From: Candidatus Methanomethylophilaceae archaeon
Lineage (GTDB): Archaea > Thermoplasmatota > Thermoplasmata > Methanomassiliicoccales > Methanomethylophilaceae
Assembly (NCBI GenBank): GCA_944320495.1
Contig: CALUHR010000013.1
Span: 1 to 64,000 of the forward strand
Direction of reading: 5' to 3'
Length of the DNA stretch: 64,000 bases
Part shown: one piece after another, positions 1 through 64,000 of the stretch
How the letters are laid out: each line of letters starts with the position of its first letter
How positions within the stretch are numbered: the first letter of the stretch is position 1
Notes under the pieces: generated by a model
Databases searched by the model: none
Told to the model about the DNA's origin: nothing
The model's input: the letters and a program-made list of their open reading frames with translations, nothing else
Translations under genes and position numbers: made by a program

Positions 1-329
1 CCGCGCATTCCCGTGCATACCGGGGAAGTATATAAGCCTTGTGTTCAAGGCCTTCAACCGCCGATATCCACTACGCGACTTGTCCGGACAGACTCCCTGT
101 GATCAGGGGTCCTCCGCGCCTCGCGCAAAACCCCCTACAGCCCACTTGTATATATGGATTACTGTTGTCGAGTCTTCCGGAGGCCGACCGGATGCCGTCA
201 GACGGTTGTCACCGCAGTCCGCTTCCGATCGGATTCGCACGCTAAACACAGGCAGCATCTTCCAGCTGTCCGCGTATTCTCTAGTATCTCTTTCTACCCT
301 ATAAAGAAGATAGGTCGTCCGGATCGACA

Positions 330-863
330 TCGCTCGTTGCCGATGATGCGCACCTGACAGCTTCTCATCGTCTCCAGGGCGGAGGAGTGCATCTCCGGCG
401 TGGAGCCCGCGCAGCACGACACGTCCACCCACACATCCGCATCCGGAAGGAACGCACGGATCATCAGCGCATTGCTCACGACGCAGATGTCCGTGCACAG
501 GCCGATCACCCCGACGCTGACTGCTCCGGATTCGCGGAGGAACTCCGCGAGGTCCACCGATCCGAACGTGGGCTTCTCGAAACACAGGACACCTCTGGCG
601 GTCAAAGCCGCCTCCACCGGATCCGGCATCAACCAGCCGGGAGTCCCTCTGATGCAGTGGGGCACCGGCAGCATCCTGCCCTCCCTCGTTTCATGATAGT
701 CATCGCCATGCGTGTCCAGCGTGCACACGACCGTCCCCTCGAAGGATCCGATCCTATCGATCACGCGCGGAACGATTGCGGCCGCCTCGGGGGTGCCAAG
801 GGGACCGTCGATGAAATCGTTCTGCATGTCGACGACCACCAGGAACGTCCGATCGCTGTCCAT
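330..863 (-). CDS. pncA: Nicotinamidase/isochorismatase-family cysteine hydrolase
   Basis: Motifs VVDMQNDF, TLDTH, HC, EKPTFGS and GLCTDICV. Start is the ATG at 863 (MDSDRT). The family-like end CQVRIIGNE is followed by CGA at 332-330; the standard code runs on to TAG at 294. Confidence 0.8.
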
Positions 864-988
864 GATCCGGAGAACCGCTCCCGGCCTAAATCGGTTTGGC
901 AGGGAATGTCGTGACAGGGGATTCACATGCAGGCCAAATGATTCCGCCTAAACCTTTAAGAACGGTAAGCCTTTGTCCGCTCACAACT

Positions 989-1076
989 GTGGGAGTGGCC
1001 CAGCCTGGCAAGGCGTCAGACTGCTAATCTGATGTCACCATGTGACCCGAGGGTTCGAATCCCTCCTCCCACGCCA
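989..1076 (+). tRNA. tRNA-Ser(GCT), CCA encoded
   Basis: Acceptor GTGGGAG/CTCCCAC, anticodon arm TCAGA-CTGCTAA-TCTGA, long variable arm GTCAC-CAT-GTGAC, T arm GAGGG-TTCGAAT-CCCTC, then G and CCA. Confidence 0.95.
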
Positions 1077-1133
1077 TATAATTCTGAATCGCCCGTTGAG
1101 AATGCTGTTACCGCCCAACGGATCGTATCGGGA

Positions 1134-1613
1134 TCGGGACCCGTTGGTCCCGAAGACGTCCCTGCCATCCTTCGGCGGGATCCTTCCGCGGTCGTCGCCG
1201 CAGAACCCTTCGCGGACACGCTCCAGAAGTGAGTTGAGCGTCTCGCGCTCTGACGGGTCCAGACCGGCCGTGAGCTCGTCCTCCATCCTCCTGCGGATGG
1301 CCTCCATCCTCTGGACGGCCTCCCTGCCGCTTTCGGTCAGGGACACGAGCCTCACCCTGCGGTCGCTCTCGTCGGGGAGCTGTTCGACCAGACCCCTGCG
1401 CTCGAGGCTCTTGACCGCACCAGCCACCGTCGGGAACGCATACCCGTAGTACTCCTCCAGCTCCCTCATCCTCACCGGACGGCCCATGACTATGACGAAG
1501 CGCATGAAGCGGAGGTCCGTGTACGACATCCCGCAGGAGGAGAGCTCCTCCTCGAAGCGGCTGTCGAAACGGTTGGCGATCAGCTTGATCAGCATTCCGC
1601 TGTCTTCGGTCAT
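1134..1613 (-). CDS. MarR-family transcriptional regulator
   Basis: Winged helix with VKSLERRGLVEQLPDESDRRVRLVSLTESG. The first in-frame CGA at 1136-1134 gives 159 aa. The standard-code ORF (to 1035) would run antisense through the 3' half of tRNA-Ser. Confidence 0.85.
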
Positions 1614-1744
1614 GGGGCTTCCGTCCCCTGCGTCGTATATTATGGTGACGGGGGAAGCTTAGACGGGATGCGATGGATGGTCCGGAGGCCAGACGGTAGA
1701 ACGGAATAGGGTTTGAGGGGAGGGGATGCCCCCGCCCCGGGGGA

Positions 1745-2908
1745 TCACTCGTACGATCCGCGCCTCATCCTCTCGAGGGCCAGCTTGATCCTCTCGACGG
1801 GCTCGGTGACGGTCATACGGATGTATCCGTCGGCGCTCTCTCCGAACCCGTTTCCGGGCGTGACGATGACGCCGAGGTCGATCATCTTCTGGGTGAACTC
1901 GGCCGACGGCATGCCGCAGTCGAACCAGACGTAGAACGTGCCCTTGGGCATGACCACGTCGTACCCGAGCTCCCTGAGGCCCTCGACGAGGACCCTCCTG
2001 CGCTCGGCGTAGGTGGCCATGTTGTCCCTGACGGCCTGCGGGACCTCCCCGTCGTCGCCATAGAGGCTCAGGGCCTTGATGCCCGCGTCCTGGATGAAGG
2101 GCGGGGCGCCGGAGTCGGTCTGGCCCTTGCACTTGGTCAGCCCGGCGATCAGGTCGGGGTGGCCGACGGCGTATCCGAGCCTGAACCCGGTCATGTTGAA
2201 CGTCTTGGAGAACGAGCCGAACTCGATGGCGTCCGGTCCGACCTGGAGGATGGACGGCGCCCTGTAGCCGTCGTAGCACATCTCGGAGTAGGCGGCGTCG
2301 TAGCACAGGATGGTCTTGTTCTCCTGGCACCAGTCGTACACCTTCTTCAGGTACTCGATGTCGCAGGTGGCCCCCGTCGGGTTGTTCGGATAGTTGATGT
2401 ACAGCATCCTGGCGCCCTTGGGGCACTCGTCCACGTCGAGCAGCCAGTTCTTCTCGGCCCTCAGGGGGACCTTCACGCACTTGGCCTCGTTGAAGATCGT
2501 GGCCGCTCCCGAGTACACGGGGTATCCGGGGGAGGGGGCGACGATGGTCTCGCCGGCGTTGACGAACGCCTGGGCGATGTTGAAGATCGCCTCCTTTGAA
2601 CCAATCGTGATGCACACCTGGGTGTCCGGGTCTATGTCCAGCCCGAAGCGCTTCTTGTACCACTCGGCGACGGCCACGCGGAGGCGTCTCTCGCCCTGGG
2701 ACGAGGAGTACTTCTGGTTCTCGTTCCTGGCCGCGGACTCCGCCATGGCCTCGACGACGCACTCCGGCGTCGGGAGGTCGGGATCCCCGATCCCGAAGTC
2801 GATCATGTCCCATCCGGCCTTCCTCTTCTCCGCGGAGAGCTTCTCGAGCCTCACGAAGAGGTAGGGAGGGATCTGCTTCAACCTGTCTGCCTGTTCGAAT
2901 GTAGTCAT
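1745..2908 (-). CDS. dapL: LL-diaminopimelate aminotransferase
   Basis: Class I/II PLP aminotransferase motifs GIGDPD, NYPNNPTG, DAAY and SFSKTFNMTGFRLG; last gene of the lysine operon. Confidence 0.85.
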   Translation of the reverse strand: MTTFEQADRLKQIPPYLFVRLEKLSAEKRKAGWDMIDFGIGDPDLPTPECVVEAMAESAARNENQKYSSSQGERRLRVAVAEWYKKRFGLDIDPDTQVCITIGSKEAIFNIAQAFVNAGETIVAPSPGYPVYSGAATIFNEAKCVKVPLRAEKNWLLDVDECPKGARMLYINYPNNPTGATCDIEYLKKVYDWCQENKTILCYDAAYSEMCYDGYRAPSILQVGPDAIEFGSFSKTFNMTGFRLGYAVGHPDLIAGLTKCKGQTDSGAPPFIQDAGIKALSLYGDDGEVPQAVRDNMATYAERRRVLVEGLRELGYDVVMPKGTFYVWFDCGMPSAEFTQKMIDLGVIVTPGNGFGESADGYIRMTVTEPVERIKLALERMRRGSYE

Positions 2909-2912
2909 CGTA

Positions 2913-3743
2913 TCACGAAACCTCGCCCTCGAAGACCAGCTCCGCCGGTCCCTCCATAAGGGCGTACTTGAGATCCTTGTCGATCGTTATCCTCAGCCAT
3001 CCGCCCGGGAGCTCCACGTCGACCGGCTCCCCGAAGGGTACGCGCCCGGTCAGGGCGGCCGCGGTCGTGGATGCGCACGCTCCGGTCCCGCAGGCCAGCG
3101 TCCATGCGGCGCCGCGCTCGTACACCCGGATGTGTATCTTGCCGTCCTCCACCCTGCAGAACTCCACGTTGGTCTTGCGGGGGAAGAAGGGATGGCGCTC
3201 CAGCACCGGGCCCAGCATGTCGATCTGGGCGTCGGTGAGCTCGGTGAACGTCACGAAGTGGGGGTTGCCCATGGACACCGCGCTGGCCCTGAGCTCGATT
3301 CCCTCGACGGTGAACGGCTGATCTATGAACTCGCCGTCATGGTCGATGGGCACGGTGCGGCCGTCGGTGATGGGCGCGCCCATGTTGATCCTCACGGTGG
3401 AAACCTTCCCGGAATCGTCGCGGAACGTCTCCGCCACCAGGTCGCCGGCCAGGGTGTGGATCCTGAACCTCTCGGCGCCCACGATGCCGTAGTCCCAGGC
3501 GTGCTTGGCGACGCAGCGGATGCCGTTGCCGCACATCTCCGCCTCGGTCCCGTCGGCGTTGATGATCCTCATGGTAATGTCGGTGCCCTCTCCGGGGAGC
3601 ACGTAGAGCACCCCGTCGGCCCCGATGCCGAAGTGGCGGTCGCACATGCGCCTGCACCACTCGGGGTCCACCGACAGCTTCCCGTCGGTGCCGTCCAGGA
3701 GGATGAAGTCGTTCCCCAGCCCCTGGTACTTCCAGAACCTCAT
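2913..3743 (-). CDS. dapF: Diaminopimelate epimerase
   Basis: MRFWKYQGLGNDF, EMCGNGIRC, MGNPH, ERGAAWTLACGTGAC. The ATG at 3743 overlaps the lysA stop (ATGA). Confidence 0.95.
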   Translation of the reverse strand: MRFWKYQGLGNDFILLDGTDGKLSVDPEWCRRMCDRHFGIGADGVLYVLPGEGTDITMRIINADGTEAEMCGNGIRCVAKHAWDYGIVGAERFRIHTLAGDLVAETFRDDSGKVSTVRINMGAPITDGRTVPIDHDGEFIDQPFTVEGIELRASAVSMGNPHFVTFTELTDAQIDMLGPVLERHPFFPRKTNVEFCRVEDGKIHIRVYERGAAWTLACGTGACASTTAAALTGRVPFGEPVDVELPGGWLRITIDKDLKYALMEGPAELVFEGEVS

Positions 3744-4996
3744 CTCAGCCTCTCCGGGACGATCTGGTGGCGCCAGACGTCCTCCATGGTCTCCGCTTCG
3801 CGGATGAGCTCGGCCTTGCCGTCGTTCACCAGGACCTCCGCGCACAGGGGGCGGGAGTTGTACCTGCTGGACATCGAGAACCCGTACGCGCCGGCGTCGT
3901 AGACGGCGACCAGGTCGCCGACCTGGGGGTCCGGGAGGACGCGGTCGTGTGCCAGGTAGTCGCCGGACTCGCAGATCGGTCCGACGACGTCGTACTTGCT
4001 GGTGCACGCCTTGCCCATCCTGTTGGCCAGAGCCACGTGGTGGTAGGAGTCGTACATGGTGGGCCTGACGAGGGTGTTGAATCCCGCGTCCACCCCGACG
4101 TACCTCTTCACGCCGGTGTCCTTGAGGTCGTTCACGCGGGTGAGCAGCACGGTGGAGTCGCAGACGATGTACCTGCCAGGCTCAAGCATGATTGTCCTGA
4201 CGTCGGTCTCCTCCTCGATCATGCTGGTGAGGTTGGAGGCGAGCTCCTCGACGTCCATCTCCTCCTCCTGGGGGCGGTAGGGCACGCCGATGCCGCCTCC
4301 CATGTCTATGAACTCCAGGTCTATGCCCAGGCCCTTGAGCTCGTTGACCAGCTCGATGAGGACCTCCATCATGTCCATGAAAGGCTCGACGACCTGTCCG
4401 CCGGAGCCGATGTGGGCGTGGATGCCCTTGATGTTGAATCCCAGGTCCTTGGCCCTGGCGTAGGTGTCGATCACCTGGTCCAGAGGGATGCCGAACTTGG
4501 CGCCCTTGTTGCCGGTGGTGACCTTGGCGCTGTGACCGGAGCCGACGCCGGGCGTGATCCTGAAAGAGACGTCGGAGCAGGGGGCGATCCTCGCCAGGCG
4601 CTCCATCTCGCACGCGGAGTCCAGGTTGATCATGACCCCCAGCTCGGAGACTGCCTTCAGCTCGGCGTCGGAGACGTTGACCCCTGTGTACATGATGCGG
4701 TCGGGGGTGAACCCGGCCTTCAGGCAGGACATGACCTCGCCGATGGAGACGGCGTCGATGCCGGCGCCCTCCTCCCTCAGGATGCTGAGGATGGCCAGGT
4801 TGGTGTTGGCCTTGCAGGCGTAGTGGACCCTGGTGTCCATGAACCTGGAGAATGCGCCGTGGATGCGGCGGTAGTTCTCCCTGACCCTCTGCTCGTCCGT
4901 CACGTAGACGGGCGTGCCGAACTCGTCGGCTATCTCGACGGCAGACTTGCCGCCGATGTACATGACCCCGTCCTTCGCGGGGAACTCGCGGAACAT
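3740..4996 (-). CDS. lysA: Diaminopimelate decarboxylase
   Basis: YACKAN, HIGS, DMGGG, EPGRYIV, GPICESGD and GAYGFSMSSRYN; start MFREFP at 4996. Confidence 0.95.
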   Translation of the reverse strand: MFREFPAKDGVMYIGGKSAVEIADEFGTPVYVTDEQRVRENYRRIHGAFSRFMDTRVHYACKANTNLAILSILREEGAGIDAVSIGEVMSCLKAGFTPDRIMYTGVNVSDAELKAVSELGVMINLDSACEMERLARIAPCSDVSFRITPGVGSGHSAKVTTGNKGAKFGIPLDQVIDTYARAKDLGFNIKGIHAHIGSGGQVVEPFMDMMEVLIELVNELKGLGIDLEFIDMGGGIGVPYRPQEEEMDVEELASNLTSMIEEETDVRTIMLEPGRYIVCDSTVLLTRVNDLKDTGVKRYVGVDAGFNTLVRPTMYDSYHHVALANRMGKACTSKYDVVGPICESGDYLAHDRVLPDPQVGDLVAVYDAGAYGFSMSSRYNSRPLCAEVLVNDGKAELIREAETMEDVWRHQIVPERLR

Positions 4997-6348
4997 CACT
5001 GACCACCTATGAACTTCTCGTGGAGCGTGCGCACCACGTCTATGACCTTGCTCATCGGGACGACGAAGTTGAGGGACACGTCGGACGCGCCCTCGGAGAT
5101 CATCTCCACATTGGCGTTGGCCTCCTTGACCGCGCCGAAGACGTCGCCGGAGACCCCGCACTTGTCCAGCAGGTTGTCCCCCACGGCGCAGATGAGCGCC
5201 ACGTCGTTCTTCACGTCGATCCTCTCGATGTCCCCTCCGGACAGGCCGTTCAGCTGCCTGAGGGTCATCTTCACGTCGTTGTTGTGGACGAGGAATGCGA
5301 CGGACGACAGGGTCGTGGATATGGAGTATATGATGACGTTGATCTCTGCGATCTTGTCGATGATGCGCGCCACCATGGCCGGGCGGTACGCGATCTCGGC
5401 GGAGCTTATGGTGATGATCGAGAGGTCCGTCTTGGCGGCGACGGAGCGGAGCATCTCGGCAGTGCTCTTCCTGAGGTGATGGATCAGGGTGCCGGGCTCC
5501 TCCGGCCTGAAGGAGTTCTTCACCTTCAGGGGGATGTGCTTGAGCCTCACGGGCTCGATGGTCCTCGGGTGGAGGACCTTGGCGCCGAAGTAGGCCAGCT
5601 CCGCGGCCTCCCCGAAGTTCATCTCCGGGATCTTCTTCGCACCGGCGACGATGCGGGGGTCGGCGGTCATGAACCCGTCGACGTCCGTCCAGATCTCCAG
5701 CATGTCGGCGTCGATGGCGTTGGCGACGACGGCCGCCGAGTAGTCGGATCCGCCGCGCCCGAAGGTCAGGGGGCCCTTGTTGGGGCCGACGCCGTAGAAT
5801 CCGGTGATGATGGGGACCACGCCCATGGACAGCAGGGGCTTGACCCTCATGGTCATGCCGGAGGCGGTGTTGAGCAGGTCCGCGGATCCGTTGCCGGGAG
5901 TGCCGAGAGCGATGATACCCACGTCCTCCGACGTCAGGGCCACGGATTTGATGCCCATGTCCCTCAGGACGAACGCGAGCATGAGCGAGGAGAACCTCTC
6001 GCCCTGGGAGACGACCGCGTCCTTGTAGAACGGGTCCTCGCGGTCCGCGAGGAGGGCGCTGCGGAAGCCCTCGATGCGGGAGTCGAACTCCGCGCGGAAC
6101 TCGGCCATCGTCTCGCCCTCGAAGAGCTGGGACGCGGCCATGAGGTGCTTGTTCGAGAATTCGGTCACGACGGACTCCACATCGGGATTCGCGCTGTCGG
6201 CGACGCTCACCAGGAAGTTCGTGATCCCCGACATGGCGGAGACCACGACGACCTTCTCGTCCTCCTTGTCGGCGATGATCTTGGCTACCCTCTTCAGGGC
6301 CTCGGCGGAGCCGACGCTCGTGCCGCCGAACTTCATGACTGTTATCAT
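4996..6348 (-). CDS. lysC: Aspartate kinase with C-terminal ACT domains
   Basis: MKFGGTSVG, VVSAMSG, GRGGSDYSA, TDVDG and YFGAKVLHP; start MITVMK at 6348. Confidence 0.95.
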   Translation of the reverse strand: MITVMKFGGTSVGSAEALKRVAKIIADKEDEKVVVVSAMSGITNFLVSVADSANPDVESVVTEFSNKHLMAASQLFEGETMAEFRAEFDSRIEGFRSALLADREDPFYKDAVVSQGERFSSLMLAFVLRDMGIKSVALTSEDVGIIALGTPGNGSADLLNTASGMTMRVKPLLSMGVVPIITGFYGVGPNKGPLTFGRGGSDYSAAVVANAIDADMLEIWTDVDGFMTADPRIVAGAKKIPEMNFGEAAELAYFGAKVLHPRTIEPVRLKHIPLKVKNSFRPEEPGTLIHHLRKSTAEMLRSVAAKTDLSIITISSAEIAYRPAMVARIIDKIAEINVIIYSISTTLSSVAFLVHNNDVKMTLRQLNGLSGGDIERIDVKNDVALICAVGDNLLDKCGVSGDVFGAVKEANANVEMISEGASDVSLNFVVPMSKVIDVVRTLHEKFIGGQ

Positions 6349-6371
6349 AGGTAGAACCTCCGGGACCGCCC

Positions 6372-7244
6372 TCAGGCGATGCCGATCCCCCTCAGGACCT
6401 GGTCGATCCTCTCCCTGCATCCCTCGCTCAGGGGGGTCAGCGGGAGCCTGGGCTCGCCGTTGCCGTATCCCATCCCGCCCATGACGTACTTGATGGGTAT
6501 CGGGTTGGACTCCTCGAAGAGGGCCGAGAAGAGCGGGAGGAGCTTGGACTGTATGGCGCGGGCGGACGAGACGTCCCCCGCCTTGGCGCTGCTCACCAGG
6601 TCGGACATGAGGGCGGGGCAGCAGTTGCTGGCCACCGAGATCACGCCGTCGCCTCCGAGACAGACGAGCGCGAGCGTGAGCGCATCGTCGCCGCTGAGGA
6701 CCTCGAAGCCCTCCGGCCTCCGCCTGAGGATGTCCTGGATCTGGGCCATGTTGCCGCTGGCCTCCTTGACGCCGGCGATGCCGTCGACCTCCGCGATGCG
6801 CATCAGCGTGTCGGAGGTGATGTTGATGCCCGTCCTCCCGGGGATGTTGTAGACGACCACGGGGATGTCGATGGCGTCAGCGACCGCCTCGAAGTGCCTG
6901 AAGAGGCCCTCCTGGGTCGGCTTGACGTAGTAGGGCGCGATGGAGAGGACCCCGTCGGCGCCTATGTCCTGGGCGCTACGGCTCAGGGCGACGGCCTCGC
7001 GGGTGCAGTTGCTCCCGGCCCCGGCCAGGACCTTCGCCTTCTTCGCCTGGTCCCTTACGATCTCGATCACGCGGAGGTGCTCCTCGTGGTCGAGGGTGGC
7101 GGACTCGCCGGTGCTCCCGCACGGCACGAGGACGTCCACCCCGTTGGATTCCTGGAAGTCGACGAGGCGCCTGAGCGCCTCCTCGTCGACGGAGCCGTCC
7201 TTGGCGAACGGCGTGATGAGTGCGGTTCCGGTTCCTGCGAACAT
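6372..7244 (-). CDS. dapA: 4-hydroxy-tetrahydrodipicolinate synthase
   Basis: GTALITPF, GSTGES, YNIPGRTG, GVKEASG, LSGDD and NPIPIK. Confidence 0.95.
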   Translation of the reverse strand: MFAGTGTALITPFAKDGSVDEEALRRLVDFQESNGVDVLVPCGSTGESATLDHEEHLRVIEIVRDQAKKAKVLAGAGSNCTREAVALSRSAQDIGADGVLSIAPYYVKPTQEGLFRHFEAVADAIDIPVVVYNIPGRTGINITSDTLMRIAEVDGIAGVKEASGNMAQIQDILRRRPEGFEVLSGDDALTLALVCLGGDGVISVASNCCPALMSDLVSSAKAGDVSSARAIQSKLLPLFSALFEESNPIPIKYVMGGMGYGNGEPRLPLTPLSEGCRERIDQVLRGIGIA

Positions 7245-7249
7245 CGTGA

Positions 7250-7672
7250 TCGTGCCTCCCCGTAATGCTCCTTCAGTATCAGCCTTGTCCTGGTGCTGAG
7301 GATGTTGTCGTACCGGCGGACCCTCTCGATGATCTCGTTGAGGTGCTGCGAGGACTCCACGTCGACGATCGCGATGATGTCCTGGTCGCCGGTGACCTCG
7401 AACACCTCGGTGACCCCGTCGTACCCGGCCAGCTCCCTGGCTATCTCCTGGGTGTCGGTGTTAACCGCGATGCTGATCTCCACCAGCGCCTTGACGTTCT
7501 TCGAGCTCGTCTTGATGGTGAACCCGCGTATGATGCCCTCCTCGACCATCTTGTGGACCCTGCTGCGCACGGTCCCCTCAGATACGCCGAGCTGGTTGGC
7601 TATCTCGACGAACGGACATCTCGAGTCCTTCTTCAGCAGCTCTATGATCTTCTTGTCGAGGTTGTCAATCAT
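7250..7672 (-). CDS. Lrp/AsnC-family transcriptional regulator heading the lysine operon
   Basis: LDKKIIELLKKDSRCPFVEIANQLGVSEGTVRSRV HTH plus a RAM domain (VFEVTGDQD). The first CGA (7252-7250) gives 140 aa ending 5 nt before the dapA ATG. The standard code extends 61 codons to 7067, into dapA. Confidence 0.9.
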
Positions 7673-7820
7673 ATCGATCACCCGGGCTCCGCCTGATGGT
7701 CCGAGTGAAGTGCGCCACGATATTAAATCTATGGGAAAACGCGGTCCGACGGGCGTTATCCGCAGTGGTCGGACCGCCGCCGGCGGGATGCGATGCCCGC
7801 CGGCTGCGAAATTCGCAGAA

Positions 7821-9446
7821 TCACGATGCGTCCGCCCCGCCGTCCCCGTGACGGTAGTCCATGGGGTCGGTGAGGATGTCCACCTGTATCCTGCTGTAGG
7901 GGATCTCGATGCCGTCGTCGTTGAGCTGCCTGTAGACGAGCTCGCGGATCTGCCCGGCGTAGTGCGCGCTGTTGTTGAAGTCGTCCACATAGCAGGCTAG
8001 GCGGAACTTGATGCCCGACCCGGCGAACTCCACGAGCCTGGCGTTGGGAGGGATGCAGGACCCGTCGGTGATGACATGGGGATGCTTCCTGCCGGCGGTC
8101 TCCAGGGACGCCTTAGCCCTGTCCAGGTCCGTGCCGTAGGCGACATCGACGTAGATGAAGATCCTGGTCCTGTTGAAGTCCACGGAGGACAGGTTGACCA
8201 GGGTGGCCGAGGACACGGCGTTGTTCGGCATCGTCACCACGCGGTCGAAGTCCCAGTTCTCCAGCTCGGTGTACATGAGCCTGACCCTGCGGACCCTGTA
8301 GGTGGTGTCGTTGATCTGGATGAAGTCGCCCTTCTTGAACGGGCGCGAGGCCAGGAGCACGATGCCGCTGAAGAACTGGTTGAGGGTCTCCTGCGCTCCG
8401 AGCGTTATGCCCAGGGTGACCACTCCGGCGCTGACCATGATGCCGGCGAAGTCCACGCCGAAGGCCGACAGTGCCGCGCACAACGCGACCACGCAGATCA
8501 CCAGCTTCCCGATCATCTTGAGCAGCGGGAGCAGGGACATGTCGACGCCGTCCACATCGGCGGCCTCATCGATGCCCTTCAGGAAGGCCGTCACGATGAA
8601 CAGGTAGACCATCCATGCTATCAGCGAGCCGACCACCACGTAGACGACCATGGACAGGGCCCCGATGAAGTGGGCTATCCCTGCGTTGGCCCCGACGATC
8701 TGCACGCACTCGTTGATGGCTATGACGAACATGACCACGGTGATCATGGACGTCAGACGCTTGGTGAGGGACCTCTTCTCCTCCTGGGTCTTCCTAGCCC
8801 CGACGAGGCGGGTGAACAGCGGGATGATGATCTCGGACATTATCACCGTGGCGATGATCCAGATGATCAGGGTCGCCAGAGCTGTCACCCACACCGAGTT
8901 GAACGGGGCGTCCAGCGTGTTGGGGAACACGCCGAAGAACTTGTTATAGGCGTCCCCGGTGGCGAAGACTGAGGTGACCCCCACGGTGATCGGACATGCG
9001 ATCTCGACCCCGCCGTCGTCGTCACCGATGCTGTTGGCCAGCAGAGTGACCGTGCCGACGGCGGTCTTGTTGTCCGAGTAGGCGTCGGCCGAGACGGTGA
9101 TCTCGATTATCGCCATGTTGCCGTCGTGTCCGGCCGGCATGAGGACCCCGGAATCCGGATTGGCCGAATCCAGGACGGTTATCTTGGTGGAAACCGATAT
9201 GGAATCGCCCAGATTCGACACGGAATCCACCGAGAGGGCTACCGGCGTGTCGCCATTGTTGGTCACATAGAGGTTCACGGTCTTGCTGGTCCCGCTGTCC
9301 AGCGTCAGCGAGAGATCGTTCCCGTCGATCGTGTCGATGTGGAGATCCCCTTCGGCCAGGGCCTCGGACTGCGGAGCCGCGGAAGCCGCGATGACCGCCA
9401 CGAGGACGAGCAATGCCGAGAGGAGCGTGAGCCTCCTTGCGTTCAT
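7821..9446 (-). CDS. mscS: MscS-family mechanosensitive channel with signal peptide and extracellular N-terminal domain
   Basis: C-terminal MscS core (GLTLGAQETL-like TM3 ITLGAQETLNQFFSG, RPFKKGDFI, MPNNAV, VDVAYGTD). N-terminal hydrophobic leader followed by a beta-rich acidic segment. Confidence 0.85.
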   Translation of the reverse strand: MNARRLTLLSALLVLVAVIAASAAPQSEALAEGDLHIDTIDGNDLSLTLDSGTSKTVNLYVTNNGDTPVALSVDSVSNLGDSISVSTKITVLDSANPDSGVLMPAGHDGNMAIIEITVSADAYSDNKTAVGTVTLLANSIGDDDGGVEIACPITVGVTSVFATGDAYNKFFGVFPNTLDAPFNSVWVTALATLIIWIIATVIMSEIIIPLFTRLVGARKTQEEKRSLTKRLTSMITVVMFVIAINECVQIVGANAGIAHFIGALSMVVYVVVGSLIAWMVYLFIVTAFLKGIDEAADVDGVDMSLLPLLKMIGKLVICVVALCAALSAFGVDFAGIMVSAGVVTLGITLGAQETLNQFFSGIVLLASRPFKKGDFIQINDTTYRVRRVRLMYTELENWDFDRVVTMPNNAVSSATLVNLSSVDFNRTRIFIYVDVAYGTDLDRAKASLETAGRKHPHVITDGSCIPPNARLVEFAGSGIKFRLACYVDDFNNSAHYAGQIRELVYRQLNDDGIEIPYSRIQVDILTDPMDYRHGDGGADAS

Positions 9447-9556
9447 GTAGCGTCGATTTCCGCATCGTATTTAAAATTAAGAAAAGGGAGACACGCGAAC
9501 CGCGCAGCACTGACGCACCCCGCAACGCTTATCAGCCCGCGGCCCGAGCACCGACC

Positions 9557-10393
9557 ATGGAACCGGAGGGCATCATCGGACTGCTGCAGACGTTTGTCGT
9601 CCTGACCGTCATGGCCTCCGGGGCCGTCTGCGACTCGAGGACCAGACGCGTCCCCGACGCGCACTGGCTCATCCTGTGCGTCACCGGGATCCCCCTGGCG
9701 GCCACCGGGATCGGGATCGGAGGCGGCCCCTGGGCGGGGGTGCTCTACGCCGCCGGCGGCCTCCTGCTCTCATGGTACATGCTGTCCGGAAGGCTGATCG
9801 GACCGACCGCCGCGCCGGTGGTGGCAGCGGGGTTCGCGATGATGGCCCTGCCGGTCCTGACCTCCGGGATCGCTGACGGGATCATCTCCGCCGCGATGTT
9901 CGCCATGTGCGTCCTCCTCCACAGATGCGGGCTTCTCACCGGAGGGGCGGACGCCAAATGCGCGATGACGCTGGCACTCGTCCTACCTTCTCTACCGGAG
10001 ACGTCGGTCGTCCCGCTGCTGTGGCACGGCTCGGCGCTGCCCCCCGTGCTGTCCGTCCTACTGCTGGCACTGGCGATCTCCCTCGCCGGGTCGCTGTGGA
10101 TAATGGCCCTGAACATCCGCGCAGGCTATACCGGAAAGGGGATGCTCACGACGTTGGAGACGGATGTAGGATCCATGGACCCGGACTTCCACTGGCCCGT
10201 CCAGAGGCCTGTGGGAGGGGATCTCGTCGGATGCAGGGGATCGCCCGGGACCGCGGCGGACATCATCCGCGAATTGCAGAATGCCGGGATCGCGAGGGCA
10301 CGCGCCGAGCTCCCGGTGCCGTTCGTCGCACCGATGTTCCTGGCACTCGCCCTGGTGCTGATCCTCGGGGACCCCGTCGGCGCACTATGCCGA
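9557..10393 (+). CDS. A24-family prepilin/preflagellin peptidase-like membrane protein
   Basis: AVCDSRTRRVPD, TGGADAK and C-terminal PVPFVAPMFLAL. Ends GDPVGALC then CGA at 10391-10393; standard end is 10468. Confidence 0.75.
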
Positions 10394-11390
10394 GGTCGAA
10401 CCCGCAGTTGGAGCACCTGGAACCGTCCAGCTCGGATGCGTCGACCGAAAACCCGAACCTGCGTATGACCGGCCTGCCGCACCTCGGACAGAAGGTGTCC
10501 CCCGGCCCTTCTGCGATGATGTTGCCGACGTAGACGAAGTTCAGACCCTCCTCGATGCCTATCTCCCTGCACCTGAGCACCGTCTCAACGGGCGTCCACG
10601 GGACGTCGGTCAGCTTGTAGTCCGGATGGAACCTGGTGAAATGGACGGGCACATCGGACGAGAGCTCCGACGCCACCCACGAGCAGAACGCACGCACCTC
10701 GTCCTCTGAGTCGTTGAGCCCCGGGATCACCAGGTACGTGAGCTCGAGATGCACCCCCTCGGAGAACACGATGCGGACCGAGTCCAGGACGTCCCGGAGA
10801 TGGGCACCGCACTCCCGCGTGTAGAACTCCTCGGTGAACCCCTTGACATCGATGTTCATGGCGTCCGCGATATGACATAGATCCCTGAGGAGGGCCTCGC
10901 ACGCCAGCCCGTTGGTCACCAGGACGATGCGTATGTCCGGGTCCACGGCGGCCACGTCGCGGATGTACTCGTACCAGATCATCGGTTCGTTGTATGTGAA
11001 CGCGATGACGCCCAGGCCCTCGCGCCTGCAGTGGGCCACCAGATCCTCCGGCGACACGTAGGTGGACCTCCTCCTGCCGGTCGGTATCGATGAAATCGCG
11101 AAGTTCTGGCAGTGGAGGCAGCGCATGTTGCACCCGGCGCCGCCTATGGACAGGCATCTCTTCCCGGGCATGTAGTTGTAGAGGGGCTTCTTCTCCATCG
11201 GGTCCACGCACATCGACGTGACCTTCCCGTAGCTGGACGCGAACAGCGTCCCGCCCTCGGCCCTGCGGGCCATGCAGCGCCCGGTCTGTCCCTCACCGAT
11301 CCTGCAGTGGTGCGGGCACAGGCCGCAGACGAAGACGTCGCCGTCCCTCTCGCAGTAAGCGGCCTCGATGCGCGGATCGGTATTCACCAT
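10377..11390 (-). CDS. amrS: AmmeMemoRadiSam-system radical SAM enzyme (PFL-activase-like)
   Basis: CGLCPHHC N-terminus, VDPMEKKPLY, CNMRCLHC radical SAM motif, FTYNEP, C-terminal CPRC...CSNC. Ends CGFDLGIVR then CGA (10379-10377); standard end is 10263. Confidence 0.85.
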
Positions 11391-12309
11391 AGGGGATCAC
11401 CGTCCTCTCGCCCCCGTCGATCAGGTGGGGTGCGCCGGTGTCGTTGACTATCCCGATGATCGAGAATGGCACCTCGGCCTCGTAGAGCCTGTCGAGCCCG
11501 TCCTGGGGCGCGGTGAAGACGAGCTCGTACTCCCCTCCCCAGCCCAGGAGCAGGTCCCTGACGTCCCTGCCGGACGCCTCGGCCATCTCATCGACCGACG
11601 GCCCCCTCGGTACGAACGACAGCTCCACCTCCATGCCCACGCCGGAGGCGGTGCATATGGTGTTCAGCGCCGTGCCGAGCCCGTCGGACAGGTCCATGCA
11701 CGACGTGACCACCCCCGTCGCGGCCATCGCCTCCCCCTCGGCCACCCTCGGGACCGGGACGTAGAGCTGGTTCCTGGCGTCCTCGGCATCGATGCCGAGC
11801 TCCAGCGAGACGAATCCCGCCGCCGGGCCGCCGACCGGCCCGGTCACTGCGACGAAGTCTCCCGGCCTGGCGCCGGAGCGGAGCATCGGCCTCCTGCCGT
11901 CCATGGATCCGAGCGCGGTCGTCGTGACCACCCCGGGACCCACCTTGGTGTCCCCACCGGCGATCCCGGTGCCGCAGAACTCGGCGCACTGGCTTATCCC
12001 ACTCATTATGTCATACGCGGCCTGGACGTCCAGGTCGCCCGGGAGGACCAGCGACGCCAGTATCCCCGTGGGGCGCGCGCCCATCGCCGCGAGGTCACTG
12101 AAGCTGACCGCCGCGGAATACCAGCCGAACTGCTCGTACGTCATGCCGGCGGGCATATGCCTGTCGAAGGTCACGGCGTCCGTGGAGACCACGACGCCCT
12201 TGCCGAGCACCGCGGCGTCGTCGCCGGGGCCGACCTCGCCCTCCCGGGCTATGAACGTCCCGAAGTCCTCTATGAGCTGCCTCTCGCCGATCTCTCCGAT
12301 CAGGGTCAT
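11377..12309 (-). CDS. thiL: Thiamine-monophosphate kinase
   Basis: GERQLI, GDDAA, SDLAAMGARP, GGDT, MDLSDGL and GGEYELVFT. The first CGA at 11379-11377 gives a 14-nt overlap with the amrS start; standard end is 11293. Confidence 0.9.
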
Positions 12310-12341
12310 CACGACTCCATCGAGTCGGAGATATAAGGGTT

Positions 12342-12380
12342 GCTCAGATGATGAAGAATTAATTACTCCATCATCTGAGC
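12342..12380. terminator. Inverted-repeat hairpin downstream of the Mrr-type gene
   Basis: Perfect 12-bp arms GCTCAGATGATG / CATCATCTGAGC with an AT-rich loop, 9 nt past the stop at 12390. Confidence 0.55.
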
Positions 12381-12389
12381 CAGGCTTGA

Positions 12390-14027
12390 TCATGCCTTGT
12401 TTAGTTCTTTGGCTTCTTTAAGATCAATTCTAGCCCTATAACCATGCTTCTGAAGCAGATACAGCAGTTCTGCACCATTGAGAAGAGTCAGAGGCTTGTC
12501 TTTGGCAAAATTGTAAGCATCGTTTCCGTAGTTTGAGGTTGTTACAAGAATTCCCTTTGTTGCACCCTCGTTCATCACCGTACCATACAGATCTCTTACT
12601 GCCGATACTCCGACCACGTTCGTGTACCTCTTTGCCTGAATGACAATCTTGCCACCACGTATCGGATCCGGGTCGAATGCCACTGCGTCTACACCACCAT
12701 CGCGACTGGCTTGTGTGATCTTAACCTCACCACCATTTGAACTGAACTCTTTCTCGAAGATTTCTCTGATGAGATTCTCGAAATCTTGCCAGTCAATTGC
12801 TGCTAGATTCACACTGTCATCGATTGTATCTACGACATTATAGCCATCTATGAATCTCTTATCCTCGCGAGACATTGTGATCAAAGGTGCTACAGGTGTG
12901 ACATTGGCCAGAGAAGCTGCGGACACGCCCTTGGAACTCTTGAACCATGCCTTAGGGTCAACAGATGAAAGGTTCACCTCTTCGAATGACTCGCGAGATA
13001 CATTAACTGAGAGGACATATGGTTCGATTTCCTTCCCAGTAGACTTGTCGATCGTACTGACTCTTCCATTGATTACGATAGCAGAGACGGGACAGTTAAG
13101 TTCTAGACTGAAAACGAAGTTGATACATTGGAGTACCATCTGGTAGATTACACTATCATACTTCTTTTTCAGATACGATTCTGCGAAATGAGTTTCCTTG
13201 AACTCATTTCTTGACTTGACGTAGGTTACAGCCTTCAATGTCGGAATATCTTCCAACTTTGGAAGCATATAATCTACAATCACGAGGTCTGTTTCAGGAT
13301 TGTATTCCACCTCAATCAGTTTATCGTAACTGAATGGGAGTGCGAGTCTCTCAATCGCCTCCCTGACATACCATTCAACAGAGGGTACATCACCAGATTG
13401 AACCTTCTGATAGAGAGCATCGATTTTTGAGTTCTCTGAATCACGAACTCTCTCGAACTCATTCTTCCTTTGCTCCCAGTTTGCTACTTCCTTGTTGTAA
13501 GCGTCTTGTGCGACCTTATTGTTATGTGTAACGCGATCGCATTCTCTTTTCCAAATTTCATAGTCTGATTTATAAGCAAGGTTGTCAGACTCTGTCAATT
13601 CGGCCATCTTTTTCTTTGATAGTTTGGCAAACAAAGTTGGCTGTGAATTGTACTTGGAAGACTTCTTATCAGGCTCAATCGGAAGTTTCTCGAACACTGG
13701 CCTAGAAGGGGAAGGTTCTTCGAACTCTGAGAAATCCTTGAACTCGTTGATAGTGAATTGGTGAGAGCCCAGATTATCCAGAAGAATCCTGTCCATTGCT
13801 TCCTGAACTTCTTCTGCCTGTGTTGTAATTTCTTTGGCATAGGCTATGGAGTCGGCTTCATCGCGAATCTTTGCTTCACGTGCTTGCTTTTTCTCCCACT
13901 GTTCGTCCCACTGATCTTTCAGAGCGCGTACCTTCTGATCCAGCTCATATTGAGTTGCTGCCTTGACTATGCGATATTTATGCAACCCCTCATGTGAAAC
14001 TTCAGCTTGGTATGGGTATGTCACCAA
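12390..14027 (-). CDS. Mrr-family (type IV-like) restriction endonuclease with long N-terminal coiled-coil region
   Basis: C-terminal Mrr_cat: WQDFENLIREIF, ASRDGGVD, IQAKRY, VGVSAVRDLYG, GILVTTS and LLNGAEL. Markedly more AT-rich than the flanks. Confidence 0.85.
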   Translation of the reverse strand: MVTYPYQAEVSHEGLHKYRIVKAATQYELDQKVRALKDQWDEQWEKKQAREAKIRDEADSIAYAKEITTQAEEVQEAMDRILLDNLGSHQFTINEFKDFSEFEEPSPSRPVFEKLPIEPDKKSSKYNSQPTLFAKLSKKKMAELTESDNLAYKSDYEIWKRECDRVTHNNKVAQDAYNKEVANWEQRKNEFERVRDSENSKIDALYQKVQSGDVPSVEWYVREAIERLALPFSYDKLIEVEYNPETDLVIVDYMLPKLEDIPTLKAVTYVKSRNEFKETHFAESYLKKKYDSVIYQMVLQCINFVFSLELNCPVSAIVINGRVSTIDKSTGKEIEPYVLSVNVSRESFEEVNLSSVDPKAWFKSSKGVSAASLANVTPVAPLITMSREDKRFIDGYNVVDTIDDSVNLAAIDWQDFENLIREIFEKEFSSNGGEVKITQASRDGGVDAVAFDPDPIRGGKIVIQAKRYTNVVGVSAVRDLYGTVMNEGATKGILVTTSNYGNDAYNFAKDKPLTLLNGAELLYLLQKHGYRARIDLKEAKELNKA

Positions 14028-14199
14028 CTCACCAATCCTCTAATGAAATAAATTGAGATAATCTTTGGGGATATGATAGAAACTATGCCTTAAATCAGAA
14101 ATCCAAAGAATTTAAATTATAAATTGTCAAATAACTTTCAAAAAACACACATTCTTTAAATATAAGTGGCCGATTCGAAACCCAATAGGAGCAATATTC

Positions 14200-14574
14200 T
14201 TGCCTGGTCAGTCCGCAACAACGCAGCCGAAGAAGAACAAGGTCGTCGTCAACAAGCCCCAGACGGGGAACCAGTACGACAAGGGGAAGAAGAACAGACC
14301 TCAGAGGACCAAGGAGTCCACCAAGAGACAGGCGATGCTCAACACCCACCGCATCAACCCCTTCAAGTACGACATGAACCAGATTCTCGATGCGTCCGCC
14401 ATGGACCCCGCAAAGGCGTCCTCCTTCCTCGCCTCGGTCATCGCCAAGGCGTCCCGCGTATCCACCAAAGACGCGAAGGACTTCGTGAGGACCTTCCAGG
14501 ACGCGGGTGACCTCACCAAGGACGAGGTCGACAAGATCAGCAAGCTCCTGGACAAGTACAGCAGATACCGCTGA
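14200..14574 (+). CDS. Basic hypothetical protein
   Basis: TTG start after a GGAG SD-like site; host-like codon usage; Lys/Arg-rich N-terminus and helical C-terminus; TGA stop. Confidence 0.7.
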   Translation: MPGQSATTQPKKNKVVVNKPQTGNQYDKGKKNRPQRTKESTKRQAMLNTHRINPFKYDMNQILDASAMDPAKASSFLASVIAKASRVSTKDAKDFVRTFQDAGDLTKDEVDKISKLLDKYSRYR

Positions 14575-14583
14575 GGTCCGCAC

Positions 14584-15033
14584 ATGAGGAGCGCCGAGCT
14601 CGCCAGGGGGAGGGTCTTCATCCTGCGCCTGGAGGACGGCGAGGTCCTCCGCGAAACCATAGAATCATTCTGCAGGGACAACGGCATAGCTCGCGCCCTG
14701 GTGCACGTCACCGGCGCCGTGGATGAGGGGTCCCGCATGGTCAGCGGCCCGAGGGTCCCCGTGGGGGACAGGGTCGAGCCCATCGTCATCGAGCTGGAGG
14801 ACCGGTGCGAGGTCACCGGGCACGGCACCGTGTTCCCAGATGCGGACGGCAACCCGCTGCTCCATCTCCACGGCTCCGTCGGGAGGGAGGGGTTCTGCGC
14901 CACTGGCGACTTCGGCCCCGGGATGGTGTCCTGGCTCGTGATGGAGGTGCTCATAGAGGAGCTGGTCGGCGACGGCCCTGTCAGGGAGGAGTCCGACCCC
15001 AGGATAAGCGGTAAACTTCTGGAGATGAGACGA
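14584..15033 (+). CDS. PPC/DUF296-domain protein
   Basis: RVFILRLEDGE, GHGTV and PLLHLHGSVG. Ends KLLEMR then CGA at 15031-15033, overlapping the next ATG by 1 nt; standard end is 15147. Confidence 0.8.
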
Positions 15034-16595
15034 TGGCATCCGAGGAGATACTCAGGAAGACGATCCACAACGCGGACGGCAAGCCCTTCGCCAAATACAG
15101 GAACATACAGGGCTCCTTCGTCACCGAGGGCTTCGAGCTCTTCATAGACGAGGTCCAGGGGGACCGCATGGGGCACTCCAGGATGAGGGTCCGCGTCCCC
15201 ATGAAGAGGGCCGGATTCCCAGAGGACACCCGTTCCAACGCGTCGCGCAGAGCGGCCCTCGGCGACATCATAGCCAGGAGGTTCTGGGAGTCGGCCAGGA
15301 CGCACGCCCGCTCCAACATCCCCAAGACCGACGGGGGCGTCGTCTACATGCCCCGCCCCGGCCAGGAGATCCTCGACCGCGGTAGCGTGGAGGTCACGGA
15401 GCACTACGTGGAGGCGCGCTTCACAGCCGACCTCCCCTCGAAGGCCAACAAGGTCGACGAGGAGTCCGCCATCGACCTCATCTTCGGGAGGATCTCACTG
15501 ATCGTCTCCGAATCCATGCTGTTCGCCTCCTACAAGAGACAGAAGCTCTACAACCACCTGGAGACCGCCGAGAACGCGGACTCCATCAGGTCCAGGCTCC
15601 CGGAGCTGGGCCTCGCCGCATTCGTCGGCATCGGCTCGATCCTGCCACGCAGGGACGACGGCCTCGCCCCCATGACCGACGCGGTCCCTTTCGACTGCGA
15701 CGACTCCCTCAAGGTGACCGTCGAGGTCCCCAACGGCGACCCCGTCACCGGCATGGGCATACCGATCGGGTTCACCACGGTCTCCGGACCCAGCGGGTCC
15801 GGGAAGTCCGTCCTCGCGGACTCCGTGTTCGCCGGCATCTACGACCACATCCCGGGAGACGGGAGGGAGCTCGTGATCTCCGACCCTGACGCCGTGTACG
15901 TGATGACCGAGGCCGGCAGGCCCTACGAATCCGTGAGGCTCACGGGACCAGCCTCCGAGATGGAATCCGTGGACGAGGCGGTAGGATGCGGATCACATCT
16001 CATCATCATGGACGAGGAGTACTCGTGCCCGTGCGTCCTGCGCAGGTCGGTCATCTCCGGCGACGACGACGTGGTCCCCGTCTCGGAGACCGCCGGCTCC
16101 CTCGGCCGCTCCGGGATCTCGGTGCTCATGGTCACCGGGGACGGCGACGCCGTCTCCAGAGCGGGGCTCGCCCTGTCCATGGACGGGTACAGGGTCGGGA
16201 GACTCGACGTCGAGTGTCGTGAAGGGTCGGAGTTCCCGATCCCCCAGGGGCGCTACCCAGTTGCGAAGAACGTCTCCTTCGAGAAGGGCAGGAAGGAGGT
16301 CAGCACCTCCGCCCCCGAGATCCGCACCGTAGAGATCGGAGAATACAGGGTGACGGCTCCCGTCGCAGGGTTCTTCGACCACGCCCAGACCAGGACAGTG
16401 GCGGACGCGATAGCCCTGGCCCGTGAATCGATGGACGGCTCGAAGGATCTCAGGACCGTCTGCGGGGATGCTCTGGCGATGCTGAGGGAGAAGGACGCAT
16501 CCGAGGGCACCGGCATGGCCCATGCGCAGGCCAGGGCCGTGGACATGGCCGCGGTGCTGCTGAGGCACCCTCAGATGCTGTTCATAAGGCGCTGA
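15033..16595 (+). CDS. ABC-class ATPase-domain protein (COG3044-like)
   Basis: N-terminus resembling the family (IDEVQGD, PGQEILDR, VEARFT), Walker A-like GPSGSGKS, HIPGDGRE and Walker B-like IIMDEE. Confidence 0.7.
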   Translation: MASEEILRKTIHNADGKPFAKYRNIQGSFVTEGFELFIDEVQGDRMGHSRMRVRVPMKRAGFPEDTRSNASRRAALGDIIARRFWESARTHARSNIPKTDGGVVYMPRPGQEILDRGSVEVTEHYVEARFTADLPSKANKVDEESAIDLIFGRISLIVSESMLFASYKRQKLYNHLETAENADSIRSRLPELGLAAFVGIGSILPRRDDGLAPMTDAVPFDCDDSLKVTVEVPNGDPVTGMGIPIGFTTVSGPSGSGKSVLADSVFAGIYDHIPGDGRELVISDPDAVYVMTEAGRPYESVRLTGPASEMESVDEAVGCGSHLIIMDEEYSCPCVLRRSVISGDDDVVPVSETAGSLGRSGISVLMVTGDGDAVSRAGLALSMDGYRVGRLDVECREGSEFPIPQGRYPVAKNVSFEKGRKEVSTSAPEIRTVEIGEYRVTAPVAGFFDHAQTRTVADAIALARESMDGSKDLRTVCGDALAMLREKDASEGTGMAHAQARAVDMAAVLLRHPQMLFIRR

Positions 16596-16958
16596 TCAGC
16601 GCCTGTTGTTGCCGTAGGCATTCTGCCAGTTGTCGAAGACGCGGTCCGCGTAGTTGTTGATGTGGACCTGGTCGACCTTGTCGTCCGGTACTATGAATCC
16701 CGCGATGGGGTACTCCTTGTCGCAGTAGGGGCAGCGGACGTACGGGCAGTTGGAACTGGCCTGGGGGCACGCCTTGCAGGCGACCGCCCTGGACTGGAAG
16801 AGGCTGAACTCCCTCCCGCAGTTGGGGCACAGATAGCGCCTGGCGGCGACCTTCAGGTCCTTGGTGATTCCTGCGGCCCTCTCCTCCGGCGTCAGCCACA
16901 TGGGGGCGCGCGGGGAGATCGGCGTGTTGTAGGACGGCCCGCCGCTCCAGTCGCTCAC
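16596..16958 (-). CDS. Small Cys-rich (zinc-ribbon-like) hypothetical protein
   Basis: CPNC, CKAC...C and CPYC. The GTG start overlaps the GGGPS stop (GTGA); alternative ATG at MWLTPEE. Confidence 0.75.
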   Translation of the reverse strand: MSDWSGGPSYNTPISPRAPMWLTPEERAAGITKDLKVAARRYLCPNCGREFSLFQSRAVACKACPQASSNCPYVRCPYCDKEYPIAGFIVPDDKVDQVHINNYADRVFDNWQNAYGNNRR

Positions 16959-17701
16959 TGGGAGACCCCCTTGGCTGCGGAGACGACGGCCTTCAGGACG
17001 GAGCCCTCGCTGCACTGCTCGAGGAGCGTCCCGGTGACGATGATGTCTGCTCCCGCCTCGCGCGCGGCTGCCGCCGCCTCGGGGGTGCGGATGCCCCCTC
17101 CCACGATCAGGGGGATGCTGACTGCCTTCTTGACGGCGGAGATCATCTCGGGGGGCACGGGCCTGTCGGCGCCGGAGCCGGCCTCGAGGTACACGATGCT
17201 CATGCCGTACATCTCGCAGGCGAGCGCATAGGCGACGGCGCGGTCGATCTGGTCCCTCCTGATCGGGTCGGCCTTGCCGACCTCGCCGACCTTCATCCCG
17301 GGCTCGACGATGATGTATCCCATGGGGATCGTCTCGATGCCGAGCTTCCTGATGTACGGGGCGGCGAACACCTGGGCGCCGATGACCCACTTGAGGTCGG
17401 TGCTGTTCAGCATGCTCATGAAGAGGAGCGCGTCTACCTCCGGGGAGAGGGCCTCGGCATTGCCGGGGAAGTGGATGACGGGAAGTCCGGATGCGTCCTT
17501 GATAGCCCTCGTGGTGGCCGCGAGGTTCTCGGAGGTGACACCGGTGGATCCCCCGATGAGGACCGCGTCGCTGCCTGCGGCGAGCATCCTCTCCGCAATC
17601 CTGCCGGCCTCCTCCGGGGGCTGCTTGTCGGGATCGATGAGGGCCATGTGGAGGGTCCCCCTCGAGGCGATCATTTCGCGGATGTTGTCCATGACGGTCA
17701 T
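16955..17701 (-). CDS. Geranylgeranylglyceryl phosphate synthase (PcrB family)
   Basis: LIDPDK, IGGSTG, HFPG, YLEAGSG and VGGGIR; start MTVMDN at 17701. Confidence 0.9.
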   Translation of the reverse strand: MTVMDNIREMIASRGTLHMALIDPDKQPPEEAGRIAERMLAAGSDAVLIGGSTGVTSENLAATTRAIKDASGLPVIHFPGNAEALSPEVDALLFMSMLNSTDLKWVIGAQVFAAPYIRKLGIETIPMGYIIVEPGMKVGEVGKADPIRRDQIDRAVAYALACEMYGMSIVYLEAGSGADRPVPPEMISAVKKAVSIPLIVGGGIRTPEAAAAAREAGADIIVTGTLLEQCSEGSVLKAVVSAAKGVSQ

Positions 17702-17906
17702 GAGATCACATCTGGTACGTATGCGACCGATGCCACGCGACCATGGGCCGCCCGGACACCGCGCACTATATGGCTTACGATATGGGCACCATACTAAAAG
17801 ATAGCGACATCGCGGGATGTCCGGGGGACGGGTTCCCAAGTGCCAGACGCCCTCGCCGAACATATCCCTGGACACTTGAAATACGGAGTCAGACAATAGT
17901 CTCCGC

Positions 17907-18260
17907 ATGACATGGTATGTGACCGTCGGGGAGGCCGACCCCCGCGCCGCCGAGGGGCTCCAGGACATCGAAACCGCCGTGAGGAGCGTCCCGAACGGGG
18001 AGAGCGAGTTCTTCGTCGTCGAGCCCGTCCCGGATTCCGAGGACTCGTTCGTCCAGGCGTCCGTATGGACCGAGGGGATAGCGCTCGGGACCAGCTACGT
18101 CGCGGAGGTCCGCATGCCGTCAGGCGACGGCTTCAGGCAGTGGAGGCTCAGGACCAAGCGCTTCGAGGACATCGAATCCGCCGTGCTCGCCTACATGGAC
18201 GGGGAGGCGCCATCAGGAGCCCCCTGGGTCGATGTGACCGACGAGTTCACGGATTCCTGA
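17907..18260 (+). CDS. Acidic hypothetical protein
   Basis: 117-aa ORF with host-like codon usage that fills the gap between GGGPS and trm11. Confidence 0.6.
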   Translation: MTWYVTVGEADPRAAEGLQDIETAVRSVPNGESEFFVVEPVPDSEDSFVQASVWTEGIALGTSYVAEVRMPSGDGFRQWRLRTKRFEDIESAVLAYMDGEAPSGAPWVDVTDEFTDS

Positions 18261-19242
18261 AGATGTGATAGTGCCTCGATAGGGAGCCGTGCACCCTCTG
18301 CACGAACATCGATTCGAGCTCCATCGCCGGGAACTCCATCGGATGAGGGAGGACCACTCCGGCCCTCGCACCCGCCTTCAGGGCCTTCGGTATGGCCTCG
18401 CCGGCGCGACGGTAGATTATGTCTATGTCCTCGCCGCCGGTCTTCGTGGACCTGCCGTAGGGCGGGTCGGTGCATATCGCGTCCACATCATGGAAGCGCT
18501 CCCCGATCTCCCCTATGTCCAGGACCTCGAAGTCGTGTATCGGGAGACCGTAGAACTCCATGTTCTCCCTGCAACCGTCGACCATCTCCGGGTCGAAATC
18601 GGACGCCATCGCGCGCATCCCCATCTCGGCGGCCTCGATGACGATGCCTCCCGTCCCGCAGAACGGGTCCAGGACCGTGCCCCCCTTCCTCACTCCGGTG
18701 AGGTTTATCAGCGCCCTGGCGTACTTGGGGTGCAGGGATATCGGCGAGAAGAACGGCCTCTCCCCCACCTTGCGCTTCTCCAGCAGATCGGTCTCCGTGA
18801 CCCTCTGCTCGAGATAGAGGTGGATGCCGTCGCACATCTGCATCCGCACCACGAAATCCGGCTCGCGGAGGTTGACGTCGTTCCTCTTGGACAGTATCCC
18901 GCCTATCCTCCTGATGATCCCCTGGGAGTCCGCATCCCTCATCATGCCCTCGAAGCGCTTGGCGCGGATGGCGAAGCTCCCCTCCGGAAGCTCCGCCGAT
19001 TCGAGGTTGGAGACGTCGTCCGGGTCGTACATCCCGAGATAGCGCCCCATGCTGTGTGTCAGCGCTATCCTGTCGGCGATGCCGTCCAGCGCCGAGGGGT
19101 CGAACTCGGCCACCATGTATCCCGGACCGGTGCTGACGACGCGGTGGTCGCCGGCCTCGGCCTCGATGCATCTGACCGCCTCCGCGGGAGGCATGTCCTT
19201 GGACTCGCCGGAGAGCTCGAAGAAGAATTGTTGGGGGCTCAC
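18247..19242 (-). CDS. trm11: tRNA (guanine-10-N2) methyltransferase (THUMP plus methyltransferase)
   Basis: RPFFSPISLHPKYARALINL, VLDPFCGTGG, TDPPYGRS and RVHGSLSRH; GTG start. Confidence 0.9.
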   Translation of the reverse strand: MSPQQFFFELSGESKDMPPAEAVRCIEAEAGDHRVVSTGPGYMVAEFDPSALDGIADRIALTHSMGRYLGMYDPDDVSNLESAELPEGSFAIRAKRFEGMMRDADSQGIIRRIGGILSKRNDVNLREPDFVVRMQMCDGIHLYLEQRVTETDLLEKRKVGERPFFSPISLHPKYARALINLTGVRKGGTVLDPFCGTGGIVIEAAEMGMRAMASDFDPEMVDGCRENMEFYGLPIHDFEVLDIGEIGERFHDVDAICTDPPYGRSTKTGGEDIDIIYRRAGEAIPKALKAGARAGVVLPHPMEFPAMELESMFVQRVHGSLSRHYHIFRNP

Positions 19243-19281
19243 GCCCCCGTTTATACCGACCGACTAATGAATCTGGCGGTC

Positions 19282-20244
19282 TCAGGCGTCCTTGATCCCG
19301 TCCTCGGTCACCATGAACACCGCCTCCCCCTCCGGCAGATTGGGGGAATCGATGAGCCTGGCGATCCTCTTTCCGGCCTTGCCCTTCCTCAGGTAGATCC
19401 TGAAGGTGGCCGTGTGTCCCACGATATGGCCTCCGATGGGCCTGGTGGGGTCGCCGAAGAACGCATCGGGCTTTGCCGCGACCTGGTTGGTCACGGCGAT
19501 GACCGCGTTGTTGACGGTGGCGAAGTTCAGCAGGTCGTGCATATGGCGGTTGAGGATCTGCTGCCTCTCGGCCAGCGCGCCGCGGCCGACGTACTCCGCA
19601 CGGAAGTGGGAGGTTAGCGAGTCCACGATCAGGAGCCTGCACTTGATCTCCTGGGCGAGCTCCATCGCCTTGTCCACGAGAAGGACCTGGTGCTGTGAGT
19701 TGAACGCGCGGGCGACATGGATCCTCTTGAGGGTCTCGTCGGGGTCCACGCCCAGGTAGTTGGCCATCTGGATGATCCTCTCGGGACGGAAGGTGTTCTC
19801 CGAATCTATGATTATGACGTCCGAATCGAAGCCTCCGCGCTCCTCAGGGAGCGTGGCGTTCACCGCGAGCTGGAAGCAGACCTGGGTCTTGCAGCTTCCG
19901 AACTCACCGAAGAACTCCACGATGCTCTGGCTCTCCAGTCCGCCGGCGAGCAGCTCGTCGAAGGCCTGGGACCCGGTGGTCAGCTTGGTGACGGCCTTGC
20001 GTCTCTCCAGGATGTCCTCTCCGGTCTCGAATCCGCCGATGTCCGCGCAGAGCTTCGCTCCCTCGATGATGTCGGCCGCCTTCTTCTCCCCGATCTCGCA
20101 GGTCTCCGCGAGCTCCTTGGGCGACGCGACGGCGATAGCCATGAGCTCCGTGTATCCTGCCTCGCGCAGCTTCTCGGCGATGGCGGGCCCCACGCCGGGG
20201 ATGTCCTCCAGTGTCTTCGTGACCATTTCGATCCTCTCTGACAC
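19282..20244 (-). CDS. radA: DNA repair and recombination protein RadA
   Basis: HhH N-terminus (LEDIPGVGP), GEFGSCKT Walker [14 protein letters not shown] and TNQV. Confidence 0.97.
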
Positions 20245-20448
20245 GACGACGGCGAACGCCTATATAAGCGGGACAGAGGGGGTGCGCCGAAAACCCCCTC
20301 ATCGTGTTGATGCGACGCCCTCCCCCAAGACCCATGGGGTGCGGCCGGCACGCAAGACTGAGGCACGAGGCAGGATTCATATAAGATGAGCCGACGCGGA
20401 GGCCTCCCGGCGCATCATTAAGTATGCTCTGCGACGATTCGGCGCCCC

Positions 20449-21093
20449 ATGAGATTCCTCCTCTTCACGGACCTGCATCAGAAGGCTTCCGTCATCGACA
20501 AGATCAACGACATGGCCGAGAGGCACGGCGCCGAGTTCATCGTATGCCTCGGCGACGTCACGGACATGGGAACCGTGGAGGATGCGAGGGGCATCCTCTC
20601 CAAGCTCAACCGCAAGGTGTACGCCATCCCCGGCAACTGCGACCCGGTGGACTTCCCCCAGGGCATCTCCGACGTCGCTGTGGACATGCACGGAAGGGCC
20701 GAGGAGATCGGCGGGCTCAGGTTCGTCGGCCTCGGAGGATCCAACATCACCATCTTCGGCACCCCGTTCGAGCTCGAGGAGGAGGACATAACGGACGCCC
20801 TGGAGGGCATCTCCGACGACGGCATGGTCCTCATGACCCACGCCCCATCCTACGGCATACTCGACCAGATCCCCTCCGGCCAGAGCGTCGGCAGCCCCGC
20901 GATCAGGGAGATAGTGGATCGCTACCACCCGATACTCGCAATGTCCGGGCACATCCACGAGGCGATCGGCGTCGTGGAGACCGACGGCACCGTGTTCGTC
21001 AACCCCGGCCCGGCGAAGGACGGGCGTATGGCGATCGTGGACATCACCGACGGCAAGGTGTCCGTGGAGCTCATCGGACCCACCGACCACTGA
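20449..21093 (+). CDS. Calcineurin-like metallophosphoesterase
   Basis: TDLH, GDVT, PGNCD, THAP, GHIHE and NPGP motifs. Confidence 0.85.
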   Translation: MRFLLFTDLHQKASVIDKINDMAERHGAEFIVCLGDVTDMGTVEDARGILSKLNRKVYAIPGNCDPVDFPQGISDVAVDMHGRAEEIGGLRFVGLGGSNITIFGTPFELEEEDITDALEGISDDGMVLMTHAPSYGILDQIPSGQSVGSPAIREIVDRYHPILAMSGHIHEAIGVVETDGTVFVNPGPAKDGRMAIVDITDGKVSVELIGPTDH

Positions 21094-21176
21094 TGGGAGA
21101 CGGGGACAGGAGGCATCCCTCCGTCCCTCCCCAATAATCTTTAAATACACATCCTGAATGGCGTGGCCTGATTACA

Positions 21177-21557
21177 ATGGCACTTTGGCAGGGTAAATCC
21201 AACAGGAAGCCCACTGGCGGCAGGCTCGTCGCCAGCCACGGGAAGAGGAAGTTCGAGATCGGCAGGGAGAAGCAGTTCACCAGAATCGGTGAGCAGACCC
21301 TGAAGCAGTATCGCGGAGCCGGCGGAAGTGTCAAGGTGGGAATGCTGAGCGCTCAGTACGCCAACGTCGTCGACAAGAAGACCAACACCGTCAAGAAGGT
21401 CAAGATCCTGACTGTGAAGTCCAACCCGTCCGACCCCAACTACGTTCAGCGTAACATCATGAACAAGGGAGCCACCATCTCCACCGAGATCGGTGACGCC
21501 ATCATCACGTCCAGGCCTGGCCAGGACGGCGCCGTCAACGCAGTGCTGCTCGAGTGA
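21177..21557 (+). CDS. rps8e: 30S ribosomal protein S8e
   Basis: MALWQGKSNRKPTGG, RGAGG, NIMNKGA and SRPGQDGAVNAVL. Confidence 0.97.
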   Translation: MALWQGKSNRKPTGGRLVASHGKRKFEIGREKQFTRIGEQTLKQYRGAGGSVKVGMLSAQYANVVDKKTNTVKKVKILTVKSNPSDPNYVQRNIMNKGATISTEIGDAIITSRPGQDGAVNAVLLE

Positions 21558-21647
21558 TTACATTGTTCGTCCGGCCTCCGAGCTTCTGGAGGCCGGACAT
21601 CCCATCTTGACGCACGTTCATATAGCGGGCGCTCCATCGAGGCTGAC

Positions 21648-21944
21648 ATGGCATACGACCCGGATGTTGCGATAACGCTCTGGCCCGAATACTTCGACAA
21701 GGGACTCACCAGAGCCCAGGGCAGGAGGCTCCCCAAGGACCTCTGCGTCGCGAAGCCGGACCTGGACATGATCGCCAAGGGCGCGATGCTCCTGGACCTG
21801 GAGTACGAGGTCAGGGAGGACATGTCCTACCCGAAGGCGCCCCGTGAGAAGCACGGATGCGTCAAGGTCGAGAAGGGGAAGCTCTCCAAGACAGAGATCC
21901 TCCCGAGGATCGGACAGGTCCTCGTAGAGAACCAGGGAAGGCGA
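21648..21944 (+). CDS. srp19: Signal recognition particle 19 kDa protein
   Basis: LWPEYFD, GRRLPK and YPKAP. Ends ENQGR then CGA at 21942-21944, 5 nt before the nnr TTG; standard end is 21956. Confidence 0.9.
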
Positions 21945-21949
21945 TCCCC

Positions 21950-23326
21950 TTGCTGACAGCCCTGGACTCCAGGGTGTCCGATGCCAACGCCGAGGCCCTC
22001 GGCGTGAGCGTCAGGGACCTCATGGGCAACGCGGGCAGATCCGTCTCGGACCTCCTGGGGTCGAGATATCCCGACTCCCGCATAATCTTCGTCTGCGGCT
22101 CCGGCAACAACGGCGGGGACGGCTTCGCCGCCGCCCTCGGCATGGACCCCTCCCGTGTGGAGGTGGCGCTCCTATGCGAGCCCTCCAGGATACATTCGGA
22201 CGAATCCAGATTCTACTACTCGCTGCTCGAATGCCCCATCACCCGCTATACCGCGGGGATAATCTCGGAATTCGACGTGGTCGTCGACTGCGCCCTGGGG
22301 ACGGGCGTCTCCGGAAGGGCGAGGGGGGACTACGCCGCGTTCATCGAGGAGACCAGGACCTGCGGGAGACCGGTCGTGTCCGTCGACGTGCCGTCCGGCC
22401 TCGGGACGGACCTGGCAGTGCATCCCGACGTCACCGTCACCTTCATGGACCTGAAGGAGGGCATGGACCCGTCCAACAGCGGTGAGATCATCGTCACGGA
22501 CATCGGGATCCCGTACGAGGCCTACCGTCTTGTAGGCCCCGGCGACATGCTCAGATACCCCGTTCCCGGAGCATCCAGCCACAAGGGGCAGAACGGGAGG
22601 CTCATGGTCATCGCGGGCGGCCCGTACTTCGGAGCACCGGCTATGGCATGCCTGTCGGCCCTACGCACAGGGACGGACATCGTGAGGCTGTTTTCGCCTG
22701 AATCGGTCCATCTGCAGGCGTCCCTGTCGACACCGGTCCTGATGGTCACGGACCTGCCCGGGGACAGGCTCACGCCGGATTCCGTGGACATGCTCCTCGG
22801 GGAATCGCAGTCCTACGATGCGGTCCTCATCGGCCCCGGCCTCGGGACATCCGAGGATACGATGGAGGCGGTCCGCGCATTCGTGACCCGCTGCGACAGA
22901 CCCGTGGTCATCGATGCCGACGGGATAACCGCCGTCAGAGGGATGAGGCTTAGCACGGAGACGGTCCTGACCCCCCATCGCGGGGAGTTCCAGGGACTGG
23001 GAGGAGGCAACCCCGAGGACATCGCCCGCATGACGGGCTCCGTCATCCTGCTCAAGGGGGCGGACGACATCGTGACCGACGGATCCAGGACGAGGACCAA
23101 CCGCACCGGCACCCCGGCAATGACCGGTGCCGGAACCGGGGACGTGCTAGCGGGATGCGTCGCCGGACTCATGGCCAAAGGCATGACGGCATTCGATGCC
23201 GCCTGTCTCGGAGCCTACATCTGCGGGAAGGCGGGGGAGATCGCATTCTCCGAGAGGTCATACGGGCTCATCGCCACAGACGTCATAGATTCCATACCGG
23301 CGGTCCTCAGGGATGGCCTCAGATGA
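21950..23326 (+). CDS. nnr: Bifunctional NAD(P)HX epimerase/dehydratase
   Basis: LMGNAG, GSGNNGGDGF, DVPSG, HKGQNG, IGPGLG, IDADG, LTPHRGEF and GAGTGDVLAG; TTG start at 21950. Confidence 0.92.
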   Translation: MLTALDSRVSDANAEALGVSVRDLMGNAGRSVSDLLGSRYPDSRIIFVCGSGNNGGDGFAAALGMDPSRVEVALLCEPSRIHSDESRFYYSLLECPITRYTAGIISEFDVVVDCALGTGVSGRARGDYAAFIEETRTCGRPVVSVDVPSGLGTDLAVHPDVTVTFMDLKEGMDPSNSGEIIVTDIGIPYEAYRLVGPGDMLRYPVPGASSHKGQNGRLMVIAGGPYFGAPAMACLSALRTGTDIVRLFSPESVHLQASLSTPVLMVTDLPGDRLTPDSVDMLLGESQSYDAVLIGPGLGTSEDTMEAVRAFVTRCDRPVVIDADGITAVRGMRLSTETVLTPHRGEFQGLGGGNPEDIARMTGSVILLKGADDIVTDGSRTRTNRTGTPAMTGAGTGDVLAGCVAGLMAKGMTAFDAACLGAYICGKAGEIAFSERSYGLIATDVIDSIPAVLRDGLR

Positions 23327-24129
23327 CCGATATCCAGCCGGTATACGGCATCCCGGCCCTGATGGTGGACTACGCCCTGGTCATCGGAGACCTCCACATC
23401 GGCCTCGAATCCCACCTCCGCAGCAAGGGGTTCCACCTGGTGTCCCACACCCGCGATATGCTCGATTCCATCATCGAGGCGGCGGGGGACGATGCCAGGC
23501 GCCTCATCGTCATAGGCGACGTCAAGGACTCCGTACCAGGCTCCACGAAACAGGAGTACGCCGAAATCCCGGATTTCTTCGAGGAGCTTTCGGAACGCTT
23601 CGACACGATAGACGTCGTCCGCGGCAACCATGACACCGGGATAGAGGAGTTCCTCCCGGGACGTGTCAACATCCGCCCGGCCACCGGGATGACCGTCGGC
23701 GATGTGGGATTCGTCCACGGGCACACATGGCCGTCGGAGGAGGTGATGTCCTCCAGATTCCTCGTGATGGCGCACAACCATCCGGCCGTCATGTTCAGGG
23801 ACGGGGTCGGAAGACAAACGACCGAGCCTTGCTGGCTCAGAGGAAGGTTCAACACGGAATCGGACGACAGGTACCCCAAGCTCCCAGAGGGCTTCATCGT
23901 TGTGCCGGCATTCAACCGCATGCTCGGGGGGTCCCCGGTGAACACGGTCGGAGACGAGCTCCTGGGGCCCGTCCTCAACAGCGGCCTCCTGGACCTGGAT
24001 GATGCGCACCTCTACCTGCTCGACGGGATCGACCTCGGCAGGAGGGCGGACCTGATGATCGAGGGAAGGCGCAACGGGCCCTGGAAGAACCGCGACAGCG
24101 GACCGAAGCGCCGTGCCAAATACTCGTGA
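23323..24129 (+). CDS. Metallophosphoesterase
   Basis: GDLHIG, GDVKD, RGNHD, HGH, AHNHP and VPAFN motifs; ATGA overlap with the nnr stop. Confidence 0.85.
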   Translation: MTDIQPVYGIPALMVDYALVIGDLHIGLESHLRSKGFHLVSHTRDMLDSIIEAAGDDARRLIVIGDVKDSVPGSTKQEYAEIPDFFEELSERFDTIDVVRGNHDTGIEEFLPGRVNIRPATGMTVGDVGFVHGHTWPSEEVMSSRFLVMAHNHPAVMFRDGVGRQTTEPCWLRGRFNTESDDRYPKLPEGFIVVPAFNRMLGGSPVNTVGDELLGPVLNSGLLDLDDAHLYLLDGIDLGRRADLMIEGRRNGPWKNRDSGPKRRAKYS

Positions 24130-24236
24130 ACCTGTTTTGAGAATGTTCAAACACTCTAAATAACAGCGTTAACAAGAATATATCGTTGCATTTTTCCACG
24201 CATTCGTATTTATTCTAAATCGGCTAATGAGTACCG

Positions 24237-25697
24237 ATGACGTCCGTCAAAGCCGTTGCAGCCATAGCCGTGGTCGTCCTCGTAGTCTGCGCCGCAGTGG
24301 GCGCATACATCGCGTTCAACGACAAAGGCTCCGACTCTCCGACGAGGAGCGGAGCCATCGGCAACTCCGTTTCGATCGGAGACATGTACACCCTCGAGTC
24401 CTCCTCCTCGGACTCGACCACACCCACCGTGACGACCTACGAGGTCGTCGACATCCAGGACGACACCGTCCTCGTCGATGTCACCACCGGCGGCACCACC
24501 GAGAGGACCAGCGACTCCGTCACCGGATTCCTGGACGATGTGAGCACATCGACGCCCACCGGCATGTACCAGAGGACCGAGACGATCTCCACCGACATGG
24601 GTCAGGTCGTCTGCGACATCTACTTCAGCGAGGTCTCCGCAGGCAACGCCACCACCGTATCCACCTACGATTGGATCGGCCAGGGGACCAACATCATCTA
24701 CAAGACCGAGATCACCATCAGATCCAACGCTACGTCGGAAACCTACACCACGGTCCTGAAGAGCACCAACATGATCGACACCTCGACCGGCGTCGACGTC
24801 CCGTCCACACCGCCCATCGACACCTCCACAGTGAGGGATGAGATCGTCCAGGGCGATTACATCGAGTACACCGAGTACAACGAGAGGGGCTGGAGGGAGG
24901 ATGTCGAGAGGTTCACCGTCCTCGATGTCCGCGACGGCTGGGTGTTCTACACCGATGACGACGACTGGGAATGGGACGACTCCGAGAGGATATCCCAGGA
25001 GGGATTCCGCAACCTGCTCATCTATTCCGGTTCCGACTCCCCCGTGAGGACGGAGAACATCGAAACCGAGTTCGGAAGCGTCTCGTGCAACGTGTACCAG
25101 CCCCAGTATTACCCCGGATTCGACTGGGAGGAGCAGCTCACATTCTATGTCGGATCGAACGACGGCGTGATCTACATGTTCACCATCTCCGAGTGGGACG
25201 ACTGGAGAGAGGAGGTCGAGACCTACAAGCTCACTGGCACCTCCCTGTTCCTCGATGCGCCCTCCGGCGGAGGCGGATCCACGTCCACTCCCTCGCTATC
25301 CGAGAACAGATACGGCGTCGAGCTCGCCGTGGGCGATTACTACACCATCCACGACGATGACGACAGATACGCCGAGACAAGGACCATCATAGCGATCGAG
25401 AACGGCCGCCTCATCGTTGAGGAGACGGAAGGCAACAAGGTCGAGATCGAGAGAATGTCCGCCAACGACTTCCTCGACGACATCATGGTCACCCAGGCGC
25501 AGATCGACCGCATGACCTCCGAGGGATCCGAGACCCTGAACGGAGTACAGTGCCAGAAGTACTCCTACCGCGACGATGACGACCGTGTGACGGTCTGGAT
25601 CGACTCCAATAACGTCATCTGGAAGACACTCGACGACGAGGGCTGGTTCGGAGAGACAGAGACCCTCGAGGCTCTTGGGATCGCCTCCCTGATCTGA
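24237..25697 (+). CDS. Membrane-anchored acidic surface protein with three internal repeats
   Basis: N-terminal TM (AVAAIAVVVLVVCAAVGAYIAF) followed by three related Thr/Asp/Glu-rich beta-type units that begin GDMY, GDYI and GDYY, separated by Pro/Ser/Thr linkers. Confidence 0.8.
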   Translation: MTSVKAVAAIAVVVLVVCAAVGAYIAFNDKGSDSPTRSGAIGNSVSIGDMYTLESSSSDSTTPTVTTYEVVDIQDDTVLVDVTTGGTTERTSDSVTGFLDDVSTSTPTGMYQRTETISTDMGQVVCDIYFSEVSAGNATTVSTYDWIGQGTNIIYKTEITIRSNATSETYTTVLKSTNMIDTSTGVDVPSTPPIDTSTVRDEIVQGDYIEYTEYNERGWREDVERFTVLDVRDGWVFYTDDDDWEWDDSERISQEGFRNLLIYSGSDSPVRTENIETEFGSVSCNVYQPQYYPGFDWEEQLTFYVGSNDGVIYMFTISEWDDWREEVETYKLTGTSLFLDAPSGGGGSTSTPSLSENRYGVELAVGDYYTIHDDDDRYAETRTIIAIENGRLIVEETEGNKVEIERMSANDFLDDIMVTQAQIDRMTSEGSETLNGVQCQKYSYRDDDDRVTVWIDSNNVIWKTLDDEGWFGETETLEALGIASLI

Positions 25698-25704
25698 ATC
25701 CACC

Positions 25705-25728
25705 CGCCCGCCTGCGGGCGGGCGGAAA
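25705..25728. repeat. 24-bp GC-rich palindromic repeat, copy 1
   Basis: CGCCCGCCTGCGGGCGGGCGGAAA, identical at 59919-59942. Confidence 0.75.
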
Positions 25729-26130
25729 CCTCTTCACCCTTCTTGCATCTCTTACTGCCTGCATCTGTTTACTCATGAACCAGTCAACCGATTCTGTCAC
25801 CTGGTGATCCCTTTGATGTTTCTGGCAGAGACCGGCCTCAGGCTCGAGAAAAAGAGGACCGGTCGATCTGCCCGAGAACGAACAGCCGATTCGGCATCTC
25901 ATATCGGATGGGAACGCACTACGGCTGCGATCCGCCTCTGCTCCATCTGGACATGGATGCCCGCAGGAGGGACGATCGGACAAAGATGTCAAACGAGACT
26001 GTGGCCACGTGACCGATCCGATTGATGTGACAGCAACCCCGATGACTGGGTTGCCGTACGGAATCGAGTACCGAGTCCTGATGAATCGACATTGCAGGAA
26101 ACGGATACAGAAGGATTGGATGTGTAAGGA

Positions 26131-26146
26131 GGGGGCTTTCGCCCCC
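26131..26146. terminator. Hairpin downstream of mvhA
   Basis: GGGGGC-TTTC-GCCCCC, 9 nt beyond the mvhA stop. Confidence 0.55.
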
Positions 26147-26155
26147 AGTTTTTGA

Positions 26156-27673
26156 TCAGTTCCTGGTGATCGTGTCGTACACGGATCCGTCGGAGTTCCT
26201 GATGACCGCGGTCAGCGGCATCTGCCCGGGCAGAGCGTGGGTCGCGCAGGAGTTGCAGGGGTCGTAAGCCCTGAACGCCATCTCGACCATGTTCAGCAGT
26301 CCGGGGGAGACGTCGTAGTTGTGGATGAGGCCCTTAGCGACCTTCGCGACGTCCATGCAGATGGGACCGTTGTTGTTGGTGGTTCCGACGACCATGTTGC
26401 ACGCGGTGACGATACCGTTCTCGTCGCAGGTGTAGTCGTGGGTCAGGGTTCCGCGGGGAGCCTCGACGCATCCGACACCCCTTCCGCCGGGAACGAGGTC
26501 GTGCTGCTTGATGTCGCCGTTGAGGATGTCGGGGTTGGAGACGTCCTCGAGGCACTTCTCGGCGCAGCAGATCATCTCGATGATCCTTGCCCAGTGGGTT
26601 GCCAGGGTGAACTGGCAGGGTCCGTCGACACCGGCGTCCTTGAGGATGCCGCGGTACTCGACCAGGGCGTCCTGGGCGAGCGGGGTGGGCATCTCCTTGC
26701 AGACGTTCAGCCTAGACAGGGGGCTGGCCCTGTACATACCGGAGTCGGGTCCGTCGACGAGTCCCTTGTATCCGGGCTTCTTGAGGTACGGGAACTTCTC
26801 GTACGACCAGGGCTCGGAGGCCTCGGCGATGTTGTCCAGGTAGTCGTAGGGGTCGTAGAGGTTGGTCTGCTCTCCCTTCTGGTTGACGACCTTGACCTTT
26901 CCGTCGTGGATCTCGAACTGGCCCTTGTCGTTGACGAGTCCCATGTGGTAGGTCTCGTGGTAGTACAGATCCTTGTTCAGCACGATGTCCATGTACTCCT
27001 TGTTCGACAGGACGACGTCCTTGAACACCTGGAGTGAGGTCTTGGCGAACTCCACCATGTCCTGGGCGAACCCGATCATCTGCTGCTGCTCCTCCTTGGT
27101 GACCCCCTTGGAGACTCCTCCGGGGACACCGACGAGGGGGTGGGTGGGCTTTCCGCCGATGATGGCCTGGATGTTCTGGGCCTCCCTGCGGGTCTTGATG
27201 ACGGCTCCTCCCAGCTCGAGTCCGACGTGTCCGACGACACCGAGGACATTCCTCTCCGCCGCGGGGGCGGCGGGTCCGCACACGAAGTCCGGGGCAGCCA
27301 GCGCGTAGAAGTGCGCGATGTGGCTGTGAACGAAGTGGGCGTTGTAGAACGCGTCCCTGATGAGGTAGGCGGTCTCGGTCGGCTTGGCGTTGTAGCAGCC
27401 GTCGATGGCCTTGGTCGCGGCCATGTGGTGCGCGCCGGGGCACACACCGCAGAGCCTGGCGGTGATCTGGTTGAGCTCCGTGACCCTCCTGCCGATGCAG
27501 AACCTCTCGAATCCCCTGAGCTCGGGGACCTGCCAGTACGCGTTCTCGACGTCTCCCTTGTCATCCAGGAAGATCTCGATCTTCCCGTGTCCCTCGAGAC
27601 GGGTGATGGGGTCGACGGTGACGCGCTTGGTGGTCACTTTCTGCTTCTCATCCCATATGACTGGTCCAGCCAT
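26156..27673 (-). CDS. mvhA: F420-non-reducing [NiFe] hydrogenase large subunit
   Basis: ITRLEGHG, L1 motif RLCGVC, VEAPRGTL and L2 motif DPCNSCATH followed by a cleavable C-terminal tail. Confidence 0.93.
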   Translation of the reverse strand: MAGPVIWDEKQKVTTKRVTVDPITRLEGHGKIEIFLDDKGDVENAYWQVPELRGFERFCIGRRVTELNQITARLCGVCPGAHHMAATKAIDGCYNAKPTETAYLIRDAFYNAHFVHSHIAHFYALAAPDFVCGPAAPAAERNVLGVVGHVGLELGGAVIKTRREAQNIQAIIGGKPTHPLVGVPGGVSKGVTKEEQQQMIGFAQDMVEFAKTSLQVFKDVVLSNKEYMDIVLNKDLYYHETYHMGLVNDKGQFEIHDGKVKVVNQKGEQTNLYDPYDYLDNIAEASEPWSYEKFPYLKKPGYKGLVDGPDSGMYRASPLSRLNVCKEMPTPLAQDALVEYRGILKDAGVDGPCQFTLATHWARIIEMICCAEKCLEDVSNPDILNGDIKQHDLVPGGRGVGCVEAPRGTLTHDYTCDENGIVTACNMVVGTTNNNGPICMDVAKVAKGLIHNYDVSPGLLNMVEMAFRAYDPCNSCATHALPGQMPLTAVIRNSDGSVYDTITRN

Positions 27674-27674
27674 T

Positions 27675-28982
27675 TCAGTTGCCTCCTGTCTTGTTCTCGA
27701 TGACGGCCCTCTTGATCAGCGACTTGCCCAGGGTGTAGGCGTAGAAGTAGCCGAGGGGGTCCTTGATTCCGCCCATGATCTTGATGATCTCGTCCTCTCC
27801 GCAGATCGGGTCCTCGTCCAGGATGGGGTAGAGGGAAGCGACGGCGGTGAAGATGGACGCACCCTGCTCCTGGACATCAGGGGAGGGTCCGTAGCATCCG
27901 CGGCAGGGCTGTCCCACACGGGTGCACCTGGCCTCGCATCCGCCGACGGTCGCGGGTCCGAGGCACAGGATTCCCTGCTCCATGAGGCACTTCTCCGGGT
28001 CGACATCGACCTGGTAGGGCTCCTTGAGCTCGGTGATCCTGGCACCGGTCTTCTGCCTGGGGCACTCCTCGCACAGGGTCCTGGTGGTGACACCGATGGT
28101 GGTTCCCTTGGGCGGGAGGGGCACTCCGTTGTAGGCGAAGTCGGCGACGGCCTTCAGCATGTTGGAGATGGTCTCCGGGAGGGGCGGGCATCCGGGCACG
28201 TAGTAGTCCACGTCGATGACCTGATCGAGGGTCTTGACGGTGTCGTACAGCACGGGCAGGGTGAGCTCTCCCTCGGGGGCCTGATAGGAGTTGACGGGCA
28301 CCTGGGGCGCGTCGGCGTGGTACTCCTGCTGGAAGTTGGCCGAGGACGGGGTCTTGGTGTAGACGTAGTCCAGGATGTCCTTGGCTCCACCGGGCACGAG
28401 GTTGGCGAGGGCGGGGCTTCCGCCGAAGACGGCGCAGGTTCCGTAGGAGACGACGATCTTGGACTTCTGCCTCAGCAGCTTGGCCATGTGCTCGTTCTCG
28501 GAGTTCCTGACGGCTCCGGAGATGATGGAGACGGTGATCTCGCCGTCCTCCATGGCGGCGATGTCCTTCTCCTTTCCGTCGGCGGCGACGGGCCACATGA
28601 CGATGTCGGCCATGTCGCCGACGGTCAGCAGCCTCTCGTGGGTGTCCAGCAGGGACACGTCGCATCCTCCGCAGGCGGCGCACCAGTAGACGGCGAGCTT
28701 GATCTTGCCGCCGGCGGGGGCACCGGGGAGGAGGGGTCCGAGGTCAGCGGCCTCGAGCTGGACTCCCGCGGGGATCTTGGAGTCGCCGGGCATGGCGACC
28801 GGGGGCACGATGAAGTCGTAGGGGCCGGGGTTGCCGGCGGATCCTGCGGGCTTCGCGGGGGCCGCTGCGGGTGCGGCGGCCGCCTTCGGGGCCTCCTTGG
28901 GCTTCTCGGCCGCCTTGGGGGCGGCCTTGGGCGCCTCTTTCGCGTCCTTGTCCTTCTTGAACAGCTTGTCGAAGAATCCCAT
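27675..28982 (-). CDS. mvhG: F420-non-reducing hydrogenase small subunit with N-terminal extension
   Basis: WCAACGGC, GAVRNSEN, YGTCAVFGG, VPGCPP, LCEECP, CLGPATVGGC and PCRGCYG. The start at 28982 (MGFFDKLF) follows the mvhD stop by 1 nt. Confidence 0.9.
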   Translation of the reverse strand: MGFFDKLFKKDKDAKEAPKAAPKAAEKPKEAPKAAAAPAAAPAKPAGSAGNPGPYDFIVPPVAMPGDSKIPAGVQLEAADLGPLLPGAPAGGKIKLAVYWCAACGGCDVSLLDTHERLLTVGDMADIVMWPVAADGKEKDIAAMEDGEITVSIISGAVRNSENEHMAKLLRQKSKIVVSYGTCAVFGGSPALANLVPGGAKDILDYVYTKTPSSANFQQEYHADAPQVPVNSYQAPEGELTLPVLYDTVKTLDQVIDVDYYVPGCPPLPETISNMLKAVADFAYNGVPLPPKGTTIGVTTRTLCEECPRQKTGARITELKEPYQVDVDPEKCLMEQGILCLGPATVGGCEARCTRVGQPCRGCYGPSPDVQEQGASIFTAVASLYPILDEDPICGEDEIIKIMGGIKDPLGYFYAYTLGKSLIKRAVIENKTGGN

Positions 28983-28983
28983 T

Positions 28984-29403
28984 TCAGTTCTCCTCCTTGA
29001 CGAGGGGGGTCGGTCCGAGCTCCTTGATGGTGTCGACGAACTCGACGATGGTCTTCTGGAATTTCTCTCCCTCCGAAGCGGAGACCCACTCGAGCTTGAG
29101 CCTCTTGGGGTCGAATCCGTACTGCTCCAGGACCATCCTGAGGAGGGCGATCCTCCTCCTGGCCCTGTAATTCCCACCGATGTAGTGGCAGTCGGCGGGG
29201 TGGCATCCGAGGACCATGACGCCGTCGGCGCCCTTGGCGAAGGCCCTGAGGACGAACTCGGGGTCCACACGGGCGGAGCACATGGTCCTGATGATGCGGA
29301 AGTTGGTCGGCATCTGCAGCCTGGCCACACCGGCGCCGTCGGCACCGGCGTAGGAGCACCAGTTGCAGCAGAACGTGACGATCCTAGGTTCGAAGTCTGC
29401 CAT
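28984..29403 (-). CDS. mvhD: Hydrogenase iron-sulfur subunit MvhD
   Basis: FCCNWCSYAGAD, MCSARVD, GCHPADCHY and WVSASEG. Confidence 0.96.
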   Translation of the reverse strand: MADFEPRIVTFCCNWCSYAGADGAGVARLQMPTNFRIIRTMCSARVDPEFVLRAFAKGADGVMVLGCHPADCHYIGGNYRARRRIALLRMVLEQYGFDPKRLKLEWVSASEGEKFQKTIVEFVDTIKELGPTPLVKEEN

Positions 29404-29409
29404 TGTGAA

Positions 29410-32400
29410 TCACTCTCCTCCACCGACGGGGAAGTCGAGGCAAGCGTCGATCTCAGCGATGATCTGCTTGCTCCTGAAGCCCCTCTGCTCCATGGCACCG
29501 GCCGGGCACGAGGCGACGCAGCATCCGCATCCCTTGCACAGTCCGGCGTTGACGTTGCTCTTGACGAGTCCGTTGGGCTGCTCCACCAGGGTGATGGCGT
29601 TGTAGTCGCAGCATCCGACGCAGACGCCGCATCCGTCGCACCTGTCGGGGTTGGAGACCGCGGTGATACCCTCGGAGATGAGCTTGTCCTTGGAGATGAC
29701 GGTCAGCATCCTGGAGGCGGCTCCGGAGGCCTGGGCGATGCACTCGTCCATGAACTTGGGCCAGTGGGCGGCACCGGCAACGTATACACCCTCGGTGGCG
29801 AAGTCGACCGGCCTCAGCTTCTGGTGGGCCTCGAAGTAGAATCCGTCCTTGGAGATGGGGACCTTGACCATCTTGGCGAGGTTCTCCTTGTTCTCTCTGT
29901 CGGGGGCGATACCGGCGGCGAGGATGACGGTGTCGACGGGGATCTCGACCTGCGCACCCAGGGTGGCGTCGTAGACCTTGACGCAGTTGCCGTCGTACTC
30001 GGGGAGCGGCTCGCTCTCGTTGTACCTCAGGAACTTGACGCCCATCTGGCAGGCCCTGTAGTAGAGCTCCTCGCGGAAGGCGTAGGTCCTGATGTCCTTG
30101 TGGATGATGGTGACGTTGGCGGTGGGGTCGGCCATCTTGATCTTGATGGCCTCACGGCAGGACGCGGCGCAGCAGACCCTGCTGCAGTAGGCGACCTTGT
30201 CGTTCCTGGAACCGACGCACTGGATGAACACGACGTCCTTGCCCTTGAAGGATCCGTCGTCCATGGCCTTCTCTGCCACGGTCTGGGTCATGACCTTCGG
30301 GTCGCTGCCGAAGTTGTACTCGGTAGGCTGGTAGGCGGCGGCTCCGACGGCGAACAGGACGGCACCGATGGGGTACTCCTCTCCACCCTCGAGCTGCAGC
30401 TTGAAGTTCCCAACGTATCCGGGGATGTCCTTCACGACCGCGTTCTTGTGGACGGTGATCAGGGGGTTGCTCTCGACCTTCTTGATGGTGTCGGCGAGGA
30501 ACTCCTGGACATCGACTCCGTCCTCCTTGAAGCGGAAGTTGCGGGCGTATCCACCGAGCTCGGCCTCCCTCTCGACGAGGTGCACGGGGTATCCCTGCGC
30601 GGCGATGTCGAGGGCGGCGGTCATACCGGTGATTCCTCCTCCGATGACGGCGGCGGCGTTGGTGACCGGGATCTCGGCTCCGACGAGGGGCTCGAGGAGA
30701 CGGGCCTTCGCGATGGCCATCCTCAGCAGGTCCTTGGCCTTGGCGGTGGCGGCCTCGTGCTCGTGCATGTGGATCCAGGAGCACTGGTCGCGGATGTTGG
30801 CCATGTTGTAGAGGTACTTGTTCAGACCACCGTTCCTGCAGGCCTCCCTGAAGAGAGGCTCGTGGGTCCTGGGGGTGCAGGACGCGACGACGACCCTGTT
30901 GAGGTCGTGCTCCTGGATGGCGGCGGAGATGCTCTCGAGGCAGTCCTGTGCGCAGGCGTACTGGGACTCCTCGGCCAGGACGACGTTGGGGAGCGTCTTG
31001 GCGTAGGCGGTGACGGCGGGGACGTCGACCACGGATCCGATGTTGATTCCGCAGTGGCAGACCCAGACTCCGATCCTGGGCTCCTTGCCCTCCACATCCT
31101 TCTCGGGCGGGTAGACCTTGGGGGCGCAGGGCTCGAAGTTCTCGTCGACGATGTAGGCTCCGGCCTTGGCGGAGGCACCGCATGCCTCGGCGACGGAGGT
31201 CGGGATGTCCTTGGGGGCCGCGAAGGCTCCGGTCACGAAGATACCGGGCTTGGTGGTCTCCAGGGGGTGGAAGACGGAGGTCTTGCAGAAGCCGTACTCG
31301 TTGAGCTCGATTCCCAGGGTCTGGGCGAACTCCTCGGCTCCCTCGGGGGGAACGAGTCCGACGGAGAGGACGACCATGTCGAAGACATCGGACACGGCGT
31401 CGCCGTTGGCGTCGGTGTAGTTGACGGTCAGCTGCTTGGTGACGGGGTCCTCCTCGATGTTGGAGACGCGGGCGGCCCTGTGCATGTTGATGCCGTACTC
31501 GCGCTCTCCCCTGTGGATGTAGGCCTCGAACTCCTTTCCATAGGACCTGATGTCCATGAAGAAGATGTCCTCCTGGAGGTCTCCGTGCTCCTTGGTGATC
31601 ATGGCCTGCTTCACCGCGTACATGCAGCACACGGAGGAGCAGTACTTCTTCCAGCCCTTCTTCTCGGACCTGGATCCGCAGCACTGGATGTACGCGATCT
31701 TCTTGGGGTCCTCTCCGCTGGAGGGGATGACGATGTGACCCCTGTGGGGTCCGGACGCGCACATGAGCCTCTCGTACTCGATGGCGGTGACGACGTTCTG
31801 GTACCTGCCGTAGCCGTACTCGGTGGCGGTCTCGGCGTTCCAGACCTTGAATCCGGGAGCGGCGATGATGGATCCGACCTCAAGGGTGATGACCTCGTCC
31901 TTGTCGTCGTAGTGGATGGCTCCCTTTCCGCAGTTCTTCGCGCAGAGCCCGCACTTGCCCTTCTGGATCATGTTGCAGCGCTCCCCGTCGATGATGGCGA
32001 CACGGGGGACGGCCTGCGCGTGGGGGATGTAGATGGCTTTCCTGTTGACAAGTCCGTACTCGTACTTGTCGGGGATGTTCTTCACAGGGCACTTGGCGAG
32101 ACAGTCGCCGCAGCCCGTACACTCCTTGGGGTTGACGTACCTGGCCTTCTTCAGTACGGTGACTTTGAAGTCGCCGGCCTGTCCCTCGACCTTCTGGACC
32201 TCGTGGTAGGTCAGGACGTCGATGTTCGGGTGTCCGGCGCAGTCCGCCATCTTAGGGGAGAGGATACACGCGGAGCAGTCGTTCGTAGGGAACGTCTTGT
32301 CCAGACGGCACATGACGCCTCCGATGGTGGGGTCCTTCTCCACCAGGAAGACGTGTATGCCGCGGTCTGCCAGATCCAGGGATGCCTGGATTCCCGCGAT

Positions 32401-32433
32401 TCCTCCACCGATAACCAATGCTGATTTGCTCAA
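29410..32433 (-). CDS. hdrA: Heterodisulfide reductase subunit A, long form with two FAD-binding modules
   Basis: ALVIGGGIAG, LDKTFPTNDCSACI, ferredoxin motifs, YCSSVCCMYA, second AVIGGGITG and YCSRVCC, C-terminal 2x[4Fe-4S]. TTG start at 32433 after GGAGG. Confidence 0.92.
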   Translation of the reverse strand: MSKSALVIGGGIAGIQASLDLADRGIHVFLVEKDPTIGGVMCRLDKTFPTNDCSACILSPKMADCAGHPNIDVLTYHEVQKVEGQAGDFKVTVLKKARYVNPKECTGCGDCLAKCPVKNIPDKYEYGLVNRKAIYIPHAQAVPRVAIIDGERCNMIQKGKCGLCAKNCGKGAIHYDDKDEVITLEVGSIIAAPGFKVWNAETATEYGYGRYQNVVTAIEYERLMCASGPHRGHIVIPSSGEDPKKIAYIQCCGSRSEKKGWKKYCSSVCCMYAVKQAMITKEHGDLQEDIFFMDIRSYGKEFEAYIHRGEREYGINMHRAARVSNIEEDPVTKQLTVNYTDANGDAVSDVFDMVVLSVGLVPPEGAEEFAQTLGIELNEYGFCKTSVFHPLETTKPGIFVTGAFAAPKDIPTSVAEACGASAKAGAYIVDENFEPCAPKVYPPEKDVEGKEPRIGVWVCHCGINIGSVVDVPAVTAYAKTLPNVVLAEESQYACAQDCLESISAAIQEHDLNRVVVASCTPRTHEPLFREACRNGGLNKYLYNMANIRDQCSWIHMHEHEAATAKAKDLLRMAIAKARLLEPLVGAEIPVTNAAAVIGGGITGMTAALDIAAQGYPVHLVEREAELGGYARNFRFKEDGVDVQEFLADTIKKVESNPLITVHKNAVVKDIPGYVGNFKLQLEGGEEYPIGAVLFAVGAAAYQPTEYNFGSDPKVMTQTVAEKAMDDGSFKGKDVVFIQCVGSRNDKVAYCSRVCCAASCREAIKIKMADPTANVTIIHKDIRTYAFREELYYRACQMGVKFLRYNESEPLPEYDGNCVKVYDATLGAQVEIPVDTVILAAGIAPDRENKENLAKMVKVPISKDGFYFEAHQKLRPVDFATEGVYVAGAAHWPKFMDECIAQASGAASRMLTVISKDKLISEGITAVSNPDRCDGCGVCVGCCDYNAITLVEQPNGLVKSNVNAGLCKGCGCCVASCPAGAMEQRGFRSKQIIAEIDACLDFPVGGGE

Positions 32434-32967
32434 GTCATTGCCTCCGTTACCAACATGGTGTTTGGAACGTGGCTTTGAACAGGATATCACTATATTAATG
32501 GCTACTACAAAATGAATATATATTGAATAAAGCATTTTGTTTAGAGTTTTCAGTTTTGGATTTTTTAAGGCTCCTAAAATATTTAGGGTAGGCTAAATTG
32601 ATATTAGCCAGCAATCCTAAAACTGACAAAAATGTGTATTAGTATTGTTGATAATACAACTGAAAAATTTGTAGATGAAAAACGTTTTGGATGATTATTT
32701 AACAATATAAACTTCGGAATGCCTTGTTTTCCTTTGCTTATCAAATCTTTGGCACTATGGATGCACTCCGCGAAGATGCTGGCACATGTATGATGGATGT
32801 AACTCATGCATCCATCGTCATGGTAACACCAATTTTGAATTCGTAATACCTGGGCCCTTGGAACGCCTTCGGCCGAAACGCTCCGGCCGATGACTGTACT
32901 GACCAGAAGTTCGACTTCCCTAAACCCTCTCGGAAACTCTATATCCGTCTGGCCGGTCGCCGTGCGC

Positions 32968-33258
32968 ATGGTGGTCAAATCGGTGCGCGGCAGACGCCGC
33001 TACACGGCGTTCGAGGTACCCTCCAACGCGGACAGGCACAGAGCGGAGACGGCCGTCTCCTCGGTGCGTTCGGCGAAGGTCGTCACCTGCGGCCACGGGT
33101 ACGCCGTGATCCGCTCGCTGCCGTCCGAGCGTGCTACCCTGGAGGACGCGATGTGTTCCGCGATACCCGGGAGCCGCCCGTTCGACTGCTCCGGGACCCT
33201 GAGGGCGCTGAGGACCAGGCACCCCCAGCTCGCCGCCCCGAGACGCAGAAGGAAGCGA
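32968..33258 (+). CDS. Rpp14/Pop5-family RNase P protein component
   Basis: MVVKSVRGRRRYTAF and SGTLRAL, in the conserved position upstream of psmA. Ends APRRRRK then CGA at 33256-33258; the standard code runs to 33306 across the psmA TATA box. Confidence 0.75.
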
Positions 33259-33280
33259 CGCGCACCCTGTGATGCACTGC

Positions 33281-33294
33281 CCAAACGCTTTATA
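33281..33294 (+). promoter_or_regulatory. Putative BRE/TATA promoter of the psmA-exosome operon
   Basis: CCAAACGC-TTTATA about 47 nt upstream of the psmA ATG. Confidence 0.45.
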
Positions 33295-33340
33295 CGGCCC
33301 CTTTAATCAGGTCGCGTAAAGTAAAGGAGCAGGTCTTTTC

Positions 33341-34051
33341 ATGCAACCCGGACAGATGGCTTATGACAGGGGGAGCACGGTGTTCTCCCCCGACGGAAGA
33401 CTTTTCCAGGTGGAGTATGCCCGTGAGGCCGTGAAGAAGGGTTCCACGACCATCGGGATCAAGTACGACGATGGGGTGATGCTCATCGTCGACAGGAGGG
33501 TCTCGAGCAAGCTCCTGGAACCCAAATCCACGGAGAAGATCCACGAGATCGACGACTACATCGGATGCGCGACCTCCGGGCTCGTTGCGGACGCGAGGAT
33601 CCTCGTGGACGAGGCCAGGAAGCAGGCCCAGATCCACAGGGTCAACTACGGCGAGAACATCGGGGTCGAGATGCTCGTCAAGAAGATCTGCGACTACGAG
33701 CAGAACTTCACCCAGTACGGCGGGGTCCGCCCCTTCGGAACGGCCCTGCTCGTCGCCGGCACCGACGACCTCGGCGCCCACCTCTTCGAGACCGACCCGT
33801 CCGGAGCCCTCGTCGCGTACAAGGCGACGGGCATCGGCAACGGACGCCCGGCGGTCATGGACCTGTTCGAGAAGGAATTCGAGGACGGCATGACCTTCGA
33901 GAAGGCCGCACTGCTCGGCCTCAAGGCCCTCGCGACCGCCGTGGAGGACAAGCCCAAGGCGGACTCCGTCGAGATCGGCGTCGCCGCGAACGGCCAGAAG
34001 TTCAGGAGGCTCTCCGAGGAGGAGGTCTCCGAGCTCATCGGCAAGATGTGA
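33341..34051 (+). CDS. psmA: Proteasome subunit alpha
   Basis: YDRGSTVFSPDGRLFQVEYAREAV, SGLVADAR and TDPSG. Confidence 0.97.
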   Translation: MQPGQMAYDRGSTVFSPDGRLFQVEYAREAVKKGSTTIGIKYDDGVMLIVDRRVSSKLLEPKSTEKIHEIDDYIGCATSGLVADARILVDEARKQAQIHRVNYGENIGVEMLVKKICDYEQNFTQYGGVRPFGTALLVAGTDDLGAHLFETDPSGALVAYKATGIGNGRPAVMDLFEKEFEDGMTFEKAALLGLKALATAVEDKPKADSVEIGVAANGQKFRRLSEEEVSELIGKM

Positions 34052-34064
34052 GAAGGCCGGTAGG

Positions 34065-34763
34065 ATGGTTAACCTAGACGACGCCATAACCGCCCGCCTC
34101 GAGAGCCACGGGGAGACCTTCGAGATCCTGCTGGACCCGAAGGTGGTCGACCTCATCAAGGCCGGCAAGCAGTTCGACATAGTCGAGTACATGGCTGTCG
34201 AGGACGTCTTCAAGAACGCCTCCAAGGGCACCAGGCCCCCGGAGGACAAGGTGAAGGAGGCCTTCGGGACCACCGAGATCGCCGACATCGCGAGGAGGAT
34301 CCTGGAGAAGGGCGAGGTGCAGATGACCGCCGAGCAGCGCAAGGAGATGCTCGAGGCCAAGAGGCACCAGGTCGTGGCGTACATCGCCGCGAACGCCATC
34401 AACCCCCAGACCCACACCCCCCATCCCCCGTCCAGGATCGAGATGGCGCTGGAGGAGGCCAAGTTCCACGTGGACCTCTTCAAGCCCCTGGACAAGGAGA
34501 TCGAGGAGGCCATGAAGCTCCTGCGCCCCCTCATCCCGATCAGGTTCGAGAGGAGCAGGATCGCCATCAAGCTCAAGGGCACGGACTACGGACGCTGCTA
34601 CGACGACCTGATATCGTACGGCATCGTCGACAGGGAGGTCTGGACGCCCGAGGGGGACTGGATCGGCAGCATGGAGATCCCCGCGGGGGTCATCACCGAG
34701 CTCACGGAGAAGCTGAAGCACAAGACCCGCGGAAGCGCCTCGGTGAAGCTCGTCAACGAATGA
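34065..34763 (+). CDS. sdo1: Ribosome maturation factor SBDS/Sdo1
   Basis: GETFEIL, QMTAEQRKEM, INPQTHTPHPPSRIE and LRPLIPIRFE. Confidence 0.95.
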   Translation: MVNLDDAITARLESHGETFEILLDPKVVDLIKAGKQFDIVEYMAVEDVFKNASKGTRPPEDKVKEAFGTTEIADIARRILEKGEVQMTAEQRKEMLEAKRHQVVAYIAANAINPQTHTPHPPSRIEMALEEAKFHVDLFKPLDKEIEEAMKLLRPLIPIRFERSRIAIKLKGTDYGRCYDDLISYGIVDREVWTPEGDWIGSMEIPAGVITELTEKLKHKTRGSASVKLVNE

Positions 34764-34782
34764 TATTCAAAGAGTGATACGA

Positions 34783-35490
34783 ATGGAGAGAAGAAACGCC
34801 AGACAGACGCGCGAGATCGTCGTGCCAGGCGACGTCCTCGACGGGACCGGGATGAAACCCGGCGACTACGCATACGTCCAGGGCGGCAAGGTGCGCGCCA
34901 GCGTCATGGGCGTCCGCAACGTGTTCCAGAACACAGTGGGCGTCATACCCCTGAGGGGCTGCTACATGCCCACCTCCGGGGACACGGTCATCGGAGTCAT
35001 CGTGGACATAGGACCCTCGAACTGGCTCGTCGACATCGGAGCGCCCTACCCCGCGCCCCTCCACGTCAACGAGGTCCCCTGGAAGGTGGAGTTCGGGGAC
35101 ACGTCCCGCTACCTCGGCATGGGCAACGTCGTCCTGCTGAAGGTGCTGTCGGTCGACGAGAGCAAGAAGATTCAGGTCACGATGAAGGACTCCGGCCTCA
35201 GGAGGCTGGAGGGAGGGAGGCTCGTCAAGGTCTCCCATTCCAAGGTCTCTAGGATCATCGGCAAGAGCGGATCGATGATCTCGATGCTGAAGAACATGAC
35301 CGACTGCAGGATCACCGTCGGACAGAACGGAATGGTCTGGGTCGACGGAGACGAGGAGAACGCCGATGTCGCGGTGAGGGCCATCCGCATGATCGAGGAG
35401 AAGGCGCAGTGCGGCAACCTGACCGACCTGGTCAGGGAATTTATCGAGAGCAAGCTCCCCCAGAGCGAGATTGATGAGGGGGACGAGTGA
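34783..35490 (+). CDS. rrp4: Exosome RNA-binding subunit Rrp4
   Basis: IVVPGD, S1 domain ([13 protein letters not shown]) and KH domain ([16 protein letters not shown]). ATG at 34783 after a GTGAT SD-like site. Confidence 0.95.
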
Positions 35491-35492
35491 CA

Positions 35493-36230
35493 ATGAGCGG
35501 ACACACTGATATGGTATTGGTCGACGAGAACGGCATGCGCATCGACGGAAGGACTGCCGAGCAGCACAGGCCAATCAAAATCGAGGCCGGCGTCCTGCAC
35601 AACGCGGACGGATCGGCATATGTCGAGATCGGGAAGAACAAGGTCCTGGCGGCCGTATACGGTCCCAGGGAGTGCCACCCCAGGCACCTCCAGAACCCCG
35701 AGAAGGCCATCGTCCAGGTGAAGTACAACATGGAGGCCTACTCGGTCTCCGACAGGAAGAGGCCCGGGACCGACAGGAGGAGCATCGAGATCTCCAAGAT
35801 CACCGCGGAGGCGCTGGAGAAGGTCGTCCTGACCGAGCTCTACCCCCGCGCGTCCATCGACGTCTACATCGAGATCCTCCAGGCCAACGCCGGGACCAGG
35901 TGCGCCGGTCTGACCGCCGCATCCGTGGCCCTCGCCGACGCCGGCATACCCATGAGGGACATCGTCCCCGCCATCGCCGCCGGCAAAGCGGACGGCAAGG
36001 TCCTCCTGGACCTGAACAAGGAGGAGGACAACTACGGGCAGGCGGACGTCCCCATAGCCATCGTCCCCAGCACCGACGAGATCGTCCTGCTCCAGATGGA
36101 CGGCAACATGACCCGCGCCGAGCTGGACCACGCGATCGAGCTCGCGGTCAACGCCTGCCACGAGGTCCACGACCTGCAGGTCGACGCCCTCAAGAGGCGC
36201 TACTCCAAAGACAGGGAGGCATCCGAATGA
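35493..36230 (+). CDS. rrp41: Exosome core subunit Rrp41
   Basis: [29 protein letters not shown] and QANAGTR. Confidence 0.96.
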
Positions 36231-37000
36231 GCAACGAGATGATGTCCGAGATCAAGCGCGACCACATCCTCCGCCTCCTCGAGAAGGGGACCAGGCAGGA
36301 CGGCCGCGGCGTGAAGGACTTCAGGAACATCGAGGTCGAGACCGGCCTCATCGAGTCCGCCGACGGGTCCGCCCGCGTCAGGCTCGGCAACACCACCGTC
36401 ATCGCCGGCATCAAGATCATCCCCGGCACCCCCTTCGGCGACACCCCGAACCTCGGTGTGCTCACCACCGGGATGGAGCTCATCCCCATGGCCCACCCCA
36501 CCTTCGAGTCCGGACCGCCGGGAGAGGACGCCATCGAGCTGGCGCGTGTCGTCGACCGCGGCATCCGCGAGTCCGGCATGGTCGACGTCGAGGCCCTGTG
36601 CATCACCCCCGGAGAGGAGGTATGGATGTGCTACATCGACATCTACGCCATCGACCACGACGGCAACCTGTTCGACGCCGCCAACCTGGCCGCCGTGTGC
36701 GCCCTGAAGAGCGCCATCATCCCGTGCGAGCAGTACGGCAAGGGCGAGAACAAGCACCTCCCGGTCACCTGCACGCCGATATCGGTGACGGAGGCCAAAG
36801 TCGGAAACACTTTAATAGTGGACCCCGACTACGACGAAGAGCAGATTTCAACCGCACGTCTCACAGTGACAACGGACGACGACGGCAACTTCAGGGCGAT
36901 GCAGAAGGGCGGATGCGGATCCATCACGCTCGACGAGCTGAGCCAGTGCCTCGACAGGGCCGTGGAGATCGGCGCGGAGATAAGAAAGATAATTGGGTGA
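36227..37000 (+). CDS. rrp42: Exosome core subunit Rrp42
   Basis: [34 protein letters not shown] and DHDGNLFDA. Confidence 0.96.
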
Positions 37001-37006
37001 TCCCAC

Positions 37007-37258
37007 ATGGCAAAGAGGACAGTCAAAGCGGGCAGCTCCGGAAGGTTCGGAGCCAGGTACGGAGTCATCGTCCGCAACAGGATCAAGAACATCGAGGCGC
37101 AGCAGAAGAAGAAGCACGAGTGCCCGGTATGCCACCACGCTTCCGTCAAGAGGGAGAGCTCCGGCATCTGGTACTGCTCCCACTGCGGCACCAAGTTCGC
37201 GGCCGGCGCCTACAACCCGAAGACCAAGAGGGAGATCTCCCAGGTCAGCGAGCAGTGA
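37007..37258 (+). CDS. rpl37ae: 50S ribosomal protein L37Ae
   Basis: GRFGARYG, CPVC, GIWYCSHC and AAGAY. Confidence 0.96.
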   Translation: MAKRTVKAGSSGRFGARYGVIVRNRIKNIEAQQKKKHECPVCHHASVKRESSGIWYCSHCGTKFAAGAYNPKTKREISQVSEQ

Positions 37259-37265
37259 GGCCACG

Positions 37266-37397
37266 ATGTACAGATGCGCCAAGTGCAACGAGCCCGTCAG
37301 GAACGTCAACGCCCTGGGGCTCCAGTGCGAGAAGTGCGGATCCAAGATCTTCTTCAAGGAGAGACCCAACGTGAAGAAGGTCCTGAAGTCCAACTGA
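37266..37397 (+). CDS. rpoP: RNA polymerase subunit P (Rpo12)
   Basis: MYRCAKC...CEKCGSKIFFKERP. Confidence 0.92.
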   Translation: MYRCAKCNEPVRNVNALGLQCEKCGSKIFFKERPNVKKVLKSN

Positions 37398-37400
37398 GCG

Positions 37401-37634
37401 ATGCTCAGGGCCGTGCTGAGGGTGTCCGGGGCCGATACGGCCGCGGAGGCCCTGGGTCCGGAGTCCGGCAGGGAACTGCCGAGGACCCGCGCGTCCGTCT
37501 CCTCCGAAGGAGACGAGACGGTCGTCAGGATAGAGGCGGACGACACGTCCGCCATGAGGGCGGCCCTCAACTCGTATCTCGAGTGCGTCATCGTAGTGCA
37601 GTCAGTGGAACACATCGCCAAGGTGAGAAGATGA
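37401..37634 (+). CDS. pcc1: KEOPS complex subunit Pcc1
   Basis: ALGPE, IEADDTSAMRAALNSYL; conserved position between rpoP and pfdB. Confidence 0.85.
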   Translation: MLRAVLRVSGADTAAEALGPESGRELPRTRASVSSEGDETVVRIEADDTSAMRAALNSYLECVIVVQSVEHIAKVRR

Positions 37635-37999
37635 ACGGCATCAGCCCCCAGCTCCAGAACCAGATCGCCCAGTTCCAGCAGGTGCAGCAGCAGCTGCAGG
37701 CGGTCTCCACCCAGAAAGCGCAGTACGACGCCCAGAGGAGGGAGATGATGAGGACCCTGGAGGAGCTCAAGGCAGCCACCGGCGACGTCTACAAGTCCGC
37801 CGGTTCCCTGCTCGTGAAGGTCGAGGACAAGGCCGCCCTGGTGGCCGACCTCGAGGAGTCCGTCGAGACCATGGAGGTCAGGGTGAACAGCCTCGGCCGC
37901 CAGGAGACCTCGCTCCAGGAGAAGTACAAGACCCTCTCCGAGTCCATCAACGCCGCCATGGGCAACGCCCGTCCCGCGGCGCCCTCCGACGAGGAGTGA
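37631..37999 (+). CDS. pfdB: Prefoldin beta subunit
   Basis: QLQNQIAQFQQVQQQL, VYKSAGSLLV and coiled-coil pattern. Confidence 0.93.
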   Translation: MNGISPQLQNQIAQFQQVQQQLQAVSTQKAQYDAQRREMMRTLEELKAATGDVYKSAGSLLVKVEDKAALVADLEESVETMEVRVNSLGRQETSLQEKYKTLSESINAAMGNARPAAPSDEE

Positions 38000-38012
38000 A
38001 AAAACCTTTCAA

Positions 38013-38045
38013 GGGGGCTCAGGCCCCCGTTTCCCTTCTTTTTTC
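38013..38045 (+). terminator. Terminator after pfdB
   Basis: GGGGGC-TCAG-GCCCCC followed by a pyrimidine/T-rich tract. Confidence 0.6.
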
Positions 38046-38111
38046 ATCGCTTCGAACCCCGTTCCCCCCCCCCCCGAACCGGTAAAATAAGGGTTCCACA
38101 TAGTCCGGAGC

Positions 38112-38831
38112 ATGGAAGCTCTCGAACTGCAGGACGTCAGAAAGTCCTACGGCAACAGGGAGGCGGTCCACGGCATCTCGCTGACGGTCCATGAGGGGGA
38201 GATTTTCGGCCTCATCGGACACAACGGGGCCGGCAAGACCACCACGCTCCGCATGATATCGACGCTCCTCCGTATAACGTCCGGGAGCATCAGCGTCTTC
38301 GGCCACGACGTGGCCACCGAACCCGACGAGGTCAGGAGGATCATCAGCTACCTCCCCGAGGACGCCGGCGCCTACAAGGACCTCACCGGCAGACAGTACA
38401 TGGAGTTCATGGCCAGCTTCTTCGCGTCCGGCGAGGAGAAGGCCGAGATGGTCCGCAAGGGCATAGAACTGGCAGACCTGGGCGAGAGGATAGACTCCAA
38501 GGTCGACACGTACAGCAAGGGGATGATGAGGAGGCTCCTCATCGCGAGGGCCATCATGCCGTCCCCCAGGCTGGCGATCATGGACGAGGTCACCTCTGGA
38601 CTGGACGTCATCAACGCCTACGAGGTCAGGGAGGTCATCAGGTCCATCGCGAAGACCGGGGTCACCGTGATAATGTCGTCCCACAACATGTTCGAGGTCG
38701 ACATGCTCTGCGACCGCGTCGGGATGATCGACCAGGGGAACCTCATCCTCCTCGGGACCCCTGCGGAGCTCAAGGAGAGGTTCGGGGTGGAAACCCTCGA
38801 AGAGGTGTTCGTCAAGGCGGTGAAAGGATGA
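38112..38831 (+). CDS. ABC transporter ATP-binding protein (NatA/ABC-2 type)
   Basis: GHNGAGKTT, YSKGMMRR signature, IMDEVTSGLD and SSH. Confidence 0.92.
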   Translation: MEALELQDVRKSYGNREAVHGISLTVHEGEIFGLIGHNGAGKTTTLRMISTLLRITSGSISVFGHDVATEPDEVRRIISYLPEDAGAYKDLTGRQYMEFMASFFASGEEKAEMVRKGIELADLGERIDSKVDTYSKGMMRRLLIARAIMPSPRLAIMDEVTSGLDVINAYEVREVIRSIAKTGVTVIMSSHNMFEVDMLCDRVGMIDQGNLILLGTPAELKERFGVETLEEVFVKAVKG

Positions 38832-40156
38832 GCCACATGACATCCATCATCAGGAAGGAGGTCAGGGAGATGCTGACCCCGGGCTCCGTCATATCCGTGC
38901 TCGTGATGGTCATCATATTCGCGGGCATGGGAGGACTCATCGGCACGGAGGTCGACAAGGCGGCAGAGCTGCCGAGCTTCGGCCTCGTGGCCGAGGAAGG
39001 CGACTACCTGGAAGGCTGGGACCTCATCGGCACCCTCCAGGGATACTACGGCGACGAGTCCGACAAGATCGTCATCATGGACGCCGCCTACGGGGATGAC
39101 GAGGCGATCATGGCCGAGATGGAATCTCGCGGCATCGCCAACGTCCTCGCGTTCCCGGACAAATCGACCTTCGAGGCATGCATAGCCGGTTCGGAGCAGA
39201 TCACCGTAGAGCAGTACTACCTCTACGAGCCCACCGGCATGTTCGGCACCATATCGTCAACTGTCATGTCCTCGATCGTCTCACTCGTCGAGGGCAGCCT
39301 CACGCAGGAGCTCATATCCCTCTCCGGGGACGGCGGAGCGAACATCAACTACATCATGGACCCGATGTACACCGGCGGGGACTCGGTCAGCACCGTCATC
39401 GACGGAGTGGCCCACTCCGGGGTCACCCCCTCGGACATCGACACCGAGATCTCCAGCCAGACCATGATGATCCCGCTGGTCATCATGATCATCATCATGA
39501 TGGTCGGGAGCATCGTCATCAGCTCCATCGGTTCGGAGAAGGAGAACAAGACCCTGGAGACGCTCCTCACCATGCCGATCAAGAGGACGTCCATCGTCAG
39601 CGGGAAGATCGCCGCGGCAGCCATCGTGGGACTCGTCTACGGCCTCGCCTACATGGTCGGCATGAGCATCTACATGGGTGCGATGACGGGCGTCGTCGGC
39701 TCCGGCCAGGGAACCGACCTGGAGAGCCTCGGGCTGGCGCTCGACGTGGGAGACTGGGCCCTCGTGATGGTGTCCATGTTCCTGTCCATCGTCTGCGCCC
39801 TGGGCATCTGCATGATCCTGGGTGCCTTCGCCAAGAACTACAAGTCCGCCCAGACCATGACCCTGCCCATCAGTATCCTGGCCATGATCCCGATGTTCGT
39901 GATCATGTTCTCCGGATGGTACGGATGCGGAGGGTTCCTTCAGGCGATCCTGTTCGTCATCCCGTTCTCGCACCCGATGATGGCCATGCAGGCCCTCATG
40001 TACGGGGACATCACCCTGGTGCTCGGCGGGATCGGGTACATGGCCGTGTTCGCCATCGTGACCATACTGATCACGGTGAGGATGTACAACTCCGACATCC
40101 TCATCACCGGCCTGGGCCAGAACAAGTGGGTCCAGACCCTCACCGGGAGGAAGCGA
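38828..40156 (+). CDS. ABC-2 type permease (NatB-like)
   Basis: IIRKEVRE, EKENKTLETLLTMP, SGKI, multiple TMs and IPFSHP. Ends TLTGRK then CGA at 40154-40156, 1 nt before the next TTG; standard end is 40360. Confidence 0.88.
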
Positions 40157-40157
40157 G

Positions 40158-41135
40158 TTGGGCATCGTCGAGGATATGGTCGAGGCCCTGTCCTCCGACA
40201 GGACGAAGGCCGTCCTCGTCCACGGGAACGCGGACATGGACGCCGTCGGCTCCGCCTACGCGATAGCCCGCTGCTTCCCCAACTGCGCCATATTCGCCCC
40301 GGACGGGGTGGACCGCGTTGCGCGCATGGTCGCCGCCAAGATGGAGACGACCATCCGTGAGGGGGCCGGAGAGGGCTTCGAGATGCGCGTCGTCGTGGAC
40401 ACCTCCTCCCCCGAGCAGCTCGGAGAGGGCTTCGAGGGCGCCGATGTGGTGATCGACCACCACATGCCCACCGGGAGATGGGACGGGGTGCCGCTCTTCC
40501 TCTGCGACCCGGGCCGCACGTCCTGCTGCGAAATCGTGAAGGAGGTGCTGGACGCCGCCGGGATCGACATCCCGAGGGACGCCGCCCTCATGCTCCTGGG
40601 AGGGATGCTGACAGACAGCGGACACTTCCAGTTCGCGAAGCCCGCCATGATGAGGACGTTCGCCGACCTCATGGAGAGCGCTGGGATAGACATGGACGAG
40701 GCCATGCTGCTCGTGCAGGCCGAGGCCAGCATATCCGAGAGGATAGCCATGCTGAAGGCCGTCGGTCGCGTGAGGTTCGAACGCGTCGGCCAGATGATCG
40801 TAGCCACGTCCAGCGCGGGGAGCTTCGAGGCATCCTCCTGCAGGGCGCTGCTGTCCTGCGGCGCGGACATAGCCTTCGTCGGATCCCAGAGGGAGAACGC
40901 CTTCCGCATCAGCGGGAGGGCGACCCAGGACGCCGTCCGCAAGGGAGTTCATCTCGACGAGATCGTCGCCAAGGTCGGCGGTGAGACCGACTCCGACGGC
41001 GGCGGACACGGAGGCGCCGCCGGCATCAACGGGACAGGCGACGTCGAGGCCATGCTGATGATCTGCATGGAGAACACTATGGACGCCATGAGGGCCATAA
41101 AGGCCAGGGAGGACGCTGAGCGCCTCCAGCAGTGA
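40158..41135 (+). CDS. DHH-family phosphoesterase
   Basis: HGNADMDAVGS, VVDTS, IDHH, GMLTDSGHF and GGGHGGAAG. Confidence 0.88.
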   Translation: MGIVEDMVEALSSDRTKAVLVHGNADMDAVGSAYAIARCFPNCAIFAPDGVDRVARMVAAKMETTIREGAGEGFEMRVVVDTSSPEQLGEGFEGADVVIDHHMPTGRWDGVPLFLCDPGRTSCCEIVKEVLDAAGIDIPRDAALMLLGGMLTDSGHFQFAKPAMMRTFADLMESAGIDMDEAMLLVQAEASISERIAMLKAVGRVRFERVGQMIVATSSAGSFEASSCRALLSCGADIAFVGSQRENAFRISGRATQDAVRKGVHLDEIVAKVGGETDSDGGGHGGAAGINGTGDVEAMLMICMENTMDAMRAIKAREDAERLQQ

Positions 41136-41187
41136 AACGGAACGGGTTTTATGCGCCGAGGGGCGGTGGATCCCCGCCCCTCGGCGC

Positions 41188-42255
41188 TCATCTGAGCTTG
41201 GAGAGGCCGGCGACGATCTCCTGGAGCCTCTCGTAATTCTCGGGGTGCTCCTCGAAGTAGTCCCTGACGGGCTGGAGGGTCTTCCAGATGCCGTCGGACA
41301 CACCGGTCTTGAGGTCCACGGGGGACAGCTGGCCGCCGAAGTAGGCCTCGGTGAGCTCCTCGTAGGACGAGTAGTCCACGGGACCGCCGTACTTCTCGGG
41401 GCGCTCGATGTGCATCGTGCCCTCCCTCGGGAATATGACGTACCTGCACAGCATCAGGACGGGGTTGACGTCCTCGTTCTCCTTCTCCGGCGGACAGTAC
41501 GCCTTCTTCATCTTGGCGGCGATGTCCTCGCGGGTGTCGTGGATCCTGATGCCGCTCTTGGGGTCGCTCTTGGACATCTTGGACTCGGCGGGATCCATCC
41601 TGTTCCCGCCCTTGAGGCCGGGGAGCAGGGGCGTGTGGAGCGCGACGGGCTTCTTCCATCCGAGCTTGTCGGCGGCATCCCTGGCGAGCATGTGCGCCCT
41701 GCGCTGGTCCAGTCCGGCGTAGGCGAGGTCAACGTCCATGCAGAAGATGTCGGTGGCCTGGAGGATCGGGTAGAAGAGCTTGGATGCGTCGACCTCGGCC
41801 TCGTCCTCCGAGCGGCCCATGATCGTCATTGCCCTCTTCACCCTGGACAGGGACGTGACCTTGGCGACCTTGATGACGGTCTCCCAGTACTGGATGTCCG
41901 AAAGCACCTCGCTGGCGTACTTGAACTCCACGCTCTCCCTGGGGACCCCCAGGGCTACGAAGCAGTCCTCCATGTACCTGGCGCAGGCGCGGATGTTCTC
42001 CAGGTCTCCGCCCATCTTGTCGTTGATGTAGGCGTGCCAGTCGGCCCAGAACACGGTCACCTTGAATCCGGCGTCGGCGAGATCCCTGATCTTCTGCGCG
42101 ACGAGGACCCATCCCAGATGCACGATTCCTGAGGGCTCGAATCCGATGTATGCTGTGGGGTGCTCCTTCTCCCTGATGAGGGCCGCGAGCTCTTCGTCCG
42201 TGACGACCTCCACGGCGTTCCTCGTGACGAGTGCCAGTCTCTCCTCGGCGTTCAT
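41188..42255 (-). CDS. tyrS: Tyrosine--tRNA ligase (archaeal type)
   Basis: AYIGFEPSGIVHLG, WADWHA, YPILQATD, GLDQRRAH and KMSKS. Confidence 0.95.
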   Translation of the reverse strand: MNAEERLALVTRNAVEVVTDEELAALIREKEHPTAYIGFEPSGIVHLGWVLVAQKIRDLADAGFKVTVFWADWHAYINDKMGGDLENIRACARYMEDCFVALGVPRESVEFKYASEVLSDIQYWETVIKVAKVTSLSRVKRAMTIMGRSEDEAEVDASKLFYPILQATDIFCMDVDLAYAGLDQRRAHMLARDAADKLGWKKPVALHTPLLPGLKGGNRMDPAESKMSKSDPKSGIRIHDTREDIAAKMKKAYCPPEKENEDVNPVLMLCRYVIFPREGTMHIERPEKYGGPVDYSSYEELTEAYFGGQLSPVDLKTGVSDGIWKTLQPVRDYFEEHPENYERLQEIVAGLSKLR

Positions 42256-42292
42256 TTCAATCGGCGCCCAATCTCAGATTAGATAAAAATGG

Positions 42293-42871
42293 ATGTCGAT
42301 ACGGGAGGACATGGAGCTTCGCAGACTCAGGGAGAGCTTCTTGGAGGGGCCGTCCGTCGACCGCGACGGCTATGAATACTTCGTCAACCCGCTCTCCGAC
42401 GGCCTCCCCCGCGTGGACAGGGAGCTGCTGGACGAGGCGGTGTCAGGCATCCTGGAGGTCGCGGAGCTGGACTGCGATGTGATCCTCGCCCCGGAGGCCA
42501 TGGCCCTGCCGATAGCCGCTGGGATCACACTGAGGACCGGCATCCCCTATCTGGCGATACGCAAGCGCCCGTACGGGCTCCCCGGCGAGATCTCGTTCGG
42601 GAAGCGCACAGGGTACTCCGAATCGATGATGCACGTCTCGACGCTGAGACCGGGCGAGAGGGTGGCGATCGTGGACGACGTCCTCGACACGGGCGGGACT
42701 GCGAGGGCCACCGTGGACGCGCTCCGCGGGGCTGGGATCGTCGTCACGGAGATCGTGGCCGTATTCGACCGCAATCCCGACAGCGACGCCCTGTCCGCCG
42801 AGCTCGGGGTGCCCATCAGGACGCTGCTGAGGGTGGGCGTCGAGGACGGAGGGCTCATCGTCAGGGATCGA
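42293..42871 (+). CDS. hpt: Hypoxanthine/guanine phosphoribosyltransferase (archaeal)
   Basis: YEYFVNPLSDG, EAMALP, IRKRPYG and IVDDVLDTGGT. Ends GGLIVRD then CGA at 42869-42871; standard end is 43066, inside the next gene. Alternative start at 42311. Confidence 0.85.
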
Positions 42872-42948
42872 CGGTACACATCGAAGACCGTACATGAAGT
42901 GCTGACGCAGTCGGTCCGCTATTTCTACATGGAGCCGGAGAGGGCGTC

Positions 42949-44217
42949 ATGGACCCCTCCCTGCTGGCAGTATGTCTCGCGATGTCCGCGGTCGGATGCG
43001 CACTGGGCCTGTTCAGCGGCCTCGTCCCAGGGATACACGTCAACACGCTGGCGGCTATGCTGCTGACCGCATACCCTGCCCTAGAGGCCGCGCTGCCGCT
43101 GGGAGAGACGGAGGCGGCCGTCGCCGTGGGATGCTGCGTGATGGCGGCCTCCGTGGTCCATTCCTTCGTAGACTTCGTGCCCTCGGTCTTCATAGGGGCG
43201 CCGGATGCGGAGGACGCCGTCTCAGTGCTCCCCGGACACCGTCTGCTCCTGGCCGGGAGGGGCATGGAGGCCGTCCGTGCGGCGGCCGTCGGAAGCCTGG
43301 TCGGATGCTCCGCCTCGCTGCTGCTGGCACTTCCCCTCCAATGGGCCCTCATTCACGGTGCGGAGGGACTGCTGGACCTCCTGACGCCTGCTGTGCTTAT
43401 GCTGGCGTGCGCTGTCCTGCTCTCGTCCGAGTGGCGCAGAGGGAACGGCCTGTGGGGTCCCGCCCTGATGCTCCTCTCCGGAACCCTCGGGCTGGGCTGT
43501 ATGGTGCTGCCGATACCCATGGACGGCGTGCTGGGGGAGGGGAGCGTCATGATGCCCCTCCTCACCGGGCTGTTCGGGGTGCCCGTGCTGCTGGAGACCG
43601 GCAGGGCATCCAAGATACCTCCGCAGAAGGACATCGTCTCGGATCCCGTGGGGGTGCGCCCGGGGCTCCGCGGCGTCCTGATGGGGGCCGTCGCCGGATG
43701 GTTCCCCGGGATCACGTCCACCGTCGGGGCATCGATGTCCGCCGCGGTGCTGCCCGAGAGGGGCCCGGCGAGATTCATCTCCACGGTCGCCTCGATAGGC
43801 ACCGTCACGTCTGTGCTGGCACTTGTCACCCTGTCCGTCTCGGGGAACGGCAGGTCGGGGACCGCCCTGGTCATCGGGGACATATTGGAGGGGTCCCTCG
43901 GCGGGTTCGCCTCGGGTCCGTTCCTGATGCTGCTGCTATCCGCGGCGGTGGCATCGCTCGCGGGATACTGGCTCACGATAGCCAGCGGAAAACTTCTGTC
44001 CCGCACCGTCGGCAGGATCGACCCACTGAGGCTCAGCAGGGCGATGCTGGCTCTCCTGACGGCGCTGACGTTCGCCCTGAACGGCCCGGCTAGCCTGCTG
44101 GTCCTCGTCTCAGCCACGGCCGTCGGGCTGCTGCCCGGGATGTGCGGCACCGGGAGGGTCATCCTCTGCGGAAGCCTGATACTCCCGGTGCTCGCGTTCA
44201 AGCTGGGTCTCGCCCGA
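42949..44217 (+). CDS. TctA-like (tripartite tricarboxylate transporter family) integral membrane protein
   Basis: GLVPGIHVNT, HSFVDFVPSVFIGAP, VLPGHRLLLAGRG and PLLTGLFG. Ends AFKLGLA then CGA at 44215-44217, abutting the thioesterase stop; standard end is 44829, which would span the whole thioesterase gene and enter the helicase gene. Confidence 0.82.
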
Positions 44218-44604
44218 TCACTCGAGCTTCGACCTAGCCTTGGACATGAACTTGGCGTCGTCGACCACGAAGCGCTCTTGGGTGCCGGAGCCGATCTCGC
44301 CCTTGGCGTCCCTGACGACGACCCTGAAGACGAGCCTCCTGCGGTCCACCTCGACGAGCTCTGTCTCGCAGGTGACGTCCATGCCGACCGGCGTGGCCGC
44401 GGAGTGGGCGACATCCAGATGAGTGCCGACGGTGCTGGTGCCGGGCTCGAGGTGCGGAGCGACGCTGTTGCTCGCGGTGGCCTCGATGAGGGCTATCATG
44501 GCCGGGGTGGCGAAGACTGGGAGTGTGCCGGAGCCGACGGCCTCGGCGGTGTTCTCGGGGGTGACGGAGACGGTCCTCGTCCCTCTGATGCCTGCTTCTA
44601 TCAT
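44218..44604 (-). CDS. Hot-dog thioesterase (FlK/fluoroacetyl-CoA thioesterase family)
   Basis: NTAEAVGSG, VFATPAMIALIE, TVGTHLDVAHSAATPVG and GTQER. Confidence 0.88.
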   Translation of the reverse strand: MIEAGIRGTRTVSVTPENTAEAVGSGTLPVFATPAMIALIEATASNSVAPHLEPGTSTVGTHLDVAHSAATPVGMDVTCETELVEVDRRRLVFRVVVRDAKGEIGSGTQERFVVDDAKFMSKARSKLE

Positions 44605-44714
44605 GAGAAGCGGCAGTCCCGCCTCGTTGATAACGGTGCCGTCCGTTCCCTCCCTTTAGGCACGCGGGCGCGCGCGCCATTATGTTTACAAACGAGCACC
44701 ACCTATCGTGTGAC

Positions 44715-47700
44715 ATGGGATTGGAAGATGACCTCTACGACGAGCTCTTCGAGCTCAGGGAGAACCTCCGGGACGAGCGCCGGCAGTCGAACGGACGCAT
44801 CCCGCAGATTTGCTCCGATGAGGCCCTGAGGGAGATGGCCCAGCGTGTGCCGACCAAGACGTCGGACTTCTCGGCCATCGTCGGCGTGGGCCAGAGATTC
44901 GTCGAGCAGTACGGCGAGGACTTCCTGGAGGTCACCAGGAAGTACGCCATCACGGCCGCCAACGGCTCCAACATCGACGCCGAGGCGGCGCAGACCCTCC
45001 GCGAGCTGGAGAAGAAGCTCATCAACATCAACAAGGCCAACAGGCTGCTGTTCCAGCCGAAGCTCTCGCGCAAGAACGCCTTCGACGTCATGACGCTTCC
45101 CGACGTGGACATCATGGGTCTGGTGTTCGGGAACAAGCGCACCCTCAAGCTCGTGGACACCGCCAAGGGCCCCGAGGCCACCAAGGCCTACAGACACCTG
45201 AACGAGATCATCCGCGAGGTCAACAGGGAGCAGAGGGACAAGGGTCAGTACGACCTCTACGTCGCTTATCCCTTCGTCGAGGGCAAGATGCCCGACGGGG
45301 ACCTCGACATCCGCGCCCCGCTGGCGCTGTTCCCCGTTATCCTGGAGAAGGACACCAGGGTCATCACGCTGAAGATGGACGACTCCAGGGATGCCATCTA
45401 CAACAACACGCTCATCCTCGGCTTCATCAAGGCCAGCGGCGTGAACCGCCCCCTCCCGGACAACATCCTGGAGGACTACAGCGGCGAGTCGTTCATGTCC
45501 AACCTGATCGAGTTCTACGAGGCCAACGGCATCCGCCTCGACTACCAGTACGGCCTGCCCGTCCAGTTCACCGAGTACAAGGCCGGGGAATTCCCCAAGT
45601 ACCAGCCCGGTGAGACGAAGCTGGTGCCGAACATCCTCATCGGGAAGTACCCCACGTACTCAAGCTCCATCCAGAAGGACTTCGACGGCATGCTGGCCGG
45701 CAGGGAGATCAACGGCATCCTCAACGACCTCATCGTCGACCTCAACAAGACGGACTACCTGTCCGACCTGCCCATGCCGCTCTCCGAGGAGGAGATCGCC
45801 GACAAGGGCCTGGAGGCGTCCGAGAGGGACCTCATCTACATCAACTCGCTCAACAGCTCTCAGGAGAACATCATCGCCGCCATGGACCGCGGCGACGAGA
45901 TCGTGGTCCAAGGACCGCCGGGCACCGGGAAGTCCCAGGTCATCACCGGCCTGATAACATCGGCCGTCATGAAAGGCAGGACCGTCCTGATGGTGTCCGA
46001 GAAAAAGACCGCCCTGGACGTCGTCTACTCCAGGCTGGGGACGCTGTCCAAGTACTGCCTTCAGATCGACGACGTCGCCAACAAGGAGAGCTTCTACAAG
46101 CAGCTCGCCAGGATGCTCGAGTGCGGCCAGCCCAAGAGGCCCGTGGACGTGGACGCCGTGTCCGACCAGATCGACAACGACGTGCTCCTGCTGGACAACA
46201 TCGCCGATGTGATGTACAAGCCCGGCGATTTCGGCATCGAGCCCTACAAGCTGTACGCCATGGACCGCTGGCTGAACCTCGACGACCGCAGGCAGTTCGA
46301 CGAGTACAAGGTCCTGAAGGACAACATCGAGCCGTCGCTCCTCAACCTCAAGTACCCCGCAGTGAGGGAGCTCCACAGGAAGTTCGGCGACCCGACCCTG
46401 ATGCGCAACTTCGACGAGTACAAGCGCCTGGTCCAGACAAACCCGTGGATGACCCAGATGAAGCCGGACCTCTCCGAGTACAACATCGGCGAGATGAAGG
46501 CCGACCTCCTCGACCTGGACAAGCAGCTCGCGGAATGGAAGACCAAGGGCTTCATGAGCAAGATGTTCTCCAAGGGGAAGATCAGCCGCGAGGCCACCGC
46601 CATGGTGGACAAGTACTTCGCGAACTACAACGAGCACACCGTCAACGGCGTCCTCGAGAACCCGCGCTCCTACTTCGACGCCCTGGACGGGTACGAGACC
46701 TACTCGTCCCGCGCCACGGTCTACGGCAGGCTCAACGACGACGAGAAGAACTACGGCGACGACATCCTCGCCGTCTCCGGCGAGACGAAGATGACGTTCC
46801 GCGAGAGCAACGACCGCATCTTCGACTGGATCCTCAACGAGCACCTCCAGATGTTCGACGCGTCCCACAAGGACATCATGCAGGAGATCTGGGACTTCGA
46901 ATCGATCATAGCCGACATGGACAGGAAGATCGGCGAGAAGAGGGAGCTCTGCAAGGACAAGGTCGAGGAGATCTTCCAGCAGAACCTCAAGTACATCACC
47001 GAGTCCAAGCGCCGCGGCGACATCAACAGGATCGTCGAGTCCAAGAGGAAGTGGAACCTCAACAAGTTCATCGGCCGCTACGGCTACGAGCTGTTCAAGG
47101 GCGTGCGCGTATGGCTGCTCACCCCCGAGGTCGTGTCCGAGATCCTCCCGCTGGAGATGGGCATTTTCGACGTGCTGATCTTCGACGAGGCCTCGCAGAT
47201 GTACGTGGAGAAGGGCGTGCCGTCCATCTACCGCGCCAAGAAGGTCATCGTCGCCGGCGACCACAAGCAGCTGCGCCCGTCGTCCCTCGGGGTCGGGAGG
47301 ATCGAGTACGAGAGCGACGAGGACGACCCCGAGGACGACGTTTCGGCCGCCCTCGAGGAGGAGAGCCTGCTGGACCTGGCCCGCGCCAGGTACGACTCCA
47401 TCCTGCTGAACTTCCACTACCGCTCCAAGTACGAGGAGCTCATCGCGTTCTCCAACTACGCGTTCTACGGCGGAAGACTGTACGTCTCGCCCAACGTGGA
47501 GGAGCCCGAGCGCCCGCCGATAGAGGTGCTGAGGGTGGACGGCCTGTGGGAGGACAAGTCCAACATGGCCGAGGCAAGGCAGATCGTCTCCCTCCTGAAG
47601 GACTTCTTCGCCACCAGGAGGAACAACGAGACGGTCGGCATCATCACCTTCAACTCGTCCCAGAGGGACCTGATAAGCGACGTCCTGGACGAGGAGTGCG

Positions 47701-48446
47701 CCTCCGATCCGTCCTTCGGCAAGGCCGTGAACGACGAGATGCGCAGGTTCGACAACGGCGAGGACGTGGGACTGTTCATCAAGAACATCGAGTCCGTCCA
47801 GGGGGACGAGCGCGACGTCATCATGTTCTCCGTCGGATACGCCAAGAACAGCGAGGGCAAGCTCATGCAGAGGTTCGGATGGCTCAACAACCGCGGAGGG
47901 GAGAACCGTCTGAACGTCGCCATTTCCAGGGCCAAGAAGAAGATCTACATCGTCACGTCCTTCGACCCGGAGGACCTGCAGGTGGACAACGTCAAGAACG
48001 ACGGCCCCAGGATCCTGAAGAAGTACCTCCAGTACGCCCGTGCGGTCAGCGACGGGGACAAGGGCATGGCGGATTCCATCCTCAAGTCCTTCGGCGACGA
48101 GCGCTGGACCGTCCCCGACGAGATCGGCGAGTCCAAGATCGCGGACAAGGTCTACAACGCCCTGGTCCGCAAGGGATACACCGTCGAGCGCAACGTAGGC
48201 ATCGGAGGGTACCAGATCGACCTCGCCGTCAGGCAGAGGGACAGGTACATCCTCGGCATAGAGTGCGACACCCACCTCTACAACCTCCCGGCATCGACGA
48301 GGGAGAGGGACTACCACAGGCAGAAGTACCTCGAGTCCAGGGGGTGGAGGATCCACAGGGTCTGGACCCCGGGGATGTGGAAGAGTCCCGAGAGGGAGAT
48401 CGCCAGGATAATAGAGGCCATCGAGAAGAGCACCGGGACGGTCTGA
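44715..48446 (+). CDS. HRDC - DUF4011-like - SF1 (Upf1-like) helicase - Vsr-like nuclease multidomain protein
   Basis: N-terminal HRDC-like segment (ICSDEALREMA...IVGVGQRFVEQYG), QGPPGTGKS, LVSEKKTALDVV, IFDEASQ, GDHKQL, HYRS, ESVQGDERD, RLNVAISRA and C-terminal GYQIDLAV...IECD...RGWRIHRVW. Confidence 0.8.
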   Translation: MGLEDDLYDELFELRENLRDERRQSNGRIPQICSDEALREMAQRVPTKTSDFSAIVGVGQRFVEQYGEDFLEVTRKYAITAANGSNIDAEAAQTLRELEKKLININKANRLLFQPKLSRKNAFDVMTLPDVDIMGLVFGNKRTLKLVDTAKGPEATKAYRHLNEIIREVNREQRDKGQYDLYVAYPFVEGKMPDGDLDIRAPLALFPVILEKDTRVITLKMDDSRDAIYNNTLILGFIKASGVNRPLPDNILEDYSGESFMSNLIEFYEANGIRLDYQYGLPVQFTEYKAGEFPKYQPGETKLVPNILIGKYPTYSSSIQKDFDGMLAGREINGILNDLIVDLNKTDYLSDLPMPLSEEEIADKGLEASERDLIYINSLNSSQENIIAAMDRGDEIVVQGPPGTGKSQVITGLITSAVMKGRTVLMVSEKKTALDVVYSRLGTLSKYCLQIDDVANKESFYKQLARMLECGQPKRPVDVDAVSDQIDNDVLLLDNIADVMYKPGDFGIEPYKLYAMDRWLNLDDRRQFDEYKVLKDNIEPSLLNLKYPAVRELHRKFGDPTLMRNFDEYKRLVQTNPWMTQMKPDLSEYNIGEMKADLLDLDKQLAEWKTKGFMSKMFSKGKISREATAMVDKYFANYNEHTVNGVLENPRSYFDALDGYETYSSRATVYGRLNDDEKNYGDDILAVSGETKMTFRESNDRIFDWILNEHLQMFDASHKDIMQEIWDFESIIADMDRKIGEKRELCKDKVEEIFQQNLKYITESKRRGDINRIVESKRKWNLNKFIGRYGYELFKGVRVWLLTPEVVSEILPLEMGIFDVLIFDEASQMYVEKGVPSIYRAKKVIVAGDHKQLRPSSLGVGRIEYESDEDDPEDDVSAALEEESLLDLARARYDSILLNFHYRSKYEELIAFSNYAFYGGRLYVSPNVEEPERPPIEVLRVDGLWEDKSNMAEARQIVSLLKDFFATRRNNETVGIITFNSSQRDLISDVLDEECASDPSFGKAVNDEMRRFDNGEDVGLFIKNIESVQGDERDVIMFSVGYAKNSEGKLMQRFGWLNNRGGENRLNVAISRAKKKIYIVTSFDPEDLQVDNVKNDGPRILKKYLQYARAVSDGDKGMADSILKSFGDERWTVPDEIGESKIADKVYNALVRKGYTVERNVGIGGYQIDLAVRQRDRYILGIECDTHLYNLPASTRERDYHRQKYLESRGWRIHRVWTPGMWKSPEREIARIIEAIEKSTGTV

Positions 48447-48460
48447 GAGGGTTGCTGGGA

Positions 48461-50476
48461 ATGAACGTCGGCGAGATAGACAGGAGGGGAGTGCGCGTCC
48501 TGCTGCTATGCTACATCATCTCGCTGATGTTCACCGTCGTATTCACGAGGCTCCCGGAGACGCTGGACTTCTCCGCCGCGCTGGGAGTGGCCCTCGGGCT
48601 GCTCTCCGGCCCCTGGGGGGCGGCCGGGTTCTCCCTCGGCTACCTCACCACGGGACTGGCCGACGGGGGATCGCTGGCCGAACCGGCCACCGAGACGGCT
48701 GTGCTGTTCCTGGTGTCCTACCTGGCGTACCGCCTCTGGTACTCCACGCTCACATGGATCAGGCCGAAGACGCCGATTCTGGGGACCGCCCACAACATGG
48801 GGAAGGTGTTCCTGGTCTCCGCCGGCTCGTCCATCGTGTACGCGTGCCTGGACCACGGGCGCTACATCGTGATACACGGACAGAGCAGCATGCTGCTGCT
48901 GGATGTGAACACCATACTGCTGGTGCTCGCGCCCTCTATCATCCTCACTATGGCCGCCATCTTCGTGACGGGCGTCCTGAGGATACCCCACTGGACCCCC
49001 AGGCCGGCGGCGATCAAGGGCTATCTGCCCTCCTTCGACCCGAGGGTGTTCGACCTCGCACTGGTGCTCTCCATACCGGTGGCGCTGTCGTCTTCGCTGG
49101 CCGGGAGCTTCGCCTGGGTGCCGACCGTCGCGGCCTGCGCGCTGGTCGGGTTCTCGCTCCTGAAGCCGTCCATGGCGGTGCGCGAGTGGGAGCTCCCCGC
49201 CAAGGGCAAGGGGGCGAACACCTTCAAGAACCAGGTCAACGACCGCATCATCATCATGCTGTGCATGATCGGCCTCGGCGCCATCCTTCTCGTGGCGCTC
49301 ACCTACACCTACGGTCCGCTGGGCGACCTGCCCCTGGTGGTGGAGCTCGTGAAGGACTACGACGGCATCCTGCCGGGCGACCCGGCGGAGCTCGCCAAGT
49401 CCCTCTCGCTCCTCACGTACATCACGATCGCCATGTTCACCCTCATGGCCGTGGTGCTGATCCTGCTGAGGTTCATCGAGAACAGCGTCGTCACGCCCAT
49501 CAGGGCCATGTCCAGGGTCGCCAGGGACTTCATCATCTCCGATTCCGAGGTCAGCGCGGACGAGGTCGCCGACAGGTGCGCCGTCTACGCCGACAGGGAC
49601 AACGAGATCGGGGACCTGGCCAGGTCCCTCGGGAAGCTCACCAGGGACGTGGCCGACTACGTCCACGACATCGAGTCCCTCACCAGGGACAAGCAGGCGT
49701 ACCGCGCCGAGCTGGCCATCGCCAGGCAGATCCAGATGGAGCTGGTCAACAGGGACTTCGACTCCATGGACGGCACCGGGGTCAGGATCAGCGGTGTGAT
49801 GGACACCGCCAAGTCCGTGGGAGGGGACCTCTACGACTTCATGGCCCTCCAGCGCTACAAGGTAGCCGTGACCATCGGCGACGTCTCCGGCAAGGGGGTG
49901 CCCGCCGCGCTGTTCATGTCCCGCACCAAGACCCTCATAGAGGACCACGCGGGCCACGGCACCGACCCCGCCACATCCTTCCACGAGATCAACAACGCCC
50001 TCGCCAGGCACAACACCCAGGTGCTCTTCGTGTCATGCTGGCTCGGCATCATCGACACCCGCACCGGCGTGGTGGAGTTCGCGAACGCGGGCCACTGCCC
50101 GCCGCTGGTGCTGAGGGCGGCCACCGGGGAGGCCGAGTTCGTCCAGATGGACCCGTGCCCGGTCCTGGGGGTCATACCCGACACCGACTACAAGGTGGAG
50201 ACCCTCAAGCTGGAGATGGGGGACAGACTCCTGCTCTACACCGACGGCGTGACCGAGGCCAACGCCGGATACGAGGAGTTCTTCGGCGCCGAGAGGCTCA
50301 AGGGCGTGCTGGAGGACACGGCGTCGCTCACACCGGCGGACCAGCTCAAGGTCATCCGCGACGACGTGAGGAGCTTCGTCGGGAGCAACGAGCAGTTCGA
50401 CGACATCACCATGCTCATAGTGGAGTTCCAGGGACGCAGCAGCGCCACTGGGCTCCGCGCGGCTCCGGACGAGTGA
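48461..50476 (+). CDS. Membrane-bound PP2C/SpoIIE (RsbU-like) phosphatase with HAMP-like linker
   Basis: Multi-TM N-terminus, DNEIGDLARS HAMP-like helix, VGGDLYD, IGDVSGKGVPAALFM, NAGH, LYTDGVTEA and DDITML. Confidence 0.88.
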   Translation: MNVGEIDRRGVRVLLLCYIISLMFTVVFTRLPETLDFSAALGVALGLLSGPWGAAGFSLGYLTTGLADGGSLAEPATETAVLFLVSYLAYRLWYSTLTWIRPKTPILGTAHNMGKVFLVSAGSSIVYACLDHGRYIVIHGQSSMLLLDVNTILLVLAPSIILTMAAIFVTGVLRIPHWTPRPAAIKGYLPSFDPRVFDLALVLSIPVALSSSLAGSFAWVPTVAACALVGFSLLKPSMAVREWELPAKGKGANTFKNQVNDRIIIMLCMIGLGAILLVALTYTYGPLGDLPLVVELVKDYDGILPGDPAELAKSLSLLTYITIAMFTLMAVVLILLRFIENSVVTPIRAMSRVARDFIISDSEVSADEVADRCAVYADRDNEIGDLARSLGKLTRDVADYVHDIESLTRDKQAYRAELAIARQIQMELVNRDFDSMDGTGVRISGVMDTAKSVGGDLYDFMALQRYKVAVTIGDVSGKGVPAALFMSRTKTLIEDHAGHGTDPATSFHEINNALARHNTQVLFVSCWLGIIDTRTGVVEFANAGHCPPLVLRAATGEAEFVQMDPCPVLGVIPDTDYKVETLKLEMGDRLLLYTDGVTEANAGYEEFFGAERLKGVLEDTASLTPADQLKVIRDDVRSFVGSNEQFDDITMLIVEFQGRSSATGLRAAPDE

Positions 50477-50675
50477 GATGGGTCTACCGCGCATTCGTGA
50501 GACCGCTGACCACCCTCCTATGATGCATGATCCTGGGACACGCCCGACGTCGATCCCGGCGATGGACCTGGCCTTGACGTTCCTGGTCGCGTAAATCCGC
50601 GAGGACATAATGGAATTGGGCGACACCAAGCGGTTCGACGGCATGACGACGCTGCTGGCCCGCTACGACGGACCG

Positions 50676-51014
50676 TCGCACCAGGCGCGAGCGGACCATG
50701 TCCTGATAGGCCGCGCCCCAGAGGTCCAGCTCCTCCAGGACCGGGAGGACGGACATGCCGACGCTCGTAAGCGAGTACTCGACGCGCTGGGGCGAGTCGC
50801 AGACCACAGTGCGACTGATCAGACCGTCGGACTCCAACTCCCTCAGGGTTATCGTGAGCATGCGCGACGACCCCTCCCCAGTGAACCGCTTGAGCTCGTT
50901 GAAGCGCATCCGCCCATGGGAGGACAGCATCCACAGGACGAGGATCTTGTGCTTGCCGCCGAGGAGCCTTATCGTGGTGGCGAACGGGGTCTCCCCCTCG
51001 GGTATCGGGTCCAT
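50676..51014 (-). CDS. HxlR-family transcriptional regulator
   Basis: LLGGKHK, RFNEL, MLTITLRELESDGLISR and RVEYSLT. The first CGA (50678-50676) gives 112 aa; the standard code gives 176 aa (to 50484). Confidence 0.87.
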
Positions 51015-51087
51015 GCGACCCCATCGGAAGGGAGGGAATTAACGGTTCCTCCTACCTATATTCTATATCTATGGCGATGCGGGACGC

Positions 51088-51591
51088 TTGACTTTCGCCG
51101 ATCTGACCAACGAGCGCTACTCGTCGAGGAGCTACACGGACGAACCCGTCTCTGATGAGGACATCGTGTCCATCCTCGAGGCCGGGAGGATGGCGCCCAC
51201 CGCCAAGAACCTGCAGCCCGTGAGGGTCATCGTGGCGGACACGCCGGAATCCATCGCGAGGATCGGGAAGGCCGCCGGACCATACGGGGCGACCGTTGCG
51301 CTCATCGTCGTCGCCGACGCCTCCAAGGCCTGGGTTAGGCCCCAGGACGGCAAGAACTTCGGGGACATCGACGCCTCGATCGTCACGACGCAGATGATGT
51401 ACCGCGCCCAGGAACTCGGACTCGGGAGCGTGTGGATCGGGTACTTCGACCCCGCCGTCGTCAAGGAGGCCTTCGGACTCGGGGAGACCGAGGAGGTCTC
51501 TGCGATTCTCGCGGTCGGCCACCGCGCGGACGAGACATCGTCCAACCACGGCAACAGGAAGCCGATGTCGGAGTTCGCTTCAAGGGCCTGA
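51088..51591 (+). CDS. Nitroreductase-family protein
   Basis: RYSSRSY, APTAKNLQP, LGLGSVWIG and RKPMSEF; TTG start. Confidence 0.88.
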   Translation: MTFADLTNERYSSRSYTDEPVSDEDIVSILEAGRMAPTAKNLQPVRVIVADTPESIARIGKAAGPYGATVALIVVADASKAWVRPQDGKNFGDIDASIVTTQMMYRAQELGLGSVWIGYFDPAVVKEAFGLGETEEVSAILAVGHRADETSSNHGNRKPMSEFASRA

Positions 51592-51951
51592 GGCCTGACG
51601 CCCCCTGGCGCAGTCGGCCACGGCCATCCCGTGCGCGTCCATGTAGGATATGCCCCACGAGCACATGTGCTCGATGACGGGCATCAGCGACAGCCCCAGC
51701 TCCGTCAGTGAGTATTCTGTCCTCGGGGGGACCACCGGATAGACGCGACGGCTGATCAGCCCGTCCGCCTCCAGCTCCCTGAGCTGCTTCGTTATCATCT
51801 TGCCCGTGGCCTCCGGCACCAGGGCCTGGATCTCGCTGAACCTCTTCGTTCCCAGCCTCAGGTTCCAGAGAATCACGGACTTGTACTTGCCCCCGATGAG
51901 TTTCACGGTCACCCTCACCGGGCATTCGGCCATGCCCTCCTCCTCGTCCAT
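51580..51951 (-). CDS. HxlR-family transcriptional regulator
   Basis: CPV, IGGKYK, RFSEI, KMITKQLRELEADGL and VPPRTEYSLT. Confidence 0.9.
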   Translation of the reverse strand: MDEEEGMAECPVRVTVKLIGGKYKSVILWNLRLGTKRFSEIQALVPEATGKMITKQLRELEADGLISRRVYPVVPPRTEYSLTELGLSLMPVIEHMCSWGISYMDAHGMAVADCARGRQASGP

Positions 51952-52199
51952 ACCAATACTATACTTTTGGATAGTATATGTCATTTTATACTGTACTTGA
52001 TATAAATAAACAGATAGCCATCATGGAACCAGATGCCTCCAGGCGTCCGCCATCGATATGCCACGAGACGGCCTCCGTCGGGACCGGCCTGCAGAGACCT
52101 GGGGCCGGTCCCGAAACCAGTCTACGATGGCAATGTTTAAGATATCCTAAATGCCTGGAAGGCCATCGGTCCGCCGAGACGGACCCGGAAGTGAATGAT

Positions 52200-52418
52200 A
52201 TGGCCAAGACAACGATCAAGATCGAGGGAATGATGTGCGAGGGCTGCGTGAAGAGCGTCAGAGAGTCCCTCGAGAAGGTGCCCGGCGTCAAGAGCGTCGA
52301 TGTCAACCTGAAGAAGGGCACGGCCGTTGTCCAACAGGACGGCGTGGCCGACGAGGCCCTGATCAAGGCGGTCGTCGACGCGGGCTTCCGCGGAACCGTT
52401 AAGCACGGGCTCTTCCGA
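52200..52418 (+). CDS. copZ: Heavy-metal (copper) chaperone, CopZ-like
   Basis: [13 protein letters not shown] motif. Ends HGLF, then CGA (52416-52418, overlapping the copA ATG), then TGA (52419-52421). Confidence 0.88.
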
Positions 52419-54637
52419 TGAGGACCCGCATATTCCGCGTGGGCGGCATGACATGCGCCGCCTGCGCCAACCGCATCAACACGGCAGTGGAGGCGCTCGA
52501 CGGCGTCCAATCGTGCAACGCCAACATAGGCAACAACACGGCCACCGTGGTATACGACGACTCCGCCATCACAGAGGATACGATTGCGCAGGCCATCATC
52601 GGGGCCGGGTACCAGGTCATCAGCGACGACCGTACCGAAGCCGACAAAGCCGAGCTCAGGGACCTGGCGGTCCGCAGGCGCGACCTGGTACTTGCGATAG
52701 CGTTCGCCGTCCCACTTAGCGTGGTGGCCATGGGCCACATGTTCGGCCTGGACATCGGATTGGAGCCCCTGGCCCTCTGCGCCCTGCAGATCATCCTTCT
52801 GATACCGATACTCTATGCCGGCAGGCGCTTCTTCAGGAAGGGCTACCCGGCGCTCCTCTCCAAGAGCCCCACGATGGACTCGCTCGTATCACTCGGATGC
52901 ACGGCGTCCGTGCTGATGGGGCTCTGGTCCACCTACGAGGTCTGGAACGGGGATGCGTCGGCGGTCCACTCGCTGAGCTTCGACTCTGCGGGCATGATTC
53001 TGGCGCTGGTCAGCATCGGGAAGTACCTGGAGGCGCGCTCCAAGTACAGGACCAACGACTCGCTGAGGAAGCTCCTGGAGATGGCCCCCGACGAGGCCAC
53101 CGTCATCCGCGACGGTACCGAGTCCAGGATACCGTCGTCCGAGCTCGCGATGGGCGACATCGTCCTTATAAGACCAGGCGAAAGGGTGCCGACCGACGCC
53201 ACCGTCATCGATGGGCAGTCGTCCGTCAACGAATCCATGCTCACGGGCGAGAGCATCCCCGTGACCAAGGGCCCCGGCGATATCGTCTACGGGGCGACCG
53301 TGAACGGATCCGGAAGCCTGAGGGCGAAGGTGGAGAGGATCGGCGAGGACACCGTCCTGTTCCAGATAGCCCGCATGATGGAGATGGCCCAGGGGACCAA
53401 GGCTCCCGTGGCCAACATAGCCGACCGCGTGGCCGCCGTGTTCGTGCCGGCGGTCATCGTCATAGCCGCCCTCGCCTGCATCGGTTGGCTGCTGGCCGGC
53501 AGGGGCCCGGAGTTCTCACTCACGATCGCCGTGTCCGTCCTCGTCATCTCGTGCCCGTGCGCCCTCGGCCTGGCCACACCGCTGGCGATAGTCGTCGGCA
53601 CGGGATTGGGGTCCAGGCATGGGATACTCTACAAGACTGCGGCCGCCCTGGAATCCGCCGCCAGGATCGACACCGTCATCCTGGACAAGACGGGTACATG
53701 CACCGTCGGCCGCCCGGAGGTCGTGGAGGTCAGCACATCCATGGACGCGGCGAGGTTCGTGTCCATCGTCGCAGCGGCTGAGACGGACTCGGAGCATCCG
53801 CTCGGAGAGGCCGTGGTGGCATATGCCGCATCAAAGGACATCGCGGTGCCGGAGCACGCCGGGTTCGAGAGCGTCACCGGAGGCGGGGTCAGATGCACCG
53901 TGGACGGGTCCAGGGTCCTCGTCGGGAGCGCGTCCTTCCTCTCGGAGGAGGGCGTGGACATCCCCGAAGGCGCTGACGCCGGAGCATCCGAGGGGCGCAC
54001 CTGCATCCTGGCGGCTATCGACGGCGAATATCGCGGGACCATCTCCATCATGGACCCGGCAAGGGAGGAGAGCCCCTCGGCCGTGGCGGCGCTCAAGGCC
54101 GACGGCATCCGCGTGATGATGGTCACCGGGGACCGCAGGAGCACAGCCGAGCACATCGCCGGCGAGCTAGGCATCGACGATGTCAGGGCGGAGACGAGGC
54201 CCGGCGACAAGCTGGAGATAGTCAAGGAGCTCCAGGTCGCCCAGCGCAGGGTCGCCATGACCGGAGACGGGATCAACGACGCGCCGGCGCTCACCCAGTC
54301 TGACCTGGGCATCGCCGTCGGTTCCGGGACGGACATAGCCATGGAGTCGGCGGACGTCATTCTGATGAACGACGACCTCCGCAGCGTCCCGGCCTCGCTG
54401 GAGATCGGCCGCGCCACTCTTCGCAACATCAAGCAGAACCTGTTCTTCGCATTCTGCTACAACGCGGTGTGCATCCCGATAGCCGCCGGCCTACCGGTCC
54501 TCCTAGGCTACGACGGACTCGTGGACCAGATGCCGATGATATCGGCGGCGGCCATGTCGCTGTCCTCGATATCCGTCGTCACGAACGCCATGAGGCTCAG
54601 GGGCTTCAGGCCCGCCGCCCTAGACGGGCGGAGGTGA
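52418..54637 (+). CDS. copA: Copper-translocating P1B-type ATPase
   Basis: [48 protein letters not shown] and MSLSS. Confidence 0.93.
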
Positions 54638-55280
54638 CCCTGAGCGTCCCCCCGGAGCGGGACCATTCCCGCTCGGTCGAAACGATTTCCACCGGAGACC
54701 TGTGGAGCGGCGAGTCCAGCGTCATGGACTCGTACTCCCCTCCCTCCCCGACGATGCTTATGCCCGTCCTGGCGCGGATGGCCTTCAGCTCCTCCACGGC
54801 CTCGCGGTCCAGCTCCCTGCCCAGCCACTCCGGGCCGAGCCCCTCCGCGTAGCATCCGACGATGACCGCACGTATGCCCGAGTCGAGGAACCTCTCCATC
54901 ACGAGGTCTTGGTCCTTGCGCCACAGGGGCGTGACCAGCCTGAGGCCCAGGTCCCCGCAGACCATCCCCATACGGTCCCACTGGTAGTCGGACCAGATGG
55001 CCCCGGAGACCACGCCGTCGACGTCCAGACCCTCCAGCGCGCAGCGCAGGCCCTCCATGTCGCCCTCCTCGGTGCCCGAACTGGTGGATGTGACCAGCTC
55101 CTTGCCCATGGCCTCCGCCATGAGCGGGACGACGGACAGGTTCGGCGTGTGGAAGATCCACGAGTCGCTCGCCTCCGGCACCACGTTGACCAGGTACGGG
55201 ACCTCGTGCCCCATCTGCTCGGCCAGATACAGGGAGAATGTGGAATCCTTGCCACCGGAGTACAGAGAAGCCAGCCTCAT
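54606..55280 (-). CDS. dph6: Diphthine--ammonia ligase
   Basis: [23 protein letters not shown] and GEGGEYES. Confidence 0.88.
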
Positions 55281-55364
55281 GACAGCAGGAATGGGCACCT
55301 GGGATTTAACAGAACCCAAAGGCTAAAAGCACCGGACCCATCGGAGGTCCAGGTTGTGACAGCC

Positions 55365-56069
55365 ATGCCTCTCGAAGCAGCGGAGATGAAGAGGATCGCG
55401 GCCGAGGCCGCGGTCGATGCGTACGTCAAGGACGGAATGAACGTCGGTCTCGGGACCGGCTCCACCGCGTACTACGCCATCCGCAGGATTGGACAGCTCG
55501 TCACGGAGAACGGATACAGGCTCACCTGCGCCGCCACATCTATTCAGAGCGAGGAGATCGCGAAGGGGTTCGGCATCGAGGTCGTGGACATCGACTCCGT
55601 GGGAAAGCTCGACGTCACCATCGACGGCGCCGACGAGATTGACCCCAAGCTCAACCTCATCAAGGGCCTCGGGGGCGCCCTCCTCAGGGAGAAGATCGTC
55701 GCCGCTGCCACCGTCAGGGAGATAATCGTGGCCGACGACTCCAAGCTCGTCGAGAAGCTGGGGACCAAGGCCCCGCTCCCGGTGGAGGTCCTGAAGTTCG
55801 GGCACGAGCACACCAGCTTCGCCCTCAAGAGGCAGGGCTGCGAGCCCGTACTCCGCATGAGGGACGGCGAGCCCTTCGTGACCGACGGGGGGAACTACAT
55901 CTACGACTGCAGGTTCCCCAACGGCATAGACAACCCGTACTTCATCGAGTCCAGGATCGACGTCATCCCCGGCGTCGTCGAGAACGGCCTGTTCCTCAAC
56001 ACCGCATTCGACACCGTCGTCTGCGACCCCGAGGGCAACGTCTCCAAGGCGTCCGAGAGGGAAGCCTGA
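55365..56069 (+). CDS. rpiA: Ribose-5-phosphate isomerase A
   Basis: VGLGTGST, TIDGADE, KGLGGALLREK, TDGGN and GVVENGLF. Confidence 0.96.
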   Translation: MPLEAAEMKRIAAEAAVDAYVKDGMNVGLGTGSTAYYAIRRIGQLVTENGYRLTCAATSIQSEEIAKGFGIEVVDIDSVGKLDVTIDGADEIDPKLNLIKGLGGALLREKIVAAATVREIIVADDSKLVEKLGTKAPLPVEVLKFGHEHTSFALKRQGCEPVLRMRDGEPFVTDGGNYIYDCRFPNGIDNPYFIESRIDVIPGVVENGLFLNTAFDTVVCDPEGNVSKASEREA

Positions 56070-56179
56070 TTCCTGTCACTACTATACGCGCGTATAGGAG
56101 GGGTCCCCCGGCCAGATAATTAGCCTTATATAGGACCCCCCTATTAGCACCTCCCCGTTCACATTCTAGGTGATTCACA

Positions 56180-56458
56180 ATGAAGATGCCCAGGACTGTC
56201 AAGAGATACTGTCCCTACTGCCAGGCCCACACCGAGCAGGAAGTGGAGAGGGTCAAGAAGAAGAAAGCCAGCGAGCTCAAGTGGGGTCAGAGGAGATTCA
56301 GAAAGGTCACCGCCGGATACGGTGGTTTCCCCAGGCCCAAGCCCGAGGGAAGGGAGAAGCCGACCAAGAGGATCAACCTCAGGTACAGGTGCACCCAGTG
56401 CAAGAAGGCCAACATCTCCCCCTGCATCCGCGCGAAGAAGTTCGAGCTCACGGAGTGA
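56180..56458 (+). CDS. rpl44e: 50S ribosomal protein L44e
   Basis: [22 protein letters not shown] and [15 protein letters not shown]. Confidence 0.96.
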
Positions 56459-56463
56459 TCCAG

Positions 56464-56631
56464 ATGACTGGAGATTTCATCAAGGTCAAGTGCCCCGACT
56501 GCGAGGCTGAGCAGATCGTTTTCAGAAAGGCCGCCACCAAGGTGACCTGCCACGTCTGCGGTTCCACGCTCGTCGTCCCCAAGGGCGGCGTCGGCGACAT
56601 CAAGGGCGAGATCCTCGAGGTAGTCGGCTGA
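56464..56631 (+). CDS. rps27e: 30S ribosomal protein S27e
   Basis: FIKVKCPDC...QIVF...CHVCG...PKGG. Confidence 0.95.
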
Positions 56632-57413
56632 TGGCAAGGGTCAGAGGCTTCCCGGAGAACGGCGAGCTCGTCGTGTGCACCGTCAAGAGCGTCAAGAATT
56701 TCGGCGCTTTCGTCTCACTCGACGAGTACGACGACAAGGAGGGATTCGTCCACGTCCGGGACGTCGCCACTGGCTGGGTAAAGTACATCAGGGACTACGT
56801 AAGGGAAGGTCAGAAGGTCGTCTGCAAGGTCCTGGGCGTGGATTCCTCGAAGGGCCACATCGACCTTTCCCTGAAAGCGGTCAACGACCATCAGAAGAGA
56901 GAGAAGATCCAGCAGTGGAAGAACGAGAAGAAGGCCGAGAAGCTGGTGGAGATCGTCGCCGAGAGGATGAAGATCTCCATCGACAAGGCCTACGACCTGT
57001 TCGGGAACGAGCTGCTGGAGGACTACGAGTCCCTCTATGATGCCTTCGAGTCCGCCGTCGCGGACACCGAGGCCTTCCTGGAGGACTACGAGGGCGCGTG
57101 GATCGACACATTCCTGGAGGTTGCCAGGGAGAACGTCGCCCCTCCGTCCGTCCAGATCGACGGCATCCTCGAGATGACCTCCTACGCCCCCAACGGCATG
57201 GAGCTCGTCCGCGACGCCCTGCTCAAGGGCATCGAGGCCGCCGACGGAGCCGACGTGGAGATCACCTGCGTCGGATGCCCCAGATACAGGGTCCTGGTCA
57301 GGGCCCCCGAGTACAAGGAGGCCGAGGAGGTCCTCAGGGACGTCTCCAACGCCGCCATCGGCGACCTGACCTCCAAAGGCGGCACCGCCGCCCTTAAGCG
57401 CGAGAGCAAATGA
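56631..57413 (+). CDS. eif2a: Translation initiation factor 2 subunit alpha
   Basis: FPENGELVVCTV, GAFVSLDEY, KGHIDLSLK and GCPRYR. Confidence 0.96.
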   Translation: MARVRGFPENGELVVCTVKSVKNFGAFVSLDEYDDKEGFVHVRDVATGWVKYIRDYVREGQKVVCKVLGVDSSKGHIDLSLKAVNDHQKREKIQQWKNEKKAEKLVEIVAERMKISIDKAYDLFGNELLEDYESLYDAFESAVADTEAFLEDYEGAWIDTFLEVARENVAPPSVQIDGILEMTSYAPNGMELVRDALLKGIEAADGADVEITCVGCPRYRVLVRAPEYKEAEEVLRDVSNAAIGDLTSKGGTAALKRESK

Positions 57414-57580
57414 GCTCACGCATGAGGCGCTGCGCATCATGCGGGCGCTATTCTCTTGAGGCGGTCTGCCCCGCATGCGGGGCGGCCACCTCCTGTCCGA
57501 TCCCACCTAAGTATTCTCCAGACGACCGTCTCGGCAAGTACCGCCGCCAGCAGGTCATCGAGTCATGGAAGAGGGAGCGA
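57410..57580 (+). CDS. nop10: H/ACA RNP protein Nop10
   Basis: CASCGRYSL...CPACG...PPKYSPDDRLGKYRR. A CGA at 57578-57580 gives 56 aa; the standard code gives a 333-aa ORF running antisense through the next gene. Confidence 0.92.
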
Positions 57581-58141
57581 TCGCTCCCTGTCGTCGTACA
57601 TCACCCTGTACTCCGAAGAGGTGTACAGCGGCGAGAACCAGGCGTACTTGAACCAGCTCCACAGGGACAGCTCGTCCTCCATCATGGGCATGTAGTACCT
57701 GCGTATGGGCGCCCAGAACATCACGGCGATCACGGCGAGAGCGAAGGGCGTCACCAGAAACGGGTTCATGACCACCAGCGACGAGGCCGAGAGCGGATCG
57801 TTCCCGTACCAGGCGATCAGATTGAAGATCACCAGGAGCATCGCGGCGCGTACCGCCTTCTTCCACGCCTTCGGCCTGCGGGACGACACGACGAGCAGGG
57901 AATCCATCGTCACGAGCATCATCGCCATGTCCACCAGGAAGGTGGCGATCGACACGAACTGGTTTCCATAGCCCTCGTTCATGCCCATCGCAAGGACGGC
58001 CAGCTTGGTCAGGTAGATGGCGACGATGATGACAAGGAAAGACTGCGCCACCTTGAGGACGAACGGACGCGCTCCCCTGTGGAAGAGCCCCTCCGCCGTC
58101 TCGGACGGCGACCAGCTCGAATCCTCCCGGAATCTGGGCAT
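57581..58141 (-). CDS. Hypothetical membrane protein (about 4 TM)
   Basis: Several hydrophobic helices and host-like codons. Ends YDDRE then CGA (57583-57581), abutting the nop10 CGA; standard end is 57563. Confidence 0.7.
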
Positions 58142-58185
58142 GTCCGAGGGTATCGGTTTTCTATGGTTAATCGTTTCCAGGACCC

Positions 58186-59085
58186 ATGGAGAGGAACCAA
58201 TGGGCCGACAGGTTCACCGACAACGTGGTCAGACGCACCGAACGCGACAGCGGCACGAGCGTCTACGTCGTGTTCCTCCTCCTGTGCATCCCGATGTTCC
58301 TGGCCATCGTCTTCAGCGTCTTCGTGGTGGAGACCAACCAGGACATATTCGATTCGACGGGCATCATCGAGATCGCGTTCTCGACCATCTTCATCGGCGA
58401 ATGCTGCATAGCCGGGTTCCTGCTCTATTCGTACACCCGCACGGACCACGGCCATCAGGCCAGGGACGTGGAGTGGATGGACGCCCTCATCGGATATGTC
58501 GGATCCAAAGGAGGGGACACCTCGGACATGGAGAGAATCAGGAAGAGCGTCCGCACCTCCGGGTGGAGCGCGAAGAAGACGTTCTCCGGCGCAATGCTCC
58601 TGGTGGACCTGGTCATCCTGGCGGCCATCGGCATAGCCACGTTCCTGGACATCGGCATGCTCTCGGACAGGTCGTTCCAGATGCTGCTGGTCTGCTACGC
58701 CGTGCTGCTCATCCAGTTCGTGTTCACCGTTAGCACCACGGTCAGGTTCCCCTTCAGGCATGACAGGATCCAGTGCGAATTCACGGAGGCCCTCTCCGTA
58801 CAGCTGAGGGGAATCGGAATCCCGATGGAACCGATGCACCGCAGCGTCAGAAGGTCGTACCTGTTGATCCATATCCTGCTGTTCATCGTGACCCTCGGAC
58901 TCTACTCCTGCGTCCTGCTCCTGCTGACCTCGTACCTGACCAGCAGGCATATCAAGACCCAGTGGAAGTACGAACAGAGACTGGTGATGGAGATCATAAG
59001 CTTCGAGGGCGGCGTAGGCATCGAAGGGACCGGAAGCAACCAGCCGAAGAGCGCCGTTGCCAGGTTCCTCAAGAACCTCGTGTGA
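58186..59085 (+). CDS. Hypothetical membrane protein
   Basis: 299 aa with two clusters of hydrophobic helices; host-like codons; TGA stop. Confidence 0.7.
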   Translation: MERNQWADRFTDNVVRRTERDSGTSVYVVFLLLCIPMFLAIVFSVFVVETNQDIFDSTGIIEIAFSTIFIGECCIAGFLLYSYTRTDHGHQARDVEWMDALIGYVGSKGGDTSDMERIRKSVRTSGWSAKKTFSGAMLLVDLVILAAIGIATFLDIGMLSDRSFQMLLVCYAVLLIQFVFTVSTTVRFPFRHDRIQCEFTEALSVQLRGIGIPMEPMHRSVRRSYLLIHILLFIVTLGLYSCVLLLLTSYLTSRHIKTQWKYEQRLVMEIISFEGGVGIEGTGSNQPKSAVARFLKNLV

Positions 59086-59180
59086 CGGTCACCGAAATCG
59101 GTTCTACGGTTTCGACGGTTTCCTCGAATGAAGATGAGGACAGATTAACTTTAAATAAGAGGGCGGTATCCCAAAATCGT

Positions 59181-59292
59181 CCCCACCTAGCTCAGACTGG
59201 CTAGAGCGGCTGACTGTAGAGTGTCTTCGGAAGAAACCGATACAGCCGCTGAAATCAGCAGGTCCCCTGTTCAAATCAGGGGGTGGGGACCA
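59181..59292 (+). tRNA. tRNA-Tyr(GTA) with about 34-nt intron at 37/38 (about 59220-59253), CCA encoded
   Basis: Acceptor CCCCACC/GGTGGGG (C1:G72, the archaeal Tyr identity), D arm GCTC/GAGC, anticodon stem GCTGA/TCAGC with CT-GTA-G, T arm CCCTG-TTCAAAT-CAGGG, discriminator A, then CCA. Confidence 0.9.
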
Positions 59293-59534
59293 TTTCTCAT
59301 CATCCCATCTTATGGCGATGGCCATCGTGTCATTCTACGATTGCCGTTTCGTCTCCGTCCCCGTTCTATTTAAAGATGCGTCCACCTCCGAATTCGGACA
59401 ACCCCTTCGAACCCTGGAAAACAAGATGTGATCGCGATTCCGCGATGAACTGACTGCCGATTCGCGCCTTTATTGATCGTATTTAAACAGTATTTAAACG
59501 CCCATCGGACGATTCCTCATCCAAGGTGATTGGA

Positions 59535-59912
59535 ATGGGAAAGTTCGGCATCAAGCCCACCGCTGACGGCGGATACATGTTCAATCTGATAGCGAACAAC
59601 GGTCAGGTCATCTGCACCTCGCAGGTCTACAAGTCCTTGGCGACGTGCAAGGCAGGTGCCGAGAGCGTCCGCACCAACTGCGCCGTGGACGTCGAGGACC
59701 AGACCGTCGAGGGATACGAGCAGGTGAAGTGCCCCAAGTACGAGATGTACACCGACGTGGCCGGCAAGATCAGATTCAGGCTGAGGGCGAGCAACGGCGA
59801 GATCATAGCGGCATCCCAGGCGTACGCCGACAAGGCGTCCTGTCTGAAGGGCATAAGGAGCATCGGGGCACACGCACCGGATGCGGAGATCGTTGTGCAG
59901 GAGCTGGAGTGA
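59535..59912 (+). CDS. YegP/DUF1508-family protein (two repeats)
   Basis: FNLIANNGQVICTSQVY and FRLRASNGEIIAASQAY; AAGGTGAT SD upstream. Confidence 0.9.
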   Translation: MGKFGIKPTADGGYMFNLIANNGQVICTSQVYKSLATCKAGAESVRTNCAVDVEDQTVEGYEQVKCPKYEMYTDVAGKIRFRLRASNGEIIAASQAYADKASCLKGIRSIGAHAPDAEIVVQELE

Positions 59913-59918
59913 ACATCG

Positions 59919-59942
59919 CGCCCGCCTGCGGGCGGGCGGAAA
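59919..59942. repeat. 24-bp GC-rich palindromic repeat, copy 2
   Basis: Identical to 25705-25728. Confidence 0.75.
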
Positions 59943-60006
59943 ACCATCCGATACGGCAGGAGGTCCATCTAATCGTTCTAAGCCCGCGTCCTGATTCCAT
60001 CCTCCG

Positions 60007-60250
60007 ATGGAGACCAGGAACCTCGTGACCATTGCATTGGTCGCCATCGTCGTGATCGCCGCACTGGCGGCAACGCACTTCCTCTCGGATGACAGAGGGA
60101 AGGGTGGACGCCGACGTGGACTGTGCCGTGTGGGAGGAGGCCCTCGAGGACGACCCAGACACCGGATACATCCTCTACGAGGGACTGGGGCCCCCGTTCA
60201 TCAACACCTCCAATCTTCTGCACGATTCCTGCATTTCCGTGTTGATGTGA
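60007..60250 (+). pseudogene. Frameshifted remnant of a membrane-anchored secreted protein
   Basis: TM leader METRNLVTIALVAIVVIAALAATHFL. Host-like acidic coding continues in the +1 frame from about 60095 (EGRVDADVDCAVWEEALEDDPDTGYILYEG) to TGA at 60248-60250. Confidence 0.5.
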
Positions 60251-60431
60251 CTCCGACTCTGTTGTACGTATAGTGAAGGCAGGAATCGAAGCGGGGAACA
60301 TCGACCAGACTCGATGAGGGACCACCGGATCAGGGTCTGACCGTCCGATGCCATGGTGCCAGACCCTCCGTAAACTACGAAGGGTTCCATAGGCACTTAT
60401 ATGGATAAAGTGTCCTCGTGTTAGTGGTTAT

Positions 60432-61847
60432 TTGGATCTTATCGGAATTCTCGACTTCGTCGACGAGTACATCTGGTACATCGCGTTCGTCCTGATCATC
60501 TGCGTCGGGCTGTTCGCGACTGTCGCCCTCAGGGGCCTCCAGGTCACGTCGCTCGGCGAGATGGCACGCAACACGTTCAAACGTGACAAGGCGAGCAGCG
60601 AGAACAAGCTCTCGTCCTTCCAGGTATTCTGCATGAGCATGGGCTCGCGCATCGGCGTGGGCAACATCACCGGACCGATCATGGCCCTCCTCGTCGGAGG
60701 CCCCGGAGCCATCCTCTGGATGTGGGTCTTCGCCGGGATCGGCATGGCCACCAGCTTCCTGGAGACCATCATCGGTCAGATCTACAAGGTCCCCAAGGAG
60801 AACGGCGGATTCCGCGGAGGTCCCGCGTATACCCTGTTCCACGGGCTGGGAATGAAGAAGCTCGGTATGGTCGCCGCCTTCGTCATGATCATGATGTACC
60901 TCCTCGGATTCGTGTCCGGCGAGGTCATCAGCATGTCCGAGGCCGTCCAGGGCGCCTTCGACTACGAGTGGACCCACCTCGTGTTCGCCATAGTCCTCAC
61001 CCTCGTCACAGGCCTCATCCTGATCGGCGGCGTCTACAGAGTCGCCGACCTCTCCGTGAAGATCGTCCCCGCGATGGCGATCTGCTGGTTCATCATCTGC
61101 ATCGCATCCATGGTCCTGGCCCCCGCAGGGGTCATCCACGCCTTCGGCACCATCTTCGAGTACGCCCTCAACGCCCCCGCCCTCGTCGGAGGAGGCATCG
61201 GAGTCGCCCTGATGAACGGAATGAGGAGGGGAGTCTGGTCCAACGAGTCCGGTATCGGTACCATCACCAACCTGTCCGCCATGGCCGACGTGAAGCACCC
61301 CGTCGCCCAGGCCTACACCCAGTCATTCGGCGTCCTCATCGACACCCTTGTGAGCACCATGACCGCCCTGGTCGTCCTTTCCTACGCCGACTTCGACGTC
61401 CTCCACGGCATGTACGTCGGCGCCGGCGAGGACTCGATCCCCGTCCTCCAGGCCATATTCTCCGACACCATCGGATCGATCGCGCCCTACGTGGTGGCGG
61501 TGTTCATGTTCATATTCGCGTTCACCTGCCTGATATCCGATGTCGTCATCGGAGAGGGGAACCTGATGCTGATCAAGGACAGCAAGGCAGCGTCCATCGC
61601 GATGAAGCTGTTCCTCCTGGCCGTCGTCTTCCTGTCCTGCTTCTTCGCATCCGATGAGATGACGATCTTCATGGACATCCTGCTGGCAGTGTGCGCGCTG
61701 TTCAACACATACATCATGGTGCGCCTGGCTAAGCGCGGGTTGGAGGCGTACAGGGACTACCGCGCCCAGAAGAAGGCCGGGATCGAGGAGCCCGTGTTCC
61801 ACAAGGACTGTCTGTCCGACGACTCGGGAATCTCGTCTTGGGACTGA
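60432..61847 (+). CDS. Alanine/glycine:cation symporter (AGCS/AlsT family)
   Basis: SRIGVGNITG, GGPGAILWMW, FRGGPAY, RRGVWSNESGIG and IDTLVSTMTAL. Confidence 0.92.
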   Translation: MDLIGILDFVDEYIWYIAFVLIICVGLFATVALRGLQVTSLGEMARNTFKRDKASSENKLSSFQVFCMSMGSRIGVGNITGPIMALLVGGPGAILWMWVFAGIGMATSFLETIIGQIYKVPKENGGFRGGPAYTLFHGLGMKKLGMVAAFVMIMMYLLGFVSGEVISMSEAVQGAFDYEWTHLVFAIVLTLVTGLILIGGVYRVADLSVKIVPAMAICWFIICIASMVLAPAGVIHAFGTIFEYALNAPALVGGGIGVALMNGMRRGVWSNESGIGTITNLSAMADVKHPVAQAYTQSFGVLIDTLVSTMTALVVLSYADFDVLHGMYVGAGEDSIPVLQAIFSDTIGSIAPYVVAVFMFIFAFTCLISDVVIGEGNLMLIKDSKAASIAMKLFLLAVVFLSCFFASDEMTIFMDILLAVCALFNTYIMVRLAKRGLEAYRDYRAQKKAGIEEPVFHKDCLSDDSGISSWD

Positions 61848-61859
61848 CGATGACAACAG

Positions 61860-61877
61860 CCGGGGCACTTGCCCCGG
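61860..61877. terminator. Hairpin between the convergent AGCS and MFS genes
   Basis: CCGGGGCA-CT-TGCCCCGG. Confidence 0.5.
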
Positions 61878-61907
61878 CACTAAACCGCTTCCACGATTTC
61901 TGGCACA

Positions 61908-63305
61908 TCAACCCTTGGGGTCGCGGACCCGCATCGAAACGATCAGACATGCCACCGTCATGACCGTTCCGACCAGACAGGCGAAGTGCGTCCCCTCCAG
62001 GATTGCTGACCCATCCATCACGTCGACGCTCGACGCCATCCCTCCCGGGGACGCCGCCTTGAAGAGCAGCGCGAAGACCGCCACGCCCAGGGCGGTGGCT
62101 ATGTAGTTCGTGAAGAGCACCACGGCGGCCGAGGACGGTCTCAGATCCTCCTCGACGTGTATCTGCATCCTTGTCGGCAGCGCGGTGCCGGCGATGCCGA
62201 AGGACGCGCCCATCAGGACCAGCTGCATCAGCAGGAACGCCAGCCCCATTGACGGCTCTATGACCACGAGCATCGCGCAGAAGGCCACCCTCATCACGAG
62301 CGAGACGTTCGACGGAAGGACGCACCCGTACCTGCGGCACCAGCTCCCGGCAGGTATGGAGAACACCGCTGATACCGTCGTGGCGACCGACAGGAGCAGG
62401 CCTGCGGCTAGCGTGTCGTAACCGGCCGATCCCGTGAGATAGTACGGCAGCAGATACATCACCCCGCATCCGATGATGCTGTTGACCAGGAACAGGGAGG
62501 TGATCGCGTAGTACCTCCCGTTCCCGCGGAGCGGGATGTCCATCAGCCTCTCGCCCTCCGTCCCCCTGCGGCCGAGCGCCAGGAAGACGGCCATCGACAG
62601 GATGCAGATCACGGCCAGCACGGCGGTGTACCATACGAACAGCCCGCCGGTCCACAGCTCCAGGACGACCATGCCGGTCGCCACTGCGACGAACATCGCG
62701 GCCGCCCGCATCGGCTCCGGCATCCGGGACATGCTGCTTGGGGATACCTCCCGCATCCGCAGTGCCAGCGCCACTACGATGACCCCGACCGGGACGTTGA
62801 TGAGAAAGATCCAGTGCCACTCCGACAGGCCGGTGATCAGCCCGCCGAGCGCGGGACCGAGGATGATCGCCACGCAGCAGGCCGCGTTCATGTAGGCCAT
62901 GCCCATGTGGCGCCGCTCCGACGGCAGCATCGAGGTACACATCGCGGGCGTGGCTGACACCATCATCGCCGCACCCAGGCCCTGCACGAACCTGAACGCT
63001 ATCAGTACGCCCCTGTCGCCCGACATGGCGCAGCCCACGGACGCAGCCGTGAACACGACCGTGCCGAGGACGAGCATCGCACGGACCCTCCCGTCGGACG
63101 CCAGCCTGGAGAGCGGGATGCACAGGCCAGCCAAGGGGAAGAGATACGCGACGACGACGAACGCCCCGTCCGTCACGCTCATCCCCAGATCCACGGACAT
63201 CTCGGGCAGCGCTACCTGGACGATGGACGCGTCCAGACTGTCGATCAGGAGCACCAACGTCATCGTCGCGATGACCAGACCCGTGCCTCCGCGCCCCCCT
63301 CCCAT
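61908..63305 (-). CDS. MFS drug:H+ antiporter (DHA2/EmrB-like, 14 TM)
   Basis: LDASIVQVALP, FRFVQGLGAA, GPALGG and WIFLINVPVG. Confidence 0.88.
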   Translation of the reverse strand: MGGGRGGTGLVIATMTLVLLIDSLDASIVQVALPEMSVDLGMSVTDGAFVVVAYLFPLAGLCIPLSRLASDGRVRAMLVLGTVVFTAASVGCAMSGDRGVLIAFRFVQGLGAAMMVSATPAMCTSMLPSERRHMGMAYMNAACCVAIILGPALGGLITGLSEWHWIFLINVPVGVIVVALALRMREVSPSSMSRMPEPMRAAAMFVAVATGMVVLELWTGGLFVWYTAVLAVICILSMAVFLALGRRGTEGERLMDIPLRGNGRYYAITSLFLVNSIIGCGVMYLLPYYLTGSAGYDTLAAGLLLSVATTVSAVFSIPAGSWCRRYGCVLPSNVSLVMRVAFCAMLVVIEPSMGLAFLLMQLVLMGASFGIAGTALPTRMQIHVEEDLRPSSAAVVLFTNYIATALGVAVFALLFKAASPGGMASSVDVMDGSAILEGTHFACLVGTVMTVACLIVSMRVRDPKG

Positions 63306-63390
63306 GACATCCGGATGGCATTCGCATAGGAATAGGATTCCGATTGACCATTCGCAGACTATTTATCCGAAGCCGTCCAGAGGATGACCC

Positions 63391-64000
63391 ATGCCCAGGA
63401 ACGAGGAGCTTTCGGTTCGCAGCCTTACGACGGACGACATAGACCAGTACAACTCGCTTCTGCGCTATGCGTTCCAGGTCACGGAGGAGGAGCTCCAGAG
63501 GGCGGGATGGAGGGACGACGACATCCTGCAGTCCAAGTTCCCGGTGCTGGAGAGGGCCGAGGTCCTCGGATGCTGGGACGGTGATCAGCTCGTGTCCCAG
63601 GTGGCCGTCTACCACCTGAGGATGAACATACACGGCGAGGTGTACGACATCGGCCATGTCACCAGCGTCTCCACGTACCCGGAGTACTCCGGCCGCGGGC
63701 TCATGAAGAGGCTGCTGAGGCTCAGCCTCGAGTACATACGCTCAAGCGGGAGGTCCCTGGCCCTGCTCTACCCGTTCTCGATCCCACTTTATCGCCACTT
63801 CGGCTGGGAGATCGTCTCCAACAAGATGTCCTACAAGGTGAAGGACTACCAGATCGCCCCCTCTAGGAAGAAGCCGAAGGCCCCCGGATACGTCAGGAGG
63901 GTGGCCTGGGACGACAGGGAGTTCATGGACCTCCACGCGAGATTCGCCCTCCAGACCCACGGGTGCATCCTGAGGGACAGGGTGGCCTGGGAGGAGTACT
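63391..64000 (+). CDS. Eis-like GNAT acetyltransferase (3' truncated by the window end)
   Basis: LLRYAFQV, QSKFPVL, TSVSTYPEYSGRGLMKRLL, LALLYPFSIPLYRHFGWE; open to the window end. Confidence 0.85.
   Translation, partial: MPRNEELSVRSLTTDDIDQYNSLLRYAFQVTEEELQRAGWRDDDILQSKFPVLERAEVLGCWDGDQLVSQVAVYHLRMNIHGEVYDIGHVTSVSTYPEYSGRGLMKRLLRLSLEYIRSSGRSLALLYPFSIPLYRHFGWEIVSNKMSYKVKDYQIAPSRKKPKAPGYVRRVAWDDREFMDLHARFALQTHGCILRDRVAWEEY

What the first reader, a model, noticed from the sequence alone, without database searches (positions are those of the whole stretch)
330..57583. CGA behaves as a stop codon: candidate undescribed genetic code variant
Seen: 16 of the 66 complete genes have a first in-frame CGA at or near the family's expected C-terminus, and the standard-code frame then runs into non-homologous tail. 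The CGA positions are pncA 330, MarR 1134, Lrp 7250, amrS 10377, A24 10391, thiL 11377, PPC 15031, srp19 21942, pop5 33256, ABC permease 40154, hpt 42869, TctA-like 44215, HxlR 50676, copZ 52416, nop10 57578 and membrane protein 57581. Stopping at CGA removes or shrinks the implausible overlaps: MarR into a tRNA, nop10 333 aa becoming 56 aa, TctA across two genes, pop5 across a TATA box, HxlR 176 aa becoming 112 aa. I read every Arg codon in about 35 gene bodies (among them the lysine operon, mscS, amrS, thiL, mrr, ATPase, trm11, radA, nnr, tyrS, helicase, SpoIIE, copA, MFS) and found no internal CGA, whereas CGC, CGT, CGG, AGG and AGA all occur. Established: known Arg-codon reassignments are sense-to-sense, and I know of no CGA-to-stop report. 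Inference: either release-factor recognition of CGA with loss of tRNA-Arg(UCG), or C-to-U editing of CGA to UGA. CGA is a low-use codon in such genomes anyway, so the positional evidence carries more weight than the absence.
Basis: partly seen in the sequence, partly recalled or inferred. Interest (0 to 1): 0.97.

Follow-up and report, generated by a model that had tools for sequence, protein, structure and literature searches.

The report
CGA used as a stop codon
In this gut methanogen about a quarter of the genes end at CGA, normally an arginine codon, and its only release-factor gene keeps one in-frame CGA, which points to a self-regulated change of the genetic code not established in any free-living organism.

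Summary
All 16 sites are in-frame CGA codons at gene ends. Pfam domains are complete before them. Same-genus orthologues carry TGA (sometimes CGA) in the same alignment column.

Genome-wide, 403 of 1644 called genes end at CGA. Coding potential drops sharply at that codon. Only 7 in-frame CGAs have coding signal on both sides, against 464 CGG.

The signal is present in the four genomes of the genus tested (record titles: Candidatus Methanoprimaticola). It is absent in five of seven sister genera and one outgroup family; two sister genera are equivocal.

tRNA-Arg(UCG) is not lost. It is kept in at least 16 genus genomes, always with a broken anticodon stem, while nine relatives outside the genus have intact stems and one sister genus has a 28:42 C.A mismatch.

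The single aRF1 gene carries exactly one in-frame CGA in every genus genome examined, usually at a universally conserved Arg in a fixed U-CGA-C context.

My reading: CGA is a leaky terminator. A crippled tRNA reads it as Arg in the aRF1 mRNA, giving feedback like that of bacterial prfB.

This scan had already reported CGA=stop from other windows of this genome. The aRF1 and tRNA results are new. RNA editing could not be tested.

The parts
330..332 (-). CGA terminator of the isochorismatase/pncA-like gene (333-863)
   Evidence: CGA on the minus strand. Isochorismatase model 1-171/175 is complete before it. The 11-codon tail has log-odds -0.65 and 2 more CGAs. No orthologue in the fetched regions.
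1134..1136 (-). CGA terminator of the MarR-family gene (1137-1613)
   Evidence: The standard ORF would run to 1035, into tRNA-Ser 989-1076. The public collection holds the 192-aa run-on form only.
7250..7252 (-). CGA terminator of the Lrp/AsnC gene (7253-7672)
   Evidence: AsnC_trans_reg 2-73/73 ends at residue 135 of 140. G004, G008 and G015 have TGA in exactly this column. The 60-codon tail has log-odds -0.52.
10377..10379 (-). CGA terminator of the radical-SAM (amrS-like) gene (10380-11390)
   Evidence: TGA in the same column in three same-genus genomes. The 37-codon tail has 5 more CGAs and log-odds -0.87.
10391..10393 (+). CGA terminator of the A24 peptidase-like membrane gene (9557-10390)
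   Evidence: Orthologues end with TGA at +0/+1. Tail log-odds -0.63. The Peptidase_A24 Pfam match is weak.
11377..11379 (-). CGA terminator of thiL/AIR-synthase-family gene (11380-12309)
   Evidence: AIRS_C 1-152/156. G004 has CGA and G008/G015 have TGA in the same column.
15031..15033 (+). CGA terminator of the PCC-domain gene (14584-15030), overlapping the next gene's ATG as CGATG
   Evidence: PCC model 1-116/117. The G004 orthologue also ends at CGA. The sequence reads aga CGA tgg and the next ORF starts at 15033.
21942..21944 (+). CGA terminator of srp19 (21648-21941)
   Evidence: SRP19 model 1-89/95. TGA in the same column in three same-genus genomes. The tail is only 3 codons. The run-on 102-aa form is on 106 public contigs.
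33256..33258 (+).
   Evidence: Same column: TGA in G004 and G008, CGA in G015. No Pfam hit, so the name is unconfirmed.
40154..40156 (+). CGA terminator of the ABC-2 permease gene (38828-40153)
   Evidence: ABC2_membrane_3 4-346/347. G004 has TGA in the same column. The 67-codon tail has log-odds -0.62.
42869..42871 (+). CGA terminator of the phosphoribosyltransferase (hpt-like) gene (42293-42868)
   Evidence: Pribosyltran domain, profile positions 26-127 of 158 only. The 64-codon tail has log-odds -0.31. The G004 orthologue ends within a few residues, with TGA.
44215..44217 (+). CGA terminator of the TctA-family transporter gene (42982-44214)
   Evidence: TctA model 5-419/423. G004 has CGA in the same column. 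The standard ORF would run 203 codons further, across two genes.
50676..50678 (-). CGA terminator of the HxlR-family regulator gene (50679-51014)
   Evidence: HxlR model 1-88/91 within 112 aa. The 63-codon tail has log-odds -0.38. The public collection holds only the 176-aa run-on form.
52416..52418 (+). CGA terminator of copZ (52200-52415), overlapping the copA ATG as CGATG and followed at once by TGA
   Evidence: HMA model 1-61/62. G004 has TGA in the same column. There is no tail, so the site is consistent but weak on its own.
57578..57580 (+). CGA terminator of nop10 (57410-57577)
   Evidence: Nop10p model 1-47/52 within 56 aa. The standard frame runs on for 276 codons with 14 more CGAs, antisense to neighbouring genes. 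G018 and G010 end at CGA. G003 has CGA where its close relative G001 has TGA.
57581..57583 (-). CGA terminator of a membrane-protein gene (57584-58141), abutting the nop10 CGA (CGATCG)
   Evidence: The 5-codon tail has log-odds -0.97. The G004 orthologue ends with TGA 2 codons away. No Pfam family.

Best explanation
In this archaeon and its genus, translation normally ends at CGA. Record titles place the genus in Candidatus Methanoprimaticola, family Methanomethylophilaceae, order Methanomassiliicoccales. CGA has been purged from reading frames and has spread by TGA-to-CGA transitions to the ends of 3-24% of genes, 24% in this GC-rich genome. This part is shown.

CGA is not an absolute stop. 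The single, essential aRF1 gene carries one in-frame CGA, at a universally conserved Arg (residue 78, human eRF1 R81) in 52 of the 56 genus-level genes examined. A cognate tRNA-Arg(UCG) is kept in the genus, but with a defective 4-bp anticodon stem.

Inferred mechanism. aRF1 out-competes the weakened tRNA at CGA in ordinary contexts, which prefer CGA-U. In the aRF1 mRNA the fixed context U-CGA-C lets the tRNA insert Arg at some rate. Full-length aRF1 would therefore be made when termination activity is low. That is a negative feedback loop of the kind bacteria build with the in-frame UGA of prfB.

My odds: CGA is a functional terminator, about 0.9. aRF1 itself is the agent and the aRF1 CGA is a feedback sensor, about 0.5.
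For: Terminator.
- 16 of 16 window sites are verified.
- Orthologous TGA/CGA interchange occurs in the same column.
- Genome-wide, coding potential steps from +0.29 to -0.43 at CGA, with no step at CGG, CGT or AGA.
- Only 7 in-frame CGAs have coding signal on both sides, against 464 CGG, 896 CGT and 941 AGA. Three of the 7 are simply same-frame neighbouring genes.
- 403 of 1644 called genes end at CGA.
- Control genomes: when CGA is forced as a stop, the tails look coding in five sister genera and an outgroup. Coding-like to non-coding-like counts are 85:1, 34:0, 29:0, 25:3, 12:1 and 5:1. In G000 the same ratio is 2:33, and it leans the same way in G004, G008 and G015.

Not an artefact.
- Orthologue-level interchange is seen in G001, G003, G004, G008, G010, G015 and G018, and the tail test is positive in G000, G004, G008 and G015. 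G008 and G015 are closed genomes.
- The srp19 run-on sequence lies on 106 public contigs.

tRNA.
- tRNA-Arg(UCG) is present with Arg-like D-loop and compensatory changes. Six pairs change on both sides, and 0 of 500 shuffles reach the observed score.
- Position 31:39 is unpaired in 11 of 11 distinct sequences (A.A, C.A or U.C). In the other subclade 27:43 is unpaired and position 33 is C instead of U.
- Five outgroup and four sister-genus genomes have intact 5-bp stems; a fifth sister genus (g16) has a 28:42 C.A mismatch.

aRF1.
- There is one copy per genome.
- 56 genus-level aRF1 genes were examined, none with more than one in-frame CGA: 17, 2 and 37 public loci at 82% identity or more, the last possibly overlapping the first two sets.
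- The CGA sits at R78 in 52 of the 56; in G005 and L174 it is at residue 25, in L171 at residue 11, and the G012 gene is cut off after about 270 residues.
- The outgroups never have CGA at residue 78.
- Flanking synonymous sites vary, but U-CGA-C is fixed, preceded by GCT (6% of Ala codons) or TCT. Terminator CGAs have -1 U in 9% and +4 C in 17% of cases.
- Within-locus control: 36 of 36 aRF1 genes have one CGA, against 3 CGA per 3838 Arg codons in their flanking genes.

Leakiness. A backup standard stop lies within 5 codons after 22.8% of CGA terminators, against 16.3% of TGA terminators (P=0.004).
Against: There is no RNA, ribosome or protein evidence. Everything rests on comparative genomics.

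The decoding motifs of aRF1 (NIKS, YxCxxxF, GT-x) are unchanged. The only genus-specific substitutions (D17, C142, V250, I270) lie outside them. The N-domain changes near NIKS (Q53, A56, T63, M65) are shared with sister genera that do not use CGA as a stop. Recognition of C at codon position 1 by an eRF1-type factor has no precedent.

A single CGA in aRF1 also occurs in sister genera where CGA is a rare sense codon: 57 of 840 Arg codons in aRF1 against 44 of 3882 in the flanks. The aRF1 CGA therefore predates, or is independent of, the stop function. It could instead sense tRNA-Arg(UCG) supply.

In trypanosomatids a 4-bp anticodon stem increases near-cognate reading rather than weakening the tRNA. 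The effect here is unknown.

The excess of backup stops could partly reflect gene-calling bias.
Confidence: 0.8

Rival explanations
1. CGA is an unassigned, 'hungry' codon. The crippled tRNA-Arg(UCG) decodes it so poorly that ribosomes stall. The chain would then be freed by ribosome rescue (aPelota/ABCE1 splitting plus peptidyl-tRNA hydrolase) rather than by aRF1 reading CGA. The CGA in aRF1 would then report tRNA supply, not release-factor activity.
For: aRF1 has no genus-specific change in its codon-reading motifs. The change that tracks the stop function is in the tRNA, whose anticodon stem is broken in the genus while nine of ten relatives outside it have intact stems and g16 carries a 28:42 C.A mismatch. 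Sister genera already avoid CGA almost completely without using it as a stop: 1 mid-ORF CGA in about 46,000 codons in g17 and 1 in about 50,000 in g15.
Against: A quarter of all genes, including essential ones (srp19, nop10, thiL), would depend on a slow rescue path. Terminator CGAs show a stop-codon-like +4 preference (U 54%) and occur in stop-start overlaps: CGATG makes up 21.6% of CGA stops. The aRF1 gene, and not for example the ArgRS gene, is the one that keeps the CGA.
Confidence: 0.12
2. The DNA codon CGA is converted to UGA in the mRNA by C-to-U editing, as in plant organelles. The code itself would be standard.
For: CGA and TGA interchange freely at orthologous stop positions. CGA is avoided inside genes, as expected if every CGA became UGA.
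Against: No archaeal mRNA C-to-U editing is known (my knowledge). The 403 sites share no motif beyond a +4 U preference. General editing would also truncate the essential, single-copy aRF1 at its conserved CGA. It leaves the conserved tRNA with anticodon UCG unexplained.
Confidence: 0.05
3. Nothing special is happening. CGA is read as Arg as usual, and the proteins simply carry long junk tails. Alternatively, the CGAs are sequence errors for TGA.
For: A cognate tRNA-Arg(UCG) gene exists. Public annotation pipelines call the run-on ORFs.
Against: The tails have strongly negative coding potential, many further CGAs and no homology. They also run antisense through neighbouring genes. Orthologues stop in the same column. 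The control genomes behave in the opposite way. The same pattern recurs in at least eight species from different projects, including closed genomes, and on 106 contigs for one gene.
Confidence: 0.02

Closest known systems
Sense-to-stop codes of organelles (AGA/AGG in vertebrate mitochondria, NCBI table 2; UCA in Scenedesmus mitochondria, table 22; UUA in Thraustochytrium, table 23; further green-algal cases, PMC6821328, PMC12574857)
   Same: A sense codon disappears from gene interiors and appears at gene ends where relatives have standard stops.
   Different: This is a free-living archaeon with about 1700 genes, not an organelle with a dozen. The cognate tRNA is retained rather than lost. The release-factor gene itself needs the codon read as sense. 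I found no report of a sense-to-stop change outside organelles.
prfB (bacterial RF2) autoregulation by an early in-frame UGA
   Same: The release-factor gene carries, early in its reading frame, a codon that ends translation elsewhere. The codon and its immediate context are conserved while neighbouring synonymous sites drift.
   Different: prfB bypasses the stop by a +1 frameshift at a slippery site with a Shine-Dalgarno stimulator. Here the frame is unchanged and a cognate tRNA would read through, inserting the conserved Arg. The feedback is inferred, not shown.
Blastocrithidia/Condylostoma UGA reassignment by tRNA-Trp with a 4-bp anticodon stem plus a mutant eRF1 (background in PMC13092985; original paper from my memory: Kachale et al., Nature 2023)
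   Same: A tRNA whose anticodon stem is reduced to 4 bp is conserved in exactly the lineage whose code changed. The balance between tRNA and eRF1-type factor at one codon is shifted.
   Different: The direction is opposite (sense to stop instead of stop to sense). The tRNA is cognate, not near-cognate. The mismatch sits at 31:39 or 27:43. No matching change is seen in the aRF1 decoding motifs.
Unassigned codons (CGG in Mycoplasma capricolum, AGA/AUA in Micrococcus luteus; my knowledge)
   Same: An Arg-box codon is driven to near-zero use. Sister genera g15 and g17 look like this state.
   Different: Unassigned codons are not used to end genes. Here 403 genes end at CGA, in columns where relatives have TGA.
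Melnykov 2026 preprint (bioRxiv 10.64898/2026.04.02.715157)
   Same: It notes that CGA is absent from HMM-aligned domains in two archaeal MAGs and raises the possibility that it is a stop.
   Different: The lineage is different (hydrothermal-vent MAGs with CGG=Trp and no tRNA-UCG). Gene ends were not tested and no claim is made.

Membership tests
Sense-to-stop codon reassignment | The codon is absent from conserved internal positions of genes | tested here: met
   Only 7 in-frame CGAs in the genome have coding signal on both sides, against 464 CGG and 896 CGT. There are 0-2 CGAs per 16-19 thousand homology-aligned codons in three other genus genomes.
Sense-to-stop codon reassignment | The codon sits at gene ends where orthologues have standard stops, and the downstream frame is non-coding | tested here: met
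   including control genomes that behave in the opposite way.
Sense-to-stop codon reassignment | Loss of the cognate tRNA | tested here: not met
   tRNA-Arg(UCG) is retained and under selection in at least 16 genus genomes, though with a 4-bp anticodon stem.
Sense-to-stop codon reassignment | The release factor (or another agent) demonstrably terminates at the codon | not testable with these tools
   This needs a release assay, ribosome profiling or proteomics.
Release-factor autoregulation by an in-frame terminator (prfB type) | A terminator codon early in the release-factor reading frame, conserved across species | tested here: met
   No genus-level aRF1 gene has more than one in-frame CGA: 17 of 17 and 2 of 2 genus genomes, and 36 of 36 public g1-like loci. 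It lies at residue 78, or at 25 or 11 in exceptions.
Release-factor autoregulation by an in-frame terminator (prfB type) | A dedicated recoding context around the codon | tested here: met
   U-CGA-C is fixed in 16 of 16 genomes, with the rare GCT or TCT codon before it. Neighbouring synonymous sites vary, and the context is disfavoured at terminator CGAs.
Release-factor autoregulation by an in-frame terminator (prfB type) | Expression responds to release-factor activity; +1 frameshift | not testable with these tools
   No frameshift is needed here, as the frame is continuous. The response to aRF1 dosage is untested.
C-to-U mRNA editing that creates UGA | The transcript shows U where the DNA has C | not testable with these tools
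Short-anticodon-stem (4-bp) recoding tRNA | One pair of the 5-bp anticodon stem is consistently unpaired while the rest of the tRNA covaries | tested here: met
   31:39 is unpaired in 11 of 11 sequences, and 27:43 in 4 of 4 of the other subclade. The acceptor stem and pairs 27-29 with 41-43 of the anticodon stem show compensatory changes; the T stem does not. Nine relatives outside the genus have 5-bp stems, and one (g16) has a 28:42 C.A mismatch.

The most novel reading that the evidence does not exclude
CGA is a dual-meaning codon in Methanoprimaticola. By default it is a stop read by aRF1, which would be the first sense-to-stop reassignment in a cellular, non-organellar genome. A deliberately weakened tRNA-Arg(UCG) reads it as Arg at one conserved site in the aRF1 mRNA, so that the release factor measures its own activity on the new stop codon. 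Sister genera, with CGA almost purged but not yet used as a stop, an intact tRNA and one CGA in aRF1, would be living intermediates of the reassignment.
Probability: 0.45. Interest if true: 0.97.

Novelty: new variant of a known kind. Interest (0 to 1): 0.94.

Why it matters
If confirmed, this would be the first sense codon turned into a stop codon in a free-living organism, and it occurs in a genus of human and animal gut methanogens.

It bears on three points.

- How a code can change. Here there is a graded series of relatives, a retained but crippled tRNA and a release-factor gene wired to the new stop. That makes the 'ambiguous intermediate' and 'codon capture' theories testable in one family.
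- Database quality. Public collections hold the run-on proteins (HxlR 176 aa, MarR 192 aa, SRP19 102 aa) and not the true ones. Up to a quarter of the predicted proteins of these genomes would then have wrong C-termini and false overlaps.
- Release-factor biochemistry. An eRF1-type factor that accepts C at codon position 1, or a rescue path efficient enough to end hundreds of genes, would be new.

Tried and rejected

(2) IUPAC pattern search for tRNA-Arg(UCG) in other genomes. The first two tries used a spacing that did not even fit G000, which was my error. The corrected pattern was still too specific and found nothing. I replaced it with a covariance model, R1.

(3) Genus-specific aRF1 substitutions in NIKS, YxCxxxF or GT-x. 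None was found. The N-domain changes first seen against outgroup families turned out to be shared with sister genera that lack the stop function.

(4) The idea that the recoding is family-wide, prompted by a single aRF1 CGA in all 80 family loci. I rejected it for five sister genera (g11, g16, g18, g20, g23), where the tails after CGA are coding-like. It stays open for g17 and g15, where CGA is almost absent and the few cases are mixed.

(5) A 200-kb sample of an outgroup and of genus g10. Outgroup controls therefore rest on 50-71 kb each.

(6) Assembly artefact or methylation-linked miscalls at GATC (half the window sites read CGATC). I rejected this because the sites are not confined to one motif and recur across independent assemblies.

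(7) The literature searches found no description of CGA=stop in Methanomassiliicoccales.

Full report
**What the window is.** The window is G000:C13:1-64000 of a 1.77-Mb, 14-contig, 62% G+C genome. Record titles of near-identical and 91%-identical aRF1 loci read 'uncultured Methanomassiliicoccales archaeon' and 'Candidatus Methanoprimaticola sp. MG2'. More distant family members are titled Methanomethylophilaceae, Methanogranum, Methanoplasma and Methanomethylophilus. I call the genus g1.

**The observation in the window.**
- All 16 listed positions are CGA on the coding strand.
- I trained a codon model on 870 long ORFs of the genome. With CGA added to the stops, it tiles the window into 66 genes: 49 TGA, 16 CGA, no TAA and no TAG, plus one gene that runs off the window end (nop10 added by hand).
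- For each of the 16 genes the body has no internal CGA. Body codon log-odds run from -0.10 (nop10, 56 codons) to +0.47. The frame after the CGA is at -0.24 to -0.97, with up to 14 further CGAs.
- In 13 of the 16 proteins cut at CGA, the Pfam match ends within six positions of the end of the model. The hpt match stops at profile position 127 of 158, and pop5 and the membrane protein have no Pfam hit.
- Syntenic regions of three other g1 species and two outgroup families were fetched. Lrp, amrS, srp19, thiL, pop5, copZ, the ABC permease and A24 end in exactly the aligned column, where the other species have TGA.
- thiL, TctA and PCC have CGA in G004 too. Several genes that end in TGA here end in CGA in G008 or G015.
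- For nop10, G003 has CGA where its close relative G001 has TGA.
- Weak single cases are copZ (CGA followed directly by TGA), srp19 (3-codon tail) and the membrane protein (5-codon tail).

**Genome-wide.**
- In-frame CGA is almost absent from the middle of long ORFs, at 3-13 per decile against about 60 for CGG. It piles up in the last decile (228).
- Coding potential steps from +0.29 to -0.43 exactly at the first CGA in the second half of the ORF (154 ORFs). CGG, CGT and AGA show no step.
- Only 7 in-frame CGAs in the whole genome have coding signal on both sides, against 464 CGG, 896 CGT and 941 AGA.
- Re-calling genes gives 1644 genes: 1172 TGA, 403 CGA (24.5%), 52 TAA and 17 TAG.

**Not an artefact, and how far it extends.**
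- Orthologue-level TGA/CGA interchange is seen in seven other species (G001, G003, G004, G008, G010, G015, G018). The tail test is positive in G000, G004, G008 and G015. G008 and G015 are closed genomes.
- The run-on SRP19 sequence lies on 106 public contigs.
- I sampled 200 kb from seven sister genera of the family and trained a model on each.
- When CGA is forced as a stop, the tails are coding-like in g11 (25:3), g16 (12:1), g18 (34:0), g20 (85:1), g23 (5:1) and outgroup G025 (29:0). They are non-coding-like in g1: G000 33:2, G004 3:0, G008 4:1, G015 1:0.
- Use of CGA as a terminator varies within g1: 24% of genes in G000, 10% in G004, 5% in G015 and 3% in G008.
- Two sister genera, g17 (a closed 1,666,795-bp genome) and g15, have almost no CGA at all. 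Their few cases are mixed.
- This agrees with earlier reports of this scan from other windows of the same genome.

**The tRNA is not lost.**
- ARAGORN finds tRNA-Arg with anticodons UCU, CCU, CCG, GCG and UCG.
- The UCG gene (C13:413317-413390) has the GGATA D-loop shared by the other Arg tRNAs. Its 31:39 position is an A.A mismatch.
- Homologues with anticodon UCG occur in 11 further g1 genomes. Acceptor and anticodon stems show compensatory changes: 6 pairs change on both sides, and 0 of 500 shuffles reach the observed score.
- Position 31:39 is unpaired in 11 of 11 distinct sequences (A.A, C.A or U.C).
- A covariance model found the gene in the other g1 subclade (G005, G007, G008, G015). 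There 27:43 is mismatched and the loop reads CCUCGAC, with C33 in place of the near-universal U33.
- Five outgroup genomes and four sister-genus genomes have ordinary 5-bp stems with C31-G39 or U31-A39. g16 has a 28:42 C.A mismatch.
- A defective anticodon stem is found in all 16 g1 genes seen. Outside g1 only g16, which does not use CGA as a stop, has a mismatch.

**The release-factor gene.**
- Of the 7 'internal' CGAs, one lies in aRF1 itself (C2:86932-86934), at the Arg of ...SIAA-R-LKTY. The alignment offset to PDB 1dt9 makes this human eRF1 R81.
- Each genome has one aRF1 gene.
- In 16 of 17 g1 genomes this Arg is CGA. The 17th, G005, has Lys AAG there and a CGA at residue 25 instead. No g1 aRF1 gene holds more than one in-frame CGA; the G012 gene is cut off after about 270 residues by a contig end.
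- The 12 outgroup genomes use CGG, CGC, AGG, CGT or AGA at that column. They have 1-4 CGAs at other Arg columns.
- Around the CGA, synonymous sites vary. The codon before it is always GCT or TCT (GCT is 6% of Ala codons here) and the base after it is always C.
- Terminator CGAs are followed by U in 54% and by C in 17% of cases, and preceded by U in 9%.
- Eighty public aRF1 loci of the family all have at least one in-frame CGA. All 36 g1-like loci have exactly one, at residue 78. Others have it at residues 25, 11, 123, 50 and elsewhere.
- Within-locus control: in the g1-like loci the flanking genes hold 3 CGA per 3838 Arg codons. In the other genera aRF1 holds 57 of 840, against 44 of 3882 in the flanks.
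- Because aRF1 is single-copy and essential, CGA must be read as a sense codon at this site. This explains why the tRNA is kept.

**What aRF1 does not show.** NIKS, YxCxxxF and the GT-x motif are intact. Substitutions next to NIKS (Q53, A56, T63, M65) separate g1 from the outgroup families. They are shared with sister genera that do not stop at CGA. The g1-only changes are D17, C142, V250 and I270. I therefore cannot point to a residue that would let aRF1 accept C at position 1.

**Mechanism.**
- Shown: CGA ends reading frames, a cognate tRNA with a conserved stem defect persists, and the aRF1 gene needs CGA read through in a fixed context.
- Inferred: aRF1 and the weakened tRNA compete at CGA, and ordinary contexts favour termination. 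The aRF1 context favours Arg insertion, giving feedback on termination capacity as with the in-frame UGA of prfB.
- A modest excess of backup stops within 5 codons after CGA (22.8% against 16.3% after TGA, P=0.004) fits a slightly leaky terminator.

**Rivals.** Stalling at a hungry codon followed by ribosome rescue explains the unchanged aRF1 motifs. It fits less well with the +4 preference and the CGATG stop-start overlaps (21.6% of CGA stops). C-to-U editing would have to spare aRF1 and act on 403 sites without a shared motif.

**Literature.**
- Sense-to-stop changes are reported only for organelles.
- The Codetta paper does not mention this order or family.
- A 2026 preprint only raises CGA=stop as a possibility for two unrelated archaeal MAGs.
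- The papers that mention Methanoprimaticola are ecological or taxonomic by title.
- Work on 4-bp anticodon stems covers bacteria and protists.

**Verdict.** The finding is a new variant of a known kind, sense-to-stop reassignment, and the first candidate outside organelles. Interest is high.

Noticed in passing
G000:C2:86932-86934 (outside the window; locus L043): The only aRF1 gene has an in-frame CGA at a universally conserved Arg. It is conserved with a fixed U-CGA-C context across the genus. All 80 family aRF1 loci have at least one in-frame CGA, at varying positions.
   Followed up: yes
G000:C13:413317-413390 (outside the window; L063/L068): tRNA-Arg(UCG) has a conserved 31:39 mismatch. 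A second subclade of the genus instead has a 27:43 mismatch and C33.
   Followed up: yes
G000:C8:55685-55687 (L064:886-888): An in-frame CGA lies inside a Flavodoxin_4 domain (model 10-152/155 spans it), followed by C. It is either a read-through site or a gene broken by the new stop.
   Followed up: partly
G000:C13:194143-194145 (L065): A single CGA joins a SIS (GmhA-like) and a HAD phosphatase (GmhB-like) reading frame. No start codon lies before the HAD catalytic DxD motif. This may be a read-through fusion of two heptose-pathway enzymes.
   Followed up: partly
G000:C5:178733-178735 (L066): An in-frame CGA (CGA-CTG) has coding signal on both sides in an ORF without a Pfam family. The downstream part looks like a membrane helix.
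   Followed up: no
window 12390-14027 (-): A 545-aa Mrr-type restriction-endonuclease-like ORF has codon usage unlike the rest of the genome (log-odds -0.03 to -0.41 across the ORF, -1.49 in its last block) and no CGA. It was probably acquired horizontally.
   Followed up: no
window, all genes: No gene in the window ends in TAA or TAG. Genome-wide only 3% of genes end in TAA and 1% in TAG, in keeping with earlier scan notes that TAG is read as pyrrolysine here.
   Followed up: no
window 15031-15035 and 52416-52420; genome-wide: CGATG stop-start overlaps make up 21.6% of CGA terminators, against 7.4% TGATG among TGA terminators.
   Followed up: partly
sister genera g15 (G036) and g17 (G087), loci L249-L278: CGA is almost absent from coding sequence (1 mid-ORF CGA in about 46-50 thousand codons), although tRNA-Arg(UCG) has a normal stem and CGA is not clearly used as a stop. 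These may be intermediates of the reassignment.
   Followed up: partly
aRF1 residues 178-185 (G000 numbering), L043: The residues flanking the catalytic GGQ read HHQGGQSSVRF in the genus, where the outgroup families have G/R at 178, K/M/R at 179, A at 184 and L/Q at 185. I did not compare these positions with sister genera in detail.
   Followed up: no
window 50487-51014, 1038-1613, 21648-21953: Public protein collections (NCBI, ENA, Logan) contain the standard-code run-on forms of HxlR, MarR and SRP19. They do not contain the forms that end at CGA.
   Followed up: yes

Follow-up and report, generated by a model that had tools for sequence, protein, structure and literature searches.

Gene content and terminators of the window

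The DNA analyzed here, a stretch of 64,000 nucleotides referred to below as the window, belongs to a gut methanogen, a Methanomethylophilaceae archaeon of a genus near Candidatus Methanoprimaticola. Candidatus Methanoprimaticola sp. MG2 is a member of this genus with its own named genome record.

Gene calling under translation table 11 with a self-trained caller gave 54 genes in the window, all terminated by TGA, and a second call with CGA as a fourth terminator gave 63 genes, to which a low-GC Mrr gene was added. The caller relies on simple codon scores, and the counts given here and below may therefore err by a few per cent. The 63 called genes divide into 48 ending in TGA and 15 in CGA; with the Mrr gene, the terminators are TGA 49, CGA 15, TAA 0 and TAG 0. 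Thirteen of the 15 CGA ends fall within positions 1745-63305 and the other two outside (330..332 and 1134..1136), so the 50 TGA-ended and 16 CGA-ended genes counted by the initial annotation are matched to within a few small ORFs. Its observation that no gene, the Mrr gene included, ends in TAA or TAG also holds for all 64 genes under the CGA-stop call. The CGA ends (listed as CGA stops in the sense of the gene call), the Mrr gene and the RNA polymerase subunit genes are as follows:

330..332, minus strand: CGA stop of an isochorismatase-family gene (330-863); Pfam Isochorismatase spans residues 6-174 of 177, profile position 171 of 175; the table 11 ORF reaches TAG at 294
1134..1136, minus strand: CGA stop of a MarR-type regulator gene (1134-1613), from the gene model; MarR_2; CGAs of the table 11 ORF at codons 160, 162 and 175 all lie in the tail
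7250..7252, minus strand: CGA stop of an Lrp/AsnC regulator gene (7250-7681); AsnC_trans_reg extends to profile position 73 of 73 at residue 138 of 143; TGA at the exact codon in five of five congeners
10391..10393, plus strand: CGA stop of a membrane protein gene (9557-10393), from the gene model; overlap with the convergent gene falls from about 200 nt under table 11 to 17 nt with the CGA stop; no C-terminally aligned orthologue among five congeners
10377..10379, minus strand: CGA stop of a radical SAM gene (10377-11390); Radical_SAM; at offset 0, CGA in G098 and G118, TGA in G104, G106 and G112
11377..11379, minus strand: CGA stop of an AIR-synthase-related gene (11377-12312); AIRS_C extends to profile position 152 of 156 at residue 296 of 311; congeners at offset 0 have CGA, CGA, TGA and TGA
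12390..14027, minus strand: Mrr-type restriction endonuclease gene in a 42% GC island; Mrr_cat; TGA stop, no in-frame CGA
15031..15033, plus strand: CGA stop of a PCC-domain gene (14584-15033); PCC spans residues 10-128 of 149, profile position 116 of 117; at offset 0, CGA in G098 and TGA in G118; the table 11 ORF runs to TAG at 15147
21942..21944, plus strand: CGA stop of the SRP19 gene (21648-21944); SRP19 profile positions 1-89 of 95 in a 98-aa product; at offset 0, TGA in four congeners and CGA in G104
33256..33258, plus strand: CGA stop of a small gene (32962-33258) with no Pfam match; congeners at offset 0 have TGA, CGA, CGA, TGA and TGA
40154..40156, plus strand: CGA stop of an ABC-2 permease gene (38828-40156); ABC2_membrane_3 extends to profile position 346 of 347 at residue 417 of 442; at offset 0, TGA in G098 and G118, CGA in G104
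42869..42871, plus strand: CGA stop of a phosphoribosyltransferase gene (42293-42871); in rpoB-linked loci, the orthologous codon is a TAA or TGA stop, and CGA is also found there in L001, L004, L018 and L034
44215..44217, plus strand: CGA stop of a TctA-family transporter gene (42949-44217); TctA profile positions 1-419 of 423 in a 422-aa product; at offset 0, TGA in G098 and CGA in G104
44715..50476, plus strand: RNA polymerase subunit genes; TGA stop in both, no in-frame CGA in either
50676..50678, minus strand: CGA stop of an HxlR regulator gene (50676-51014); HxlR spans residues 17-105 of 112, profile position 88 of 91; the table 11 ORF continues 64 codons to TAG at 50484
52416..52418, plus strand: CGA stop of an HMA metallochaperone gene (52191-52418); HMA profile position 61 of 62 at residue 66 of 75; CGA at offset 0 in G104, TGA at +1 in the other congeners
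57581..57583, minus strand: CGA stop of a gene (57581-58141) with no Pfam match, from the gene model alone and the weakest case; no orthologue with an aligned C-terminus among five congeners

Every in-frame CGA of the window ORFs lies in a 3' tail or 5' of the true start, and the Pfam domains of the genes terminate just 5' of the CGA. Two of the CGA stops form CGATG junctions, that of the PCC-domain gene sharing a base with the ATG of the next gene (15033) and that of the HMA metallochaperone gene overlapping the ATG of a P-type ATPase-like gene at 52418. The gene following the ABC-2 permease gene starts at 40158 and would be overlapped by 200 nt by the table 11 tail. Three Pfam-supported table 11 ORFs seemingly reach TAG (294-947, 14584-15147 and 50484-51014); we considered these as counter-evidence and rejected them, because the TAG follows a post-CGA tail and the Pfam domain stops just before the CGA. 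The proposal that CGA serves as a gene terminator was borne out by codon position, Pfam ends, gene models and the orthologous stops described below, and together these show that CGA marks gene ends.

CGA across the genome

Under table 11 the genome contains 452 in-frame CGAs, 317 of which (70%) are found in the last decile of their ORFs. The corresponding share for other rare codons is 9-32%, and the position signal of CGA is far beyond chance. The coding score turns negative past the first in-frame CGA, where tails have a median length of 12.5 codons. A whole-genome gene model with CGA as a stop comprises 1648 genes, 403 of them ending at CGA, and raises coding density from 0.81 to 0.86. Genome-wide terminator shares are TGA 71%, CGA approximately 24%, TAA 3.2% and TAG 1.2%.

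These figures bear on the ordinary reading of the code, by which CGA is arginine and proteins are extended to the next TGA, TAA or TAG. Table 11 gives this result, public gene callers assume it, and a tRNA-Arg(UCG) gene exists in the genome. Against it, the resulting tails lose coding signal, overlap neighboring genes and fuse unrelated ones, CGA is missing from gene bodies, and orthologues stop exactly at the CGA position. False fusions under table 11 that are parted by a CGA include Pelota with an HMGL-like synthase, PdxT with a Sel1 gene, and a NifH-like with a NifD-like gene. The ordinary reading is already largely refuted and we regard it as highly improbable; absence from gene bodies combined with presence at orthologous stop positions is instead the pattern of a sense codon turned stop.

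The CGA ends differ from TGA ends in sequence context and in the genes that carry them. T is the next base after 55% of CGA ends, compared with 29% of TGA ends and 16% of out-of-frame CGAs. Using codon bias as a proxy for expression, the CGA share of terminators declines from 38% in the lowest quintile to 6% in the highest (P = 2e-24), strongly codon-biased genes thus avoiding the CGA terminator. CGA seems to be a weaker stop, one tolerated chiefly at CGATG stop-start junctions and by genes whose codon bias is low. The distance to the next canonical back-up stop does not differ between CGA and TGA ends (medians 26 and 27.5 codons, respectively, P = 0.5) and so gives no sign of leakiness, an earlier apparent difference having been due to further downstream CGAs. 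We also rejected a one-base slip at CGA onto a hidden canonical stop, since a slip to -1 gives [C/G]CG and one to +1 gives GA[T], neither of which is a stop.

Conversion of CGA to UGA by C-to-U editing of the mRNA, leaving the translated stop canonical, would alter precisely the one base by which CGA and TGA differ, and UGA stops are made from CGA by this route in plant organelles. The genes of this genome, however, contain 44,538 out-of-frame CGA trinucleotides, so that an editor blind to frame would need to act on in-frame ones only, and the essential Arg-81 codon of the aRF1 gene (see below) would become a stop as well. We therefore consider editing quite unlikely.

Comparison with congeners and relatives

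The comparison of stops at orthologous positions, called for by the initial annotation, matched the CGA sites mainly with TGA. At 99 CGA ends of this genome (G000), congener G098 has TGA in 87 cases, CGA in 10 and TAA in 2; for the window CGA genes, five congeners together have TGA 28 times, CGA 12 times and TAA once. CGA and TGA ends are interchangeable among congeners. The predominance of TGA and scarcity of TAA among these counterparts indicate that CGA arose from TGA by a single T-to-C change. The proposal that CGA had taken over the share normally held by TAA does not agree with these overwhelmingly TGA counterparts.

Gene-body CGA is reduced to 0.00-0.24 per 1000 codons in six sampled congeners, in which 4-24% of genes end in CGA. 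In more distant relatives CGA is evenly used, with a frequency of about 1 per 1000 codons, and several genera of the family are almost without gene-body CGA, some of them having few CGA ends.

An assembly or processing artefact that turned true stops into CGA has nothing in its favor beyond the caution of the initial annotation, which demanded that it be excluded. The same CGA sites are found in independent public assemblies, namely a 96% identical genome from a separate assembly and congeners from other projects, which excludes an artefact. The CGA signal moreover tracks phylogeny. TAA trinucleotides still occur in the window and its sequence equals the genome record, and on these grounds we rejected the idea that TAA had been masked or replaced there. 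CGA ends are preceded by C or G in 82% of cases and by T in only 9%, placing them outside the TCGA methylation motif, so a methylation-motif artefact was likewise rejected. We attach a negligible probability to any explanation of this kind.

Usage of TAA and TAG

The initial annotation further proposed that termination may have shifted to a YGA rule and named genome-wide tabulation of stop codons as the check on it, with ordinary TAA use elsewhere as the outcome that would refute it. This outcome was obtained: TAA proved to be in use elsewhere in the genome, ending 52 of the 1648 genes, most of them with short, negative-scoring tails. Among 19 TAA-ended genes with an orthologue in G098, 16 have a stop at the same place (TAA 7, TGA 9). 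The TAA-free window is therefore a sampling effect: at the genome rates of 3.2% and 1.2%, the chance of finding no TAA in 64 genes is P = 0.13, and that of finding neither TAA nor TAG is P = 0.06. The absence of TAA from the 64 window genes and a TAA share half that of G098 (3.2% vs. 6.4%) speak for loss of TAA as a terminator, which concerns the TAA part of the finding only; given the 52 TAA-ended genes, their conserved stops and the sampling probability, a strict YGA rule is hardly credible. Sampling was rejected as an account of the whole finding, as it holds for TAA and TAG and not for CGA.

Avoidance of TAG, which the initial annotation attributed to pyrrolysine, fits the genome. The presence of PylS is indicated by a PylS_Cterm match of 260.8 bits, above the cut-off, and genes contain in-frame TAG: most ORFs that appear to end in TAG keep a coding signal downstream, and at least 10 of them carry on with a strongly positive coding score.

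Release factor aRF1 and tRNA-Arg(UCG)

The aRF1 gene has a single in-frame CGA, at codon 81, which encodes the conserved Arg of NIKS...ARLK. This target codon within the release factor's own gene is conserved across species, being present in each of the 12 genomes from this genus, and has the context GCT-CGA-C wherever displayed. It is the only clear internal CGA of the genome. In other genera of the family, aRF1 has its CGA codons elsewhere in the gene. Comparison of the aRF1 codon-reading motifs (NIKS, YxCxxxF and the GT(S/E) loop) revealed no genus-specific difference from relatives in which CGA is a sense codon, apart from a Gly-to-Ser change unique to this genome. A motif change was accordingly rejected as the explanation for CGA reading, and no determinant was found in aRF1.

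The tRNA-Arg(UCG) is present with a non-canonical anticodon arm in 11 of 11 genomes of the genus, as a 31-39 mismatch in nine and as C33 in two; the congeners are related, however, and only a few mutational events may lie behind this result. The same arm is canonical in 10 genomes belonging to other genera, and so is that of the remaining four Arg tRNAs of the present genome. An apparent loss of tRNA-Arg(UCG) from G106 and G112, based on BLAST and a first pattern search, was rejected when a full tRNA scan found a diverged copy with C33. Retention of the gene makes some insertion of Arg at CGA likely.

In a rival reading CGA is effectively unassigned, being decoded too poorly to be used, so that ribosomes stall and the peptide is freed by a rescue route (such as aPelota/ABCE1 and peptidyl-tRNA hydrolase) and not by aRF1. 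Gene-body CGA has nearly vanished from a number of genera in the family, some of which have few CGA ends; this resembles a codon-disappearance stage and is compatible with such a state, as are the non-canonical anticodon arm in the genus and the concentration of CGA ends in low-codon-bias genes. Rescue would nevertheless be a costly route for finishing a quarter of all proteins, and Pelota-type factors to our knowledge have no GGQ release motif. The T bias after CGA and the conserved CGA in aRF1 are a better fit to factor-dependent termination, and we judge release by rescue to be unlikely.

Proposed mechanism

The reading we prefer, and hold to be probable from the comparative sequence data, is that CGA is a stop recognized by aRF1 as a near-cognate of UGA, with tRNA-Arg(UCG) weakened and aRF1 subject to a feedback loop. 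CGA would no longer be an ordinary arginine codon and would end translation in about 24% of genes, alongside TGA (71%), TAA (3%) and a few TAG (TAG otherwise being pyrrolysine). Sites would pass from TGA to CGA by the single T-to-C change described above, the single release factor aRF1 accepting the new codon. There it would outcompete tRNA-Arg(UCG), because this cognate tRNA, while retained, is proposed to be weakened in its anticodon arm. The conserved CGA at Arg-81 would tie synthesis of aRF1 to read-through of its own target codon, a feedback loop like that of bacterial prfB.

More tentatively, and with somewhat less than even confidence, the entire genus may have a four-terminator code in which CGA is read by aRF1, with a deliberately weakened tRNA kept mainly for the CGA of aRF1 and a change of code still in progress. 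If the tRNA is kept mainly for that single codon, the level of the release factor would regulate itself through the new stop.

Relation to known systems

Sense-to-stop codes occur in organelles, as AGA/AGG in vertebrate mitochondria (table 2), TCA in Scenedesmus (table 22) and TTA in Thraustochytrium mitochondria (table 23). They resemble the present case in having a former sense codon at gene ends and absent from gene bodies. They differ in belonging to tiny genomes with reduced tRNA sets, in contrast to a 1.8 Mb free-living archaeon that retains the cognate tRNA gene, and here the codon is CGA, sharing its role with TGA, TAA and some TAG.

In bacterial RF2 (prfB) autoregulation, the gene contains an in-frame UGA that is escaped by a +1 frameshift. 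The aRF1 gene likewise carries an in-frame codon at which its own factor would terminate, with the difference that the proposed escape would be insertion of Arg at CGA-81. CGG in Mycoplasma capricolum is a case of an arginine-codon change or unassigned codon. Bacterial changes of this type resemble ours in that rare arginine codons are the most change-prone and the codon vanishes from genes first; they differ in that the codon gains a new amino acid or becomes unassigned, none being known to have become a routine terminator. The Codetta screen found CGA/CGG/AGG arginine-codon reassignments in bacteria and inferred no archaeal sense codon with an unexpected amino acid (PMC8629427).

In yeast, eRF1/eRF3 compete with tRNA-Arg at CGA and measurably misread it as a stop (Wada and Ito 2018, PMC7379694). 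Termination at CGA in yeast is a minor error or rescue event that is raised by L123F/R/Y mutants (PMC7379694), whereas here a quarter of genes would normally end at CGA, and the aRF1 residue aligned with yeast L123 is unchanged, still Leu. Pyrrolysine decoding of TAG is described for the Methanomassiliicoccales with a CGA change unmentioned (PMC12626013). It concerns the same organisms, in which TAG is rare and ambiguous as a terminator, but it is a known stop-to-sense expansion and the CGA change runs the opposite way.

Our literature searches found no description of a CGA stop in archaea, nor of a sense-to-stop change outside organelles. We know of no sense-to-stop reassignment beyond organelles, and the present case, if true, would be one in a free-living cell. 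The share of CGA-ended genes is graded among sister species (4-24%), which opens the path of code change to study; its stages may be disappearance of the codon, weakening of the tRNA, capture of the codon by the release factor and, through it, self-regulation of that factor. Widely used pyrrolysine tools for genetic code expansion come from members of this family, so their rules of translation termination matter for such work. Table 11 gene calls for genomes of this kind give false tails or false fusions in approximately a quarter of the proteins.

Genome and gene calls

The window takes up the initial 64 kb of contig C13, in a genome of 1.77 Mb with a GC content of 62% and 14 contigs. Comparison of RNA polymerase subunit B placed it in the family Methanomethylophilaceae, order Methanomassiliicoccales, with Candidatus Methanoprimaticola as the nearest named relatives (87–89% identity) and one other assembly 99% identical in this protein. 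PylS was found in the genome.

Under the standard archaeal code (table 11), a simple self-trained codon-score model, whose counts may err by a few per cent, called 1450 genes genome-wide (TGA 1276, TAA 110, TAG 64) and 54 in the window, every one of them ending in TGA. Counting CGA as a fourth terminator gave 1648 genes (TGA 1174, CGA 403, TAA 52, TAG 19) and raised the coding density from 0.81 to 0.86. In the window it gave 48 TGA and 15 CGA ends, plus a low-GC Mrr gene ending in TGA, reproducing the restriction of gene ends to these two codons reported in the initial annotation (50 TGA and 16 CGA); the CGA share, 15 of 64, equals that of the genome. Three extra Pfam-supported window ORFs apparently ended in TAG under table 11, but these ends were rejected, the ORFs being tails that follow a CGA. 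Real genes were lost or distorted by table-11 calling at window 40158–41135, 42949–44217 and others. Because the false tails that follow CGA run into adjacent genes, public annotations of these genomes probably include extended and fused proteins.

The Mrr-type restriction endonuclease gene lies in a 42% GC island (window 12313–14199) that was probably acquired horizontally. ARAGORN predicted two tRNA genes in the window, the second of which accounts for a seemingly empty intergenic stretch:

989–1076, tRNA-Ser(GCT)
59181–59292, tRNA-Tyr(GTA) with a 34-nt intron

CGA as a gene end

Four independent lines of sequence evidence, namely Pfam domain ends, unrelated genes in one frame, orthologous stops and phylogeny, indicate that CGA really is a gene end. 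In-frame CGAs of window ORFs occur solely in 3' tails or upstream of the real start, those in tails often being clustered and overlapping the adjacent gene. Genome-wide, the last tenth of the ORF holds 317 of the 452 in-frame CGAs, compared with 9–32% for fifteen other codons, and the coding score is negative past the first CGA. Pfam domains in the window terminate just ahead of CGA, as in the examples below.

Pfam profile position reached ahead of CGA in window genes
Lrp/AsnC, 73/73
HMA, 61/62
ABC-2, 346/347
TctA, 419/423
PCC, 116/117
HxlR, 88/91
Isochorismatase, 171/175

Elsewhere in the genome, CGA splits the unrelated same-frame genes for Pelota and an HMGL-like synthase, and also divides PdxT from a Sel1-repeat protein and NifH-like from NifD-like genes, each pair sharing one frame. 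A gene at window 14200–14574 ends in TGA and shares its frame with the PCC-domain gene that comes next (14584–15033); the two form one apparent ORF if the TGA is read through, but the Pfam PCC domain begins only past this TGA.

Relatives were sampled widely in the congener G098 (960 kb) and at 50–105 kb each in the remainder. Across five congeners, the codon matching a CGA end of a window gene is TGA in 28 cases, CGA in 12 and TAA in one, and window TGA sites are CGA in a congener six times. The phosphoribosyltransferase gene ends in CGA in the window (42869–42871), as it does in a separately assembled 96%-identical genome and three more distant genomes, versus TAA or TGA in relatives. The tails, the fusions and these orthologous stops all contradict ordinary decoding of CGA as arginine, which would yield extended proteins.

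In six genomes of the genus, the proportion of genes ending in CGA was 4%, 5%, 10%, 12%, 18% and 24.5%, and CGA occurred in gene bodies at 0.00–0.24 per 1000 codons. Several other genera of the family are almost without CGA altogether, and more distant relatives use it evenly at ~1 per 1000 codons. The genome of another relative, G030 (loci L142–L146), has only three in-frame CGAs in the 100 kb sampled, all three at ORF ends, suggesting that low-level CGA termination may extend beyond the genus. The initial annotation had cautioned that a processing artefact replacing TAA with CGA would give the same pattern. Independent assemblies share the CGA sites and the signal tracks phylogeny, which excludes an artefact of assembly or processing; moreover, TAA trinucleotides remain in the window DNA (134 and 125 on the two strands).

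Origin of CGA ends and use of TAA and TAG

The proposal that termination had shifted to a strict YGA rule was not upheld, as 52 genes end in TAA genome-wide, most with short tails of negative coding score. At the genome rates of 3.2% TAA and 1.2% TAG, the probability of no TAA in 64 genes is 0.13, and that of neither codon 0.06. Nor did CGA take over the share of TAA: against 900 kb of G098, CGA sites genome-wide correspond to TGA 87 times, CGA 10 times and TAA twice, with 18 shifted. Relative to G098, this genome ends a smaller share of its genes in TGA (71% versus 88%) and in TAA (3.2% versus 6.4%). These comparisons indicate that the CGA share is drawn from TGA by a single T-to-C change. 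For the 19 TAA-ended genes with a G098 orthologue, the stop there is TAA in seven, TGA in nine and shifted in three.

TAG avoidance, also noted initially, was borne out: of the 19 genes called as ending in TAG, at least 10 carry on with strongly positive coding score, and in several of the others a back-up stop follows a few codons later. The coding signal past TAG, two very large ORFs included, fits pyrrolysine read-through. In these two, at C3:62673–64670 (+) and C9:25968–30896 (+), strong coding score continues 1635 and 1433 codons past an in-frame TAG, which would represent either pyrrolysine well outside methyltransferase genes or two genes in one frame.

Context of CGA ends

A T directly follows 55% of CGA terminators, 29% of TGA terminators and 16% of out-of-frame CGAs. 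Canonical back-up stops were no nearer after CGA than after TGA. CGATG stop–start junctions occur at 77 of 356 CGA ends (22%), threefold the frequency of TGATG (80 of 1070 TGA ends, 7.5%), and it is possible that CGA is favoured where two genes are translationally coupled. Two such overlaps lie in the window:

15031–15035, CGATG overlap
52416–52420, CGATG overlap

In the lowest codon-bias quintile CGA accounts for 38% of gene ends, a share that drops to 6% in the highest quintile (P=2e-24).

tRNA-Arg(UCG), aRF1 and the reading of CGA

To our knowledge, sense-to-stop codes are known only from organelles (NCBI tables 2, 22 and 23). The large Codetta screen inferred no unexpected amino acid for any archaeal sense codon (PMC8629427), and CGA goes unmentioned in a recent analysis of how Pyl-encoding archaea, among them Methanomethylophilaceae, use stop codons (PMC12626013). 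Our literature search for CGA as a stop in archaea found no report.

The tRNA-Arg(UCG) gene is kept, with a non-canonical anticodon arm in all 11 genus genomes examined; the arm is canonical in 10 genomes of other genera and in the other four Arg tRNAs of this genome. The 31-39 pair is a C·A mismatch in seven genus genomes, U·C in G104 and A·A in the present genome, which also has U32/C38 instead of C32/A38, and G106 and G112 carry C33 in place of the near-universal U33. As these genomes are related, a small number of events may account for the pattern, but the occurrence of three different mismatches does show that pairing at 31-39 was never restored.

The most likely explanation is that aRF1 reads CGA as a near-cognate of UGA, outcompeting a putatively weakened tRNA-Arg(UCG). 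Such capture is plausible because in yeast eRF1 competes with tRNA-Arg for CGA and measurably reads the codon as a stop (PMC7379694). CGA would be a usable but weaker stop, spread through TGA-to-CGA drift under weak selection. Stalling at an unassigned CGA followed by rescue is possible, but finishing a quarter of all proteins in this way would be expensive. C-to-U editing of CGA is unlikely, since an editor blind to frame could not distinguish in-frame CGA from the 44,538 out-of-frame CGAs in genes.

Capture by aRF1 would also act on its own gene, present as a single copy at C2:85936–87174 (-) (locus L088/L097), where a CGA may provide negative feedback. Codon 81, a conserved Arg in the helix after NIKS (SIAARLK), is the sole in-frame CGA of this gene in 12 of 12 genomes of the genus, the proteins being only 84–91% identical, and in the 10 genomes shown the codon sits within GCT-CGA-C. 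In our survey of 29 relatives (loci L098–L126), every family aRF1 examined had at least one in-frame CGA at a genus-typical position (81 here; 14, 28, 30, 53 or 126 in other genera), even in genera otherwise nearly CGA-free in genes. The codon-reading motifs had no genus-specific change relative to relatives. The GRGTEL loop, which corresponds to the GTS loop of eukaryotes, has Ser in this genome versus Gly in all 31 other aRF1 sequences examined; the genome with this Gly-to-Ser change also has the highest CGA-terminator share.

Follow-up and report, generated by a model that had tools for sequence, protein, structure and literature searches.

Stop/start overlaps of the TGATG and ATGA types are where termination-reinitiation coupling takes place in prokaryotic operons. 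Sense codons that have turned into stops are known from organelle codes (NCBI tables 2, 22 and 23), namely AGA/AGG in vertebrate mitochondria, UCA in Scenedesmus and UUA in Thraustochytrium mitochondria, and the bacterial release-factor gene prfB is autoregulated via an in-frame UGA and a +1 frameshift. To our knowledge, all prokaryotic codes published so far read CGA as sense. In two archaeal assemblies from hydrothermal vents CGA is missing from recognisable domains and a possible role as stop was raised as a remark (bioRxiv 10.64898/2026.04.02.715157); in these archaea tRNA(UCG) is absent and CGG is reassigned to Trp (bioRxiv 10.64898/2026.04.02.715157). For CGG in Mycoplasma capricolum, an unassigned codon and codon capture have been described (Oba et al. 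1991, as cited in PMC8629427). Our literature search found no established published account of a CGA stop in Methanomassiliicoccales. Here we examined a 64,000-nt stretch of DNA (the window) together with the genome and its relatives, and we consider it very probable, judging from sequence and orthology, that in-frame CGA ends translation as TGA does, forming a leaky fourth stop codon with CGATG as its coupling overlap.

CGA-ended genes and CGATG overlaps in the window

The clearest junction joins a PCC-domain gene (14584..15033, + strand; Pfam PF03479) to an ABC-class ATPase gene (15033..16595, + strand; 520 aa, Pfam ABC_N and ABC_ATPase, TGA end). The PCC frame opens at 14584, spans 149 codons and closes, as the initial annotation had observed, with AGA (15028-15030) and in-frame CGA (15031-15033), whose final A also opens the ATPase ATG (15033-15035); with CGA as stop the PCC protein would end in LLEMR, and its residues 10-128 cover positions 1-116 of 117 in the PF03479 profile. 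In its layout, the CGATG at 15031-15035 (+ strand) corresponds to the canonical TGATG, a one-base stop/start overlap, with CGA in place of TGA. A Shine-Dalgarno-like GGAG (15021..15024, + strand) lies 8 nt 5' of the ATPase ATG, CTGGAG is kept at orthologous PCC/ATPase junctions, and the ATPase N-terminus MASE is common to nine relatives. Read with table 11, the PCC frame extends 37 codons into the ATPase gene, to 15147. The PCC orthologues end in CGA or TGA at offset 0: CGATG recurs at this junction in four relatives besides the window, G066 has TGATG, and TGA-C-ATG, with TGA at the same codon, occurs in G059 and in a further relative (locus L008). We propose that a ribosome ending the PCC-domain gene would terminate on CGA and could restart at the overlapping ATPase ATG, the GGAG 8 nt upstream presumably aiding the restart.

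Two other junctions had been placed in the same class, and in both the sequence is as initially described while its interpretation changes. The copZ-like gene (52200..52421, + strand) does carry TTC-CGA (52413-52418) overlapping the ATG (52418-52420) of the copA P-type ATPase gene (52418..54637, + strand), yet the TGA directly behind it (52419-52421) had been left out, and copZ ends CGA-TGA in an ordinary four-base ATGA overlap with copA. Among 30 genus members the codon before this TGA is TCA (Ser), GGA (Gly) or CGA, and TGA always comes next. Because the slot varies in this way with TGA always following, copZ/copA is uninformative between the readings; its orthologues put CGA in the last sense slot, and we dropped it as evidence for a CGA stop. 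The Lrp/LysM-type regulator gene (7250..7672, - strand; 140 codons), of which residues 2-135 match positions 1-135 of 136 in the NCBIfam LysM profile, reads GCA-CGA-TCA-CGA-TG directly before dapA (6372..7244, - strand). Here the CGA in the stop slot is the upstream one (7252..7250) and not the one touching the ATG: the first CGA aligns with TGA in G046 and G069, G043 has CGA-TAA, and the second in-frame CGA (7244..7246, - strand), two codons further on, overlaps the dapA ATG.

Elsewhere in the window, + strand genes ending at CGA comprise an archaeal hypoxanthine/guanine phosphoribosyltransferase gene (CGA at 42869..42871; 192 codons, 257 under table 11), with residues 10-192 on positions 3-185 of 188 in its NCBIfam profile, a TctA-family transporter gene (44215..44217; 422 codons, 626 under table 11), with residues 10-404 on Pfam TctA positions 1-419 of 423, and an ABC-2 permease gene (40154..40156; 442 codons, 510 under table 11), whose match to Pfam ABC2_membrane_3 (positions 4-346 of 347) ends at residue 417. 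On the - strand, CGA ends thiL (11377..11379; 310 codons), with a TIGR01379 match reaching residue 301 and profile position 306 of 320, an HxlR-type regulator gene (50676..50678; 112 codons, 176 under table 11) and an AmmeMemoRadiSam radical SAM gene (10377..10379; 337 codons), the last convergent with a + strand gene that also ends at CGA (10391-10393). Overall, family profiles stop at or just before CGA in eight window genes, and profile searches returned no family match for the tails beyond CGA in these eight.

Genome-wide statistics of junctions and gene ends

For the genome survey (1.77 Mb, Methanomassiliicoccales, a Methanoprimaticola-type genus), a junction was scored where coding sequence lay upstream of an in-frame codon+TG and a coding frame opened downstream. 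Genome-wide, 59 of 89 in-frame CGA+TG sites are junctions, as are 56 of 107 TGATG sites, with a single TAATG junction; the 64-kb window alone holds three CGATG and two to three TGATG junctions. Seventeen of the 59 read CGATGA; the other 42 lack an adjacent stop, and 26 CGATG junctions have more than 15 codons before the next standard stop. Pooled, the 13 sense NNA codons gave 55 junctions in 2320 sites after removal of NNATGA overlaps, compared with 42 of 89 for CGA (Fisher p = 1.5e-38), a 37-fold enrichment of CGATG over sense NNA codons, and at junctions CGA was indistinguishable from TGA (p = 0.57). The initial annotation had argued that CGA fills the functional stop slot apart from any homology, and had proposed as the opposing outcome that in-frame CGA would show no excess on downstream ATGs relative to other NNA codons; the excess is clear (59/89 vs 55/2320), and the junction statistics place CGA with TGA, unlike the 13 sense NNA codons.

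An SD-like motif stands upstream of 50 of the 59 CGATG junctions (85%), 40 of 56 TGATG junctions (71%) and 130 of 190 ATGA overlaps, vs 26% of control ATGs, and from this anatomy of overlap plus SD-like motif we infer translational coupling at CGATG. Since CGA cannot form the four-base ATGA type, CGATG is the only compact overlap open to it, and because CGATG junctions sit in operons, the CGA stop would be efficient enough where termination and restart are linked. Such junctions may have arisen from TGATG via T-to-C changes, with CGA already gone from gene bodies in the lineage.

The gene ends as a whole give a similar picture. The 1451 ends comprise 1038 TGA, 351 CGA, 46 TAA and 16 TAG, so that CGA accounts for 16-24%, where the upper value of 24% may be somewhat inflated as the gene set was home-made (codon log-odds and GC-frame filters) and a stricter count gives 16% (179 of 1096 ORFs). 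Concerning TAG, our first census had yielded 306 'ends' with coding sequence behind them, an artefact of a GC3-rich antisense shadow frame in which TAG derives from NNC-TAY; a GC1 > GC2 filter removed these and left the 16, nine of which look like read-through. At CGA the coding log-odds drop from +1.11 to -0.68, at TGA from +1.32 to -0.76, and among 18 rare codons tested CGA alone shows this loss of coding signal. In-frame CGA numbers four to five per ORF decile centrally and 234 in the last decile, and aligned codons in genus members contain 0-2 CGA per 2500-11000. In 20 genus genomes CGA and TGA exchange at offset 0 in both directions, and no sense CGA was found in the 750-5400 aligned codons per genome. 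The distance to the following standard in-frame stop is no shorter behind CGA than behind TGA (median 28 vs 29 codons, p = 0.47), and CGA stops have a second CGA within six codons roughly twice as often as TGA stops do. Tails past CGA run for up to 203 codons and across neighbouring genes; the Pelota gene ends at CGA and would otherwise be fused in frame to the next gene.

These data bear on the standard code, under which CGA would be a rare arginine codon, the genes would carry C-terminal extensions to the next stop, and CGATG would reflect chance overlaps or assembly errors. Such a reading accommodates the existence of tRNA(UCG), the CGA at codon 78 of aRF1 that is aligned with a conserved Arg (see below) and the copZ/copA junction, which needs no new stop. 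It conflicts with tails that are non-coding by statistics, lack family matches and extend over neighbours, with the 37-fold enrichment at junctions, and with the recurrence of the CGA-stop pattern in dozens of genomes that were assembled independently, some as a single contig. We regard it as strongly disfavoured, with a probability close to nil.

The avoidance of CGA is frame-specific. Out of frame, NCG|A is undepleted, A following 24-25% of NCG and 25-29% of NCC compared with 27% overall, and this is relevant to the suggestion that C-to-U editing of mRNA turns CGA into the standard UGA stop. In plant organelles CGA-to-UGA editing creates stops, and the alternation of CGA and TGA at shared positions in the relatives resembles edited and pre-edited plant sites. 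However, as the avoidance is frame-specific, an editor would need to sense the frame or to recognise hundreds of single sites, and the undepleted out-of-frame CGA speaks against a frame-blind form of C-to-U editing. Furthermore, we know of no mRNA C-to-U editing in archaea, and editing appears very improbable to us.

tRNA(UCG), aRF1 and the distribution of CGA in the family

Termination on CGA appears to be leaky and not clean. A tRNA(UCG) gene, foldable by appearance, occurs in G000 and in 16 further genomes of the genus or family that we examined, so CGA is not a stop codon without a cognate tRNA. Every genus tRNA(UCG) gene examined carries a 31:39 pair that is not Watson-Crick (A.A, C.A or U.C) or else a CCUCGAC loop, and those of Methanomethylophilus and the outgroups have a 5-bp anticodon stem. 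In addition, about ten in-frame CGAs in G000 have coding sequence continuing past them, and together with the retained tRNA this means that CGA is not a pure stop. Leakiness is also in keeping with the doubled frequency of a second CGA behind CGA stops, with the scarcity of CGA ends in strongly codon-biased genes and with the in-frame CGA of aRF1. A plausible mechanism is that the tRNA-Arg(UCG), with its unusual anticodon arm, would compete with release at this codon.

Each CGA-depleted genus that we sampled has a single in-frame CGA in its aRF1 gene, no more and no fewer. In G000 and in 13 of 13 other genus genomes sampled it lies at codon 78 and aligns with a conserved Arg, and in other CGA-depleted genera it lies at codon 25, 11, 50 or 327. 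An in-frame CGA at this conserved Arg could tune aRF1 output to the termination capacity of the cell, the single aRF1 being the putative factor that recognises CGA. Its N domain has no residue that splits CGA-depleted from CGA-sense lineages, and NIKS and YxCxxxF are intact, so aRF1 bears no sequence signature for altered codon recognition. Only two aRF1 columns discriminate between the lineages; they belong to the C-terminal domain, and phylogeny is their probable cause.

The undiagnostic N domain would also suit a codon that is effectively unassigned ('hungry'), with tRNA(UCG) scarce or detuned, ribosomes stalling at CGA and chains freed by rescue factors or through slow non-cognate release, in which case CGATG would be a place where the stalled ribosome already sits on the next start. 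The 31:39 mismatch or CCUCGAC loop of the genus tRNA(UCG) points in the same direction, as does the gathering of CGA ends in weakly codon-biased genes (6% of genes in the top quintile of codon bias, 40% in the bottom one) and the case of Methanomethylophilus alvus, which is nearly without CGA yet shows it at none of 133 gene ends. Against this, one fifth of the genes, Pelota itself included, would need rescue in every round of translation, and Pelota, as far as we know, has no GGQ peptide-release motif. Moreover, the single conserved CGA in aRF1, found at no fewer than five separate positions, ties the codon specifically to the release factor. We consider a hungry codon unlikely. On balance, and somewhat more tentatively than termination on CGA as such, we favour a genuine fourth stop that is read by the single aRF1 against a weakened tRNA-Arg(UCG), where the CGA in aRF1 would act as a feedback sensor and the CGATG junctions as working termination-reinitiation sites.

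As to polarity, CGA encodes Arg in outgroup families and in three genera of the same family, with 5-26 occurrences per ~3000 aligned codons; G108 is one relative with sense CGA. M. alvus has two CGA in 46646 codons and CGA at 0 of 133 gene ends, as read by orthology to G000 proteins. Most genera of the Methanomethylophilaceae, M. alvus included, look like an unassigned-codon stage. In codon capture both the codon and its tRNA are lost; here the tRNA is kept and CGA is plentiful at gene ends.

Implications and relation to known systems

Should bench work bear this out, the genetic code would for the first time show a change from sense to stop outside organelles and in a free-living organism; the gain of a stop from a sense codon is known so far from a few mitochondria alone. 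If true, most of the family, the cultured M. alvus among them, would display a precursor stage in which CGA has vanished and one CGA is kept in aRF1, and the family would offer a natural system with living intermediates for how codons change meaning. The CGATG junctions would then represent a new stop absorbed into ordinary operon architecture. For annotation, the consequence is that table 11 over-extends or fuses about one gene in five in these genomes, human and animal gut methanogens included, as illustrated by Pelota, which is fused to the next gene, by TctA (626 vs 422 aa) and by PCC (187 vs 149 aa). Because relatives supply the PylRS/tRNA-Pyl pairs for genetic code expansion, the decoding rules of these archaea also matter in practice.

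Compared with TGATG, CGATG has the same one-base A overlap, an SD-like motif upstream, similar counts (59 vs 56) and an orthologous TGATG in G066, and it differs in the terminating triplet, CGA. As in the organelle codes, the stop slot is taken by a codon that is sense in the standard code and has disappeared from the body of genes; in contrast to them, we deal with a free-living archaeon of ~1500 genes in which such stops number hundreds, CGA is the codon involved, its tRNA has been kept and its meaning is apparently dual, with Arg inside aRF1. The vent archaea belong to an unrelated lineage, whereas here tRNA(UCG) is present and the stop slot is backed by orthology and junction statistics. 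With CGG of M. capricolum our case shares the disappearance of an arginine CGN codon from genes, but the codon has returned in large numbers at the stop slot and the tRNA was not lost. Finally, aRF1 resembles prfB as a release-factor gene with one in-frame copy of a gene-ending codon, conserved across the genus, and departs from it in that passage would occur without a frameshift, by tRNA-Arg(UCG) at a conserved Arg, with a proposed regulatory role.

The PCC/ATPase junction and neighbouring overlaps

In the 1.77 Mb assembly (62% GC) of the Candidatus Methanomethylophilaceae archaeon studied here (G000), the ORF starting at 14584 (+) encodes a PCC domain (PF03479, residues 10-128 covering profile positions 1-116 of 117) and reads in frame through AGA (15028-15030) into CGA (15031-15033), which overlaps the ATG (15033-15035, +) of a 520-aa ABC-class ATPase gene, with GGAG at 15021-15024 (+), 8 nt before that ATG. 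Under the standard prokaryotic code (table 11) the PCC frame would continue for 37 codons into the ATPase gene with an Arg/Ser/Pro-rich tail, for which a profile search returned no family match. The relatives recovered with the ATPase protein were Methanomassiliicoccales, including the record Candidatus Methanoprimaticola sp. MG2. Among nine related loci with the same gene pair, four (the window not counted) read ...CTG GAG NNN NNN CGA TG, one (genome G066, locus L010) has the canonical overlap ...ATA CGC TGA TG with TGA exactly at the CGA codon, two (G059, locus L009, and one more relative, L008) read ...CGC TGA C ATG, and the last two place TGA one codon earlier and three codons later, respectively. 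Since relatives carry TGATG or TGA-N-ATG here, the CGA of the window sits in the stop slot, bearing out the initial annotation at this junction, and CGATG at 15031-15035 is best read as a stop/start overlap with CGA terminating the PCC-domain gene.

Two further junctions had been advanced as examples, and each stood only in part. At copZ/copA the CGA does overlap the copA ATG (52418), but copZ ends TTC CGA TGA, so that the junction is an ordinary ATGA overlap; with CGA in the last sense slot, it has no bearing on whether CGA is a stop. Of 30 genus members compared, most have TCA (Ser) before the copZ TGA, three have GGA (Gly) and seven have CGA; CGA is tolerated here only where a stop one codon early would be harmless, which fits the stop reading. 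At Lrp/dapA (-), which reads GCA CGA TCA CGA TG, a CGA does occupy the stop slot, but it is the upstream one and not the one touching the dapA ATG, which is the second in-frame CGA of Lrp. The first CGA aligns with TGA in two relatives (G046 and G069; a third, G043, has CGA-TAA) and a LysM-type profile of 136 positions stops at Lrp residue 135 of 140, therefore identifying this codon as the primary stop slot.

Elsewhere in the window, two convergent genes, 9548-10393 (+) and 10377-11396 (-), share a 17-nt overlap, and each has CGA as its end (10391-10393 and 10379..10377). A 545-codon ORF at 12390-14027 (-), with a GC3 of 0.45 in a 54% GC stretch next to neighbours with GC3 near 0.9, may be foreign DNA. 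The window also holds a tRNA-Ser(GCT) at 989-1076 (+) and an intron-containing tRNA-Tyr(GTA) at 59181-59292 (+), detected only with introns allowed.

CGA at gene ends and CGATG junctions across the genome

All gene calls are our own approximations. In 1096 high-GC3 ORFs, in-frame CGA occurs four to five times per decile at the centre and 234 times in the last decile; 179 ORFs (16%) have CGA within their last 60%, with coding log-odds falling from +1.09 before the codon to -0.57 after it, and no such drop was found at 17 other rare codons. Treating CGA as a stop and filtering out antisense shadow frames gave 1451 gene ends (TGA 1038, CGA 351 or 24%, TAA 46, TAG 16), and the coding score past the stop was -0.68 for CGA and -0.76 for TGA. 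TAG is nearly unused as a stop (16/1451 ends), and the coding signal runs on past it in nine of the 16, as expected of pyrrolysine-containing methyltransferase genes (e.g., C13:283389-283836, C13:128267-129086 and C3:62624-64667).

The window contains 13 CGA-ended genes, in eight of which Pfam/NCBIfam profiles finish at or just before CGA, with no Pfam/NCBIfam match in the tails beyond it. Lengths to CGA versus under table 11 are 192 and 257 aa for HPT, 422 and 626 aa for TctA, 310 and 338 aa for ThiL, 337 and 375 aa for a radical SAM enzyme, 140 and 201 aa for Lrp, 112 and 176 aa for HxlR, 442 and 510 aa for an ABC-2 permease, and 149 and 187 aa for PCC. Outside the window, the Pelota gene (G000:C1:20925-23502, +) has CGA at codon 433, exactly at the end of the eRF1_3 domain, and would under table 11 be fused in frame with the next, isopropylmalate/homocitrate-synthase-like gene.

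For the genome-wide CGATG count that the initial annotation had proposed, each NNATG was scored for 30 coding codons upstream in the NNA frame and 30 after ATG in the ATG frame, and sites were then sorted by how far downstream a standard stop first occurs. Sense NNA codons at coding/coding junctions are nearly all NNATGA four-base overlaps; leaving out NNATGA, the 13 sense codons ending in A yield 55 junctions at 2320 sites, against 59 at 89 sites for CGATG, 42 of them with no adjacent stop (42/89 versus 55/2320, odds ratio 37, p = 1.5e-38). TGATG, with 56/107, does not differ from CGA (p = 0.57), and TAATG gave one. CGATGA makes up 17 of the 59 CGATG junctions, about the quarter that chance gives for A after ATG, and in 26 of the 42 junctions lacking an adjacent stop no standard stop follows within 15 codons. 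SD-like motifs lie 4-18 nt upstream of the ATG at 50/59 CGATG, 40/56 TGATG and 130/190 ATGA junctions, compared to 26% of control ATG triplets within genes. On these counts, CGATG junctions have the anatomy and frequency of canonical coupling overlaps. Orthologous TGA/TGATG, junction statistics, the drop in coding signal and profile ends together support the claim that CGA fills a functional stop slot.

Standard stops are not nearer after CGA than after TGA. A frame-blind C-to-U editing of CGA is unlikely, as out-of-frame NCG|A is not depleted; editing directed specifically at CGA stop slots is a possible, though improbable, alternative to decoding of CGA itself as a stop.

CGA in relatives

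In 20-kb stretches syntenic with the window from 20 genus members, the ends of orthologues fall on one alignment position, with CGA in some genomes and TGA in others. The swap goes both ways, with TGA-ended genes of G000 ending in CGA elsewhere, and the 750-5400 codons aligned per genome contained no in-frame CGA inside genes. Within the genus, CGA makes up between 0/21 and 9/21 of gene ends. CGA is used as Arg in other families of the order (f2-f7) and, within the family of G000, in genera g15, g18 and g20 (5-26 per ~3000 aligned codons, mostly opposite R), and sense CGA is essentially gone from genera g10-g14, g16, g17 and g19. In 200 kb of G091, a g10 member which we take to be M. alvus Mx1201, there are two CGA in 46,646 aligned codons and 0/133 CGA gene ends. 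One junction in G091 (L053) and in a second g10 member, G117 (L054; presumably ISO4-H5), carries CGA five codons ahead of the position at which G000 has its TAA. This CGA is the sole separator from the next in-frame gene, the next standard stop being 330 codons on, and the pair is presumably cmk and cbf5, judging from typical archaeal gene order; the codon is either a rare stop in Methanomethylophilus or part of a read-through fusion. Together, these comparisons suggest that CGA first vanished from the genes of much of the family and then came back as a gene end in the genus of the window.

tRNA(UCG), aRF1 and the context of CGA

G000 encodes a tRNA with anticodon UCG (C13:413317-413390), as do all other genomes examined for it. 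In the window's genus, covariation is seen at the upper four pairs of its anticodon stem, and each gene has either a mismatch at 31:39 (A.A, C.A or U.C) or a CCUCGAC loop; g10 and five outgroups have a five-pair stem. The CCUCGAC loop, with C in place of the near-universal U33, is found in two complete genomes (L082 in G008, L088 in G015).

The gene for the single archaeal release factor aRF1, located outside the window (G000:C2:85936-87165, -), contains only one in-frame CGA, at codon 78, where the alignment shows an invariant Arg (...SI(A/M/L)x-R-LK...). In a comparison across loci L046-L078, the 13 other sampled members of the genus all have CGA at this codon, with C as the next base each time, while surrounding codons vary synonymously. 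In every other CGA-depleted genus sampled aRF1 likewise has exactly one CGA, at a different codon (25 in g10, g11, g12 and g14; 11 in g13 and g17; 50 in g16; 327 in g19), and CGA-sense lineages have 0-5 scattered CGAs. No residue of the aRF1 N-domain, NIKS and YxCxxxF included, separates CGA-depleted from CGA-sense lineages, so it is an assumption that aRF1 recognises CGA. At residue 28, in the counterpart of the eukaryotic GTS loop, G000 has a private substitution (GRSTEL versus G(R/K/W)GTEL in all other sampled aRF1s).

Furthermore, T at +4 follows 58% of CGA stops versus 30% of TGA stops, and CGATCG, a palindrome that presents CGA on both strands, is found at 20% of CGA stops without an ATG overlap. 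CGA stops are followed by another CGA in the next six codons about twice as often as TGA stops are, and the CGA share of gene ends rises from 6% in the top codon-bias quintile to 40% in the bottom one (p = 9e-29). Because tRNA(UCG) and a single aRF1 CGA are kept, and in view of the +4 context, the second CGAs and the codon-bias gradient, we call CGA leaky; CGATG would be one facet of a genus-wide, apparently leaky sense-to-stop use of CGA.

An established description of a CGA stop in these archaea was not found in the literature, and Codetta-type screens are unable to infer stops (PMC8629427). A 2026 preprint remarked on CGA as a possible stop in two vent archaea (bioRxiv 10.64898/2026.04.02.715157), which are unrelated and lack tRNA(UCG), whereas G000 has this tRNA.
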